In this document: positions 1-64,000 of the stretch, one piece after another
How the letters are laid out: the number at the start of each line of letters is the position of its first letter
Numbering within the stretch: the first letter of the stretch is position 1
Source: Stegostoma tigrinum
Lineage: Eukaryota
Direction of reading: 5' to 3'
NCBI RefSeq assembly: GCF_030684315.1
Contig: NC_081391.1
Coordinates: forward strand, 21,350,629-21,414,628
DNA: 64,000 bases
Position numbers and translations under genes: made by a program
The notes under the pieces: generated by a model
Told to the model about the DNA's origin: nothing
The model's database searches: none
Seen by the model: only the letters and a program-made list of their open reading frames with translations

Positions 1-564
1 GATGAGTAGATTAGGATTATTTTCATGAGAAGGAGGGCGATTGAGGGGATGGTGGGTGGCCTGATTTGAGGTCGACAAAATCGTGAGGGGCATAGACAAG
101 GTGGACAGCAAGAAGCTTTTTCGCCAGAGTGAGACTCACTTTCTAGGGTTCACGAGTTCAATGTAAGAGGAGGAAAGTTTAGCGGGGAATCAGGTTAGAT
201 TCCCACAGTGTGGAAAGAGGCCTTTTAGCCCAAAAGTACCACACCGCCCCTTTGAAGCATCCCAAACAGACCCATCCCCTATAACCCCCACACCTCTGAA
301 CCCTACGGGCAATTTATCATGTGGATATGTGTGGAGAAGTTCTTTACCCAGAGATTGGTGGGTGCCTGGCACATGCTGCCCGTGGAGGTGGTAGACGCAG
401 TCACGCTCGTGTCTTTTAAGATGTGTGGGGACAGGTACATGGATGAGCAGGGAGCAAAGAGATACAAACCCTTAGAAAAGAGATGACAGATTTAGACCGG
501 ATCTCAATCGGTGCAGGCTTGGATGGTCAAAGAGCCCGTTCCTGTGCTGTAATTTTCTTTGTTC
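1..564 (+). mobile_element. Degraded CR1-type LINE 3' fragment lying in ferritin intron 1
   Basis: Decayed ORF2 C-terminal sequence (resembles RLGLFS..DL.EV.KI.RGIDKVD..KLF..FFTQR.VGAW) and a CR1-like tail (gcccgttcctgtgctgtaattttctttgttc). The tail abuts ttaaatgtggaatcaagatgg, which is intron-1 sequence in the intact copies. Confidence 0.7.
193..322 (-). mobile_element. 3' half of an HE1-like elasmobranch SINE nested in the CR1 fragment
   Basis: Reverse complement reads catgataaattgcccgtagggttcag...ggggatgggtctgtttgggatgct...ggcctctttccacactgtgggaatcta. This resembles the shark HE1 SINE 3' region as I recall it; no alignment was run. Confidence 0.55.
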
Positions 565-667
565 TTAAATGTGGAATCAAGATGGTGACCAGGTTAGTTT
601 CTGATTGAGGAGTGCCATTGATGAATTTCAGCTATGTTTCCTTTTCCTGCCTTTCTCCTCCCCACAG

Positions 668-1830
668 TTCTCTTACTTTGACCGGGATTATGTTACCCTG
701 CGTCACTTTGTTGAGTTCTTCAAGGCGCAGTCCCATGAGGAGCGAGAACATGCTGAGAAACTGATCACGTTCCAGAATAAACGTGGAGGCCAAGTCCACC
801 TGCAGGACATCAAGATTGGATTCTAACCTTTTTTAATCTGCTCACGACAATTGACTGGTATCTCAATATGTTCAGCTTCAAGACTGAACAAATACTATGA
901 ACGGGAGGCTGTTCACCACAATGAGGCTCCTTTAAAAGGAAATACTTTGCACTTGTGATTGAATAACAGTCAGCAATTGTGATCATCCAGAATACTGGAT
1001 GGTGAGCAAATGTCAGCGTCTAACGCTTCTTTGGACAAGATGAGCTATCAAAAGGTAAGACAGAAAATTGTCAGGTGTGGGAAGCATTTGATGCAGCCCT
1101 TCCACATCTAGAAGATGTTTCTGATGCCTGGGGATCATTCTGATCACTGAATAGTAGGATATGTTTGGAAAATTTCCTCTTCAAGAAAAGAATAGTACAA
1201 CATCTGGCAGGTGTTTAACCAAAGTAAAGTTGGTCTGAGGTACCTCCCCTACAATGATGAGGGATAACTAACTGATCAGATGTAGACGAATGATAGAACT
1301 GCCTGCTGAGCTGTGCTTTCTGTTCCTGCTTCCATCCCTCCAGAAGCCAGAGCAGGATGAGTGGAGCAATGGTCTGGAGGCAATGCAGAGAGCTCTGCAG
1401 ATGGAGAAGGATGTGAACCAGAGTCTGCTGGATCTGCACAAACTCGCATCTGGCCACACTGACCCTCATGTGAGTTTGTAAACTTTCTTCTTGGAAGAAA
1501 GTGGTGTGTTTGTGCACTCTCTGGGTAAACATCCAATTACCTTCTCCCAGCCTCCTGCAGGCTGTTAAAACAAACATACAAATGCATCACCTCAGTGGAC
1601 CTCCACATGGTGGTGATGGTCACATCTGTCATGGGGGTCACTTTCAGACACTTTTGATCCTCTGGATTAATTTTCTCTTCCAGCTGTGTGACTTCCTGGA
1701 GAGGCAATACTTGGATGAGCAAGTGAAGATGATCAAGAAGCTGGGAGATCACATCACCAACCTGAAGAGACTGGGAGCCCCTGACAATGGCATGGGAGAG
1801 TACCTGTTTGACAGGCTCACACTCAGCTGA
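668..1830 (+). pseudogene. FTH1: Ferritin heavy-chain-like copy 1 (exons 2-4 only; intron-2 donor mutated)
   Basis: Exons 668-814, 1344-1469 and 1684-1830. The donor after exon 2 reads AT (caag|attgga) instead of GT. Substitutions include DYVT, VEFFKA and QVH. Exon 1, if present, lies upstream of the window. Confidence 0.8.
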
Positions 1831-1898
1831 ATGGGGTCAATAATGTGAATGTTGTACATGGTGACATAATGCTAGTAACTTGGTTGTGCTCTGAGCAA

Positions 1899-1904
1899 AT
1901 TAAA
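1899..1904 (+). terminator. Putative polyadenylation signal ATTAAA
   Basis: About 70 nt after the stop codon and at an equivalent position in every copy with exon 4. Copy 5 has AATAAA at this site. Confidence 0.6.
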
Positions 1905-3084
1905 ATAGTGTTCACCATGCAACTGAGTACTTTGCATAATTTCACAGCTGTTTCTGGCTCTTGGTATTGCTGTTTGACACCTGATCATGAAGTGTTTTTC
2001 TGTTCTGATTAACCTTTGATTCAATGCCTGCCCCACTGGTTTGCTCCTTTTCTCTTGTTTGTAGGAATTAGGTGGGCAATCCTTGTAGTGGAAATTCCAC
2101 AAGTGTTCAGTTTGGGTTTTTTGGCTAGTAAGCAGTGTTGTATTGACTTCTTTATTCCAAACCAGCTTCTGGTCAATATCTTCAGTGAAACCAGCCCCCT
2201 GTCTCAATGTTAGACACTGCCCTTGCAAATGTTTAGGTCTCTTTTGTAAATAAGCAGGGGCAGGAAATAGCAGGTTTGGGGAGCATCTGTGGAGAGAAAA
2301 CTGTTCAGTCCCAGGACCCAAGCTTTCCAGCAATTTTGTTGTCGCACTTCAAATCTAATGATTTGAGCATACATTCACTCTTTTTGGAACAGGAATATAT
2401 ATAGCAGAACATCCAGCATTTCAGATGCACTGATCTTTAGCATTTAGATAAGCAATTGTGTCCAGACCTCGGAAATTGGTTTCTCTCTTTTGCTGCGGTG
2501 GTGGAAGGAGTGAGGGCAGTGGCTGTTTGTAGGAGAATGGCAAAGTTTGTTTTCTTGTGTATCAGTCTCTCTGCTTCAAGACAATGATCCTGATTAGGTA
2601 ATGAAGCAGTCCCCACCTTCGAGCCCCTGTGGTAGAACTTCTATCACTTCTCTGCAGTCTAAGGACGCCAAATGCTCATGACACCAGGAGAAAATAAAGC
2701 TCGAACCCAAATGCCACTGGCAGAAATCAGCAGTTCCTATTCTTAGCAAGGAAATAAGCTCTCCTTATGTAGATTGACTGACTGGAATGTACCTACACCT
2801 GCAGAGCACTCTGGCTGCCTAATTACTGATGCTCAGGGGTGACAGATTCCTTTATAAAAAGGATGAGGATGTCTCTGAGCTGACACCATTTATTTATCCA
2901 TTTCCGATTGCCCCCGCCAAAGCCAGGTCAGAGTGTCACGCTTTGCTGTGGTTGCAGTGTCATATGCAGGCCAGACTAAGTAAGGATGCATTTTTGACAC
3001 TGAATTTAATGCTCCTCATCAGTTTCTTAATTCTAGAACTCCAGAGAGTTGTTGCACAGAATTAGAAGATCAGTCCACCACTCC

Positions 3085-3440
3085 AGAAATGTGATGGCCT
3101 CCCGCTCCCACCAGCCACGAGATTCATTCTTTGCACCACTGACACACACAGAGTACACTGTGTACTGCCTCCCAAAAGCTGTAGAAATCCACCATCGCTC
3201 CTGAGACAATACTTTCCATAGCCCTAATTACGTGCCATGGGAGAAAGGCATCTGATACAGGGGAACACCACCCCCTCTAACTACTCCACCAAGCTACATG
3301 CCATCCTGAGTTGGAAACGTGACCCGCCATGCTCCAGTGTCGGTGGATCAGAATCCTGGAATTCCCTCACTCGGAACATTATGGATCTGACGACAGCAAA
3401 TAGGCAACAGCAATTTAAGAAGGAAAGCCACCACATTCTC
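3085..3440 (+). mobile_element. Old LINE 3'-end relic repeated in each spacer
   Basis: Block ...ggaacaccacc...ccatcctgagttggaaac...ggatcagaatcctggaattccctc recurs at about 16.1-16.5k, 21.1-21.4k, 26.3-26.65k, 33.4-33.75k, 40.2-40.5k, 45.4-45.7k and 51.9-52.3k. It resembles a common shark interspersed repeat; family not determined. Confidence 0.4.
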
Positions 3441-3908
3441 TCATGGTGGGCCTGATCTCAGACCGGGTCCAATACCTCTGGATGGGCCTTCTTTTGTGAA
3501 ATTGTCAAGTCCTAGTTCAACCCCATCTGGAGTGCACTGTTCCAGTAGGTTCAATCCAAAGATGCTTATGCACAGAATTTCTGGAATGAACCTGGGCAGA
3601 AAGTTAATTGGCTACGATGATAATAGTTTTCCCAAGTCTCTCGGTGTAGAAGTGGAAGGGATGTCTGTGCTTGAAATTTACAAGTGGATTCATGGATTTG
3701 ATAGGGTAGACAGAGAGATCCTGCTTCTTTTCAATTCCATTCCAGGACCGAGAGTGGGGAATATAATTACATTCCTAGCAGTAGAAGTAAGTCATCCATG
3801 ATAAAGCAAAAAACAGCTGCTTTTTGGAAAGGATAATATGTGAATGAGCAGTTAGATATTTATTCGGTAAGATATTGATGTTGCCAATCACTTTCCCATT
3901 GCAACATA

Positions 3909-4886
3909 TGACCAAACAGGTAGATGAGAGAAAACCGGTTGATGTGGTGTATATGGATTTCGGCAAGGCTTTCGATTAGGCTCTTGTACAAAATACGGAG
4001 GAATGGGATTGTGGGAGATATAGCAGTTTGGATCAGAAATTAGCTTGCTGAAAGAAGACAGGGTGGTGGTTGATGGGAAATGTTCATCCTGGAGACCAGT
4101 TACTCGCGGTGTACCGCAAGGGTCCGTGTTGGGTCCACTGCTGTTTGTCATTTTTATAAACGTAGAAGGATGGGTTAGTAAATTTGCAGACGACACGAAG
4201 GTCGGTGGAGATGTGGATAGTGACGAAGAATGTTGTAGGTTACAGAGAGACGTGGATAAGTTGCAGAGCTGGGCTGAGAGGTGGCAAACGGAGGTTAATG
4301 CGGACAAGTGTGAGGTGATGTACTTTGGTAGGAGGATCCGGAAGGCAAAGTACTGTAAGATTCTTGGTAGTGTAGATGAGCAGAGAGATCTCGGTGACCA
4401 TGTACACAGATCCTTGAAAGTTGCCACCCAGGTTGACAGGGTTGTTAAGAAGGCCTAGAGTGTTTTAGCTTTTATGAATCCAGGGATCATGTTCCGGAAC
4501 CAAGAGGTTATGCTGCAGCTGTACAAAACTCTGGTGCGGCCACACTTGGAGCATTGCGTACAGTTCTGGTCACCGCGTTATAAGAAGGATGTGGAAGTTT
4601 TGGAAAGGGTGCAGAGGAGGTTTACTAGGATGTTGCCTGGTATGGAGGGAAAGTCTTACGAGGAAAGGCTGAGGGACTTGAGGCTGTTCTCGTTAGAGAG
4701 AAGAAGGTTGAGAGGTGACTTAATTGAGGCATATAAGATAATCAAAGGGTTAGACAGGTTGGATAGGGAGAGCCTTTTCCCTAGGACGGAAACGGCGAGC
4801 ACGATGGGGCATAGCTTTAAATTGAGGGGTGAAAGATATAGGACAGATGTCAGAGGTAGTTACTTTACTCAGAGAATAGTAAGGGT
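3909..4886 (+). mobile_element. 5'-truncated CR1 LINE (type a), 3' end removed by a deletion
   Basis: RT motifs GVPQGSVLGPLLF and KFADD, plus LVRPHLE.CVQFWSP. Left target-site duplication (TSD) copy AACATA at 3903-3908. Joins ferritin intron 1 at 4885. Confidence 0.9.
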
Positions 4887-5663
4887 GAGACTTGTGGTCT
4901 TGAATGGTCTATTTCAGTGTTAGGGCTGTGATATGATTGTACTAATGATTTACATCCTTGTGGAAGCCTGCATCAGTCCAAATATAACTTTTTATATCTT
5001 GTCCTATTAATGAAGCCTTTTTTTTAATAAACATCCTAACTGTGATTAACTACTGGAAATAAAAGACTGAAATGAGCTGCTGGAAAAGCTTAGTGGGTCT
5101 GGTAGGATCTGTGGTGAGAAATCAGTTCCTGTTTTTGGTCCGGTGACCTTTCCTTCATGGTTTTTAGTTGCTACTTATGAGGAGCAGACTTTTTCCACTC
5201 CCAAGATGGATTATCTGGAACAAAAATCAGTCACTGTCTCTTGTGCAGATGAGGTGTTAGGACAGTGGGGCTAAATCAGATGAGTGATGTTGGTAATGTG
5301 AGGAGCTCAGATTTCAGGTTCTCTTGGTCAACATGCACATGTCCCTTCGTTCTGTTGGACAATGCCCTGATTGGCTTCCAGCACTGGGTAATAGTGTTTC
5401 TGACCTGCAGTGCAGGGATGTCTAATGCCTGTTGCCAGCTGTGACCGTCACCGTGCACTGTCTCACCAAGTCACCTACCAGGGGTTGTAGCGGGTGCTAC
5501 TTAATCTTTATTTCTAGATGTTTGAACAAATGTCTGTCTAGTTTAGTTTATGGATGACCATAAATGTAAATACCTGTCTTCTTACTGTCCATCTAACTTC
5601 CATTTCGTGAGCAAAACCAAGCTGAATTGAGTGAAATTTACTTCCCATTTTGTCTGTTTGCAG

Positions 5664-6923
5664 TTCTCTCTCTTTGACCAGGATGATGTTGCCCTCCATC
5701 ACTTTGCTGAGTTCTTCAAGGAGCAGTCCCATGAGGAGCGGGAACACGCTGAGAAACTGATGGCATTCCAGAATAAACGTGGAGGCTGAGTCCTCCTGCA
5801 GGACATCAAGGTTGGATTCTGAGAATGTCTGTCTGTTTGCAGCTTTTTGAGCAGCTACAATCGAATGGTATCTCCATCTATTTAGCTTCAGGATTGATCA
5901 AATACTATGTCAAGGGCAAGTTGTTCCCCGAAACAGGATTTGTTTAGGGAAAAGGGAAATACTTTGCATTTGTGACTCAATAGCAGAAGGCAATTCAGAT
6001 GATCCAGGCTACTGGATGGTGAGCACATGTCCCTGTATGTGACTCTATATGGACAAGGTGAGGTAACAAAAGGTAAGGCTGAGAACTTGCAGCTACAAAA
6101 AGCAGCAGCATCCAACCTCACTACATCTAGAAGAGGTTTGTAATGCCTTGGGACCATTCTGGTCACTACATCAAACAGTAAAGCAAGGGATTACTTCCAT
6201 TGCGACTGATTCTAGATACGACTTCTTTCAGAATTCACAGTAACAGTGAGATATGTTAACATTTCTTTATTCTCAGGCCAGCATAAAATCTAGAGGGTTT
6301 TTGTATCCAAGTAAAATTTTTTGTCTGAATGTAACCCCTGGAAATGATGAGGGATAACTAACTGATCAGATGTAGACTAATGATACAACTGCCTGCTGAG
6401 CTGTGCTTTCTGTTCCTGCTTCCCTCCCTTCAGAAGCCAGAGCAGGATGAGTGCGGCAATGGTCTGGAGGTGATGCAGAGAGCTCTGCAGATGGAGAAGG
6501 ATGTGAACCAGAGTCTGCTGGATCTGCACAAACTTGCCTCTGACCACATAGACCCTCATGTGAGGTTTTATCCCTTTCCTGGTAGAAAGTGATCTGTTTG
6601 TGTACTTCCAGGGTGGGGAATCCAATTATTTTTCTACCTGCCTCCTGCAGGATGTTTAAACAAAACCTTGTGAAGGCATCACTTGCATGCCCCTCCCCCA
6701 TAGGGAGGTGATGGTCACTTCTGTCATGGGAGGTCACTGACATTTTTTGATCCTTGTTGGATTAATTTTGTCTTCCAGCTGTGATTTCATGGAGAGGCAC
6801 TACTTGGATAAGTAAGTGAAGATGATCAAGAAGCTGGGAGATCACACCACCAACCTGAAGAGACTGGGAGCCCCTGACAATGGCATGGGAGACTACATGT
6901 TTGACAGGCTGCCACTCCATTGA
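5664..6923 (+). pseudogene. FTH1: Ferritin heavy-chain-like copy 2 pseudogene (exon 1 deleted)
   Basis: Exons 5664-5810 (CGA>TGA at 5787), 6434-6559 and 6779-6923 (2-bp deletion at the exon start, plus CAA>TAA). Promoter and exon 1 are absent relative to paralog copy 10. Confidence 0.9.
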
Positions 6924-8689
6924 ATGGGGTCAATATCTATATCTGTTGTACATGGTGACCTCATTCTACTAAATGACTAGTTGTTCTCTGAGCAAATTAA
7001 AAGAGTGTTCACCATGGAACTGAGTACAGTGTGTAATTTTCATAGCTTCTGGTTCTTGGAGGTTTTTTGTGTTTTAACATCTGGTAATCAAATCCATTTT
7101 CTGTTCTTTCTTGCAACCTTTGATTCAATGCCTGCCCCAGTAATTTGCTCGGTGTTTGCTTCTGCTGAGCGTCTGTCTGTAGGGATTGAGTGGGCAATCT
7201 TGTCCTTGGAAATGCCACAACTGGCAAATATCTGCATTGCAGACAATGCCACAACAAAATCTGTCCTCAGCTTTCCCAGGACAATTTTTCAGGACCAGCT
7301 TCGGCTCAAAACCATGACTGAAATCTGTCCTGTGCCTAAACATTAGGCATTGCCAAGGCCCGTCCATTCATTCAATCTTCAGCATTTTTGGAAAAACCAA
7401 GCTGACACTGGAAACCAGGAACAAAAGCTGCTGGGAAATCTCAGGTTTGGTAGTGAGAAGTGTTGAACAGAACCGGGACATGAGACACGTGTTTATCTCT
7501 TGACTGATTTTGTTGCCAGGCCATGAGGTGTTTTCCACCTACTTGTTCTCTTGCTTAAATCCTACTGACTTTAATAGGTCACAAAATTCCTCATTACAAG
7601 AATATAAAGTTGACCAATCGTGCAAGGTACACCTGCTTTTCTGCAATTGCTTACCATTTACATGTTTCCTGCGCTAGAGAATTGTTTCTCTAGTATGTCC
7701 TTTCCATTCAGTAGAATGAAAGCTCTGCTTTCTCCCTGACAATGCTAATGACTATGGCCTCTATTAGGCAATGAAGCAGTGCCCACCTTCTAAAGCATCT
7801 GCTGTAACTCCTGTCCTTGCTCTGCAATGCAAAGGTGACAAATGCTGAGGACACCTGATGACAATAAAGCTAAAAACAAAATACCACTTGCAGAAGTCAG
7901 TAGTTCCAATTTCCTTTACATTTAATTGTGAAGAAAATCAGCTTTCTGATGTAATCTGGCCTCCATGTGGCTCCACACACGCTGCATTGGGTCTAGCTCA
8001 TTGCTGTCAATCACAATCAGTCACTGGTTTCTAATGGGTGACCACTGACAATTCCTTGACAGGATAAGGATGTCACTGACCAGGCAGCATTTATCCTCTG
8101 TCTGAACTGCCCATGGGACAATTAGTCAACCACAGTGCTTTAGGCTTGGTGTCATATACTGGCCAGACCAGGTAAGGATGGCAGTTTGGCAGTTCCCTTC
8201 CCTAAATGACTTCAGTGAAAAGGATATTTTATTCAGACTAGGAATTGCATGCTCATTTTTAGGTTCTTAATGCCCAAAGAGAGTTTTTCAGACAGAATCA
8301 GGACAATGGGCCTCAGTCCCACACTCCAGAAGCTTAACAGTTGCCAGCTCAGAGCAGCCACGAGATTCACTCCTTCCACCACTGACACACAGGGACTGCA
8401 ATGTGTACTATCACCAAATGTTGTAGAAATCCACCAAAGCTCCTTAGACAACACACGTGCTGTTAGATATTTATTGTGTAAGGCTTGACTCTGACAATCA
8501 CTTTCTAATTTCAACACTAAAAATATGTGAATAACACATTTTCTTTGAGAAACATAGAAAGACAAAACAGGCTCAATGTTCCAAATCTGATGTGAGTACA
8601 GGAGCAGAGAGACTTTGGGTTTCAAGTATGTGATTATCTGAAAGTGACCAGCCAAGATGATGCTGTTATTGAGAAGGCTGTGGTGAACC

Positions 8690-9879
8690 AAGCATGTGGA
8701 TGAGGGAAGGGCAGTTGACGTGGTGTAATTGGACTTCAGTAAAGCCATTGATAAAGTTTCACATGGTAGGCTATTGGAGAAAATACAGAGGCAGAGAATT
8801 GAGGGAGATTTAGCAGTTTGGATTAGAAACTGGCTTTCTGTAAGAAGGCAACGAGTGGTGGTTGATGGAAAATATCCAGCCTGGAGTCAGGTCACTCGTA
8901 GTGTGCCTCAAGGATCTACTTTAGGACCACCGCTGTTTGTCATTTTTATAAATGACTTGGACGCAGGCATAGGTGGATGGGTTAGTAAGTTTGCAGATGA
9001 CACTAAAGTCGGTGGAGTGGTGGACGGTGTGGAAGAATGATGCACGTTGCAGGGAGACTTGGATAAACTGCAGAATTGGGCTGAAAGGTGGCAAATGGAG
9101 TTCAATGCAGATAAATGTGAGTTGATTCAATTTTGGGGGAATAACAGGAAGGCAGAATACTAGGTCAATGGAAAGATTCTTGGCAGTGCGGATGTGCAGA
9201 TGGATCTTGGTGTCCATGTACATAGATCCTTGAAAGTTGTCACCCAGATTGATAATGCTGATAAGAAGGCTTACCGTGTGTTAGGTTTTATTGGTAGAGG
9301 GATTGAGTTCCGGAGCCGTGATGTCATGCTGCAACTGTACAAAACGCTAGTGCGGCCTCATTTGGAATATTGCGTGCAGTTCTGGTCACCCCATTACAGG
9401 AAGGATGTGGAAGCATTGGGAAAGGTGCAGAGGAGATTTACCAGGATGTTGCCTGGTCTGGAGCGCAGGCCCTATGAAGAAACGCTGAGGGACTTGGATC
9501 TGTTCTCATTGGAGAGAAGTAGGCTAAGAGGGGATTTAATAGAGACATACAAGATGATCAGAGGATTAGATAGGGTGGACAGTGAGAGTCTTTTTCCGAG
9601 GATGATGACTTCAACTTGTACAAGGGGGCATAGCTACAAATTGCGGGGTGATACATTTAAGACATTTGTCAGAGGCAGGTTCTTTGCTCAGAGAGTGGTA
9701 AGGGCGTGGAAAGCCCTGCCTGCCAATGTAGTTAACTCAGCCACGTTAGGGGCATTTAAACATTTCTTGGATAAGCATATGGATGGTGACGTGATTGTGT
9801 AGGAGGTGGGGCTTGGATTAGCTCACAGGTCGGCGCAACATCGAGGGCCGAAGGGCCCGTTCTGCGCTGTATTGTTCTA
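8690..9879 (+). mobile_element. 5'-truncated CR1 LINE (type c) with TSD TGAACC
   Basis: RT motifs DFSKA.DKV.H, PQGS.LGP and FADD, with internal stops (e.g. TGA at 9038). TGAACC at 8684-8689 and 9880-9885. Confidence 0.92.
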
Positions 9880-9885
9880 TGAACC

Positions 9886-10470
9886 TTGTGTTTTCAAATT
9901 GAGGCATCGAGTATAAAAGCAAGGAATTGATGATACCCCTCTACAACTCATTGGTTAGACCACATTTGCAGTGATGTGCTCAGTTCTGGGCGTGGCTTTT
10001 AAGGAAGGGCATGCAAGCCCTGGACAGAGTTCAAAGGTGATTTATAATAATGACACCTGGAATGGGGAATTTCAGACACATGGAAAGATTAAAGAAATAG
10101 CGCTTATTCTCCTTGGAGCAAGGAGCACTTGTTGAAGTGATCAAAATTATCACCAATTCTGTCAGGGTAAAGGGGGATATTCTGTTTTCACCAGTGGATA
10201 CGTTAGTGACGAGGGGTCACAATTTGTCAGTGAGGGAGCTCACAGTGAGAGGAGGAGAAACCTCTTCACTCAGAAAGTTGGTAGGGTTTGGTATGCGTAG
10301 CTGACAGGAGTGATGGACGCAGATTCCACAGGTGGCTTTAGAAAAGCAGCTGTATACATATATGGAAGTGGCAAATTTAGAGGGATACAGACATAGGGCT
10401 GGAGAGTGGGGCTGGGTGTGGAATGCTTTCAGAAACTGAATCAGGCACAATGGGCCAAATGGCCTCCTAT
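9886..10470 (+). mobile_element. Older degraded CR1 relic that hosts the type-c insertion
   Basis: Decayed GIEYKSKE..LY.SLVRPHLQ.C.QFW-like sequence, ending in a gggccaaatggcctcct tail. Confidence 0.6.
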
Positions 10471-11134
10471 CATTAAAAATCCTCTGCATGTTCCCCCAGG
10501 AAATTCTCAGAGTTTGGAGAGGGGCTTTGTACTCCTCTCAGTGGGCACCTGTACAAGGCACCTTTAATGTGGGAAAGCTGTTACACATCAGCAGAGATAT
10601 GGTCCTTTACACAAGGTAGACCCAGTTCCACTGGCAAAGAAATGTTGACTGGGGATCCCCCCACTGCTGACCTTCACCCACCGTCACAGCCAACGATAGC
10701 ACATGCCTATCTTCCACCTGGATGGCCGTTGGGAACTTGTTTTGCATTGCACTTTACCAGGACCCTCCCCTCGATCGTACCGTCCTGGGTGGCCCTGCCA
10801 GGAGGTGAAATCCTCTTCAGGTATCACTCTCAGAACCAACAGAACACTCGAGGCTCTCCATCACTGTGTGGTGACAATCCACAGGCAGGAGCTGGAGGCA
10901 GGGAGATGCTGCTCAGGTACAGACCCATCACAGAATCGGAGAATTGTTGTGGCACAGCAGGCGGCCATTCGGTCCTTTGTGCCTGCACCTGTTCTGGTTG
11001 TTTTCTAATTCTGCCTGTAAAGATGTTACAAAATCTCTGGATCTGGTATGGACTTGGACCAAGGCTTCCTGGTCCACAGCTAGGGACATTACCCCTGCAT
11101 CACAATACCCTGGCTGCACTGGTTGTACAAACTT

Positions 11135-11500
11135 AGAATCATCGAAAAAAAATTGTTGGATTCGGCCATTCAGCCCCCTCCAGACTGCTCTGCCATTCCA
11201 TGTGATTGTGGCTGATTCCATAACTCAGGTCCATCTTCCCACTCTCTCTCCATACTCTTTGATCCCTGCAGCCCTCAAAGCTACACCCAACTGCTCCTGG
11301 AAAACATTCAAAGTTTGTGGCCTCAAATGTTTTCTGTGGCACAGAATTCCACAGGCCCCCCACTCTCTCGGTGAAGAGATTTCTCCTCATCTCAGGCCTA
11401 AATGTGTACTTAGGCTGTGACCCCTGATCCTGAACTTTTCCATCATCAGGAACATCCTTCCTGTCTTTTCCACAGCTGACACTATGACAATTTTCGATGA
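11135..11500 (-). mobile_element. Minus-strand CR1 relic upstream of the ferritin promoter
   Basis: Reverse frame reads FRPEMRRNLFTERVGGLWNSVPQ, like a CR1 ORF2 C-terminus, followed by a ggctgaatggcc tail. Confidence 0.65.
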
Positions 11501-11734
11501 CCCCGAGCCAATTTCCCACCTTTCTTTCCCAAATCCCAGCACAACAGGCTGAGAAACTGACACTCCCCTTCCTCAATGAGTCCCTTGTGCAGTTGATCAC
11601 AACCACCATAATTTAAAAAACAAAACGAGCAATCTTTTCTCAAACCATATTTACTTCTTTTAAAAAAGAACCAAATAACACACGACCTGATTGAGTGGTG
11701 CAGAAGGTTTGAGATGCCGAATGGCCTCCTGCTG

Positions 11735-11930
11735 TTCCAATCACAGAATAACCATCCAGACCTGGCTCTCATCTCCACCTCTGATCAGCTCTGCTTAACA
11801 CACCCTCCCCCCTCTTTCTCATTGGTGCCTGTATGCTGCGGTGGTTCCTGATTGGCTAGCAGCAACTGTCAGTCATCATCAGTTCCGCCTCTCTCTGTTG
11901 TGACTGCAGGATGGTCCCAGGACTATAAAT
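11735..11930 (+). promoter_or_regulatory. Ferritin copy 3 proximal promoter (CCAAT motifs, TATAAAT at 11924-11930)
   Basis: One CCAAT, two ATTGG and a TATAAATA 77 nt upstream of the ATG. The same layout occurs in copies 7, 9 and 11. Confidence 0.65.
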
Positions 11931-12000
11931 ACAAGAGCCTGTGGGAGAGAGAGACTTAGTTCTAGAGTTTTCTTGGTGCTTGTGAGCAGGAATAGTGAAG

Positions 12001-14875
<2,875 letters not shown>

Positions 14876-16950
14876 ATGGGGTCAATAATGTGTATGGTGA
14901 CATAATGCTAGTAACTTGGTTGTGCTCTGACCAAATTAAAATAGTGTTCACATGGAACTGAGTACTTTGCATAATTTCAGAGCTGCTTCTGGCTCTTGGT
15001 ATTGCTGTTTGACACCTGATCATTAATTCCTTTTCTGTTCTGATTAACCTTTGATTCAATGTCTGCTCCTTTTCTCTTGTTTGTAGGAATTAGGTGGGCA
15101 ATCCTCGCAGATGAAATTGCACAAGTGTTCAATTTGGGTTTTTGGCTACTAAGCAGTGTTGTATTGACTTTTTTATTCCAAACCAGCTTCTAGTCAATAT
15201 CTTCAGTGAAACCAGCCCCCTGTTTCAATGTTAGACACTGCCCTTGGCAATGTTCAAGTCTCTTTTGTAAATAAGCAGGGGCAGGAAATAGCAGGTTTGG
15301 AGAGCATCTGTGGAGAGAACTGTTCTCAGTCCCAGAACCCAAGATACAATCACATCTTCTGACAGATGTTGCCAGACCTGTGAGGCTTTCCAGCAATTAT
15401 TTTTGTCGCACTTCAAATCTAGCAATTTGAGCATACTTTCACTCTTTTGAACAGGAATATATAGTGGAACATCCAGCATCGAAGATGCACTTATCTTTAG
15501 CATTTTAGATAAGCAATTGTTTCCAGAGCTGGGAAATAGTTTACTCTCTTTTGCTGCAGTGGGGGATGGGGGAAGGAGTAAGGGCACTGCCTGATTGTAG
15601 GAGAATGGCAAAATTTGTTTTCTCATGTATCAGTCTTTTTGCTTCTAGACAATGATCCTCATTACGTAATGCAGCAGTGCCCACCTTGGAGCCCCTGTGG
15701 CAGAACTTCTTTCATTGCTCTGCAATGTAGCGATGCCAAAGGCTCAGTAAAAATAAAGCTAGAATGCAAATGCCACTAGCAGAAAGCAGCAGTTTCTGTG
15801 GTTAGCAAGGAAATAAGCTCTCCTGATGTACACTGACCGGCATGTACCTCCACCTGCAATGCACTATGGCTGCCTAATTACTGATGCTCAGGGGTGACAG
15901 TTTCCTTTATTTAAAGGATGAGGATGTCTCTGAGCTGACACCATTTATTTATCCATTGCTCATTGTCCCCAAGGCCAGGTCAGAGTCTCACACATGGCTG
16001 TGGTTGCAGCATCATACGCAGGCCAGGTAAGGATGTGTTTTTGACACTGAATATAATTCTCCTCATCAGCTTCTTAATTCTAGAACTCCAGAGAGTTGTC
16101 GCACAGAATTAGATGAGTCCACCACTCCAGAAACTTGATGGCCTCCAGCGCCACTAGATGCATTCTTTGCACCACTGACACACACGGAGTACACTGTGTA
16201 CCGCCTCCCAAAAGCTGTAGAAATCCACCAAAGCTCCAGAGACAATACTTTCCAAAGCCCTAATTACTGGCCATGGGAGAAAGGCATCTGATACAGGGGA
16301 AAACCACCCCCTCTAAGTTCTCCATCAAGCTACCTGCCATCCTGAGTTGGAAACATAACACCCCATTCTCCAGTGTCGGTGGATCAGAATCCTGGAATTC
16401 CCTCACTAGGAACATTGTGGATCTGACTACAGCAAATAGGCTACAGCAATTAAAGACGGAAAGCCCCCCCACCCCAATGTTCTCGTGGTGGGCGTGATCT
16501 CCGAGCGGGTCAAATACCTCTGGCTGGGCCGCCTTTTGTGAAATTGTCAAGTTCTAGCTCAACTCCATCTCGAGTGCACGGTTCTAGTAGGTTCAATCCA
16601 AAGATGCTTATGCACAAAATTTCTGGAATGAACCTGGGCAGAAAGTTAATTGGCTCCGATGATAATCGTTTTCCCAAGTCCCTCGATGTAGAAGTGGACG
16701 GGATGTCTGTGCTTGAAATTTACAAGTGGATTCATGGATTTGATAGGGTAGATAGAGAGATCTTGCTTCTTTTCAATTCGCATCCAGGACTGAGAGGGGG
16801 GAATATGATTACATTCCTAGCAGTAGAAGTAAATCATCCACGATAAAGCAAAAAACAGCTGCTTTTTGGAAAGGATAATATGTGAATGAGCAGTTAGATA
16901 TTTATTCGGTAAGATGTTGATGTTGCCAATCACTTTCCCATTGGAACATA

Positions 16951-18126
16951 TGACGAAACAGGTAGATGAGAGTAAACCGGTTGATGTGGTGCATATGGAT
17001 TTCAGCAAGGCGTTCGATTAGGCTCCCCACAGTTGGCTATTGTACAAAATGCGGAGGAATGGGATTGTGGGAGATATAACAGTTTCGATCAGAAATTGGC
17101 TTGCTGAAAGAAGACAGGGTGGTGGTTGTTTGGAAATGTTCATCCTGGAGACCGGTTACTCGCGGTGTACCGCAAGGGTCCGTGTTGGGTCCACTGCTGT
17201 TTGTCATTTTTATAAACGTAGAAGGATGGGTTAGTAAATTTGCAGACGACACTAAGGTCGGTGGAGATGTGGGTAGTGACGAAGAATGTTGTAGGTTACA
17301 GAGAGACGTAGATAAGTTGCAGAGCTGGGCTGAGAGGTGGCAAATGGAGGTTAATGCGGACAAGTGTGAGGTGATGCACTTTGGTAGGAGGAACCCGAAG
17401 GCAAAGTACTGTAAGATTCTTGGTAGTGTAGATGAGCAGCGAGATCTCGGTGACCATGTACACAGATCCTTGAAAGTTGCCACCCAGGTTGACAGGGTTG
17501 TTAAGAAGGCAGACAGTGTTTTAGCTTTTATGAATACAGGGATCGTGTTCCGGAACCAAGAGGTTATGCTGCAGCTGTACAAAACTCTTGTGCGGCCGCA
17601 CTTGTAGCATTGCGTACAGTTCTGGTCACCGCATTATAAGAAGGATGTGGAAGTTTTGGAAAGGGTGCAGAGGAGGTTTACTGGGATGTTGCCTGGTATG
17701 GAGGGAAAGTCTTACGAGGAAAGGCTGAGGGACTTGAGGCTGTTTTCGTTAGAGAAAAGAAGGTTGAGAGGTGACTTAATTGAGGCATATAAGATAATCA
17801 AAGGGTTAGACAGGTTGGATAGGGAGAGCCTTTTTCCTAAGACGGAGACAGCGAGCACGAGGGGCATAGCTTTAAATTGAGGGGTGAAAGATATATGACA
17901 GATGTCAGAGGTAGTTTCTTTACTCAGAGAATAGCAAGGGTGTGGAACGTTTTGCCTGCAACGGTAGTAGATTCACCAACTTTAAGTACATTTAAGTTGT
18001 CATTGGACAAGCATATGGACGTACATGGAATAGTGTAGGTTAGATGAGCTTCAGATCGGTATGACAGGTCGGCACAACGTCAAGGGCCGAAGGGCCTGTA
18101 CTGTGCTGTCATGTTCTCTGTTCTAT
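16951..18126 (+). mobile_element. 5'-truncated CR1 LINE (type a) with TSD AACATA
   Basis: RT motifs, an internal TAG and a frameshift. Tail tgttctctgttctat. AACATA at 16945-16950 and 18127-18132. Confidence 0.92.
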
Positions 18127-18148
18127 AACATAAAAGATGAATGCATTT

Positions 18149-18675
18149 CAGATTATTTTCATTAGAAGGGTGATGGGGTCGGTGGGGAACCTGACTGAGG
18201 TCAACAAAATCATGAGAACTATCGACAAGGTGAATAGCAAGAAGCTTTTTCCCAGAGTCGGGGATTCAATGACTCGGAGTCATGAGTTCAAAATAAGAGC
18301 AAAGTTTCGAGGGGATTTGGTTAGATTGCCTACAATGTGGAAACAGGCCCTTTTAGCCAAAAATGTCCACACTGGCCCTTGAAGCATCCCACCAAAACCC
18401 CCCACACTTCTGAACCCTACGGGCAATTTATCATGTGGATGTGTGGCAAGCTCTTTCCGCAGAGGTTGAAGGGTGCCTGGCACACGTTGCATGTGGAGGT
18501 GGGAGACGAAGTCACGCAAGTGTCTTTTTAAGATGTATCTGGACAGGTACATGGATGGGCAGGGAGCAACGGGATACTGACCCTAGAAAAGAGATGACAG
18601 ACGTCAACAGGATCTCGATCGGTGCAGGCTTGGAGGGCCAAAGGGCCTGCTCCTGTGCTGTGATTTTCTTTGTTC
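18149..18675 (+). mobile_element. Intron-1 CR1 fragment with nested inverted HE1-like SINE
   Basis: Diverged paralog of 1-564. Confidence 0.65.
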
Positions 18676-18779
18676 TTAAGTGTGCAATCAAGATGGTGAC
18701 CAGGTTAGTTTCTGATTGAGGAGTGCCATTGATTAACATCAGATATGTTTCCCTTTCCTGCCTTTCTCTTCCCCCACAG

Positions 18780-19991
18780 TTCTCTTACTTTGACCGGGAT
18801 GATGTTGCCCTGCGTCACTTTGCTGAGTTCTTCAAGGAGCAGTCCCATGAGGAGCAGGAACACGCTGAGAACCTGATGGCTTTCCAGAATAAACGTGGGG
18901 GCCGAATCCTCCTGCAGGACATCAAGGTTGGATTCCAAAGCCTTCTGTTTGCAGCTTTTCGTGAAATACCACTCAATTGTGGCTAGCTCAATCTGTTTAG
19001 CTTCAGGACTGAACAAATGCTGTATGAATGGGAGGGTTGCTCACCACAATAGGATTCCCTTCACTAAAAGGAAACACTTTTGCACTTGTGATTGAACAAC
19101 AGTTGGCAATTGTGATAATCCAGTATTCTGGATGGTGAGTAAATATCAGTGTCTAACGCTGCTTTGGACAAGATGAGGTGTCAAAAGGGAAAACAGAAAT
19201 CTTTCAGGTGTGGAAAGCATCAGTATGAAGCCTTTATACATCTAAAGATGTTTCTGATGCCTTGAGATCACTCTGATCACAGCATAGCAGGATCTGTTTA
19301 GAAATGTCCCCTTCAAGAACAGTACCAAATACAGCAGGTGTTTCACCAAGGTCAAGTCGGCCTGTAGCACCTCCCCGACAATGATGAGGGATAACTAACT
19401 GATCAGATGTAGACTAATGATACAACTGCCTGCTGAGCTGTGCTTTCTGTTCCTGCTTCCCTCCCTCCAGAAGCCAGAGCAGGATGAGTGGGGCAATGGT
19501 CTGGAGGCAATGCAGAGAGCTCTGCAGATGGAGAAGGATGTGAACCAGAGTCTGCTGGATCTGCACAAACTGGCCTCTGGCCACATGGACCCTCATGTGA
19601 GTGTGGTGTATTTAAATCAGGGATTTTGAATAAAAACAGGGATCAGACACTTGGTCCTTTTTGTTAGCCACAAGATCTCACTTGACATTGTGGAGGGTTT
19701 TCTTGGGTTATACCAAGATCCTCCTGTTTCTAAAACTGAGCACTTTCTCACGTGTATTTGGCAATCTCCATGACATCACTTCACTGCTCGGTCTCCCAAG
19801 CTGTATTTTGTCGGATTTAACCAGTTCCCCTCTTTGTCTTCCAGCTGTGTGACTTCCTGGAGAGGCACTACCTGGATGAGCAAGTGAAGATGATCAAGAA
19901 GCTGGGAGATCACATCACCAACCTGAAGAGACTGGGAGCCCCTGACAATGGCATGGGAGAGTACCTGTTTGACAGGCTCTCACTCAGTTGA
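18780..19991 (+). pseudogene. FTH1: Ferritin copy 4: headless exon 2-4 cassette with open frame and intact splice sites
   Basis: Exons 18780-18926, 19471-19596 and 19845-19991. No exon 1 or TATA between copy 3 and this copy. Confidence 0.85.
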
Positions 19992-20601
19992 ATGAGGTCA
20001 ATAATGTTTATATTGTACATGGTGACATAATGCTAGTAACTTGGTTTGCTCTGAGCAAATTAAAATAGTGTTCACCATGGAACTGAGTACTTGGCATAAT
20101 TTCACAGCTGACTCTGGCTCTTGGTATTGCTGTTTGACACCTGATCATTAATTCCTTTTCTGTTCTGATTAACCTTTGATTCAATGCCTGCCCCAGTCGT
20201 CTGCTCCTTTTCTCTTGTCTGTAGGAATTAGGTGGGCAATCCTTGCAGTGGAAATTCCACAAGTGTTCAATTTGGGTTTTTGGCAAGTAAGCAGTGTTGT
20301 ATTGACTCTTTTATTCCATACCAGCTTCAAGTCAATATCTTCAGTGAAACCAGCCCCCTGTCTCAATGTTAGACACTGCCCTTGGCATTGTTTAGATGTC
20401 TTTTGTCAACAAGCAGGGGCAGGAAATAGTAGGTTTGGGGAGCATCTGTGGAGAGAAAACTGTTCTCAGTCCCAGGTCCCAGGATACATTATCATCTCGT
20501 GACAGACGTGGCCAGACCGGTGAGGCTTTCCAGCAATTTTGTTGTCACACTTCAAATCTAATGATTTGAGCGTGCATTGACTTTTTTGAACAGGAATATA
20601 C

Positions 20602-20618
20602 ATATATATATATATATA
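20602..20618. repeat. (AT)n microsatellite
   Basis: atatatatatatatata, expanded relative to paralogous flanks. Confidence 0.7.
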
Positions 20619-21912
20619 GTAGACCATCCAGCATTTCAGATGCTCAGATCTTAAGCATTGAGATAAGACATTGTGTCCAGAGCAGGGAAATTGTTTTCTC
20701 TCTTTTGCTGCAGTGGTGGAAGGAGTGAGGGCAGTGGCTGTTTGTAGGAGAATGGCCAAGTTTGTTTTCTCGGGTATCAGTCTCTCTGCTTCTAGACAAT
20801 GATCCTGATTAGGTAATGAAGCAGTCCCCACCTTCGAGCCCCTGTGGTAGAACTTCTATCACTTCTCTGCGGTCTAGAGACGCCAAATGCTCAGGACACC
20901 AGGTGAAAATAAAGCTCGAACCCAAAGGCCACTGGCAGAAATCAGCAGTTCCTATTCTTAGCAAGGAAATAAGCTCTCCTGCTGTCGACTGACCGGCTGA
21001 CCGGCCGCGCGGCTTCTGACACGGAAGTTAATGCTCCTCATCAGCTTTGTAATTCTAGACCTCCAGAGAGTTGTTGCACAGAATTAGGAGATCAGTCCAC
21101 CACTCCAGAAATGTGATGGCCTCCAGCTCCCAGCAGCCACTAGATTCATTCTTTGCATGACTGACACACACAGAGTACACTGTGTACCGCCTCCCAAAAG
21201 CTGTAGAAATCCACCAACGCTACTGAGACAATACTTGCCATGGGAGAAAGGCATCTGATACAGGGGAACACCACCCCGCTCTAACGACTCCACCAAGCTA
21301 CATGCCAGCCTGAGTTGGAAACGTGACCCGCCATGCTCCAGTGTCGGTGGATCAGAATCCTGGAATTCCCTCACTAGGAACATTATGGAGCTGACTACAG
21401 CAAATAGGCAACAGCAATTCAAGAAGGAAAGCCACCACATTCTCTCACGGTCAGCCTGATCTCAGACCGGGTCCAATACCGCTGGATGGGCCGCCTTTTG
21501 TGAAATTGTCAAGTCCTAGTTCAACCCCATCTTGAGTGCACTGTTCCAGCAGGTTCAATCCAAAGATGCTTATGCACAGAATTTCTGGAATGAACCTGGG
21601 CAGAAAGTTAATTGGCTACGATGATAATAGTTTTCCCAAGTGTCTCGGTGTAGAAGTGGAAGGGATGTCTGTGCTTGAAATATACAAGTGGATTCATGGA
21701 TTTGATAGGGTAGATAGAGAGATCCTGCTTCTTTTCACTTCCATTCCAGGACCGAGAGTGGGGAATATGATTACATTCCTAGCAGTAGAAGTAAATCATC
21801 CATGATAAAGCAAAAAACAGCTGCTTTTTGGAAAGGATAATATGTGAATGAGCAGTTAGATATTTATTCGGTAAGATGTTGATGTTGCCAATCACTTTCC
21901 CATTGCAACATA

Positions 21913-23074
21913 CGACCAAACAGGTAGATGAGAGAAAACCGGTTGATGTGGTGTATATGGATTTCGGCAAGGCATTCGATTAGGCTATTGTACAAAATAC
22001 GGAGGAATGGGATTGTGGGAGATATAGCAGTTTGGATCAGAAATTGGCTTGCTGAAAGAAGACAGCGTGGTGGTTGATGGGAAATGTTCATCCTGGAGAC
22101 CGGTTACTCGCGGTGTACCGCAAGGGTCGGTGCTGGGTCCACTGCTGTTTGTCATTTTTATAAACGTAGAAGGATGGATTAGTAAATTTGCAGACGACAC
22201 TAAGGTCGGTGGAGATGTGGATAGTGACGAAGAATGTTGTAGGTTACAGAGAGACGTGGATAAGTTGCAGAGCTGGGCTGAGAGGTGGCAAATGGAGGTT
22301 AATGCGGACAAGTGTGAGGTGATACACTTTGGTAGGAGGAACCGGAAGGCAAAGTACTGTAAGATTCTTGGTAGTGTAGATGAGCAGCGAGATCTCGGTG
22401 ACCATGTACACAGATCCTTGAAAGTTGCCACCCAGGTTGACAGGGTTGTTAAGAAGGCATACAGTGTTTTAGCTTTTATGAATACAGGGATCGTGTTCCG
22501 GAACCAAGAGGTTATGCTGCAGCTGTACAAAACTCTTGTGCGGCCGCACTTGTAGCATTGCGTACAGTTCTGGTCACCGCATTATAAGAAGGATGTGGAA
22601 GTTTTGGAAAGGATGCAGAGGAGGTTTACTGGGATGTTGCCTGGTATGGAGGGAAAGTCTTACGAGCAAAGGCTGAGGGACTTGAGGCTGTTTTCGTTAG
22701 AGAAAAGAAGGTTGAGAGGTGACTTAATTGAGGCATATAAGATAATCAAAGGGTTAGACAGGTTGGAAAGGGAGAGCCTTTTTCCTAAGACGGAGACGGC
22801 GAGCACGAGGGGCATAGCTTTAAATTGAGGGGTGAAAGATATACGACAGATGTCAGAGGTAGTTTCTTTACTCAGAGAATAGCAAGGGTGTGGAACGTTT
22901 TGCCTGCAACGGTAGTAGATTCACCAACTTTAACTACATTTAAGTTGTCATTGGACAAGCATATAGACGTACATGGAATAGTATAGGTTAGATGAGCTTC
23001 AGATCGGTATGACAGGTCGGCACAACGTCAAGGGCCGAAGGGCCTGTACTGTGCTGTCATGTTCTCTGTTCTAT
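21913..23074 (+). mobile_element. 5'-truncated CR1 LINE (type a), recombinant
   Basis: RT motifs. AACATA at 21907-21912 and 23075-23080. Confidence 0.92.
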
Positions 23075-23096
23075 AACATAAAAGATGAATGCATTT

Positions 23097-23622
23097 AAGA
23101 TTATTTTCATTAGAAGGGTGATGGGGTCGGGGGGGAACCTGACTGAGGTCAACAAAATCATGAGAACTATAGACAAGGTGAATAGCAAGAAGCTTTTTCC
23201 CAGAGTCGGGGATTCAATGACTCGGAGTCATGAGTTCAAAATAAGAGCAAAGTTTCGAGGGGATTTGGTTAGATTGCCTACAGTGTGGAAACAGGCCCTT
23301 TTAGCCAAAAATGTCCACACTGGCCCTTGAAGCATCCCACCAAAACCCCCACACTTCTGAACCCTACGGGCAATTTATCATGTGGATGTGTGGCAAGCTC
23401 TTTACGCAGAGGTTGGAGGGTGCCTGGCACACCTTGCCTGTGGAGGTGGTAGACGAAGTCACGCAAGTGTCTTTTTAAGATGTATCAGGACAGGTACATG
23501 GATGGGCAGGGAGCAAAGGGATACTGACCCTAGAAAAGAGATGACAGACTTACACAGGATCTCGATCGGTGCAGGCTTGGAGGGCCAAAGGGCCTGCTCC
23601 TGTGCTGTGATTTTCTTTGTTC
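23097..23622 (+). mobile_element. Intron-1 CR1 fragment with nested SINE
   Basis: Near-identical to 18149-18675. Confidence 0.65.
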
Positions 23623-23725
23623 TTAAGTGTGCAATCAAGATGGTGACCAGGTTAGTTTCTGATTGAGGAGTGCCATTGATTAACATCAGATATGTTTCCC
23701 TTTCCTGCCTTTCTCTTCCCCACGG

Positions 23726-24912
23726 TTCTCTTACTTTGACCGGGATGATGTTGCCCTGCGTCACTTTGCTGAGTTCTTCAAGGAGCAGTCCCATGAGGAG
23801 CAGGAACACGCTGAGAACCTGATGACTTTCCAGAATAAATGTGGGGGCCGAATCCTCCTGCAGGACATCAAGGTTGCATTCCAAAGCCTTCTGTTTGCAG
23901 CTTTTTGTGAAATACCACTCAATTGTGGCTAGCTCAATCTGTTTAGCTTCAGGACTGAACTAATGCTGTATGAATGGGGGGTTGCTCACCACAATAAGAT
24001 TCCCTTCACTAAAAGGAAACACTTTTGCACTTGTGATTGAACAACAGTTGGCAATTGTGATCATCCAGCATTCTGGATGGTGAGCAAATATCAGTGTCTA
24101 ACGCTGCTTTGGACAAGATGAGGTGTCAAAAGGGAAAACAGAAATCTTTCAGGTGCCGAAAGCATCAGTATGAAGCCTTTATACATCGAGAAGATGTTTC
24201 TGATGCCTTGATATCATTCTGATCACAGCATAGCAGGATCTGTTTAGAAATGTCCCCTTCAAGAACAGTACCAAATACAGCATGTGTTTTACCAAGGTCA
24301 AGTTGGCCTGTAGCACCTCCCCTACAATGATGAGGGATAACTAACTGATCAGATGTAGACTAATGATACAACTGCCTGCTGAGCTGTGCTTTCTGTTCCT
24401 GCTTCCCTTCCTCCAGAAGCCAGAGCAGGATGAGTGGGGCAATGGTCTGGAGGCAATGCAGAGAGCTCTGCAGATGGAGAAGGATGTGAACCAGAGTCTG
24501 CTGGATCTGCACAAACTCTCCTCTAGCCACACTGACCCTCATGTGAGTTTGTAAACTTTTCTCTCTCTTTCTTGGAAGAAAGTGGTGTGTTTGTGCACTC
24601 TCTGGGTTAAAAATCCAATTACCTTCTCCCAGCCTCCTGCCGGCTGTTAAAACCTTTCAAAGGCATCACCTACGTGGACCTCCACGTGGTGGTGATGGTC
24701 ACATCTGTCATGGGAGGTCACTTTCAGACTGCTTTTTGATCCTCTGGACTAATTTTGTCTTCCAGCTGTGTGACTTCCTGGAGAGGCACTACCTGGATGA
24801 GCAAGTGAAGATGATCAAGAAACTGGGAGATCACATCACCAACCTGAAGAGACTGGGAGCCCCTGACAATGGCACGGGAGAGTACCTGTTTGATAGGCTC
24901 ACACTCAGCTGA
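23726..24912 (+). pseudogene. FTH1: Ferritin copy 5: headless cassette, exon-2 acceptor AG>GG
   Basis: Exons 23726-23872 (preceded by cacgg), 24417-24542 and 24766-24912. No exon 1. Confidence 0.87.
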
Positions 24913-27291
24913 GTGGGGTCAATAATATCTGTTGTACATGGTGACCTCATTCTCGTGAATGGCTTTGGTTGTGCTCTGAGCAAATAAAAGTAGTGTTCAC
25001 CATGGAACTGAGTACTGTGTCACTTCATAGCTGCTTCTGGTTGCTGTTTTAACAAGTGATCACAAAATGGATTTTGTTCTTTGACAACCTTTTGATTCAC
25101 TGCCTGCCCCAGTTATTGGCTCGGTGTTTGCTTCTGCTGAGCGTCTGTCTGTAGGGATTGAGTGGGCAATCTTGACCTTGGAAATGCCACAACTGGCAAA
25201 CATCTGCATTGCAGACAATGCCACAACAAAATCTGTCCTCCGCTTCCCCAGGACAATTTTTCAGGACCAGCTTCTGGTCAAAACCATGACTGAAATCTGT
25301 CCTGTGCCTAAACAATTGGCATTGCCAAGGCCTGTCCATTCACTCAATCTTCAGCATTTTTGGAAAAACCAAGCTGACACTGGAAACCAGGAACAAAAGC
25401 TGCTGGGAAATCTCAGGTTTGGTAGTGAGAAGTGTTGAACAGAACCGGGACATGAGACACGTGTTTATCTCTTGACTGATTTTGTTGCCAGGCCATGAGG
25501 TGTTTTCCACCTACTTGTTCTCTTGCTTAAATTCTACTGACTTTAATAGGTCACAAAATTCCTCATTAGAAGAATATAAAGTTGACCAATCATGCAAGGT
25601 ACACCTGCTTTTTTGCAACTGTTTACCATTTACATGTTTCCTGAGCTAGAGAAGTGGTTTCTCTCGTATGTCCTTTCCATTCAGTAGAATGAAAGCTCTG
25701 CTTTCTCCCTGACAATGCTAATGACTATGGCCTCTATTAGGCAATGAAGCAGTGCCCACCTTCTAAAGCATCTGCTGTAACTCCTGTCCTTGCTCTGCAA
25801 TGCAAAGGTGACAAATGCTGAGGACACCTGGTGAAAATCAAGCTAAAAACAAAATACCACTTGCAGAAGTCAGTAGTTCCAATTTCCTTTACATTTAATT
25901 GTGAAGAAAATCAGCTTTCTGATGTAATCTGGCCTCCATGTGGCTCCACACACGCTGCATTGGGTCTAGCTCATTGCTGTCAATCACAATCAGTCACTGG
26001 TTTCTAATGGGTGACCACTGACAATTCCTTGACAGGATAAGGATGTCACTGACCAGGCAGCATTTATCCTCTCTCTGAACTGCCCATGGGACAATTAGTC
26101 ACCCACAGTGCTTTAGGCTTGGTGTCATATACTGGCCAGACCAGGTAAGGATGGCAGTTTGGCAGTTCCCTTCCCTGAATGACTTCAGTGAAAAGGATAT
26201 TTTATTCAGACTAGGAATTGCATGCTCATTTTTAGGTTCTTAATGCCCGAAGAGAGTTGTTCAGACAGAATCAGGACAACGGGCATCAGTCCAACACTCC
26301 AGAAGCTTAAGAGTTGCCAGCTCAGAGCAGCCACGAGATTCACTCCTTCCACCACTGACACACAGGGACTGCAATGTGTACTATCACCAAATGTTGTAGA
26401 AATCCACCAAAGCTCCTTAGACAACACCTTCCAAAGCCCCCATTACTTGCCATGGGACAAGGGCAGCAAATACATGGAACACAACCGCCTCTAAGTTCTA
26501 CACCAAACCATTCACCATCCTGAGTTGGAAACATGGTCCCATTCCCCTAGGTTGCTGGATCAGAATCCTGGAATTCCCTCCCTAACAGCATTGGGGATCT
26601 GCCTACACCAAATGGGCAACAGCAATTCAAGAACGTAAGCCACCACATTCTCTCATCTAATGTTAGGCCTGATCTCCGAGGGTTTCAACTACCTCTGGCT
26701 GATGGTTCTTTTGTGAAATTGTCAAGTTCCAGCTCAACCACAGCTGGAGTGCTCAGTTCTAGCAGCTTCGACCCAAAGATGGTTATGCACAGAATTTCTG
26801 CAATGAACTTGGACAGAGAGCTGGTTCATTGATGATAACGGTTTGTCCCAGTCCCTCTGTGTAGAAGGTTAAGGGATGGCCGTGTTTGAAATTTCAAAGA
26901 GGATTAATGGATTTGACAGAGTGAACAGACAGAATCTATTTCTTGTCTATGGTCATTGAGGACTGTGTGCAAAATAGGATTATAGTTTTCACATTTCAAC
27001 AAAATCATCCAGGATAATGTCAAAAACAGCTTCTTTGTGGAGAAGATAATATGTGCACGTGCTGTTAGATATTTATTGGGTAAGGCTTGACTTTGACAAT
27101 CACTTTCTAATTTCAACACTAAAAATATGTGAATAACACATTTTGTTTGAGAAACATAGAAAGACAAAACAGGCTCAATGTTACAAATCTGATGTGAGTA
27201 CAGGAGCAGAGAGACTTTGGGTTTCAAGTATGTGATTATCTGAAAGTGACCAGCCAAGATGAAGCTGTTATTGAGAAGGCTGAGGTGAACC

Positions 27292-28478
27292 AAGCATGTG
27301 GATGAGGGAAGGGCAGTTGACATGGTGTACATGGACTTCAGTAAAGCCTTTGATAAGGCTCCACATGGTAAGCTATTGGAGAAAATACAGAGGCACAGGA
27401 TTGAGGGAGATTTAGCAGTTTGGATTAGAAACTGGCTTTCTGTGAGAAGGCAACGAGTGGTGGTTGATGGAAAATATCCAGCCTGGAGTCAGGTCACTCG
27501 TGGTGTGCCTCAAGGATCTGCTTTAGGACCACTGCTGTTTGTCATTTTTATAAATGACTTGGACGCAGGCATAGGTGGATGCGTTAGTAAGTTTGCAGAT
27601 GACACTAAAGTCGGTGGAGTGGTGGACGGTGTGGAAGAATGTTGCACGTTGGAGGGAGACTTGGATAAACTGCAGAATTGGGCTGAAAGGTGGCAAATGG
27701 AGTTCAATGCAGATAAATGTGAGTTGATTCACTTTTGGGGGAATAGCAGGAAGGCAGAATACCGGGTCAATGGAAAGATTCTTGGCAGTGTGGATGTGCA
27801 GATGGATCTTGGTGTCCATGTACATAGATCCCTGAAAGTTGTCACCCAGGTTGATGCTGATAAGAAGGCTTACCGTGTGTTAGGTTTTATTGGTAGAGGG
27901 ATTGAGTTCCGGAGCCGTGATGTCATGCTGCAACTGTACAAAACGCTAGTGCGGCCTCATTTGGAATATTGCGTGCAGTTCTGGTCACCCCATTACAGGA
28001 GGGATGTGGAAGCATTGGGAAAGGTGCAGAGGAGATTTACCAGGATGTTGCCTGGTCTGGAGCGCAGGCCCTATGAAGAAACGCTGGGGGACTTGGATCT
28101 GTTCTCATTGGAGAGAAGTAGGCTAAGAGGGGATTTAATAGAGACATACAAGATGATCAGAGGATTAGATAGGGTGGACAGTGAGAGTCTTTTTCCGAGG
28201 ATGATGACTTCAACTTGTACAAGGGGGCATAGCTACAAATTGCGGGGTGATACATTTAAGACATTTGTCAGAGACAGGTTCTTTACTCAGAGAGTGGTAA
28301 GGGCGTGGAAAGCCCTGCCTGCCAATGTAGTTAACTCAGCCACGTTAGGGGCATTTAAACAGTCCTTGGATAAGCATATGGATGATGACGGGATGGTGTA
28401 GGAGGTGGGGCTTGGATTAGCTCACAGGTCGGCACAACATCGAGGGCCGAAGGGCCTGTTCTGCGCTGTATTGTTCTA
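27292..28478 (+). mobile_element. 5'-truncated CR1 LINE (type c); open 367-codon RT/C-terminal ORF2 fragment
   Basis: ORF 27298-28401 with YMDFSKAFDK, GVPQGSALGPLLF and FADD. No endonuclease domain. TSD TGAACC at 27286-27291 and 28479-28484. Confidence 0.93.
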
Positions 28479-29670
28479 TGAACCTTGTGTTTTCAAATTG
28501 AGGCATCGAGTATAAAAGCAACGAATTGATGTTACACCTCTACAAATCATTGGTTAGACCACATTTCAATTATGTACTCAGTTCTGGGCGTGGCATTCAA
28601 GGAAGGACAAGAAGAACCTCCAAAAGAGTTCAAAGGAGATTTATCAGAATGACCCCAGGAATGAGGAATTTTAGATACACGGAAAGATTAAGGAAAATGG
28701 GGTGAATTTCCTTGCAGGTGACCTTATTGAGAGGTGACCCTGTTGACGTGATCAAAACTATGAACAATTTTGATAGAGTAAACAGGATATTCTGATTTCA
28801 GCAGTTGACTTGTCAGTGACGAGAGTTCACAGTTTGTCAGTAGGGGAGATCAGAGTGAAATGGGAAGAAACCTCTTTGCTCAGAAAGTTGATCCCCTAAC
28901 TCAGTCCCATCTTCCCTCTCTCTCTCCATACTCTTTGATCCCTGCAGCCCTCAAAGCTACACCCAACTGCTCCTGGAAAACATTCAAAGTTTTGGCCTCA
29001 AATGTTTTCTGTGGCACAGAATTCCACAGGACCCCCACTCTCTCGGTGAAGAGATTTCTCCTCATCTCAGTCCTAAATGTGTCCTTAGGCTGTGACCCCT
29101 GATCCTAAACTTTTCCATCATCAGGAACATCCTTCCTGTCTTTTCCACAGTTGACACTATGACAATTTTCGATGACCCCGAGCCAATTTCCCACCTTTCT
29201 TTCCCAAATCCCAGCACAACAGGCTGAGAAACTGACACTCCCCTTCCTCAATGAGTCCCTTCTGCAGTTGATCACAACCACCATAATTTAAAAACAAAAC
29301 GAGCAATCTTTTCTCAAACCATATTTACTTCTTTCAAAAAAGAACCAAATGACCTATGACCTGAGTGAGTGGTGCAGAAGGTTTGAGATGCCGAATGGCC
29401 TCCTGCTGTTCCAATCACAGAATAACCATCCAGACCTGGCTCTCATCTCCACCTCTGATCAGCTCTGCTTAACACACCCTCCCCCTCTCTCTCATTGGTG
29501 CCGCTATGCATGGGTGGCTCCTGATTGGCTAGCAGCAACTGTCAGTCATCATCAGTTCGGTCTCCCTCTGGGTGAGTGCCGGTTGTCTCAGGAGTAGAAA
29601 CACAACAGCTTTGGGGATTGAGGCCTTTGTTCCAGAGTTGTCCTTGTGATTGTGAGCAGGAATAGTGAAG

Positions 29671-32063
<2,393 letters not shown>

Positions 32064-34249
32064 ATGGGGTCAATATCTATATCTGTTGTACATGGTGACC
32101 TCATTCTACTAAATGACTAGTTGTGCTCTGAGCAAATTAAAATAGTATTCACCATGGAATTGAGTACAGTGTGTAATTTCCATAGCTTCTGGTTCTTGGA
32201 GCTTTTTGTGCTGTCATGTCTGATCATCAATCCTTTGTTCTTTGTGACATCCTTTGATTCAATGCCTGCCCCAGTAACTTGCTCAGTGTTTGATTCTGCT
32301 GTGTCTGGGGATTGAGTGGGCAATCCTTTTATTGGAAATTCCATAACTGGTAAGGTTGTTGACAGATAAGTCAGCATTACTGACATCCACTCGCAGGGAC
32401 AAGTTTGCAGGACCAGCTTCCAATCAATGCACTGACTGAAATCAGTCCTTTGCCTAAAGGGTAGGCACTGATCTAATGCACTGCCCTTGGTCATGTGTTT
32501 GGGTCTCTTTTTAAATAAGCAGATTCTGGAAACCAGGATCAAAACCTGCTGGGAAATCTCAGGTTTGGCAGCATTGGGAGGGAGAAGGGTTGAACAGAAC
32601 CTGGCCATGAGACACGTGATCATCTCTTGTTTGATTTTGTTGCCTGACAGTGAGGTGTTTTCCAGCAATTTGTTCTAATGCCTTGGTGTTACTCATTTTC
32701 GTAAATCGTAAAATTCCTCCTCCCAAAGAGTAAGATAGAATGCTTTTCCGCAGTTTTTTTCTTTGACATAAGCAATTGCTTATTGCACTCTTCCCTGAGC
32801 TAGGGAATTAGTTTCTTCAGTATCTCCTTCTTACATGTAAGAGAAAGGAAACATCTACCTTGTCTTACAATGCTAAAGATGATGAGGAACTGCGTTGGGA
32901 ATGAAGCAGTGCCCCCCCTTGTTGCCTGTGTGATAATTTCTATTATTACCCTGCAACGAAGAGGTGACAAATACTGAGGATGCTTGGTGCAAAAGCAAGC
33001 TAAAATGCAACGAGCATGTGCAGAAATCAGCAGTTTCAATTTTCAAGCAGATCAGATCGCCTGCTGTCGACTGGCTGATCTGTGACTCCACACAGTGCAC
33101 GCTGGGGGCCTAATCACTATCAATCAGCCCTGAATTACAATGTGACTGGTTTGTGTAAGTGCTTTAACAGGATCAGGCTATCACTGACGGGCAGCATTTA
33201 TTATCCATCTCTGATTACCCACCCAGCCCATGAGTAATTCAAATTAAACCCCTTTGCTGTGGCCGTGGGGTTACACATAAGCCAGAGCAGGTAAGGATGG
33301 CAGTTTCTTACAAACAAGGACATTAGTGAACTAGAAGAGGCTTGTTTGCACCATCACTTCTGGAATGAGAATGATGTGCAGGAAATTCAGTGATGTCAGA
33401 CAGAATCAGGAAAACAGGTTGCAGTCTAACACTACAGAATGTTGACAGCCTCCAGCAAACGAGCAGCCACTTTAGTCAATCCTTCCACCACTGACATACG
33501 CAGAGACTGCAATATATACCATCTACCAAATGCTGTAGGAATCCACCAAAGCTCCTCAGACAGCTTCTTAAAACCATAACTACTTTCCATCGGACAAGGG
33601 CCGCAGAAATGTGGGAACACCATGCCTCTCCACGTTCTACACTAAGCCACTGCTCATCTGGCGTTGGAAACATAGCCCCACATTCCCTCCCTAACAGCAG
33701 TATGGCTTTGCCTACACCAAATGGGCAACAGTAACGCAAGAAGGAAAGTCACCACGTTCTCGAAACTAATGTTAGCCCTGATCTCTGAGGGGTTCAAATA
33801 CCTCTGGATGGAGAGGTATTGGTGAAATTGTCAAGTTCCTGTTCAACCACAGCCGGAGTGCACAGTTCTGGCAGGTACGACCCCGACAATGGTCATGCAC
33901 AGAATTTCTGGAAGTAACCTGGACAGAGAGATGGTTAATTCATCATAATGGCTTGTCCAGTCCCTCTGTGTAGAAGGTTAAGGGATGGCTGTAACTGATA
34001 TTGTTCAGAGGACTAACGGATTTGACAGGGTAGAGAGGAAAGAACCCATTTCTTCTCAATGATCATCTCGGACTGTGCGTAGAATGGGATGACAATCTTC
34101 ACATGAGAACTACATCATCCAGGATCATGTCAAAAACAGTTACTTTGTGGAAAGGACAACATTTGCACGCACAGATATTTACTGCACAAGGCTTGATGTT
34201 GCCAATCACTTTCCAATTTCAAGACATAAAAAAAAAAGTGAGTAATGCA

Positions 34250-34990
34250 TTTTTGTCCAAGAAACACAGAAAGACAAAACAGGCTCGATGTTACAAATCT
34301 GATGTGAGTACAGGAGCTCAGAGGCTTTCGGTTTCAAGTATGCGATTATCTGAAAGTGGTCAGGCAGGATGAAGCTGTTATTAATGGAGATTGAGCCACC
34401 TATGTGAACCTTGTGTTTTCAAATTGAGGCATCGAGAATAAAAGCAATGAATTGATATTGCACCTGTACAAATCATTGGTTAGACCACATTTCCATTATG
34501 TACTCAGTTCTGGGCATGGCATTCAACGCACGACATGAAAAACCTCAAAAGAGTTCAAAGGAGATTTATTAGAATGACCCCAGGAATGAGGAATTTTAGA
34601 TACACAGAAAGATGAAGGAAAATGGGCTAAATCTCCTTACAGGTGACCTTGTTGACATGATCAAAACTATGAACAATTTTGATAGAGTAAAAAGGATATT
34701 CTGATTTCAGCAGTTGACTTGTCAGTGACGAGGGGTCACAGTTTGTCAGTAGGGGAGATCAGAGTGAAATGGGAAGAAACCTCTTTGCTCAGAAAGTTGT
34801 TCGGATTTGGAATGTGCTGCCTGGAAGAGTGACGGAGGTCGATTCCATGGGTGGTTTCAAAACAAGAGTTGGATATGTCCTTGGAAGTGACGAATTTAGA
34901 GAGGGACAGAGATAGGGCTGGAAAGTGGGACTAATCAGGTAGCTCTTTCAGAAGCTAATACAGGAACGGTGGGCTGAACGGCCTCCTGTT
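34250..34990 (+). mobile_element. Old CR1 relic without the younger insertions (empty-site version)
   Basis: Single gtgaacc site and decayed ORF2 motifs. Paralogs at about 46150-46905 and 53920-54665. Confidence 0.55.
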
Positions 34991-35639
34991 GTGAAGAACG
35001 CTCTGAATTTCCACCCAGGAAATTCTGAGAGTTTGGGGACGGGGTTTGAATTCCACCTGTACAAGGCACCTTTAATGTGGGAAAGCTGTTACACATCAGC
35101 AGAGACATGGTCCTTTACACAAGGTAGACCCAGTTCCACTGGCAAAGAAATGTTGACTGGGGATCCCCCCACTGCTGGCCAACACCCACTGTCACAGCCA
35201 ACGATCGCACACACCTATCTTCCACCTGGATGGCCGCTGGGGACTGGTTTTGCATTGCACCTTATCAGGAGCCTCCCCTCGATCGTACCGTCCAGGGTGG
35301 CCCTGCCAGGAGGTGAAATCCTCTTCAGGTATCCCTCTCAGAACCAACAGAACACTCGAGGCTTTCCATCACTGCGAGGTGACAATCCACAGGCAGGAGC
35401 TGGAGGCAGGGAGATTCTGCTCAGGTACAGACCCGCCACAGAATCGGAGAATTGTTATGGCACAGCAGGAGGCCATTCGGTTCTTTGTGCCTGTACCTGT
35501 TCTGGTTGTTTTCTAAATCTGCCTGTAGAGATGATTTAAGAGCTCTGGATCTGGTAGGAACTTGTACCAAGGCCTCCTGGTCCACAGCTAGGGACATTAC
35601 CCCTAAACCACAAGACCCTAGCTGCGCTGGTTGCAGAAA

Positions 35640-36000
35640 CATAGGATCATAGAAAAGAAATGTTGAGTCGGCCATTCATCCCTTCCAGCCGGCTCTGCCA
35701 TTCCATGTGATTGTGGCTGATTCCATAACTCGGCACCATATTCTCACCCTCTCTGCAATCCCCTTTGATCCAGCCCTCAAAGCTCTCCCCAATTCCTGTT
35801 TTGGCTTCAATCCTTTTCTGTGGCAGAGAATTCCACAGGTTCCACCACTTCGCCCCCCGAGGTGAAGAGATTTCTCCTCACCTCAGTCCTAAACGTATCC
35901 TTAGATTGCAAACCCTGGTCCTGGCCTCCCCCATAATCAGGAACATCCTTCCTGTCTTTTCCACAGCAGACACTGTTATAATTTTTCTATGACCCAGAGA
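35640..36000 (-). mobile_element. Minus-strand CR1 relic
   Basis: Paralog of 11135-11500. Also at about 47560-47910 and 61740-62110, and partially at 28890-29180. Confidence 0.55.
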
Positions 36001-36224
36001 CAATTTCCCACCCTTCTTTCCCAAATCCCAGCACAACAAGCTGAGAAACGGATGCCCCTCTTCCTCATTGAATCCCTCGTGCATTTGGTCACAACCACCT
36101 TAATTTTTAAAAAATGTGTAACTTTTTTGAAACCAAATTGACTTCTTTTAGAAAAGAACCAAATGATCTATGACCTGATTGAGTGGTGCAGAAGGTTTGA
36201 GATGCCGAATGGCCTCCTGCTGTT

Positions 36225-36416
36225 CCAATCACAGAATAACCATCCAGACCTGGCTCTCATCTCCACCTCTGATCAGCTCTGCTTAACACACCCTCCCCCT
36301 CTCTCTCATTGGTGCCTGTATGCAGGGGTGGTTCCTGATTGGCCACCAGCAACTGTCAGTCATCATCAGTTCTGCCTCTCTCTGTGTGACTGCAGGATGG
36401 TCCCAGGACTATAAAT
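36225..36416 (+). promoter_or_regulatory. Ferritin copy 7 promoter
   Basis: CCAAT at 36225, ATTGG at 36308 and 36338, TATAAAT at 36410-36416. ATG at 36487. Confidence 0.65.
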
Positions 36417-36486
36417 ACAAGAGCCTGTGGAAGAGAGAGACTTAGTTCTAGAGTTTTCTTGGTGCTTGTGAGCAGGAATAGTGAAG

Positions 36487-38877
<2,391 letters not shown>

Positions 38878-40958
38878 GTGAGGTCAATAATGTGTCTGTT
38901 GTACATGGTGACATAATGCTAGTAACTTGGTTGTGCTCTGAGCAAATTAAAATAGTGTTCACCATGGAACTGAGTACTTTGTATAATTTCACAGCTGCTT
39001 CTGGCTCTTGGTATTGCTGTTTGACACCTGATCATTAATTCCTTTTCTGTTCTGATTAACCTTTGATTCAATGCCTGCCCCAGTCGTCTGCTCCTTTTCT
39101 CTTGTTTGTAGGAATTAGGTGGGCAATCCTTGCAGTGGAAATTCCACAAGTGTTCAATTTGGGTTTTTGGCTAGTAAGCAGTGTTGTGTTGACTTTTTTA
39201 TTCCAAACCAGCTTCTAGTCAATATCTTCAGTGAAACCAGCCCCCTGTCTCAATGTTAGACACTGCCCTTGGCAATGTTCAAGTCTCTTTTGTAAATAAG
39301 CAGGGGCAGGAAATAGCAGGTTTGGGGAGCATCTGTGGAGAGAACTGTTCTCAGTCCCAGGACCCAAGATACAGTCACATCTCGTGACAGATGTTGCCAG
39401 ACCTGTGAGGCTTTCCAGCAATTTTTTTGTCGCACTTCAAATCTAGCAATTTGAGCATACTTTCACTCTTTTGAACAGGAATATATAGTGGAACATCCAG
39501 CATCTAAGATGCACTGATCTTTAGCACTTTAGATAAGCAATTGTTTCCAGAGCTGGGAAATAGTTTACTCTCTTTTGCTGCAGTGGGGGAAGGAGTAAGG
39601 GCACTGCCTGATTGTAGGAGAATGGCAAAATTTGTTTTCTCGTGTATCAGTCTTTCTGCTTCTAGACAATGATCCTCATTATGTAATGCAGCAGTGCCCA
39701 CCTTGGAGCCCCTGTGGTAGAACTTCTATCATTGCTCTGCAATGTAGAGATGCCAAAGGCTCAGGACACCTAGTAAAAATAAAGCTAGAATGCAAATGCC
39801 ACTAGCAGAAAGCAGCAGTTTGTGTGCTTAGCAAGGAAATAAGCTCTCCTGATGTACGCTGACCGGCATGTACCTCCACCTGCAATGTGCTATGGCTGCC
39901 TAATTACTGGTGCTCAGGGGTGACAGTTTCCTTTATTTAAAGGATGAGGATGTCTCTGAGCTGACACCATTTATTTATCCATTGCTCATTGTCCCCAAGG
40001 CCAGGTCAGAGTCACACACGTGGCTGTGGTTGCAGCGTCATACGCAGGCCAGGTAAGGATGGGTTTTTGACACTGAATATAATGCTCCTCATCAGCTTCT
40101 TAATTCTAGAACTCCAGAGAGTTGTCGCACAGAATTAGGAGATCATTCCACCACTCCAGAAACTTGATGGCCTCCAGCAGCCACTAGATGCATTCTTTGC
40201 ACCACTGACACACACGGAGTACACTGTGTACCGCCTCCCAAAAGCTGGAGAAATCCACCAAAGCTCCTGAGAATACTTTCCAAAGCCCTAATTACTTGCC
40301 ATGGGAGAAAGGCATCTGATACAGGGGAAAACCACCCCCTCTAAGTTCTCCATCAAGCTACCTGCCATCCTGAGTTGGAAACACAACACCCCATTCTCCA
40401 GTGTCGGTGGATCAGAATCCTGGAATTCCCTCACTAGGAACATTGTGGATCTGACTACAGCAATTAAAGAAGGAAAGCCACCCCATTCTCTCATGGTGGG
40501 TGTGATCTCCGAGCGGGTCAAATACCTCTGGCTGGGCCGCCTTTGGTGAAATTGTCAAGTTCTAGCTCAACTCCATCTCGAGTGCATGGTTCTAGTAGGT
40601 TCAATCCAAAGATGCTTATGCACAGAATTTCTGGAATGAACCTGGGCAGAAAGTTAATTGGCTACGATGATAATCGTTTTCCCAAGTCCCTCGATGTAGA
40701 AGTGGACGGGATGTCTGTGCTTGAAATTTACAAGTGGATTCATGGATTTGACAGGGTAGATAGAGAGATCCTGCTTCTTTTCAATTCACATCCAGGACTG
40801 AGAGGGGGGAATATGATTACATTCCTAGCAGTAGAAGTAAATCATCCATGATAAAGCAAAAAACAGCTGCTTTTTGGAAAGGATAATATGTGAATGAGCA
40901 GTTAGATATTTATTCGGTAAGATGTTGATGTTGCCAATCACTTTCCCATTGGAACATA

Positions 40959-42134
40959 TGACCAAACAGGTAGATGAGAGTAAACCGGTTGATGTGGTGT
41001 ATATGCATTTCGGCAAGGCGTTCGATTAGGCTCCCCACAGTAGGCTATTGTACAAAATGCGGAGGAATGGGATTGTGGGAGATATAGCAGTTTGGATCAG
41101 AAATTGGCTTGCTGAAAGAAGACAGGGTGGTGGTTGATGGGAAATGTTCATCCTGGAGACCGGTTACTCGCGGTGTACCGCAAGGGTCCGTGTTGGGTCC
41201 ACTGCTGTTTGTCATTTTTATAAACGTAGAAGGATGGGTTAGTAAATTTGCAGATGACACTAAGGTCGGTGGAGATGTGGGTAGTGACGAAGAATGTTGT
41301 AGGTTACAGAGAGACGTGGATAAGTTGCAGAGCTGGGCTGAGAGGTGGCAAATGGAGGTTAATGCCGACAAGTGTGAGGTGATGCACTTTGGTAGGAGGA
41401 ACCGGAAGGCAAAGTACTGTAAGATTCTTGGTAGTGTAGATGAGCAGCGAGATCTCGGTGACCATGTACACAGATCCTTGAAAGTTGCCACCCAGGTTGA
41501 CAGGGTTGTTAAGAAGGCATACAGTGTTTTAGCTTTTATGAATACAGGGATCGTGTTCCGGAACCAAGAGGTTATGCTGCAGCTGTACAAAACTCTTGTG
41601 CGGCCGCACTTGTAGCATTGCGTACAGTTCTGGTCACCGCATTATAAGAAGGATGTGGAAGTTTTGGAAAGGGTGCAGAGGAGGTTTACTGGGATGTTGC
41701 CTGGTATGGAGGGAAAGTCTTACGAGCAAAGGCTGAGGGACTTGAGGCTGTTTTCGTTAGAGAAAAGAAGGTTGAGAGGTGACTTAATTGAGACATCTAA
41801 GATAATCAAAGGGTTAGACAGGTTGGATAGGGAGAGCCTTTTTCCCAAGACGGAGACAGCGAGCACGAGGGGCATAGCTTTAAATTGAGGGGTGAAAGAT
41901 ATACGACAGATGTCAGAGGTAGTTTCTTTACTCAGAGAATAGCAAGGGTGTGGAACGTTTTGCCTGCAACGGTAGGAGATTCACCAACGTTAAGTACGTT
42001 TAAGTTGTCATTGGACAAGCATATGGACGTACATGGAATAGTGTAGGTTAGATGAGCTTCAGATCGGTATGACAGGTCGGCACAACGTCAAGGGCCGAAG
42101 GGCCTGTACTGTGCTGTCATGTTCTCTGTTCTAT
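40959..42134 (+). mobile_element. 5'-truncated CR1 LINE (type a) with TSD AACATA
   Basis: RT motifs. Near-identical to 16951-18126. Confidence 0.92.
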
Positions 42135-42156
42135 AACATAAAAGATGAATGCATTT

Positions 42157-42683
42157 AAGATTATTTTCATTAGAAGGGTGATGGGGTCGGGGGGGAACCT
42201 GACTGAGGTCAACAAAATCATGAGAACTATAGACAAGGTGAATAGCAAGAAGCTTTTTCCCAGAGTCGGGGATTCAATGACTCGGAGTCATGAGTTCAAA
42301 ATAAGAGCAAAGTTTCGAGGGGATTTGGTTAGATTGCCTACAGTGTGGAAACAGGCCCTTTAAGCCAAAAATGTCCACACTGGCCCTTGAAGCATCCCAC
42401 CAAAACCCCCCACACTTCTGAACGCTACGGGCAATTTATCATGTGGATGTGTGGCAAGCTCTTTACGCAGAGGTTGGAGGGTGCCTGGCACACTTTGCCT
42501 GTGGAGGTGGTAGACGAAGTCACGCAAGTGTCTTTTTAAGATGTATCAGGACAGGTACATGGATGGGCAGGGAGCAAAGGGATACTGACCCTAGAAAAGA
42601 GATGACAGACTTACACAGGATCTCGATCGGTGCAGGCTTGGAGGGCCGAAGGGCCTGTTCCTGTGCTGTGATTTTCTTTGTTC
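42157..42683 (+). mobile_element. Intron-1 CR1 fragment with nested SINE
   Basis: Near-identical to 18149-18675 and 23097-23622. Confidence 0.65.
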
Positions 42684-42786
42684 TTAAATGTGGAATCAAG
42701 ATAGTGACCAGGTTAGTTTCTGATTGAGGAGTGCCATTGATTAACATCAGATATGTTTCCCTTTCCTGCCTTTCTCTTCCCCACGG

Positions 42787-43994
<1,208 letters not shown>

Positions 43995-46900
43995 ATGGGG
44001 TCAATATCTATATCTGTTGTACAAGGTGACCTCATTCTACTTAATGACTAGTTGTGCTCTGAGCAAATTAAAATAGTGTTCACCATGGAACTGAGCACAG
44101 TGTGTAATTTTCATAGCTTCTGGTTCTTGGAGCTTTTTGTGTTTTAATGTCTGATCATCAATCCTTTGTTCTTTGTGACAAGCTTTTGATTCAATGCCTG
44201 CCCCAGTAACTTGCTCAGTGTTTGATTCTGCTGTGTCTGGGGATTGAGTGGGCAATCCTTTTATTGGAAATTCCATAACTGGTAAGGTTGTTGACAGATA
44301 AATCAGCATTACTGACATGTACTCACAGGGACAAGTTTGCAGGACCAGCTTCTAATCAATACACTGACTGAAATCATTCCTTTGCCTAAAGGGTAGGCAC
44401 TGATCTAATGCACTGCCCTTGGCCATGTGTTTGCATCTCTTTTAAATAAGGAGATTCTGGAAACCAGGAACACAACCTGCTGGGAAATCTCAGGTTGGGC
44501 AGCATTGGTAGGGAGAAGGGTTGAACAGAACCTGGACATGAGACACTCAATCATCTCTTGATTGACTTTGTTGCCTGACAGTGAGGTGTTTTCCAGCAAT
44601 TTGTTCTCATGCCTAGATGTTAGTGATTTTAGTAGTTTGTAAAATTCCTCCTTACAAGACTAAGATACAATGCTTTTCCACAGTCTCTTTTTTTCTTTGA
44701 CATAAGCAATTGCTCATGTCATTGTTCCCAGAGCTAGGGAATTAGTTTCTTCAGTATTTCCTTTATACATGTAGGAGAAGGAAAAATCTACCTTCTCTTA
44801 GAATGCTAACGTCTAGGAACGGCCATGCGAATGAAGCGGTGCCCACCTCGTTCCCTGTGTGATAATTTCTATTATTACCCTGCAACGAAGAGGTGACAAA
44901 TACTGAGGATGCCTGGTGGAAAATCAAGCTAAAATACAAATACCATGTGCAGAATCGGCAGTTCCAATTTTTACGTTTATTAATCTTCAGCAGGAGAGCT
45001 GATCTGGCTGACCTGTGACTCCAAACAGTGCACTGTGGTGGCCTAATCACTATCAATCAGCCCTGAATTACAATGTGACTGGTTTGTGTAAGTGCTTTAA
45101 CAGGATCAGGCTATCACTGACAGGCAGCATTTATTATCCATCTCTGATTACCCACCCAGCCCATGAGTAATTCAAATTAAACCCCTTTGCTCTGCCTGTG
45201 GCGTTACGCAAAGGCCCGATCAGGTAAGGATGGCAGTTTCTTACGAACAAGGATATTAGTGAACCAGAAGAGGCTTGTTTGGACCATCTCTTCTGGAAAG
45301 AGAATGATGTGCATGAAATTCTGTCAAGTCAGACAGTATCAGGATTACAGGTGGCAGTCTAACACTCCAGAATGTTGACAGCCTCCAGCAAACGAGCAGC
45401 CACTTTCGTCTATCCTTCCACCACTGACATACGCAGAGACTGCAATATATACCATCTACCAAATGCTGTAGGAATCCACCAAAGCTCCTCAGCCAACTTC
45501 TTAAAACCGTAACTACTTTCCATCGGACAAGGGCAGATGATATGTGGGAACACCACGTTCTACACCAAACCACCGATCAGCTGGTGTTGGAAACATCGCT
45601 CCCAGGTTCCCTCCCGAACAGCAGTATGGGTTTGATTACACCAAATGGGCAACAGTAATGCAAGAAGGCAAGTCACCACATTCTCTAAACTAATGTTGGC
45701 CCTGATCTCTGAGGGGTTCAAATACCTCTGGATGAAGAGGTTTTGGTGAAATGGTCAAGTTCCTGTTCAACCACAGCCGGAGTGCACAGTTCTGGCAGGT
45801 TCGACCCAAAGATGGTTATGCACAGAATTTCTGGAAGTAACCTGGACAGAGAGATGGTTAATTCATGATAACGGCTTGTCTAGTCCCTCTGTGTAGGAAG
45901 TTAAGGGATGGCTGTAATTGATAATTTTCAGAGGATTAATGGATTTGACAGGGTAGAGAGGAAAGAACCCATTTCTTCTCAATGATCATCTCGGACTGTG
46001 CGCAGAATGGGATGACAATCTTCACATTAGAATTACATCATCCAGGATAATATCAAAAACAATTTCTTTGTGGAAAGGACAATATCTGCACACACAGATA
46101 TTTACTGCACAAGGTTTGATGTTGCCAATCACTTTCCAATTTCAACAAAAAAAAGTGAGTAATGCATTTTTGTCGAAGAAACACAAAGTCAAAACAGGCT
46201 CGATGTTACAAATCTGATGTGAGTACAGGAGCTCAGCGACTTTCAGTTTCAAGTATGTGATTATCTGAAAGTGGTCAGGCAGGATGAAGCTGTTATTAAT
46301 GGAGATTGAGCCACTTTTGTGAACCTTGTGTTTTCAAATTGAGGCATCGAGTATAAAAGCAACGAATTGATGTTACACCTCTACAAATCATTGGTTAGAC
46401 CACATTTCCATTATGTACTCAGTTCTGGGCGTGACATTCAAGGAAGGATGTGAAAAACCTCAAAAGTGTTCAAAGGTGATTTATTACGATGACCCCAGGA
46501 ATGGGGAATTTTAGATACACGGAAAGATTAAGGAAAATGGGGTAAATCTCCTTGTAGGTGACCTTATTGACGTGATCAAAACTATGATCAATTTTGTCAG
46601 AGTAAAGCAGGATATTCTGATTTCAGCAGTTGACTTGTCAGTGACGAGGGGTCACAGTTTGTCAGTAGGGGAGATCAGAGTGAAATGGTTAGAAAACTCT
46701 TTGCTCAGAAAGTTGTTCGGATTTGGAATGTGCTGCCTGGGAGAGTGACGGAGGTCGATTCCATGGTTGGTTTCAGAACAAGAGTTGGATATGTCCTTGG
46801 AAGTGACGAATTTAGAGAGTGACAGAGATAGGGCTGGGAAGTGAGACTAATCAGGTAGCTCTTTCAGAAGCTATTACAGGAACGGTGGGCTGAACGGCCT

Positions 46901-48324
46901 CCTGTTGTGAAAAACGCTCTGAATTTCCACTCAGGAAATTCTGAGAGTTTGGGGACGGGGTTTGAATTCCACCTGTAGAAGGCACCTTTAATGTGGGAAA
47001 GCTGTTACACGCCAGCAGAGACATGGTCCTTTACACAAGGTAGACCCAGTTCCACTGGCAAAGAAATGTTGACTGGGGATCCCCCCACTGCTGACCAACA
47101 CCCACTGTCACAGCCAACGATCGCACACACCTATCTTCCACCTGGATGGCCGCTGGGGACTGGTTTTGCATTGCACTTTATCAGGACCCTCCCCTCGATC
47201 GTACCATCCTGGGTGGCGCTGCCAGGAGGTGAAATCTTCTTCAGGTATCACTCTGAGAACCAACAGAACACTTGAGGCTCTCCATCACTGCGAGGTGACA
47301 ATCCACAGGCAGGAGCTGGAGGCAGGGAGATTCTGCTCAGGTACAGACCCACCACAGAATCGGAGAATTGTTATGGCACAGCAGGAGGCCATTCGGTCCT
47401 TTGTGCCTGTACCTGTTCTGGTTGTTTTCTAAATCTGCCTGTAGAGATGATTTAAGATCTCTGGATCTGGTAGGAACTTGTACCAAGGCCTCCTGGTCCA
47501 CAGCTAGGGACATGACCCCTTAACCACAAGACCCTGGCTGCGCTAGTTGCACAAACGTGGAATCATAGAAAATAAATGTTGAGTCGGCCATTCATCCCTT
47601 CCAGCCTGCTCTGCCATTCCATGTGATTGTGGCTGATTCCATAACTCAGCACCATATTCTCACCCTCTCTGCATTCCCTTTTGATCCAGCCCTCAAAGCT
47701 CTCCCCAATTCCTGTTTTGGCTTCAATCCTTTTCTGTGGCAGGGAATTCCACAGGATCCACCACCCCGCCCCCCGAGGTGAAGAGATTTCTCCTCACCTC
47801 AGTTCTAAATGTATCCTTAGACTGCAAACCCTGGTCCTGAACTCCCCCATAATCAGGAACATCCTTCCTGTCTTTTCCACAGCTGACACTGTTACAATTT
47901 TCTATGACCCAGAGACAATTTCCCAACTTTCTTTCCCAAATCCCAGCATAACAAGCTGAGAAACTGATGCCCCTCTTCCTCATTGAATCCCTCGTGCAGT
48001 TGCTCACAACCACCTTAATTTAAAAAAATGTGAAAACTTTTCTCAAACCAAATTGACTTATTTTAAAAAAGAACCAAATAACACACGACCTGAGTGAGTG
48101 GTGCAGAAGGTTTGAGATGCCGAATGGCCTCCTGCTGTTCCAATCACAGAATAACCATCCAGACCTGGCTCTCATCTCCACCTCTGATCAGCTCTGCTTA
48201 ACACACCCTCCCCCTCTCTCTCATTGGTGCCTGTATGCAGGGGTGGTTCCTGATTGGCCGGCAGCAACTGTCAGTCATCATCAGTTCTGCCTCTCTCTGT
48301 GTGACTGCAGGATGGTCCCAGGAC

Positions 48325-48331
48325 TATAAAT
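48325..48331 (+). promoter_or_regulatory. TATA box of ferritin copy 9
   Basis: TATAAAT 77 nt upstream of the ATG at 48402, preceded by the conserved CCAAT block. Confidence 0.65.
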
Positions 48332-48401
48332 ACAAGAGCCTGTGGGAGAGAGAGACTTAGTTCTAGAGTTTTCTTGGTGCTTGTGAGCAGGAATAGTGAA
48401 G

Positions 48402-50676
48402 ATGGTTTCCCAAGTGTGTCAGAACTACCACAAGGACTGTGAGGATGCTGTTAACAAGCAGATCAACCTGGAGCTCTATTCCTCCTATGTTTACCTCTCC
48501 ATGGTGAGCTTTGTGGAATTGAAGCCTGTGCTATGATAGTGTTGACCTGTTTGGTTTTTACGCTGGGTTAATGAATTAGCTGTAACATGTATTATTTTCT
48601 GTGGCCCTTCCCCTGTTGCAATCTAGTGCAGGTCTTAACACTGACTCTCTGTTCAAAACTTGACCACTGTCTTCATGTCCAACTGGCTCCTGGATGTGGA
48701 TGCCCAGCTTGCTGTCTCTGGACAATGTAACCCTTGGTGATTTTTTCATTTAACTCTGGAGGGATGATCTGGTCTTGGTCAATAATTAATTTTTGTAAAA
48801 CTTTGGTTGTATTCCTTTTCTCAACAAAAGCTTTTCCTGACACAAATATACTCCTTTTTTAAAACCTTGCCCTATTCACCGGACTGTCTTGTGCTCAAGA
48901 TGTCAAGTTCCCTGAACTAAAAGAACAGCTGCTGCTAGACATTAAACACTAACAAAAATAGCTAGAAAAGCTCTACAGAGCTGGAAGAAATCCAAGCTCT
49001 GGGTCCATTGACCCTTTCTCAGAAGTGGCTTTGAGCTATGCAATGTGAGGAAAGGGGCACATTTTCAGACTATGTATGTGTTTTTTTTTCTTTCTCTCTA
49101 ACAAAGCAGTTAAAATTCTGTGGAGTGGGTGGTAGGACACTGCGGTTATTCAGGTGGGTGATAGTGATAATGAGACTGCTGACTGAGCTTTCTGGTTGTG
49201 TTAATGAACACATGTCCCTTCATTCAGTTGGACAGGGGCCGAACTGGTCTCCACCTCCTGAACAATAGTGTTTCTAACCTGCAGAGCAGGGATGTCTAAT
49301 GGCTCTAGACAGCTCTCCCCTTCATCATCCATGGAAGGTGACTTCCTGCTTTGTCTGTTTTTTTAACCACTTAAATGTGGAATCCAGATGGTGCCCAGGT
49401 TAGTTCCTGAGTGAGGAGTGTCATTCATGAATTTCAGACAGTTTCCTTTTAGCCTCTCTCTTCCCACAGTTCTCTTACTTTGACCGGGATGATGTTGCCC
49501 TGCATCGCTTTGCTGAGTTCTTCAAGGAGCAGTCCCATGAGGAACGGGAACACGCTGAGAAACTGATGGCATTCCAGAATAAACGTGGAGGTCGAGTCAT
49601 CCTGCAGGACATCAAGGTTAGATTCTGAAGCCTTCTGTTTGCAGCTTTTTGTGAGCAGCTACAATCGACTGGTATCTCCATCTATTTAGCTTTAGCCTTG
49701 AACAAATACTGTGTGAAGGGGAGGGTGTTCACCAAAATAGGATTCCTTTAGGTTGAAAGGAAATACTCTGCACTTATGAGGGCAATTGAGAGGAACCAGA
49801 ATAGTGAGTAGATATCAATGTGAATGACTCTCCTTCAGACAGAATGAGGTAACAAAAGCTAAGACAGGAAATTGTTGCACTGTGGAAAGTAGCAGTGTCC
49901 AGCCTTTCTGAATCTGGAAGATGTTTCTAACACCACAATAGTGAAGCCAGGAACTACTTCCATTGGTACCTATTCTCTACATGTGAATTCTGAGAATCTA
50001 CATTAACAGTAGAATGTGTCTAGAAAATTTGTTATTCCCTCAGTACAAAATCTAGTTGTTGTCTTCAAATTAAAGTTGGTTTGCAGTACCTCCCCTACAA
50101 TGATGAGGGATAACTAACTGATCAGATGTAGACTAATGATACAACTGCCTGCTGAACTGTGCTTTCTGTTCCTGCTTCCCTCCCTCCAGAAGCCAGAGCA
50201 GGATGAGTGGGGCAGTGGTCTGGAGGCAATGCAGAGAGCTCTGCAGATGGAGAAGGATGTGAACCAGAGTCTGCTGGATCTGCACAAACTCGCCTCTGGC
50301 CACACTGACCCTCATGTGAGTTTGTAAACTTTCTTCTTGGAAGAAAGTGGTGTGTTTGTGCACTCTCTGGGTAAAAATCCAATTACCTTCTCCCAGCCTC
50401 CTGCAGGCTGTTAAAACAAACTTACAAATGCATCACCTCAGTGGACCTCCACCTGGTTGTGATGGTCACATCTGTCATGGGGGTCACTTTCAGACACTTT
50501 TGATCCTCTGGATTAATTTTCTCTTCCAGCTGTGTGACTTCCTGGAGAGGCAATACTTGGATGAGCAAGTGAAGATGATCAAGAAGCTGGGAGATCACAT
50601 CACCAACCTGAAGAGACTGGGAGCCCCTGACAATGGCATGGGAGAGTACCTGTTTGACAGGCTCACACTCGGCTGA
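48402..50676 (+). CDS. FTH1: Ferritin heavy-chain-like copy 9 (intact, 173 aa)
   Basis: Exons 48402-48503, 49470-49616, 50190-50315 and 50530-50676. GT-AG introns, no stops; ends LTLG. Confidence 0.93.
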
Positions 50677-52748
50677 ATGGGGTCAATAATGTGTATGTTG
50701 TACATGGTGACATAATGCTAGTAACTTGGTTGTGCTCTGAGCAAATTAAAATAGTGTTCACCATGCAACTGAGTACTTTGCATAATTTCACAGCTGCTTC
50801 TGGCTCTTGGTATTGCTGTTTGACACCTGATCATGAAGTGTTTTTCTGTTCTGATTAACCTTTGATTCAATGCCTGCCCCACTGGCTTGCTCCTTTTCTC
50901 TTGTTTGTAGGAATTAGGTGGGCAATCCTTGTAGTGGAAATTCCACAAGTGTTCAGTTTGGGTTTTTTTGGCTAGTAAGCAGTGTTGTATTGACTTCTTT
51001 ATTCCAAACCAGCTTCTGGTCAATATCTTCAGTGAAACCAGCCCCCTGTCTCAATGTTAGACACTGCCCTTGCAAATGTTTAGGTCTCTTTTGTAAATAA
51101 GCAGGGGCAGGAAATAGCAAGTTTGGGGAGCATCTGTGGAGAGAAAACTGTTCAGTCCCAGGACCCAAGCTTTCCAGCAATTTTGTTGTCGCACTTCAAA
51201 TCTAATGATTTGAGCATACATTCACTCTTTTTGGAACAGGAATATATATAGCAGAACATCCAGCATTTCAGATGCACTGATCTTTAGCATTTAGATAAGC
51301 AATTGTGTCCAGATGTGGGAAATTGGTTTCTCTCTCTTGCTGCGGTGGTGGAAGGAGTGAGGGCAGTGGCTGTTTGTAGGAGAATGGCAAAGTTTGTTTT
51401 CTTGTGTATCAGTCTCTCTGCTTCTAGACAATGATCCTGATTAGGTAATGAAGCAGTCCCCACCTTCGAGCCCCTGTGGTAGAACTTCTATCACTTCTCT
51501 GCAGTCTAAGGACGCCAAATGCTCATGACACCAGGAGAAAATAAAGCTCGAACCCAAATGCCACTGGCAGAAAGCAGCAGTTCCTATTCTTAGCAAGGAA
51601 ATAAGCTCTCCTGATGTAGATTGACTGACTGGAATGTACCTACACCTGCAGAGCACTCTGGCTGCCTAATTACTGATGCTCAGGGGTGACAGATTCCTTT
51701 ATAAAAAGGATGAGGATGTCTCTGAGCTGACACCATTTATCCATTTCCGATTGCCCCCGCCAAAGCCAGGTCAGAGTGTCACGCTTTGCTGTGGTTGCAG
51801 TGTCATATGCAGGCCAGACTAAGTAAGGATGCATTTTTGACACTGAATTTAATGCTACTCATCAGTTTCTTAATTCTAGAACTCCAGAGAGTTGTTGCAC
51901 AGAATTAGATCAGTCCACCACTCCAGAAATGTGATGGCCTCCCGCTCCCACCAGCCACGAGATTCATTCTTTGCACCACTGACACACACAGAGTACACTG
52001 TGTACTGCCTCCCAAAAGCTGCAGAAATCCACCATCGCTCCTGAGACAATACTTTCCATAGCCCTAATTACGTGCCATGGGAGAAAAGCATCTCATACAG
52101 GGGAACACCACCCCCTCTAACTACTCCACCAAGCGACATGCCATCCTGAGTTGGAAACGTGACCCGCCATGCTCCAGGGTCGGTGGATCAGAATCCTGGA
52201 ATTCCCTCACTCAGAACATTATGGATCTGACGACAGCAAATAGGCAACAGCAATTCAAGAAGGAAAGCCACCACATTCTCTCATGGTGAGCCTGATCTCA
52301 GACCGGGTCCAATACCTCGGGATGGGCCTTCTTTTGTGAAATTGTCAAGTCCTAGTTCAACCCCATCTGGAGTGCACTGTTCCAGTAGGTTCAATCCAAA
52401 GATGCTTATGCACAGAATTTCTGGAATGAACCTGGGCAGAAAGTTAATTGGCTACGATGATAATAGTTTTCCCAAGTCTCTCGGTGTAGAAGTGGAAGGG
52501 ATGTCTGTGCTTGAAATTTACAAGTGGATTCATGGATTTGATAGGGTAGATAGAGAGATCCTGCTTCTTTTCAATTCCATTCCAGGACCGAGAGTGGGGA
52601 ATATGATTACATTCCTAGTAGTAGAAGTAAATCATCCATGATAAAGCAAAAAACAGCTGCTTTTTGGAAAGGATAATATGTGAATGAGCAGTTAGATATT
52701 TATTCGGTAAGATATTGATGTTGCCAATCACTTTCCCATTGCAACATA

Positions 52749-53910
52749 TGACCAAACAGGTAGATGAGAGAAAACCGGTTGATGTGGTGTATATGGATTT
52801 CGGCAAGGCTTTCGATTAGGCTATTGTACAAAATACGGAGGAATGGGATTGTGGGAGATATAGCAGTTTGGATCAGAAATTGGCTTGCTGAAAGAAGACA
52901 GCGTGGTGGTTGATGGGAAATGTTCATCCTAGAGACCGGTTACTCGCGGTGTACCGCAAGGGTCGGTGCTGGGTCCACTGCTGTTTGTCATTTTTATAAA
53001 CGTAGAAGGATGGGTTAGTAAATTTGCAGACGACACGAAGGTCGGTGGAGATGTGGATAGTGACGAAGAATGTTGTAGGTTACAGAGAGACGTAGATAAG
53101 TTGCAGAGCTGGGCTGAGAGGTGGCAAACGGAGGTTAATGCGGACAAGTGTGAGGTGTTGTACTTTGGTAGGAGGAACCGGAAGGCAAAGTACTGTAAGA
53201 TTCTTGGTAGTGTAGATGAGCAGAGAGATCTCGGTGACCATGTACACAGATCCTTGAAAGTTGCCACCCAGGTTGACAGGGTTGTTAAGAAGGCATACAG
53301 TGTTTTAGCTTTTATGAATCCAGGGATCATGTTCCGGAACCAAGAGGTTATGCTGCAGCTGTACAAAACTCTGGTGCGGCCGCACTTGGAGCATTGCGTA
53401 CAATTCTGGTCACCGCGTTATAAGAAGGATGTGGAAGTTTTGGAAAGGGTGCAGAGGAGGTTTACTAGGATGTTGCCTGGTATGGAGGGAAAGTCTTACG
53501 AGGAAAGGCTGAGGGACTTGAGGCTGTTCTCGTTAGAGAGAAGAAGGTTGAGAGGTGACTTAATTGAGACATATAAGATAATCAAAGGGTTAGACAGGTT
53601 GGATAGGGAGAGCCTTTTCCCTAGGACGGAAACGGCGAGCACGAGGGGGCATAGCTTTAAATTGAGGGGTGAAAGATATAGGACAGATGTCAGAGGTAGT
53701 TGCTTTACTCAGAGAATAGTAAGGGTATGGAACGCTTTGCCTACAACGGTCGTAGATTCACCAACTTTAAGTACATTTAAGTCGTCATTGGACAAGCATA
53801 TGGACGTACGTGGAATAGTGTTGGTTAGATGAGCTTCAGATCGGTATGACAGGTCGGCACAACGTCAGGGCCGAAGGGCCTGTACTGTGCTGTAATGTTC
53901 TATGTTCTAT
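52749..53910 (+). mobile_element. 5'-truncated CR1 LINE (type a) with TSD AACATA; 288-codon open ORF2 fragment
   Basis: ORF 52966-53832. Tail tgttctatgttctat. AACATA at 52743-52748 and 53911-53916. Confidence 0.93.
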
Positions 53911-55043
53911 AACATAAAAGATTAATGCATTTTGGTTGAGAAACATAGAAAGACAAAACAGGCTCGATGTTACAAATCTGAGGTGAGTACGGGAGCAGAG
54001 GGACTTTGGGTTTCAAGTATGTGATTATCTGAAAGTGGCCGAGCGGGACTAACCTGCTATGAAGAAGGCTTTTGTGAAATGTGTGTTTTCAAATAGATGC
54101 GGAGAGTATAAAAGCGAGGAATAGATGTTACACCTCCACAAATCATGGGTTAGACCACATTTGCAGTACTGTGTTCAGTTCTGGGCATGGTATTTAAGGA
54201 AGGTCATTAAAGCCCTCGACAGAGTTCAAAGGGCATTTACGAGAATGACACCAGGAATGAGGGATTTTAGATACAAGGAAAGATGAAGGAAATTGGGATA
54301 AATCTCCTTGAAGCATAGTTGATTAAGAGGTGTCCCCGTTGAAGTGACAAAAATAATGAACATTCTGTCAGGGTAAAGGAGGATATCCTGTTTTCACCAG
54401 TTGATACGGCAGTGATGAGGGGTCACAATTTGTCAGTAAGGGAGCTCTGAGATGAGGACAAACCTCTCTATTCAGAAGGTTGTTAGGATTTGGAATCTGA
54501 TGCCTGGGAGAGTGGCGGAGGTAGATCCCATAGGTGGCTTCAAAACAAGAGCTGGATATATACTTGGGAGTGACGAATATAGAGGGTATAGGGCTGGAGA
54601 GGGGGACTAGGTGGGTAGCTCTTTCGGAAGCCGATACGGACATGATGGGCTGAATGGCCTCTGTCGTTAAAAATCCTCTGAATGTCCACCCAGGAACTTT
54701 TGTAAATTTTGGGTTTGTATTCCTCTCAGTCTTAAATGTCCAACCCAGTCCTCTTACATCAGGATACCCTGATCCTGGACTCCCCCATCATTGGGAACAT
54801 CCTTCCTGTCCTTGCCCCGTCTGATCCTGTCACAGTTTTCTATGACCCAGAGCCAATTTGCCACCTTTCTGTCTCATATCCCAGCACAACAGGCTGAGAA
54901 ACCGACAACTCTTCTTCATTGACTTCCTCGTGCAGTTTGTCACAACCACCTTAATTTAGAAACAAAATGTTAAAGCTTTTTTCAATTGCCAGTCATCATC
55001 AGTTCTGCCCTTCTCTGTGTCAGTGCGGGATGGCCCCCAGGAG

Positions 55044-55050
55044 TATAAAT
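55044..55050 (+). promoter_or_regulatory. TATA box of pseudogene copy 10
   Basis: TATAAAT 74 nt upstream of the ATG at 55118. The upstream CCAAT block is missing. Confidence 0.5.
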
Positions 55051-55117
55051 ACAGAGCTTGTCGGGGAGCAACTCAGTTCTAGGGTGGTCTTGGTTTTAAT
55101 GAACAAGGCTAGTGAAG

Positions 55118-57527
55118 ATGGTTTCCCAAGTGTGTCAGACCTACCACAAGGACTGTGAGGATGCTGTGAACAAACAGATCAACCTGGAGCTTTATTCCTC
55201 CTATGTTTACCTCTCCATGGTGAGACTTGTGATCTTGAATGGTCTATTTCAGTGTTAGGGCTGTGATATGATTGTACTGAGCCTTTAAGTGGCTTCTTGC
55301 TCAATGATTTAGTACTACCATATATCTTGTCTGTTGTCCTTCCTGGAATGAATCCTGTGAGTGCTCTTAATACTAATTCTGTAGCAATTTTAAGCTTGTC
55401 TTGTGTTGGAGCTGGCTCTTGTCTAGGAGTCCCCAGTATGTTGTAATTCTGGGCAGAGCACATTTTTGGTGCTGAGGGATGGCCTGGTTCTGCTTCTTAA
55501 TTCAACTCCTCCTTCCATGTTGATATCAATGGCCCATTTATATTTGAAATCATTTACATCCTTGTGGAAGCCTGCATCAGTCCAAATCTAACTTTTTATA
55601 TCTTGTCCTTTTAATGAAGCCTTTTTTTTAATAAACATCCTAACTGTGATTAACTACTGGAAATAAAAGACTAAAATGAGCTGCTGGAAAAGCTTAGTGG
55701 GTCTGGTAGGATCTGTGGTGAGAAATCAGTTCCTGTTTTTGGTCCGGTGACCTTTCCTTCATGGTTTTTAGTTGCTACTTATGAGGAGCAGACTTTTTCC
55801 ACTCCCAAGATGGATTATCTGGAACAAAAATCAGTCACTGTCTCTTGTGCAGATGAGGTGTTAGGACAGTGGGGCTAAATCAGATGAGTGATGTTGGTAA
55901 TGTGAGGAGCTCAGATTTCAGCTTCTCTTGGTCAACATGCACATGTCCCTTCGTTCAGTTGGACAATGCCCTGATTGGCTTCCAGCACTGGGTAATAGTG
56001 TTTCTGACCTGCAGTGCAGGGATGTCTAATGCCTGTTGCCAGCTGTGACCGTCACCGTGCACTGTCTCACCAAGTCACCGACCAGCGGTTGTAGCGGGTG
56101 CTACTTAATCTTTATTTCTAGATGTTTGAACAAATGTCTGTCTAGTTTAGTTTATGGATGACCATAAATGTAAATACCTGTCTTCTTACTGTCCATCTAA
56201 CTTCCATTTCGTGAGCAAAACCAAGCTGAATTGAGTGAAATTTACTTCCCATTTTGTCTGTTTGCAGTTCTCTCTCTTTGACCAGGATGATGTTGCCCTC
56301 CATCACTTTGCTGAGTTCTTCAAGGAGCAGTCCCATGAGGAGCGGGAACATGCTGAGAAACTGATGGCATTCCAGAATAAACGTGGAGGCTGAGTCCTCC
56401 TGCAGGACATCAAGGTTGGATTCTGAGAATGTCTGTCTGTTTGCAGCTTTTTGAGCAGCGACAATCGAATGGTATCTCCATCTATTTAGCTTCAGGATTG
56501 ATCAAATACTATGTCAAGGGCAAGTTGTTCCCCGAAACAGGATTTGTTTAGGGAAAAGGGAAATACTTTGCATTTGTGACTCAATAGCAGAAGGCAATTC
56601 AGATGATCCAGGCTACTGGATGGTGAGCACATGTCCCTGTATGTGACTCTATATGGACAAGGTGAGGTAACAAAAGGTAAGGCTGAGAACTTGCAGCTAC
56701 AAAAAGCAGCAGCATCCAACCTCACTACATCTAGAAGAGGTTTGTAATGCCTTGGGACCATTCTGGTCACTACATCAAACAGTAAAGCAAGGGATTACTT
56801 CCATTGCGACTGATTCTAGATACGACTTCTTTCAGAATTCACAGTAACAGTGAGATATGTTAACATTTCTTTATTCTCAGGCCAGCATAAAATCTAGAGG
56901 GTTTTTGTATCCAAGTAAAATTTTTTGTCTGAATGTAACCCCTGGAAATGATGAGGGATAACTAACTGATCAGATGTAGACTAATGATACAACTGCCTGC
57001 TGAGCTGTGCTTTCTGTTCCTGCTTCCCTCCCTTCAGAAGCCAGAGCAGGATGAGTGCGGCAATGGTCTGGAGGTGATGCAGAGAGCTCTGCAGATGGAG
57101 AAGGATGTGAACCAGAGTCTGCTGGATCTGCACAAACTTGCCTCTGACCACATAGACCCTCATGTGAGGTTTTATCCCTTTCCTGGTAGAAAGTGATCTG
57201 TTTGTGTACTTCCAGGGTGGGGAATCCAATTATTTTTCTACCTGCCTCCTGCAGGATGTTTAAACAAAACCTTGTGAAGGCATCACTTGCATGCCCCTCC
57301 CCCATAGGGAGGTGATGGTCACTTCTGTCATGGGAGGTCACTGACATTTTTTGATCCTTGTTGGATTAATTTTGTCTTCCAGCTGTGATTTCATGGAGAG
57401 GCACTACTTGGATAAGCAAGTGAAGATGATCAAGAAGCTGGGAGATCACATCACCAACCTGAAGAGACTGGGAGCCCCTGACAATGGCATGGGAGACTAC
57501 ATGTTTGACAGGCTGCCACTCCATTGA
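55118..57527 (+). pseudogene. FTH1: Ferritin copy 10 pseudogene (four exons)
   Basis: Exons 55118-55219, 56268-56414 (TGA at 56391), 57038-57163 and 57383-57527 (2-bp deletion). Confidence 0.9.
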
Positions 57528-59293
57528 ATGGGGTCAATATCTATATCTGTTGTACATGGTGACCTCATTCTACTAAATGACTAGTTGTTCTCTGAGCAAA
57601 TTAAAAGAGTGTTCACCATGGAACTGAGTACAGTGTGTAATTTTCATAGCTTCTGGTTCTTGGAGGTTTTTTGTGTTTTAACATCTGGTAATCAAATCCA
57701 TTTTCTGTTCTTTCTTGCAACCTTTGATTCAATGCCTGCCCCAGTAATTTGCTCGGTGTTTGCTTCTGCTGAGCGTCTGTCTGTAGGGATTGAGTGGGCA
57801 ATCTTGTCCTTGGAAATGCCACAACTGGCAAATATCTGCATTGCAGACAATGCCAGAACAAAATCTGTCCTCAGCTTTCCCAGGACAATTTTTCAGGACC
57901 AGCTTCGGCTCAAAACCATGACTGAAATCTGTCCTGTGCCTAAACATTAGGCATTGCCAAGGCCCGTCCATTCATTCAATCTTCAGCATTTTTGGAAAAA
58001 CCAAGCTGACACTGGAAACCAGGAACAAAAGCTGCTGGGAAATCTCAGGTTTGGTAGTGAGAAGTGTTGAACAGAACCGGGACATGAGACACGTGTTTAT
58101 CTCTTGACTGATTTTGTTGCCAGGCCATGAGGTGTTTTCCACCTACTTGTTCTCTTGCTTAAATCCTACTGACTTTAATAGGTCACAAAATTCCTCATTA
58201 CAAGAATATAAAGTTGACCAATCGTGCAAGGTACACCTGCTTTTCTGCAATTGCTTACCATTTACATGTTTCCTGCGCTAGAGAATTGTTTCTCTAGTAT
58301 GTCCTTTCCATTCAGTAGAATGAAAGCTCTGCTTTCTCCCTGACAATGCTAATGACTATGGCCTCTATTAGGCAATGAAGCAGTGCCCACCTTCTAAAGC
58401 ATCTGCTGTAACTCCTGTCCTTGCTCTGCAATGCAAAGGTGACAAATGCTGAGGACACCTGATGACAATAAAGCTAAAAACAAAATACCACTTGCAGAAG
58501 TCAGTAGTTCCAATTTCCTTTACATTTAATTGTGAAGAAAATCAGCTTTCTGATGTAATCTGGCCTCCATGTGGCTCCACACACGCTGCATTGGGTCTAG
58601 CTCATTGCTGTCAATCACAATCAGTCACTGGTTTCTAATGGGTGACCACTGACAATTCCTTGACAGGATAAGGATGTCACTGACCAGGCAGCATTTATCC
58701 TCTGTCTGAACTGCCCATGGGACAATTAGTCAACCACAGTGCTTTAGGCTTGGTGTCATATACTGGCCAGACCAGGTAAGGATGGCAGTTTGGCAGTTCC
58801 CTTCCCTAAATGACTTCAGTGAAAAGGATATTTTATTCAGACTAGGAATTGCATGCTCATTTTTAGGTTCATAATGCCCAAAGAGAGTTTTTCAGACAGA
58901 ATCAGGACAATGGGCCTCAGTCCCACACTCCAGAAGCTTAACAGTTGCCAGCTCAGAGCAGCCACGAGATTCACTCCTTCCACCACTGACACACAGGGAC
59001 TGCAATGTGTACTATCACCAAATGTTGTAGAAATCCACCAAAGCTCCTTAGACAACACACGTGCTGTTAGATATTTATTGTGTAAGGCTTGACTTTGACA
59101 ATCACTTTCTAATTTCAACACTAAAAATATGTGAATAACACATTTTGTTTGAGAAACATAGAAAGACAAAACAGGCTCAATGTTCCAAATCTGATGTGAG
59201 TACAGGAGCAGAGAGACTTTGGGTTTCAAGTATGTGATTATCTGAAAGTGACCAGCCAAGATGATGCTGTTATTGAGAAGGCTGTGGTGAACC

Positions 59294-60483
59294 AAGCATG
59301 TGGATGAGGGAAGGGCAGTTGACGTGGTGTAATTGGACTTCAGTAAAGCCATTGATAAGGTTTCACATGGTAGGCTATTGGAGAAAATACAGAGGCAGAG
59401 AATTGAGGGAGATTTAGCAGTTTGGATTAGAAACTGGCTTTCTGTAAGAAGGCAACGAGTGGTGGTTGATGGAAAATATCCAGCCTGGAGTCAGGTCACT
59501 CGTAGTGTGCCTCAAGGATCTACTTTAGGACCACTGCTGTTTGTCATTTTTATAAATGACTTGGACGCAGGCATAGGTGGATGGGTTAGTAAGTTTGCAG
59601 ATGACACTAAAGTCGGTGGAGTGGTGGACGGTGTGGAAGAATGTTGCACGTTGCAGGGAGACTTGGATAAACTGCAGAATTGGGCTGAAAGGTGGCAAAT
59701 GGAGTTCAATGCAGATAAATGTGAGTTGATTCAATTTTGGGGGAATAACAGGAAGGCAGAATACTGGGTCAATGGAAAGATTCTTGGCAGTGCGGATGTG
59801 CAGATGGATCTTGGTGTCCATGTACATAGATCCTTGAAAGTTGTCACCCAGATTGATAATGCTGATAAGAAGGCTTACCGTGTGTTAGGTTTTATTGGTA
59901 GAGGGATTGAGTTCCGGAGCCGTGATGTCATGCTGCAACTGTACAAAACGCTAGTGCGGCCTCATTTGGAATATTGCGTGCAGTTCTGGTCACCCCATTA
60001 CAGGAAGGATGTGGAAGCATTGGGAAAGGTGCAGAGGAGATTTACCAGGATGTTGCCTGGTCTGGAGCGCAGGCCCTATGAAGAAACGCTGAGGGACTTG
60101 GATCTGTTCTCATTGGAGAGAAGTAGGCTAAGAGGGGATTTAATAGAGACATACAAGATGATCAGAGGATTAGATAGGGTGGACAGTGAGAGTCTTTTTC
60201 CGAGGATGATGACTTCAACTTGTACAAGGGGGCATAGCTACAAATTGCGGGGTGATACATTTAAGACATTTGTCAGAGGCAGGTTCTTTGCTCAGAGAGT
60301 GGTAAGGGCGTGGAAAGCCCTGCCTGCCAATGTAGTTAACTCAGCCACATTAGGGGCATTTAAACATTTCTTGGATAAGCATATGGATGGTGACGTGATT
60401 GTGTAGGAGGTGGGGCTTGGATTAGCTCACAGGTCGGCGCAACATCGAGGGCCGAAGGGCCCGTTCTGCGCTGTATTGTTCTA
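59294..60483 (+). mobile_element. 5'-truncated CR1 LINE (type c) with TSD TGAACC; 357-codon ORF2 fragment
   Basis: ORF 59333-60406 with RT motifs. Near-identical to 8690-9879. Confidence 0.93.
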
Positions 60484-62523
60484 TGAACCTTGTGTTTTCA
60501 AATTGAGGCATCGAGTATAAAAGCAAGGAATTGATGATACCCCTCTACAACTCATTGGTTAGACCACATTTGCAGTGATGTGCTCAGTTCTGGGCGTGGC
60601 TTTTAAGGAAGGGCATGCAAGCCCTGGACAGAGTTCAAAGGTGATTTATAATAATGACACCTGGAATGGGGAATTTCAGACACACGGAAAGATTAAAGAA
60701 ATAGCGCTTATTCTCCTTGGAGCAAGGAGCACTTGTTGAAGTGATCAAAATTATCACCAATTCTGTCAGGGTAAAGGGGGATATTCTGTTTTCACCAGTG
60801 GATACGTTAGTGACGAGGGGTCACAATTTGTCAGTGAGGGAGCTCACAGTGAGAGGAGGAGAAACCTCTTCACTCAGAAAGTTGGTAGGGTTTGGTATGC
60901 GTAGCTGACAGGAGTGATGGACGCAGATTCCGTAGGTGGCTTTAGAAAAGCAGCTGTATACATATATGGAAGTGGCAAATTTAGAGGGATACAGACATAG
61001 GGCTGGAGAGTGGGGCTGCGTGTGGAATGCTTTCAGAAACTGAATCAGGCACGATGGGCCAAATGGCCTCCTATCATTAAAAATCCTCTGCATGTTCCCC
61101 CAGGAAATTCTCAGAGTTTGGAGAGGGGCTTTGTACTCCTCTCAGTGGGCACCTGTACAAGGCACATTTAATGTGGGAAAGCTGTTACACATCAGCAGAG
61201 ACATGGTCCTTTACACAAGGTAGACCCAGTTCCACTGGCAAAGAAATGTTGACTGGGGATCCCCCCACTGCTGACCTTCACCCACCGTCACAGCCAACGA
61301 TAGCACACGCCTATCTTCCACCTGGATGGCCGTTGGGAACTTGTTTTGCATTGCACTTTACCAGGACCCTCCCCTCGATCGTACCGTCCTGGGTGGCCCT
61401 GCCAGGAGGTGAAATCCTCTTCAGGTATCACTCTCAGAACAAACAGAACACTCGAGGCTCTCCATCACTGCGAGGTGACAATCCACAGGCAGGAGCTGGA
61501 GGCAGGGAGATGCTGCTCAGGTACAGACCCATCACAGAATCGGAGAATTGTTGTGGCACAGCAGGCGGCCATTCGGTCCTTTGTGCCTGCACCTGTTCTG
61601 GTTGTTTTCTAATTCTGCCTGTAAAGATGTTACAAAATCTCTGGATCTGGTATGGACTTGGACCAAGGCTTCCTGGTCCACAGCTAGGGACATTACCCCT
61701 GCATCACAATACCCTGGCTGCACTGGTTGTACAAACTTAGAATCATCGAAAAAAAATTGTTGGATTCGGCCATTCAGCCCCCTCCAGACTGCTCTGCCAT
61801 TCCATGTGATTGTGGCTGATTCCATAACTCAGTCCCATCTTCCCACTCTCTCTCCATACTCTTTGATCCCTGCAGCCCTCAAAGCTACACCCAACTGCTC
61901 CTGGAAAACATTCAAAGTTTTGGCCTCAAATGTTTTCTGTGGCACAGAATTCCACAGGCCCCCCACTCTCTCGGTGAAGAGATTTCTCCTCATCTCAGGC
62001 CTAAATGTGTACTTAGGCTGTGACCCCTGGTCCTGAACTTTTCCATCATCAGGAACATCCTTCCTGTCTTTTCCACAGCTGACACTGTTACAATTTTCGA
62101 TGACCCCGAGCCAATTTCCCATCTTTCTTTCCCAAATCCCAGCACAACAGGCTGAGAAACTGACACTCCCCTTCCTCAATGAGTCCCTTGTGCAGTTGAT
62201 CACAACCACCATAATTTAAAAACAAAACGAGCAATCTTTTCTCAAACCATATTTACTTCTTTCAGAAAAGAACCAAATGACCTATGACCTGATTGAGTGG
62301 TGCAGAAGGTTTGAGATGCCGAATGGCCTCCTGCTGTTCCAATCACAGAATAACCATCCAGACCTGGCTCTCATCTCCACCTCTGATCAGCTCTGCTTAA
62401 CACACCCTCCCCCTCTCTCTCATTGGTGCCTCTATGCATGGGTGGCTCCTGATTGGCTAGCAGCAACTGTCAGTCATCATCAGTTCTGCCTCTCTCTGTG
62501 TGACTGCAGGATGGTCCCAGGAC

Positions 62524-62530
62524 TATAAAT
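62524..62530 (+). promoter_or_regulatory. TATA box of ferritin copy 11
   Basis: TATAAAT 77 nt upstream of the ATG at 62601. Confidence 0.65.
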
Positions 62531-62600
62531 ACAAGAGCCTGTGGGAGAGAGAGACTTAGTTCTAGAGTTTTCTTGGTGCTTGTGAGCAGGAATAGTGAAG

Positions 62601-63967
62601 ATGGTTTCCCAAGTGTGTCAGAACTACCACAAGGACTGTGAGGATGCTGTTAACAAGCAGATCAACCTGGAGCTCTATTCCTCCTATGTTTACCTCTCCA
62701 TGGTGAGCTTTGTGGAATTGAAGCCTGTGTGATAACAGTGTTGACCTGTTTGGGGTTTTTATGCTGGGTTAATGAATTAGCTGTATCATGTATTATTTGC
62801 TGTGGCCCTTCCCCTGTTGCAATCTAGTGCAGGCCTTAACACTGACTCTCTGTTCAAAACCTGACCATTGTCTTCATGTCCAACTGCCTCCTGGATGTGG
62901 ATGCCCAGCTTGCTGTCTCTGGACAATGTAACCCTTGGTGATTTTTCATCTAACTCTGGAGGGATGATGTGGTCTTTGTCAATAACTAAATTTTAAAATT
63001 GGTTGCATTCCTTTTCTCAACAAAAGCTTTCCCTGGTGGAAACTTTTCCTGACACAAATATACTCCTTTTTGTTTAAAACCTTGCCCCATTCACCAGACT
63101 GTCTTGTGCTCAAGATGTAAAGTTCCCTGAACTAAAAGAACAGCAGCTGCTGGACACTAAACACCAACGGAAAAGCTCTAAACATCTGGTTGAAAACCAA
63201 GCTCTGGGTCCACTGACCCTTTCTCAAGTGGCTTTGAGCTATGCAATGTGAGGAAAGAGGCACACTTTCACACGATGTAGGTGCTTTTTTTTTCTCTCTC
63301 TAACAAAGCAGTTAGAATTCTGTGGAGTGGATGGTAGGACACTGGGGTTATTCAGGTGGGTGATGGTGATAATGAGGCTGCTGACTGAGCTTTCTGGCTG
63401 TGTTCATGAACACATGTCCCTTCATTCAGTTGGACAGGGGCCTAACTGGTCTCCACCTCCTGAACCATAGTGTTTCTAACCTGCAGAGCAGGGATGTCTA
63501 ATGGCTATAGACAGCTGTCCCCTTCAGCAGGCACCATGCCACATGTACTGTCTCTCTTTCTCGCTCACACAGGCCAGGGATTGCATTTGCTTTTTGTCCT
63601 TGATTTCCAGAAAGCTGGTGAAATATCTGCACAAAGGCTGCTTTAGTATCTGTTGTTTGGGTTATAATCCATGGAAGGTGACTTCCTGCTTTGCCTGTTT
63701 TTTTACCACTTAAATGTGGAATCAAGATGGTGCCCAGGTTATTTCCTGAGTGAGGAGTGTCATTCACGAATTTCAGACAGTTTCCTTTTAACCTCTCTCC
63801 CTCCCTCCCTCCCTCCACAGTTCTCTTACTTTGACCGGGATGATGTTGCCCTGCATCACTTTGCTGAGTTCTTCAAGGAGCAGTCCCATGAGGAACGGGA
63901 ACACGCTGAGAAACTGATGGCATTCCAGAATAAACGTGGAGGTCGAGTCCTCCTGCAGGACATTAAG
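62601..63967 (+). CDS. FTH1: Ferritin heavy-chain-like copy 11 (exons 1-2; continues beyond the window)
   Basis: Exons 62601-62702 and 63821-63967, both intact with GT-AG sites. Confidence 0.88.
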
Positions 63968-64000
63968 GTTGGATTCTGAAGCCTTCTGTTTGTGTAGCTC

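What the first reader, a model, noticed from the sequence alone, without database searches (positions are those of the whole stretch)
1..64000. Dense tandem array of at least 11 ferritin H-like genes undergoing birth and death
Seen: 11 same-strand copies at roughly 5-8 kb spacing, with the array open at both window edges; 3-5 copies are potentially functional and the rest are broken in different ways. Established: the best-studied vertebrates carry only a few intron-containing ferritin genes, and mammalian extras are mostly retrocopies. Inference: this is a lineage-specific, high-dosage or specialised ferritin family (for example oocyte/yolk, embryonic or immune iron withholding). I cannot tell whether it has already been described.
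Basis: partly seen in the sequence, partly recalled or inferred. Interest (0 to 1): 0.7.

Follow-up and report, generated by a model that had tools for sequence, protein, structure and literature searches.

The report
Slice of giant shark ferritin array
These eleven iron-storage (ferritin) genes are a slice of a 1.6-million-base run of about 245 copies in a shark, half with intact coding frames and none checked carrying the usual iron-sensing RNA switch; such arrays are already reported in sharks and likely stock eggs with iron.

Summary
Real, and much larger than the window. The 11 copies belong to a 1.61 Mb array (G000:C50:19.95-21.56 Mb) of 245 units; 122 have intact frames and splice sites. 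In the window F, G, I and K are intact; C's frameshifts are probably assembly errors. Intact copies keep the ferroxidase residues, show purifying selection (omega 0.36 against 0.53 in broken copies), and lack an iron-responsive element (0 of 201 first exons; both single-copy controls have one). They form 21 families with unalignable introns but about 95% identical coding sequence, which points to gene conversion limited to coding exons. A second array with L-chain-like residues lies on the same chromosome. The expansion is not lineage-specific and not new: Sahm et al. (bioRxiv 2024) report ancient, ovary-expressed clusters in Greenland and white sharks, and Yang et al. (PNAS 2026) call it FTH1b. 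My tree rejects orthology to teleost fth1b. The scan has noted such arrays before, in this genome and others. The oocyte iron-loading role is inferred; expression of these particular copies was not shown.

The parts
668..1830 (+). Copy A, exons 2-4 (668-814, 1344-1469, 1684-1830); exon 1 lies 1.1 kb left of the window; intron-2 donor GT>AT; probable pseudogene
4885..6923 (+). Copy B: LINE joined directly to the intron-1 donor (promoter and exon 1 deleted); stops in exons 2 and 4, -2 frameshift in exon 4; pseudogene
11924..14875 (+). Copy C: TATAAA 11924, exons 12001-12101, 13689-13835, 14378-14503, 14729-14875; five single-base frameshifts that are probably consensus errors beside the N stretch
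18780..19991 (+). Copy D: exons 2-4 open, exon 1 and promoter missing
23726..24912 (+). Copy E: no exon 1, exon-2 acceptor AG>GG
29595..32063 (+). Copy F: intact 173-aa frame (exons 29671-29772, 30852-30998, 31541-31666, 31917-32063); TAGAAA in place of the TATA box
36410..38951 (+). Copy G: intact (TATAAA 36410; exons 36487-36588, 37701-37847, 38379-38504, 38731-38877; ATTAAA 38946); contigs of relatives' probable RNA runs join across all three introns
42787..43994 (+). Copy H: no exon 1, exon-2 acceptor AG>GG
48325..50750 (+). Copy I: intact 173-aa frame (TATAAA 48325; exons 48402-48503, 49470-49616, 50190-50315, 50530-50676; ATTAAA 50745)
55044..57527 (+). Copy J: four exons and TATA box, stop at codon 76, -2 frameshift in exon 4; pseudogene
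62524..63967 (+). Copy K: TATAAA 62524, exons 1-2 (62601-62702, 63821-63967); exons 3-4 lie past the right edge; intact
27289..28480 (+). Truncated LINE (reverse transcriptase) remnant carried in the spacer; related pieces at about 3911-4885, 8687-9881, 16953-18120, 21915-23068, 40961-42128, 52751-53904, 59291-60485
   Evidence: self-BLAST; Pfam RVT_1 for the pieces at 27289 and 59333
12943..13468 (.). 526 N inside intron 1 of copy C; the twin block has only 84 bases here

Best explanation
The window is a slice of an ancient shark array of about 245 ferritin units, half with intact frames, that keep the iron-oxidising residues and lack the iron-responsive element, and that likely serve as a high-dosage supply of ferritin for loading iron into eggs. 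Shown: copy number in the assembly, intact and broken status, ferroxidase residues, no IRE, a conserved TATA promoter about 75 bases before the ATG, purifying selection, and spliced transcripts of this subtype in relatives. Inferred: (1) without an IRE the mRNA would be translated whatever the iron level, so output would be set by transcription and copy number; (2) the tissue is the ovary or oocyte, taken from the Greenland shark cluster; (3) these subunits would co-assemble with those of the second, L-like array (K62, E141) at C50:13.0-14.4 Mb; (4) the array turns over by unequal crossing-over (blocks of several genes re-duplicated at 98.5-99.8% identity, inversions, deletions next to LINEs) while gene conversion keeps the coding exons alike across old lineages.
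For: 245 units, 122 intact, 109 distinct CDS; merging at 99.5% or more intron identity still leaves 105 of 122. E27, Y34, E61, E62, E107, Q141 in 122 of 122 and H65 in 121 of 122. pN/pS 0.32-0.42 intact against 1.13 for changes private to broken copies; codon-model omega 0.355 against 0.525. IRE: none in the window at E up to 5 while the control L002 scores 42.6 bits; 0 of 201 first exons have more than 3 of 5 upper-stem pairs, both controls 5 of 5. TATA box in 89 of 122 intact copies. Three of four probable RNA runs of relatives hold one contig joining all three introns. 4846 of 7381 pairs of intact copies have no alignable intron, yet differ at 4.7% of coding and 9.8% of fourfold sites; where introns align at 27% divergence, fourfold sites differ 7.6%. 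Identity between families falls to background within 20-30 bases of splice sites. D or A at position 158 in 117 of 122 own copies against E in 10 of 10 Chiloscyllium entries. Ovary-specific expression of the Greenland shark cluster (Sahm et al., section 6).
Against: No RNA run of this species or with a tissue label was laid; the runs laid are contigs, only guessed to be RNA, and hold 3-4% diverged relatives. Yang et al. report some copies transcribed in fin and blood, so the family is not strictly ovarian. Omega near 0.36 is high for a ferritin and broken copies still show 0.53, so constraint per copy is loose. The ferroxidase residues are also mostly kept in broken copies (53-59 of 59 per site), so their invariance is weak evidence alone. 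Position 158 also varies in Rhincodon (2 D, 2 E) and Heterodontus (3 D, 1 E). Some adjacent blocks are 99.6-99.8% identical and one borders a gap, so a few may be haplotype duplicates. Co-assembly with the L-like subunits was not tested.
Confidence: 0.62

Rival explanations
1. The copies mainly protect somatic tissue against iron-driven lipid peroxidation (ferroptosis) or withhold iron in immunity, as Yang et al. propose for the Greenland shark.
For: Yang et al. report transcription of part of the copies in fin and blood. IRE-free ferritin would sequester iron even when iron is low. Spliced contigs appear in several runs of unknown tissue.
Against: Sahm et al. found the largest cluster ovary-specific. 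This genome holds 122 intact copies in one array alone, more than the 59 given for the Greenland shark, which weakens a link to extreme lifespan.
Confidence: 0.17
2. Only a few copies matter; the rest are passengers of a recombination-prone tandem array, and the low dN/dS is copied onto them by conversion from the working genes.
For: Half the units are broken and broken units are re-duplicated many times (13 units with the codon-76 stop between 20.95 and 21.44 Mb); broken copies show omega 0.53; two intron families supply 78 of 122 intact copies.
Against: 21 intron families each keep an intact frame, splice sites and a similar core promoter; arrays persist across shark orders.
Confidence: 0.15
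3. Much of the array is false duplication in the assembly.
For: A 29.5 kb twin at 99.7-99.8% identity beside an N stretch; unplaced contig C216 holds more copies of the same family.
Against: 109 distinct CDS among 122 intact copies; 105 clusters remain after merging at 99.5%; 21 families have unalignable introns; the same unit type recurs more than ten times at 0.3-1.5% divergence, more than two haplotypes can give.
Confidence: 0.04

Closest known systems
Ferritin clusters of Greenland and great white shark (Sahm et al., bioRxiv 10.1101/2024.09.09.611499; section 6 read)
   Same: Hundreds of copies in large clusters, two types on one chromosome (they count 118 'FTH1' and 104 'FTL' in the largest), ancient, ovary-expressed.
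   Different: Another shark order. The section read gives no IRE analysis, selection test or intron comparison. They report over 85% full length and at least 90% identity to human proteins; here 122 of 245 units are intact and the consensus is 71% identical to horse H.
Shark 'FTH1b' tandem expansion (Yang et al. 2026 PNAS, PMC13214024; passages read)
   Same: Tandem copies on one chromosome, more in sharks than rays, some 5'-truncated.
   Different: They count 59 copies and link them to ferroptosis and longevity. My tree rejects grouping the array with two teleost fth1b proteins (p-AU 3e-5), so the name does not mark that orthology here.
Amphibian and fish M (H') ferritin, PDB 1mfr and variants
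   Same: Best solved-structure matches for a relative of the array (P0019); intact ferroxidase centre; 173-176 aa; on the BAX-bearing chromosome, as recalled for the L/M locus.
   Different: No tree support for a clade with bony-fish M; consensus 72-74% identical to Amia and sturgeon M; no IRE; Lys at the Arg23 position that NCOA4 binds (121 of 122; Arg23 from PMC11719527 figure legend).
IRE-less yolk ferritins of schistosomes and snails
   Same: Ferritin stocked in eggs; a cited title says schistosome ferritin mRNAs have no IRE (seen as a passage and reference list in PMC1488847; the original papers were not read).
   Different: Invertebrate, made outside the oocyte, not known to me as giant tandem arrays (recalled).

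Membership tests
Vertebrate cytosolic ferritin gene | Ferritin domain; four exons at conserved positions; about 175 aa | tested here: met
   Pfam Ferritin on exon 2 (exon 4 alone gave no hit); exons 102/147/126/147 nt, the same layout as the single genes on C50 and C20
Ferroxidase-active (H/M-type) subunit | E27, Y34, E61, E62, H65, E107, Q141 (residue list recalled) | tested here: met
   122 of 122 intact copies, H65 121 of 122
Ferroxidase-active (H/M-type) subunit | Measured Fe(II) oxidation | not testable with these tools
   needs recombinant protein
FTH1 orthologue | Groups with vertebrate FTH1 | tested here: inconclusive
   Outside the FTH1 clade in both trees, but forced grouping not rejected (p-AU 0.10)
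FTH1 orthologue | Is the genome's FTH1 locus | tested here: not met
   A single IRE-bearing gene at C20:18.05 Mb groups 100/93 with skate FTH1a; the array is on C50 with BAX and CHMP2A
IRP-regulated ferritin (FTH1, FTL) | IRE hairpin in the 5'UTR | tested here: not met
   0 of 201 first exons; both controls positive
Teleost fth1b | One clade with teleost fth1b | tested here: not met
   p-AU 3.3e-5 (two teleost fth1b rows, names as given by the database)
L-chain ferritin | K62 and lost ferroxidase centre (recalled) | tested here: not met
   E62 in 122 of 122; K62 and E141 belong to the other array
Elasmobranch ferritin mega-cluster (Sahm; Yang) | Large tandem cluster, two subtypes on one chromosome, shared across shark orders | tested here: met
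Elasmobranch ferritin mega-cluster (Sahm; Yang) | Ovary-specific expression | not testable with these tools
   runs carry no tissue label and none is on record as RNA

The most novel reading that the evidence does not exclude
Sharks run a second ferritin system freed from both iron controls: two mega-arrays on one chromosome make an active and an L-like subunit without IREs, the active one also lacking the NCOA4 arginine, to build long-lived iron cages in yolky eggs. At least 21 old gene lineages are held to one protein by gene conversion confined to coding exons.
Probability: 0.4. Interest if true: 0.65.

Novelty: new member of a known kind. Interest (0 to 1): 0.36.

Why it matters
The expansion itself is published. 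This locus adds three testable points that I did not find in the passages read or in eight literature searches (none of the listed papers treats them in sharks, judged mostly from listings; supplements not seen): loss of the IRE across the array, coding-exon homogenisation across lineages with unalignable introns, and non-orthology to teleost fth1b. A carpet shark with 122 intact copies also argues against reading copy number as a longevity trait. If the egg role holds, it would explain how large yolky eggs are stocked with iron.

Tried and rejected
Expression: no RNA holder listed for copy G; this is no evidence either way. Contig depth was far higher on exons than introns but the tool says it is no copy number, so it was not used. 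My first intron-identity measure was unusable (shuffled control 0.64) and was replaced by BLAST coverage. BAX-FTL-GYS1 microsynteny was not found: glycogen synthase hits are on C20 and C33, and BAX is 4.9 Mb from the array, so synteny is at chromosome level only. Placing the array against gene Z, FTH1 or bony-fish M failed: backbone unresolved (p-AU 0.10 for Z and for FTH1; 0.027 for the L-like array). A C/D-box-like element in intron 2 (Rfam sR1, up to 32 bits, cut-off 45) was rejected as a shown snoRNA: box C in 86 and all four boxes in 56 of 206 exon-3 flanks, absent from older families and outside the array, and conservation rises smoothly towards the exon. mRNA-templated conversion seems unlikely because 3'UTRs differ between families (by eye). 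The genome-wide IRE search scored only 82 candidates, so it was used for controls, not for absence. The Greenland shark preprint 10.1101/2025.02.19.638963 had no ferritin passage. No fold or complex job was sent, since ferritin subunits would pass by likeness to solved structures.
Full report
Observation. Self-BLAST and exon searches show eleven + strand ferritin copies spaced 4.9-8.0 kb. Six have exon 1 inside the window. F, G, I and K have intact frames and splice sites; A, B, D, E, H and J are broken. Copy C shows five single-base frameshifts. Against a twin block 99 kb upstream (99.7-99.8% identical), 19 of 20 indels in 29.5 kb lie within 11317-13816, around the N stretch, mostly in short runs of one base. 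Contigs of three independent runs carry the frame-keeping letters at three of the five sites listed. I read C as an intact gene with consensus errors; contigs drop rare variants, so this is probable, not shown.

Extent. The window is G000:C50:21,350,629-21,414,628. I fetched C50:19.90-21.73 Mb and annotated it with copy G's exons. The array spans 19.949-21.556 Mb: 245 units, 141 on + and 104 on -, of which 122 are intact, 71 have four exons with a lesion, 29 have exons 2-4 only and 23 are fragments. A 33 kb N stretch near the left end could hide more. The classification is automatic and could misjudge a few units. An exact exon-4 40-mer has 224 hits in the genome, 194 in this array; the rest include unplaced contig C216, which I did not fetch. 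Blocks of several genes recur at 98.5-99.8% identity, and some are inverted. Merging intact copies at 99.5% or more intron identity leaves 105 of 122, so false duplication can trim the count but not explain it. The closest named proteins are from zebra, whale and bamboo sharks, so the organism is a carpet shark.

Neighbours. Four single ferritin genes follow the array: X, Y, Z and W. Z carries an IRE, as does an FTH1-type gene on C20. CHMP2A lies about 33 kb left of the array and BAX 4.9 Mb to the right; both are on human 19q13 with FTL (recalled). A second array lies at about C50:13.0-14.4 Mb (142 of the 150 listed matches to P0090). I sampled 160 kb of it: its proteins have K62 and E141, as L chains do (recalled), and 0 of 10 first exons had an IRE stem.

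Protein and regulation. Intact copies give 104 distinct proteins of 173-176 aa. The ferroxidase residues are kept in 122 of 122 (H65 121), though broken copies mostly keep them too. Lys replaces the NCOA4-binding Arg23 in 121 of 122 (Arg23 from PMC11719527, passages read). A TATA box lies mostly 74-77 bases before the ATG (89 of 122 intact copies have one), leaving a 5'UTR of roughly 45-50 nt (inferred). No IRE was found in the window or before any of 201 first exons, while both controls pass. Contigs from probable RNA runs of relatives join exons 1-4 at my predicted sites in 3 of 4 runs; a fifth run held pieces of both subtypes. This shows the subtype is spliced in relatives, not that the window's copies are expressed.

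Evolution. pN/pS is 0.32 (pairwise) to 0.42 (distinct changes) for intact copies and 1.13 for changes private to broken copies. A codon model on exons 2-4 gives 0.355 for 102 distinct intact and 0.525 for 49 distinct broken sequences (59 of 123 broken units were usable). The intact copies fall into 21 intron families; two hold 53 and 25 copies, and the window belongs to the largest. In 4846 of 7381 pairs no intron aligns, yet coding sequence differs 4.7% and fourfold sites 9.8%. Between families, identity is 89-98% along the CDS, 40-80% over the core promoter and 5'UTR, and background beyond 20-30 bases into introns. Array proteins tend to group by shark lineage within one 100/99 clade, and D or A at position 158 fills 117 of 122 own copies where Chiloscyllium entries have E (10 of 10). 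Gene conversion confined to coding exons is the simplest reading. Selection on synonymous sites with fast intron turnover is not excluded.

Orthology. The array is outside the FTH1 clade in both trees, but the backbone is weak: grouping with FTH1 or with Z is not rejected (p-AU 0.10 each); grouping with teleost fth1b is (3e-5). The best solved-structure matches are frog M ferritin. It works like an H/M subunit by sequence, but I do not file it as FTH1, fth1b or L.

What is known. Sahm et al. (section 6 read) report 155 FTL and 179 FTH1 copies in the Greenland shark, clusters syntenic with the white shark, at least 250 My old, the largest ovary-specific. Yang et al. (passages read; found through an earlier scan note) report 59 FTH1b copies, raised numbers in sharks generally, and some transcription in fin and blood. 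Searches for zebra shark with ferritin gave 0 papers and for ferritin, gene conversion, concerted evolution and shark gave 1 unrelated paper. Supplements were not seen and may cover these points. Earlier scan notes already mention the missing IRE, the L-like array and homogenised exons; I tested these myself and had the IRE and L-like results before reading them.

Verdict. A real feature and a new member of a known kind. Most likely an IRE-free, dosage-amplified ferritin supply for eggs (confidence 0.62), evolving by birth and death of units plus exon-limited conversion. Interest 0.36.

Noticed in passing
   Followed up: partly
window 1250-1311 and the same place in 8 other copies: C/D-box-like motif order in intron 2, about 35 nt before exon 3; Rfam sR1 below cut-off; limited to the recently amplified family.
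   Followed up: partly
G000:C50:12.99-14.40 Mb (L183-L198): Second ferritin array with K62 and E141, L-chain-like; groups with a lizard L-type protein in the quick tree (SH-aLRT 94).
   Followed up: partly
G000:C50:20.46-20.93 Mb: Large inverted duplication centred near 20.695 Mb: units pair mirror-wise (for example 99/125, 100/124, 102/122, 110/114). This part holds most of the old intron families.
   Followed up: partly
G000:C50:21570700-21580354 and 21659128-21670200: Divergent single ferritin genes X (K61, Q65) and W (longest branch in the tree, ferroxidase site degenerate).
   Followed up: no
window 4884-4885: Copy B's LINE is joined exactly at the intron-1 donor with a short shared motif, suggesting a microhomology deletion of promoter and exon 1.
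   Followed up: partly
window stop codons, e.g. 38875-38877: 100 of 122 intact copies end at 173 aa; 22 keep 175-176 aa. The short end also occurs in other sharks' entries.
   Followed up: partly
proteins P0110, P0114: Turtle ferritin clusters with 26 and 21 members and altered ferroxidase residues (P0110) may mark a separate expansion; member counts could also be redundancy across assemblies.
   Followed up: no
G000 C2, C5, C11, C17, C43: Intronless, stop-containing ferritin matches, probably processed pseudogenes; the C17 one matches the array type.
   Followed up: no

What the first reader, a model, noticed from the sequence alone, without database searches (positions are those of the whole stretch)
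36410..36489. Ferritin genes without a canonical iron-responsive element
Seen: only about 70 nt separate the TATA box from the ATG, implying a leader of roughly 45-50 nt, and it contains no CAGTGN loop in copies 3, 6, 7, 9, 10 or 11. The leader ttttcttgGTGCTTGtgagcaGGAA faintly resembles the 3' half of the ferritin IRE (..caGTGCTTGgacGGAA) and can form only a small tgct/agca hairpin. Established: vertebrate cytosolic H, L and M ferritin mRNAs are normally repressed by IRP1/2 through a 5' IRE. Inference: the amplified family has escaped iron-dependent translational control, which fits constitutive or inducible high-level production.
Basis: partly seen in the sequence, partly recalled or inferred. 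Interest (0 to 1): 0.7.

Follow-up and report, generated by a model that had tools for sequence, protein, structure and literature searches.

The report
Shark ferritin array without iron switch
This shark gene is one of at least 150 tandem copies of an iron-storage (ferritin) gene, and every copy checked lacks the RNA hairpin that normally lets iron levels switch vertebrate ferritin translation on and off, so these copies are likely made whenever they are transcribed, possibly to stock iron in the ovary.

Summary
Confirmed. TATAAATA (36410-36417) lies 77 nt before the ATG (36487) of an intact four-exon ferritin, and no IRE is present. The gene belongs to a carpet-shark array of at least 150 copies. 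None of 89 array leaders examined has an IRE. Two single-copy ferritins in the same genome keep perfect IREs and were the only ferritin IREs found genome-wide. An IRE-bearing upstream exon is unlikely: there is no acceptor-like site and no IRE in 766 kb searched, and spliced contigs from related species follow the leader collinearly to 28 nt before the ATG. The 'IRE relic' is not supported: GTGCTTG occurs in 7 of 52 leader types and the match depends on alignment scoring (p 0.02-0.25). A second IRE-less array shares the promoter, and the array proteins group with those of other sharks and a sawfish, so the loss is likely ancient. The proteins keep the ferroxidase site under purifying selection. 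The arrays and their ovary expression are published for Greenland shark; I found the IRE loss in no paper. This scan noted it before on other parts of the same array. Start site, IRP binding and tissue are untested.

The parts
36308..36342 (+). Two reverse CCAAT boxes (ATTGG at 36308-36312 and 36338-36342), likely promoter elements
   Evidence: Sequence; ATTGG lies upstream in 83 of 89 array-1 and 9 of 9 array-2 copies, 0 of 4 single genes in the same span; function inferred
36410..36417 (+). TATA box TATAAATA
   Evidence: a TATA-type box lies 55-79 nt before the ATG in 72 of 89 array-1 copies
36440..36486 (+). Predicted 5' leader of about 43-47 nt with no IRE and no upstream ATG; start site inferred from TATA spacing and the conserved (C/T)AGTT motif
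   Evidence: spliced contigs of relatives align from 36468 and run 3-9 nt further
36454..36481 (+).
   Evidence: GTGCTTG in 7 of 52 leader types versus GTGATAG in 16 of 52; p 0.017-0.25 by scoring
36487..36588 (+). Ferritin exon 1, coding part
   Evidence: GT donor follows; joined to exon 2 in contigs of relatives
37701..37847 (+). Ferritin exon 2
   Evidence: Pfam PF00210; closest named proteins from carpet sharks
38290..38346 (+). C/D-box-like motif in intron 2, limited to the young right-hand subfamily; function doubtful
38379..38504 (+). Ferritin exon 3
38731..38877 (+). Ferritin exon 4, coding part to stop; 173-aa product with all seven ferroxidase-centre residues
38946..38951 (+). ATTAAA, likely poly(A) signal
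   Evidence: 68 nt after the stop; function inferred
11924..12101 (+). Copy 3: TATA, IRE-less leader and exon 1 with a 1-nt deletion (pseudogene)
29595..29772 (+). Copy 6: degenerate TATA (TAGAAAC), IRE-less leader, exon 1; frame intact
48325..48503 (+). Copy 9: TATA, IRE-less leader, exon 1; frame intact
55044..55219 (+). Copy 10: TATA, IRE-less leader, exon 1; stop after codon 75 (pseudogene)
62524..62702 (+). Copy 11: TATA, IRE-less leader, exon 1; frame intact, gene runs past the window end

Best explanation
This is one intact copy of a large shark ferritin gene array whose short leader has no iron-responsive element, so its mRNA is likely not repressed by IRP1/2 and its output is likely set by transcription and copy number, possibly for iron storage in the ovary. 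Shown: the sequence, the array, the missing IRE, the intact ferroxidase site, purifying selection, and spliced transcripts of this gene type in related species. Inferred: a start about 30 nt after the TATA box; no IRP binding; a single ancient loss of the IRE, probably through a replaced promoter and leader rather than slow decay of the hairpin, in the ancestor of both arrays and before sharks and rays split; and a division of labour in which two single-copy IRE-bearing ferritins handle iron-responsive storage. The ovary role (about 0.5) rests on one published Greenland shark observation.
For: IRE absent in 0 of 89 array-1 and 0 of 9 array-2 leaders and present in 2 of 4 single-copy ferritins. 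A model of this genome's own IREs finds only those two in 766,164 bases. A genome-wide pattern with up to 2 mismatches gives those two plus 2 unrelated places, against 2 control hits. Four IRE_II matches clustered on C17, probably the transferrin-receptor 3' UTR (not verified), suggest the IRE system is otherwise intact. The TATA-to-ATG distance is 55-79 nt in 72 of 89 copies across 52 leader types. Spliced contigs in runs X1, X4 and X5 cover the leader collinearly. 42 of 59 four-exon array-1 genes are intact, all 42 keep the seven ferroxidase residues, and dN/dS is 0.27-0.30. Array-1 proteins form a 99/99 clade with proteins of nine other shark genera and a sawfish. An array-1 promoter profile matches 6 of 9 array-2 promoters at 11-17 bits (best background 2.7 bits of 207 pieces) and none of the 4 single genes (pairwise p 0.002 in 4 of 4 scorings). 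Ovary-specific expression is reported for the Greenland shark cluster.
Against: No start site was mapped: the RNA evidence is assembled contigs of other species, labelled RNA only by guess, with no tissue given. IRP binding was not assayed. I examined 89 of at least 150 leaders directly. IRE status in other sharks rests on two short contig ends (X1 9 nt, X6 35 nt). The join of the two arrays in the protein tree is weak (83/73) and their parent gene is unresolved. No CPE-like word precedes the poly(A) signal in 42 of 42 intact genes, which gives no support to a stored maternal mRNA. Yang et al. report transcription of some copies in fin and blood, so expression is not only ovarian. 17 of 59 four-exon genes are broken and 5 of 11 window units lack exon 1.
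Confidence: 0.8

Rival explanations
1. The leader is a decayed IRE inherited from the neighbouring IRE-bearing ferritin (G000:C50:21609327, minus strand), inactivated by an 8-nt deletion that removed the bulged C, the 5' upper stem and part of the loop. This concerns origin only; the leader would still not bind IRP.
For: With cheap gap extension the window leader aligns to that IRE over 37 columns, p 0.019 against shuffles and 0.003 against genomic pieces; TATA-to-ATG gives p 0.002. GGAATAG is shared and occurs in 29 of 52 leader types. Synonymous distance to that gene (1.13) is far below that to the C20 ferritin (3.2).
Against: Scoring was chosen after seeing the match: p is 0.035, 0.25, 0.15 and 0.017 under four schemes, and 0.06-0.125 for the diverse left-part consensus. 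The TATA-inclusive test is inflated by the shared TATA box. The promoter profile does not find that gene. GTGCTTG is a minority state, and GGAATAG is part of a 13-nt ATAGTGA repeat that 6 copies lack. An equally good but incompatible 'relic' (11 nt of the other IRE) lies upstream of the TATA box in array 2, which shows how easily such matches arise.
Confidence: 0.25
2. The true mRNA starts further upstream or carries a spliced non-coding first exon with an IRE, so the genes are iron-regulated after all.
For: CAG (36473-36475) and TAG (36479-36481) precede the ATG; no start site was mapped.
Against: Pyrimidine fraction before those two sites is 0.50 and 0.36, against a median of 0.86 (5th percentile 0.71) for 211 real acceptors. 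Contigs X1 and X5 cross both sites collinearly. No IRE exists to be spliced in: none in the window on either strand, and the nearest lies 195 kb away on the opposite strand.
Confidence: 0.04
3. The array is largely neutral birth-and-death amplification; most copies are silent, so the missing IRE has little physiological effect.
For: 17 of 59 four-exon genes are broken; many window units lack exon 1; near-identical multi-kb duplications (98.5% over 8 kb) show rapid turnover, and some copies or contig C216 could be assembly redundancy.
Against: dN/dS about 0.3 with ferroxidase residues invariant in 42 of 42 intact genes; promoter conserved between two arrays at dS 0.7; spliced transcripts in relatives; the family is kept across sharks and a ray.
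Confidence: 0.12
4. The leader binds IRP or another iron sensor through a non-canonical structure, so iron control persists.
For: Non-canonical IRE-like elements are described (PMC8466369, seen only in the search listing).
Confidence: 0.04

Closest known systems
Shark tandem ferritin clusters: FTH1b of Yang et al. 2026 (PMC13214024) and the FTH1/FTL clusters of the Greenland shark preprint (10.1101/2024.09.09.611499)
   Same: Large tandem clusters of intron-containing ferritin genes on one chromosome, separate from FTH1a, shared among sharks (passages read).
   Different: Neither main text mentions IRE or UTR (word searches; supplements not seen). Here: at least 150 plus about 100 exon-1 copies in two arrays, a shared promoter, and no IRE in 98 of 98 leaders examined. 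Orthology to the Greenland shark clusters is inferred, not tested.
Canonical vertebrate H, L and M ferritin mRNAs with a 5' IRE (Rfam RF00037)
   Same: Four exons with the same boundaries, cytosolic-type protein, full H/M-type ferroxidase centre. All five salmon H and M isoforms keep an IRE (PMC4117605, passages).
   Different: No IRE, leader about 45 nt instead of well over 100 nt, TATA/CCAAT promoter unrelated to the two IRE-bearing genes, very high copy number.
Mammalian mitochondrial ferritin (FTMT)
   Same: Vertebrate ferritin with no IRE, controlled by transcription (PMC13010531, passages).
   Different: FTMT is a single intronless gene with a targeting peptide; these genes have introns, no N-terminal extension and occur in hundreds of copies.
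FTHL17 family
   Same: Germ-cell ferritin-like genes, six copies in mouse; E62K removes ferroxidase activity (PMC7760355, passages), as predicted for array 2.
   Different: Array 1 keeps all ferroxidase residues and has introns. That FTHL17 lacks an IRE is recalled, not read here.
Invertebrate yolk ferritins (Schistosoma, Lymnaea)
   Same: Egg-linked ferritins; IRE-less ferritin mRNAs in Schistosoma (reference titles and one passage in PMC1488847).
   Different: Distant phyla, independent origin; an egg role for the shark array is only inferred.
Hadal snailfish fthl27 tandem expansion (PMC10746142)
   Same: Tandem ferritin expansion in a fish, 14 copies (passages).
   Different: Much smaller, linked to ROS tolerance; IRE not mentioned in the main text.

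Membership tests
Iron-responsive element (IRE_I, RF00037) | Six-nt apical loop CAG(U/A)GN | tested here: not met
   None between TATA and ATG at 36410-36489; CAGWG words in some other leader types have no stem
Iron-responsive element (IRE_I, RF00037) | Five-pair upper stem, unpaired C, lower stem | tested here: not met
   0 of 89 array-1 leaders against 2 of 2 positive controls; open centroid, z +0.37
Iron-responsive element (IRE_I, RF00037) | Covariance-model score at or above the family cut-off | tested here: not met
   No IRE hit at E up to 10; own model finds nothing at any leader in the window
Iron-responsive element (IRE_I, RF00037) | Binds IRP1/2 and confers iron-dependent translation | not testable with these tools
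   Needs gel shift and reporter
Degenerate IRE relic | Similarity to a real IRE above chance and ancestral within the array | tested here: inconclusive
   p 0.017-0.25 by scoring, minority variant, profile negative
H/M-type cytosolic ferritin | Ferritin domain, about 175 aa, four exons | tested here: met
   173 aa; exons 102/147/126/147 nt; PF00210 on homologues
H/M-type cytosolic ferritin | Ferroxidase centre E27, Y34, E61, E62, H65, E107, Q141 (human numbering, recalled) | tested here: met
   All seven in 42 of 42 intact array-1 genes
H/M-type cytosolic ferritin | 5' IRE in the mRNA | tested here: not met
H/M-type cytosolic ferritin | 24-mer assembly and ferroxidase activity | not testable with these tools
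   Not assayed or modelled
Shark FTH1b tandem cluster | Tandem ferritins on a chromosome other than that of FTH1a, shared across sharks | tested here: met
   Arrays on C50, FTH1-like gene on C20; 99/99 clade with other sharks and a sawfish
Shark FTH1b tandem cluster | Orthology and synteny with the Greenland shark cluster | not tested
   No Greenland shark sequence or flanking genes were compared
Mitochondrial ferritin (FTMT type) | Intronless gene with N-terminal targeting peptide | tested here: not met
   Three introns; the ATG follows the TATA box with no upstream in-frame start

The most novel reading that the evidence does not exclude
Sharks and rays run an ancient second ferritin system uncoupled from iron sensing. 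One promoter-and-leader replacement before the shark-ray split removed the IRE and gave rise to two mega-arrays under a shared promoter: one with the iron-oxidising site intact (this array) and one with L-chain-like E62K/Q141E changes. Both are switched on together in the ovary to build mixed ferritin cages that load the large yolky egg with iron.
Probability: 0.35. Interest if true: 0.72.

Novelty: new variant of a known kind. Interest (0 to 1): 0.42.

Why it matters
The ferritin IRE is the textbook case of translational control, and cytosolic, intron-containing vertebrate ferritins are assumed to carry it. Shark ferritin expansions have recently been discussed in terms of ferroptosis and longevity without regard to regulation. 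If the copies lack the IRE, their output follows transcription and copy number rather than cell iron. Broad expression could then drain the labile iron pool, which favours a tissue-restricted role such as egg iron loading over general iron buffering. The claim is cheap to test with CAGE, an IRP gel shift and ovary proteomics.

Tried and rejected
No RNA holder was listed for this sequence; the laid runs are relatives with small word shares, RNA only by guess, and tissue is not given. Contigs cannot show a start or a level, so depth was not used. In X7 two 60-nt records begin at 36477 behind adapter-like letters: a weak hint, not counted. No contig covers 36200-36454: not evidence. The genome-wide Rfam searches scored only 82 and 87 candidates, so I did not treat them as exhaustive and added a pattern search. 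A 13-nt pattern was too common to inform (226 matches). The query was one base out of frame; it still exposed the second array, but its count is rough. De-duplication was weak (78 of 89 kept), so the profile relies on HMMER weighting. CPE-like words: 0 of 42. Homology of array promoters to the IRE-bearing genes or to gene A: not significant in 4 of 4 scorings. An IRE relic upstream of the TATA box in array 2 (11-nt match, p 0.007-0.13) was rejected as probably part of the shared promoter motif. Intron-2 motif as an ancient snoRNA: rejected, since it is confined to the young subfamily. The translation of L093 did not identify the C17 gene. The Piccinelli and Samuelsson IRE survey was not held. 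Rows dropped: 5 of 107 exon-1 copies without an ATG were left out of the leader counts; the tree used 16 of 71 reconstructed genes and 29 of 120 listed homologues; dN/dS used the 42 intact array-1 genes.

Full report
Observation. TATAAATA lies at 36410-36417 and the start codon at 36487, 77 nt from the first T. The ATG opens a four-exon ferritin (36487-36588, 37701-37847, 38379-38504, 38731-38877) of 173 aa. Copy 3 is frameshifted and copy 10 stops after 75 codons, so four are intact. Copy 6 has TAGAAAC instead of a TATA box. Rfam finds no IRE in the window or in 36380-36600 at E up to 10. The leader folds no better than shuffles (z +0.37, open centroid), whereas the neighbouring real IRE gives z -4.38.

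Genomic setting. The window is G000:C50:21350629-21414628. The closest named proteins are from carpet sharks (Stegostoma, Rhincodon, Chiloscyllium; 92-98% on exon 2). Exon 1 gave 150 scored matches of 419 candidates: 124 at C50:20.0-21.56 Mb and 26 on contig C216, by my count of the listing. A second array of about 100 matches lies at C50:12.98-14.36 Mb (query one base out of frame). Three divergent single genes flank the first array on the right. One of them (C50:21609327, minus strand, 195 kb from the window) has a perfect IRE, as does an FTH1-like gene on C20. Four IRE_II matches cluster within 260 nt on C17, probably the transferrin-receptor 3' UTR (inferred; one search did not identify the gene).

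Is the IRE really absent from the family? I retrieved 107 exon-1 copies, 102 with an ATG. A permissive rule scan found an IRE in 0 of 89 array-1 leaders, 0 of 9 array-2 leaders and 2 of 4 single genes. A covariance model of the two genomic IREs found only those two in 766,164 bases; the next hit scored 14.2 bits, E 4.7. Unfiltered on the window it found nothing at a leader. A genome-wide pattern with up to two mismatches gave the same two plus two unrelated places, against two control hits. So no array copy carries this IRE, although a strongly diverged one in the copies I did not fetch is not excluded.

Could an upstream exon supply one? Unlikely. A TATA-type box lies 55-79 nt before the ATG in 72 of 89 copies across 52 leader types. 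The two YAG sites before this ATG have pyrimidine fractions of 0.50 and 0.36, against a median of 0.86 for 211 real acceptors. Contigs from related species join the exons at or within a few bases of these boundaries. In X1 and X5 they align from 36468 across both YAG sites, with only 9 and 3 further letters. The nine letters in X1 match the array consensus rather than an IRE, taking the collinear leader to 28 nt before the ATG; X6 shows a 35-nt AT-rich end with no IRE. These runs are RNA only by guess, come from other species, and cannot show a start.

The relic. With an 8-nt gap the window leader aligns to the neighbouring gene's IRE (p 0.019 against shuffles, 0.003 against genomic pieces), and 12 of 45 related leader types reach p below 0.05 there. 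But the scoring was chosen after seeing the match. Under four schemes p is 0.035, 0.25, 0.15 and 0.017; it is never significant against the C20 IRE, and it is 0.06-0.125 for the consensus of the diverse left part of the array. GTGCTTG occurs in 7 of 52 types, GTGATAG in 16. GGAATAG is part of a 13-nt repeat that six copies lack. A promoter profile of array 1 does not find either IRE-bearing gene. An equally good, incompatible 11-nt match lies upstream of the TATA box in array 2. I put a true relic at about 0.25.

Age and function. Array-1 proteins form a 99/99 clade with proteins of nine other shark genera and a sawfish; array 2 joins weakly (83/73) and the parent gene is unresolved (16 of 71 genes and 29 of 120 homologues used). 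The array-1 promoter profile matches 6 of 9 array-2 promoters at 11-17 bits against a best background of 2.7 bits (p 0.002 in 4 of 4 scorings). The shared block includes CCAAT boxes, a TGATGTCATT(T/C)CCTG motif (CRE/ETS-like, label recalled) and the TATA box. This suggests one IRE loss before the arrays diverged (dS 0.70). Of 59 four-exon array-1 genes, 42 are intact; all 42 keep the seven ferroxidase residues, and dN/dS is 0.27-0.30. The three intact array-2 genes carry E62K and Q141E.

Mechanism. Shown: IRE-less leaders, intact and selected coding frames, spliced transcripts in relatives, and IRE-bearing paralogues in the same genome. Inferred from established IRE/IRP biology (PMC11719527, passages): without the hairpin IRP1/2 cannot block initiation, so output follows transcription and copy number. 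Inferred with about even odds: the main site is the ovary. This rests on one sentence reporting ovary-specific expression of the Greenland shark cluster. Against a strictly ovarian role, Yang et al. see some copies transcribed in fin and blood, and no CPE-like word was found in 42 of 42 3' ends.

What is known. Shark ferritin expansions are published (10.1101/2024.09.09.611499 and PMC13214024; passages read). Neither main text contains IRE or UTR; their supplements were not seen and could bear on this. IRE-less vertebrate ferritin is known from FTMT (PMC13010531, passages), whereas all five salmon isoforms keep the IRE (PMC4117605, passages). Eight library searches listed no paper on IRE loss in shark ferritins; the library lacks most subscription journals, and the main IRE survey was not held. 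This scan noted the same thing on other parts of these arrays; those notes are not independent support.

Verdict. A real feature and a new variant of a known kind: the array is known, its IRE loss appears unreported, and the relic is unproven. Interest 0.42.

Noticed in passing
window 38290-38346 and the same place in intron 2 of nine other window copies (e.g. 1250-1311, 6340-6401): A 60-nt motif with C, D', C' and D box-like words, about 35 nt before the acceptor (Rfam sR1 up to 32 bits, cut-off 45). The exact 19-mer occurs 75 times, all in the young right part of the array and C216, and the motif is absent from the left part, array 2 and the single genes. Likely chance amplified with the array; no target was tested.
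   Followed up: partly
G000:C50:12.98-14.36 Mb (L064-L072): Second ferritin array of about 100 copies, IRE-less in 9 of 9 leaders, with E62K and Q141E in 3 of 3 intact genes and a promoter homologous to array 1.
   Followed up: partly
G000:C50:21570745-21580354, minus strand (L048-L049): Divergent single ferritin (starts MDHN) with TATA 124 nt before the ATG, no IRE and E61K/H65Q changes; contigs of this type appear in X1 and X6.
   Followed up: partly
G000:C50:21591658-21601900, plus strand (L050-L051): Single ferritin behind a GC-rich, TATA-less region with no IRE; my start call gave no open frame.
   Followed up: no
window 36345-36400 and all 50 right-part copies examined: The young subfamily lacks the TGATGTCA motif (0 of 50) that 13 of 39 left-part and 4 of 9 array-2 promoters carry; 46 of 50 have GCAA(C/T)TG instead. 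Its transcriptional control may differ.
   Followed up: partly
window 4944-12940 and 55548-63526: An 8-kb duplication at 98.5% identity; five of eleven ferritin units in the window lack exon 1. Very recent unequal crossing-over or assembly redundancy.
   Followed up: no
window 3911-4923, 8687-9802, 27289-28401, 52751-53832, 59291-60406: Fragments resembling CR1/L2-type LINE reverse transcriptase (label recalled) are carried in most repeat units.
   Followed up: no
G000:C17:50449498-50449757 (L093-L096): Cluster of four IRE_II matches on the minus strand, probably the transferrin-receptor 3' UTR.
   Followed up: partly
G000:C216 (L008-L011, L017, L019, L020): A small contig with at least 26 exon-1 copies nearly identical to this subfamily; extra array or alternative haplotype.
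   Followed up: no
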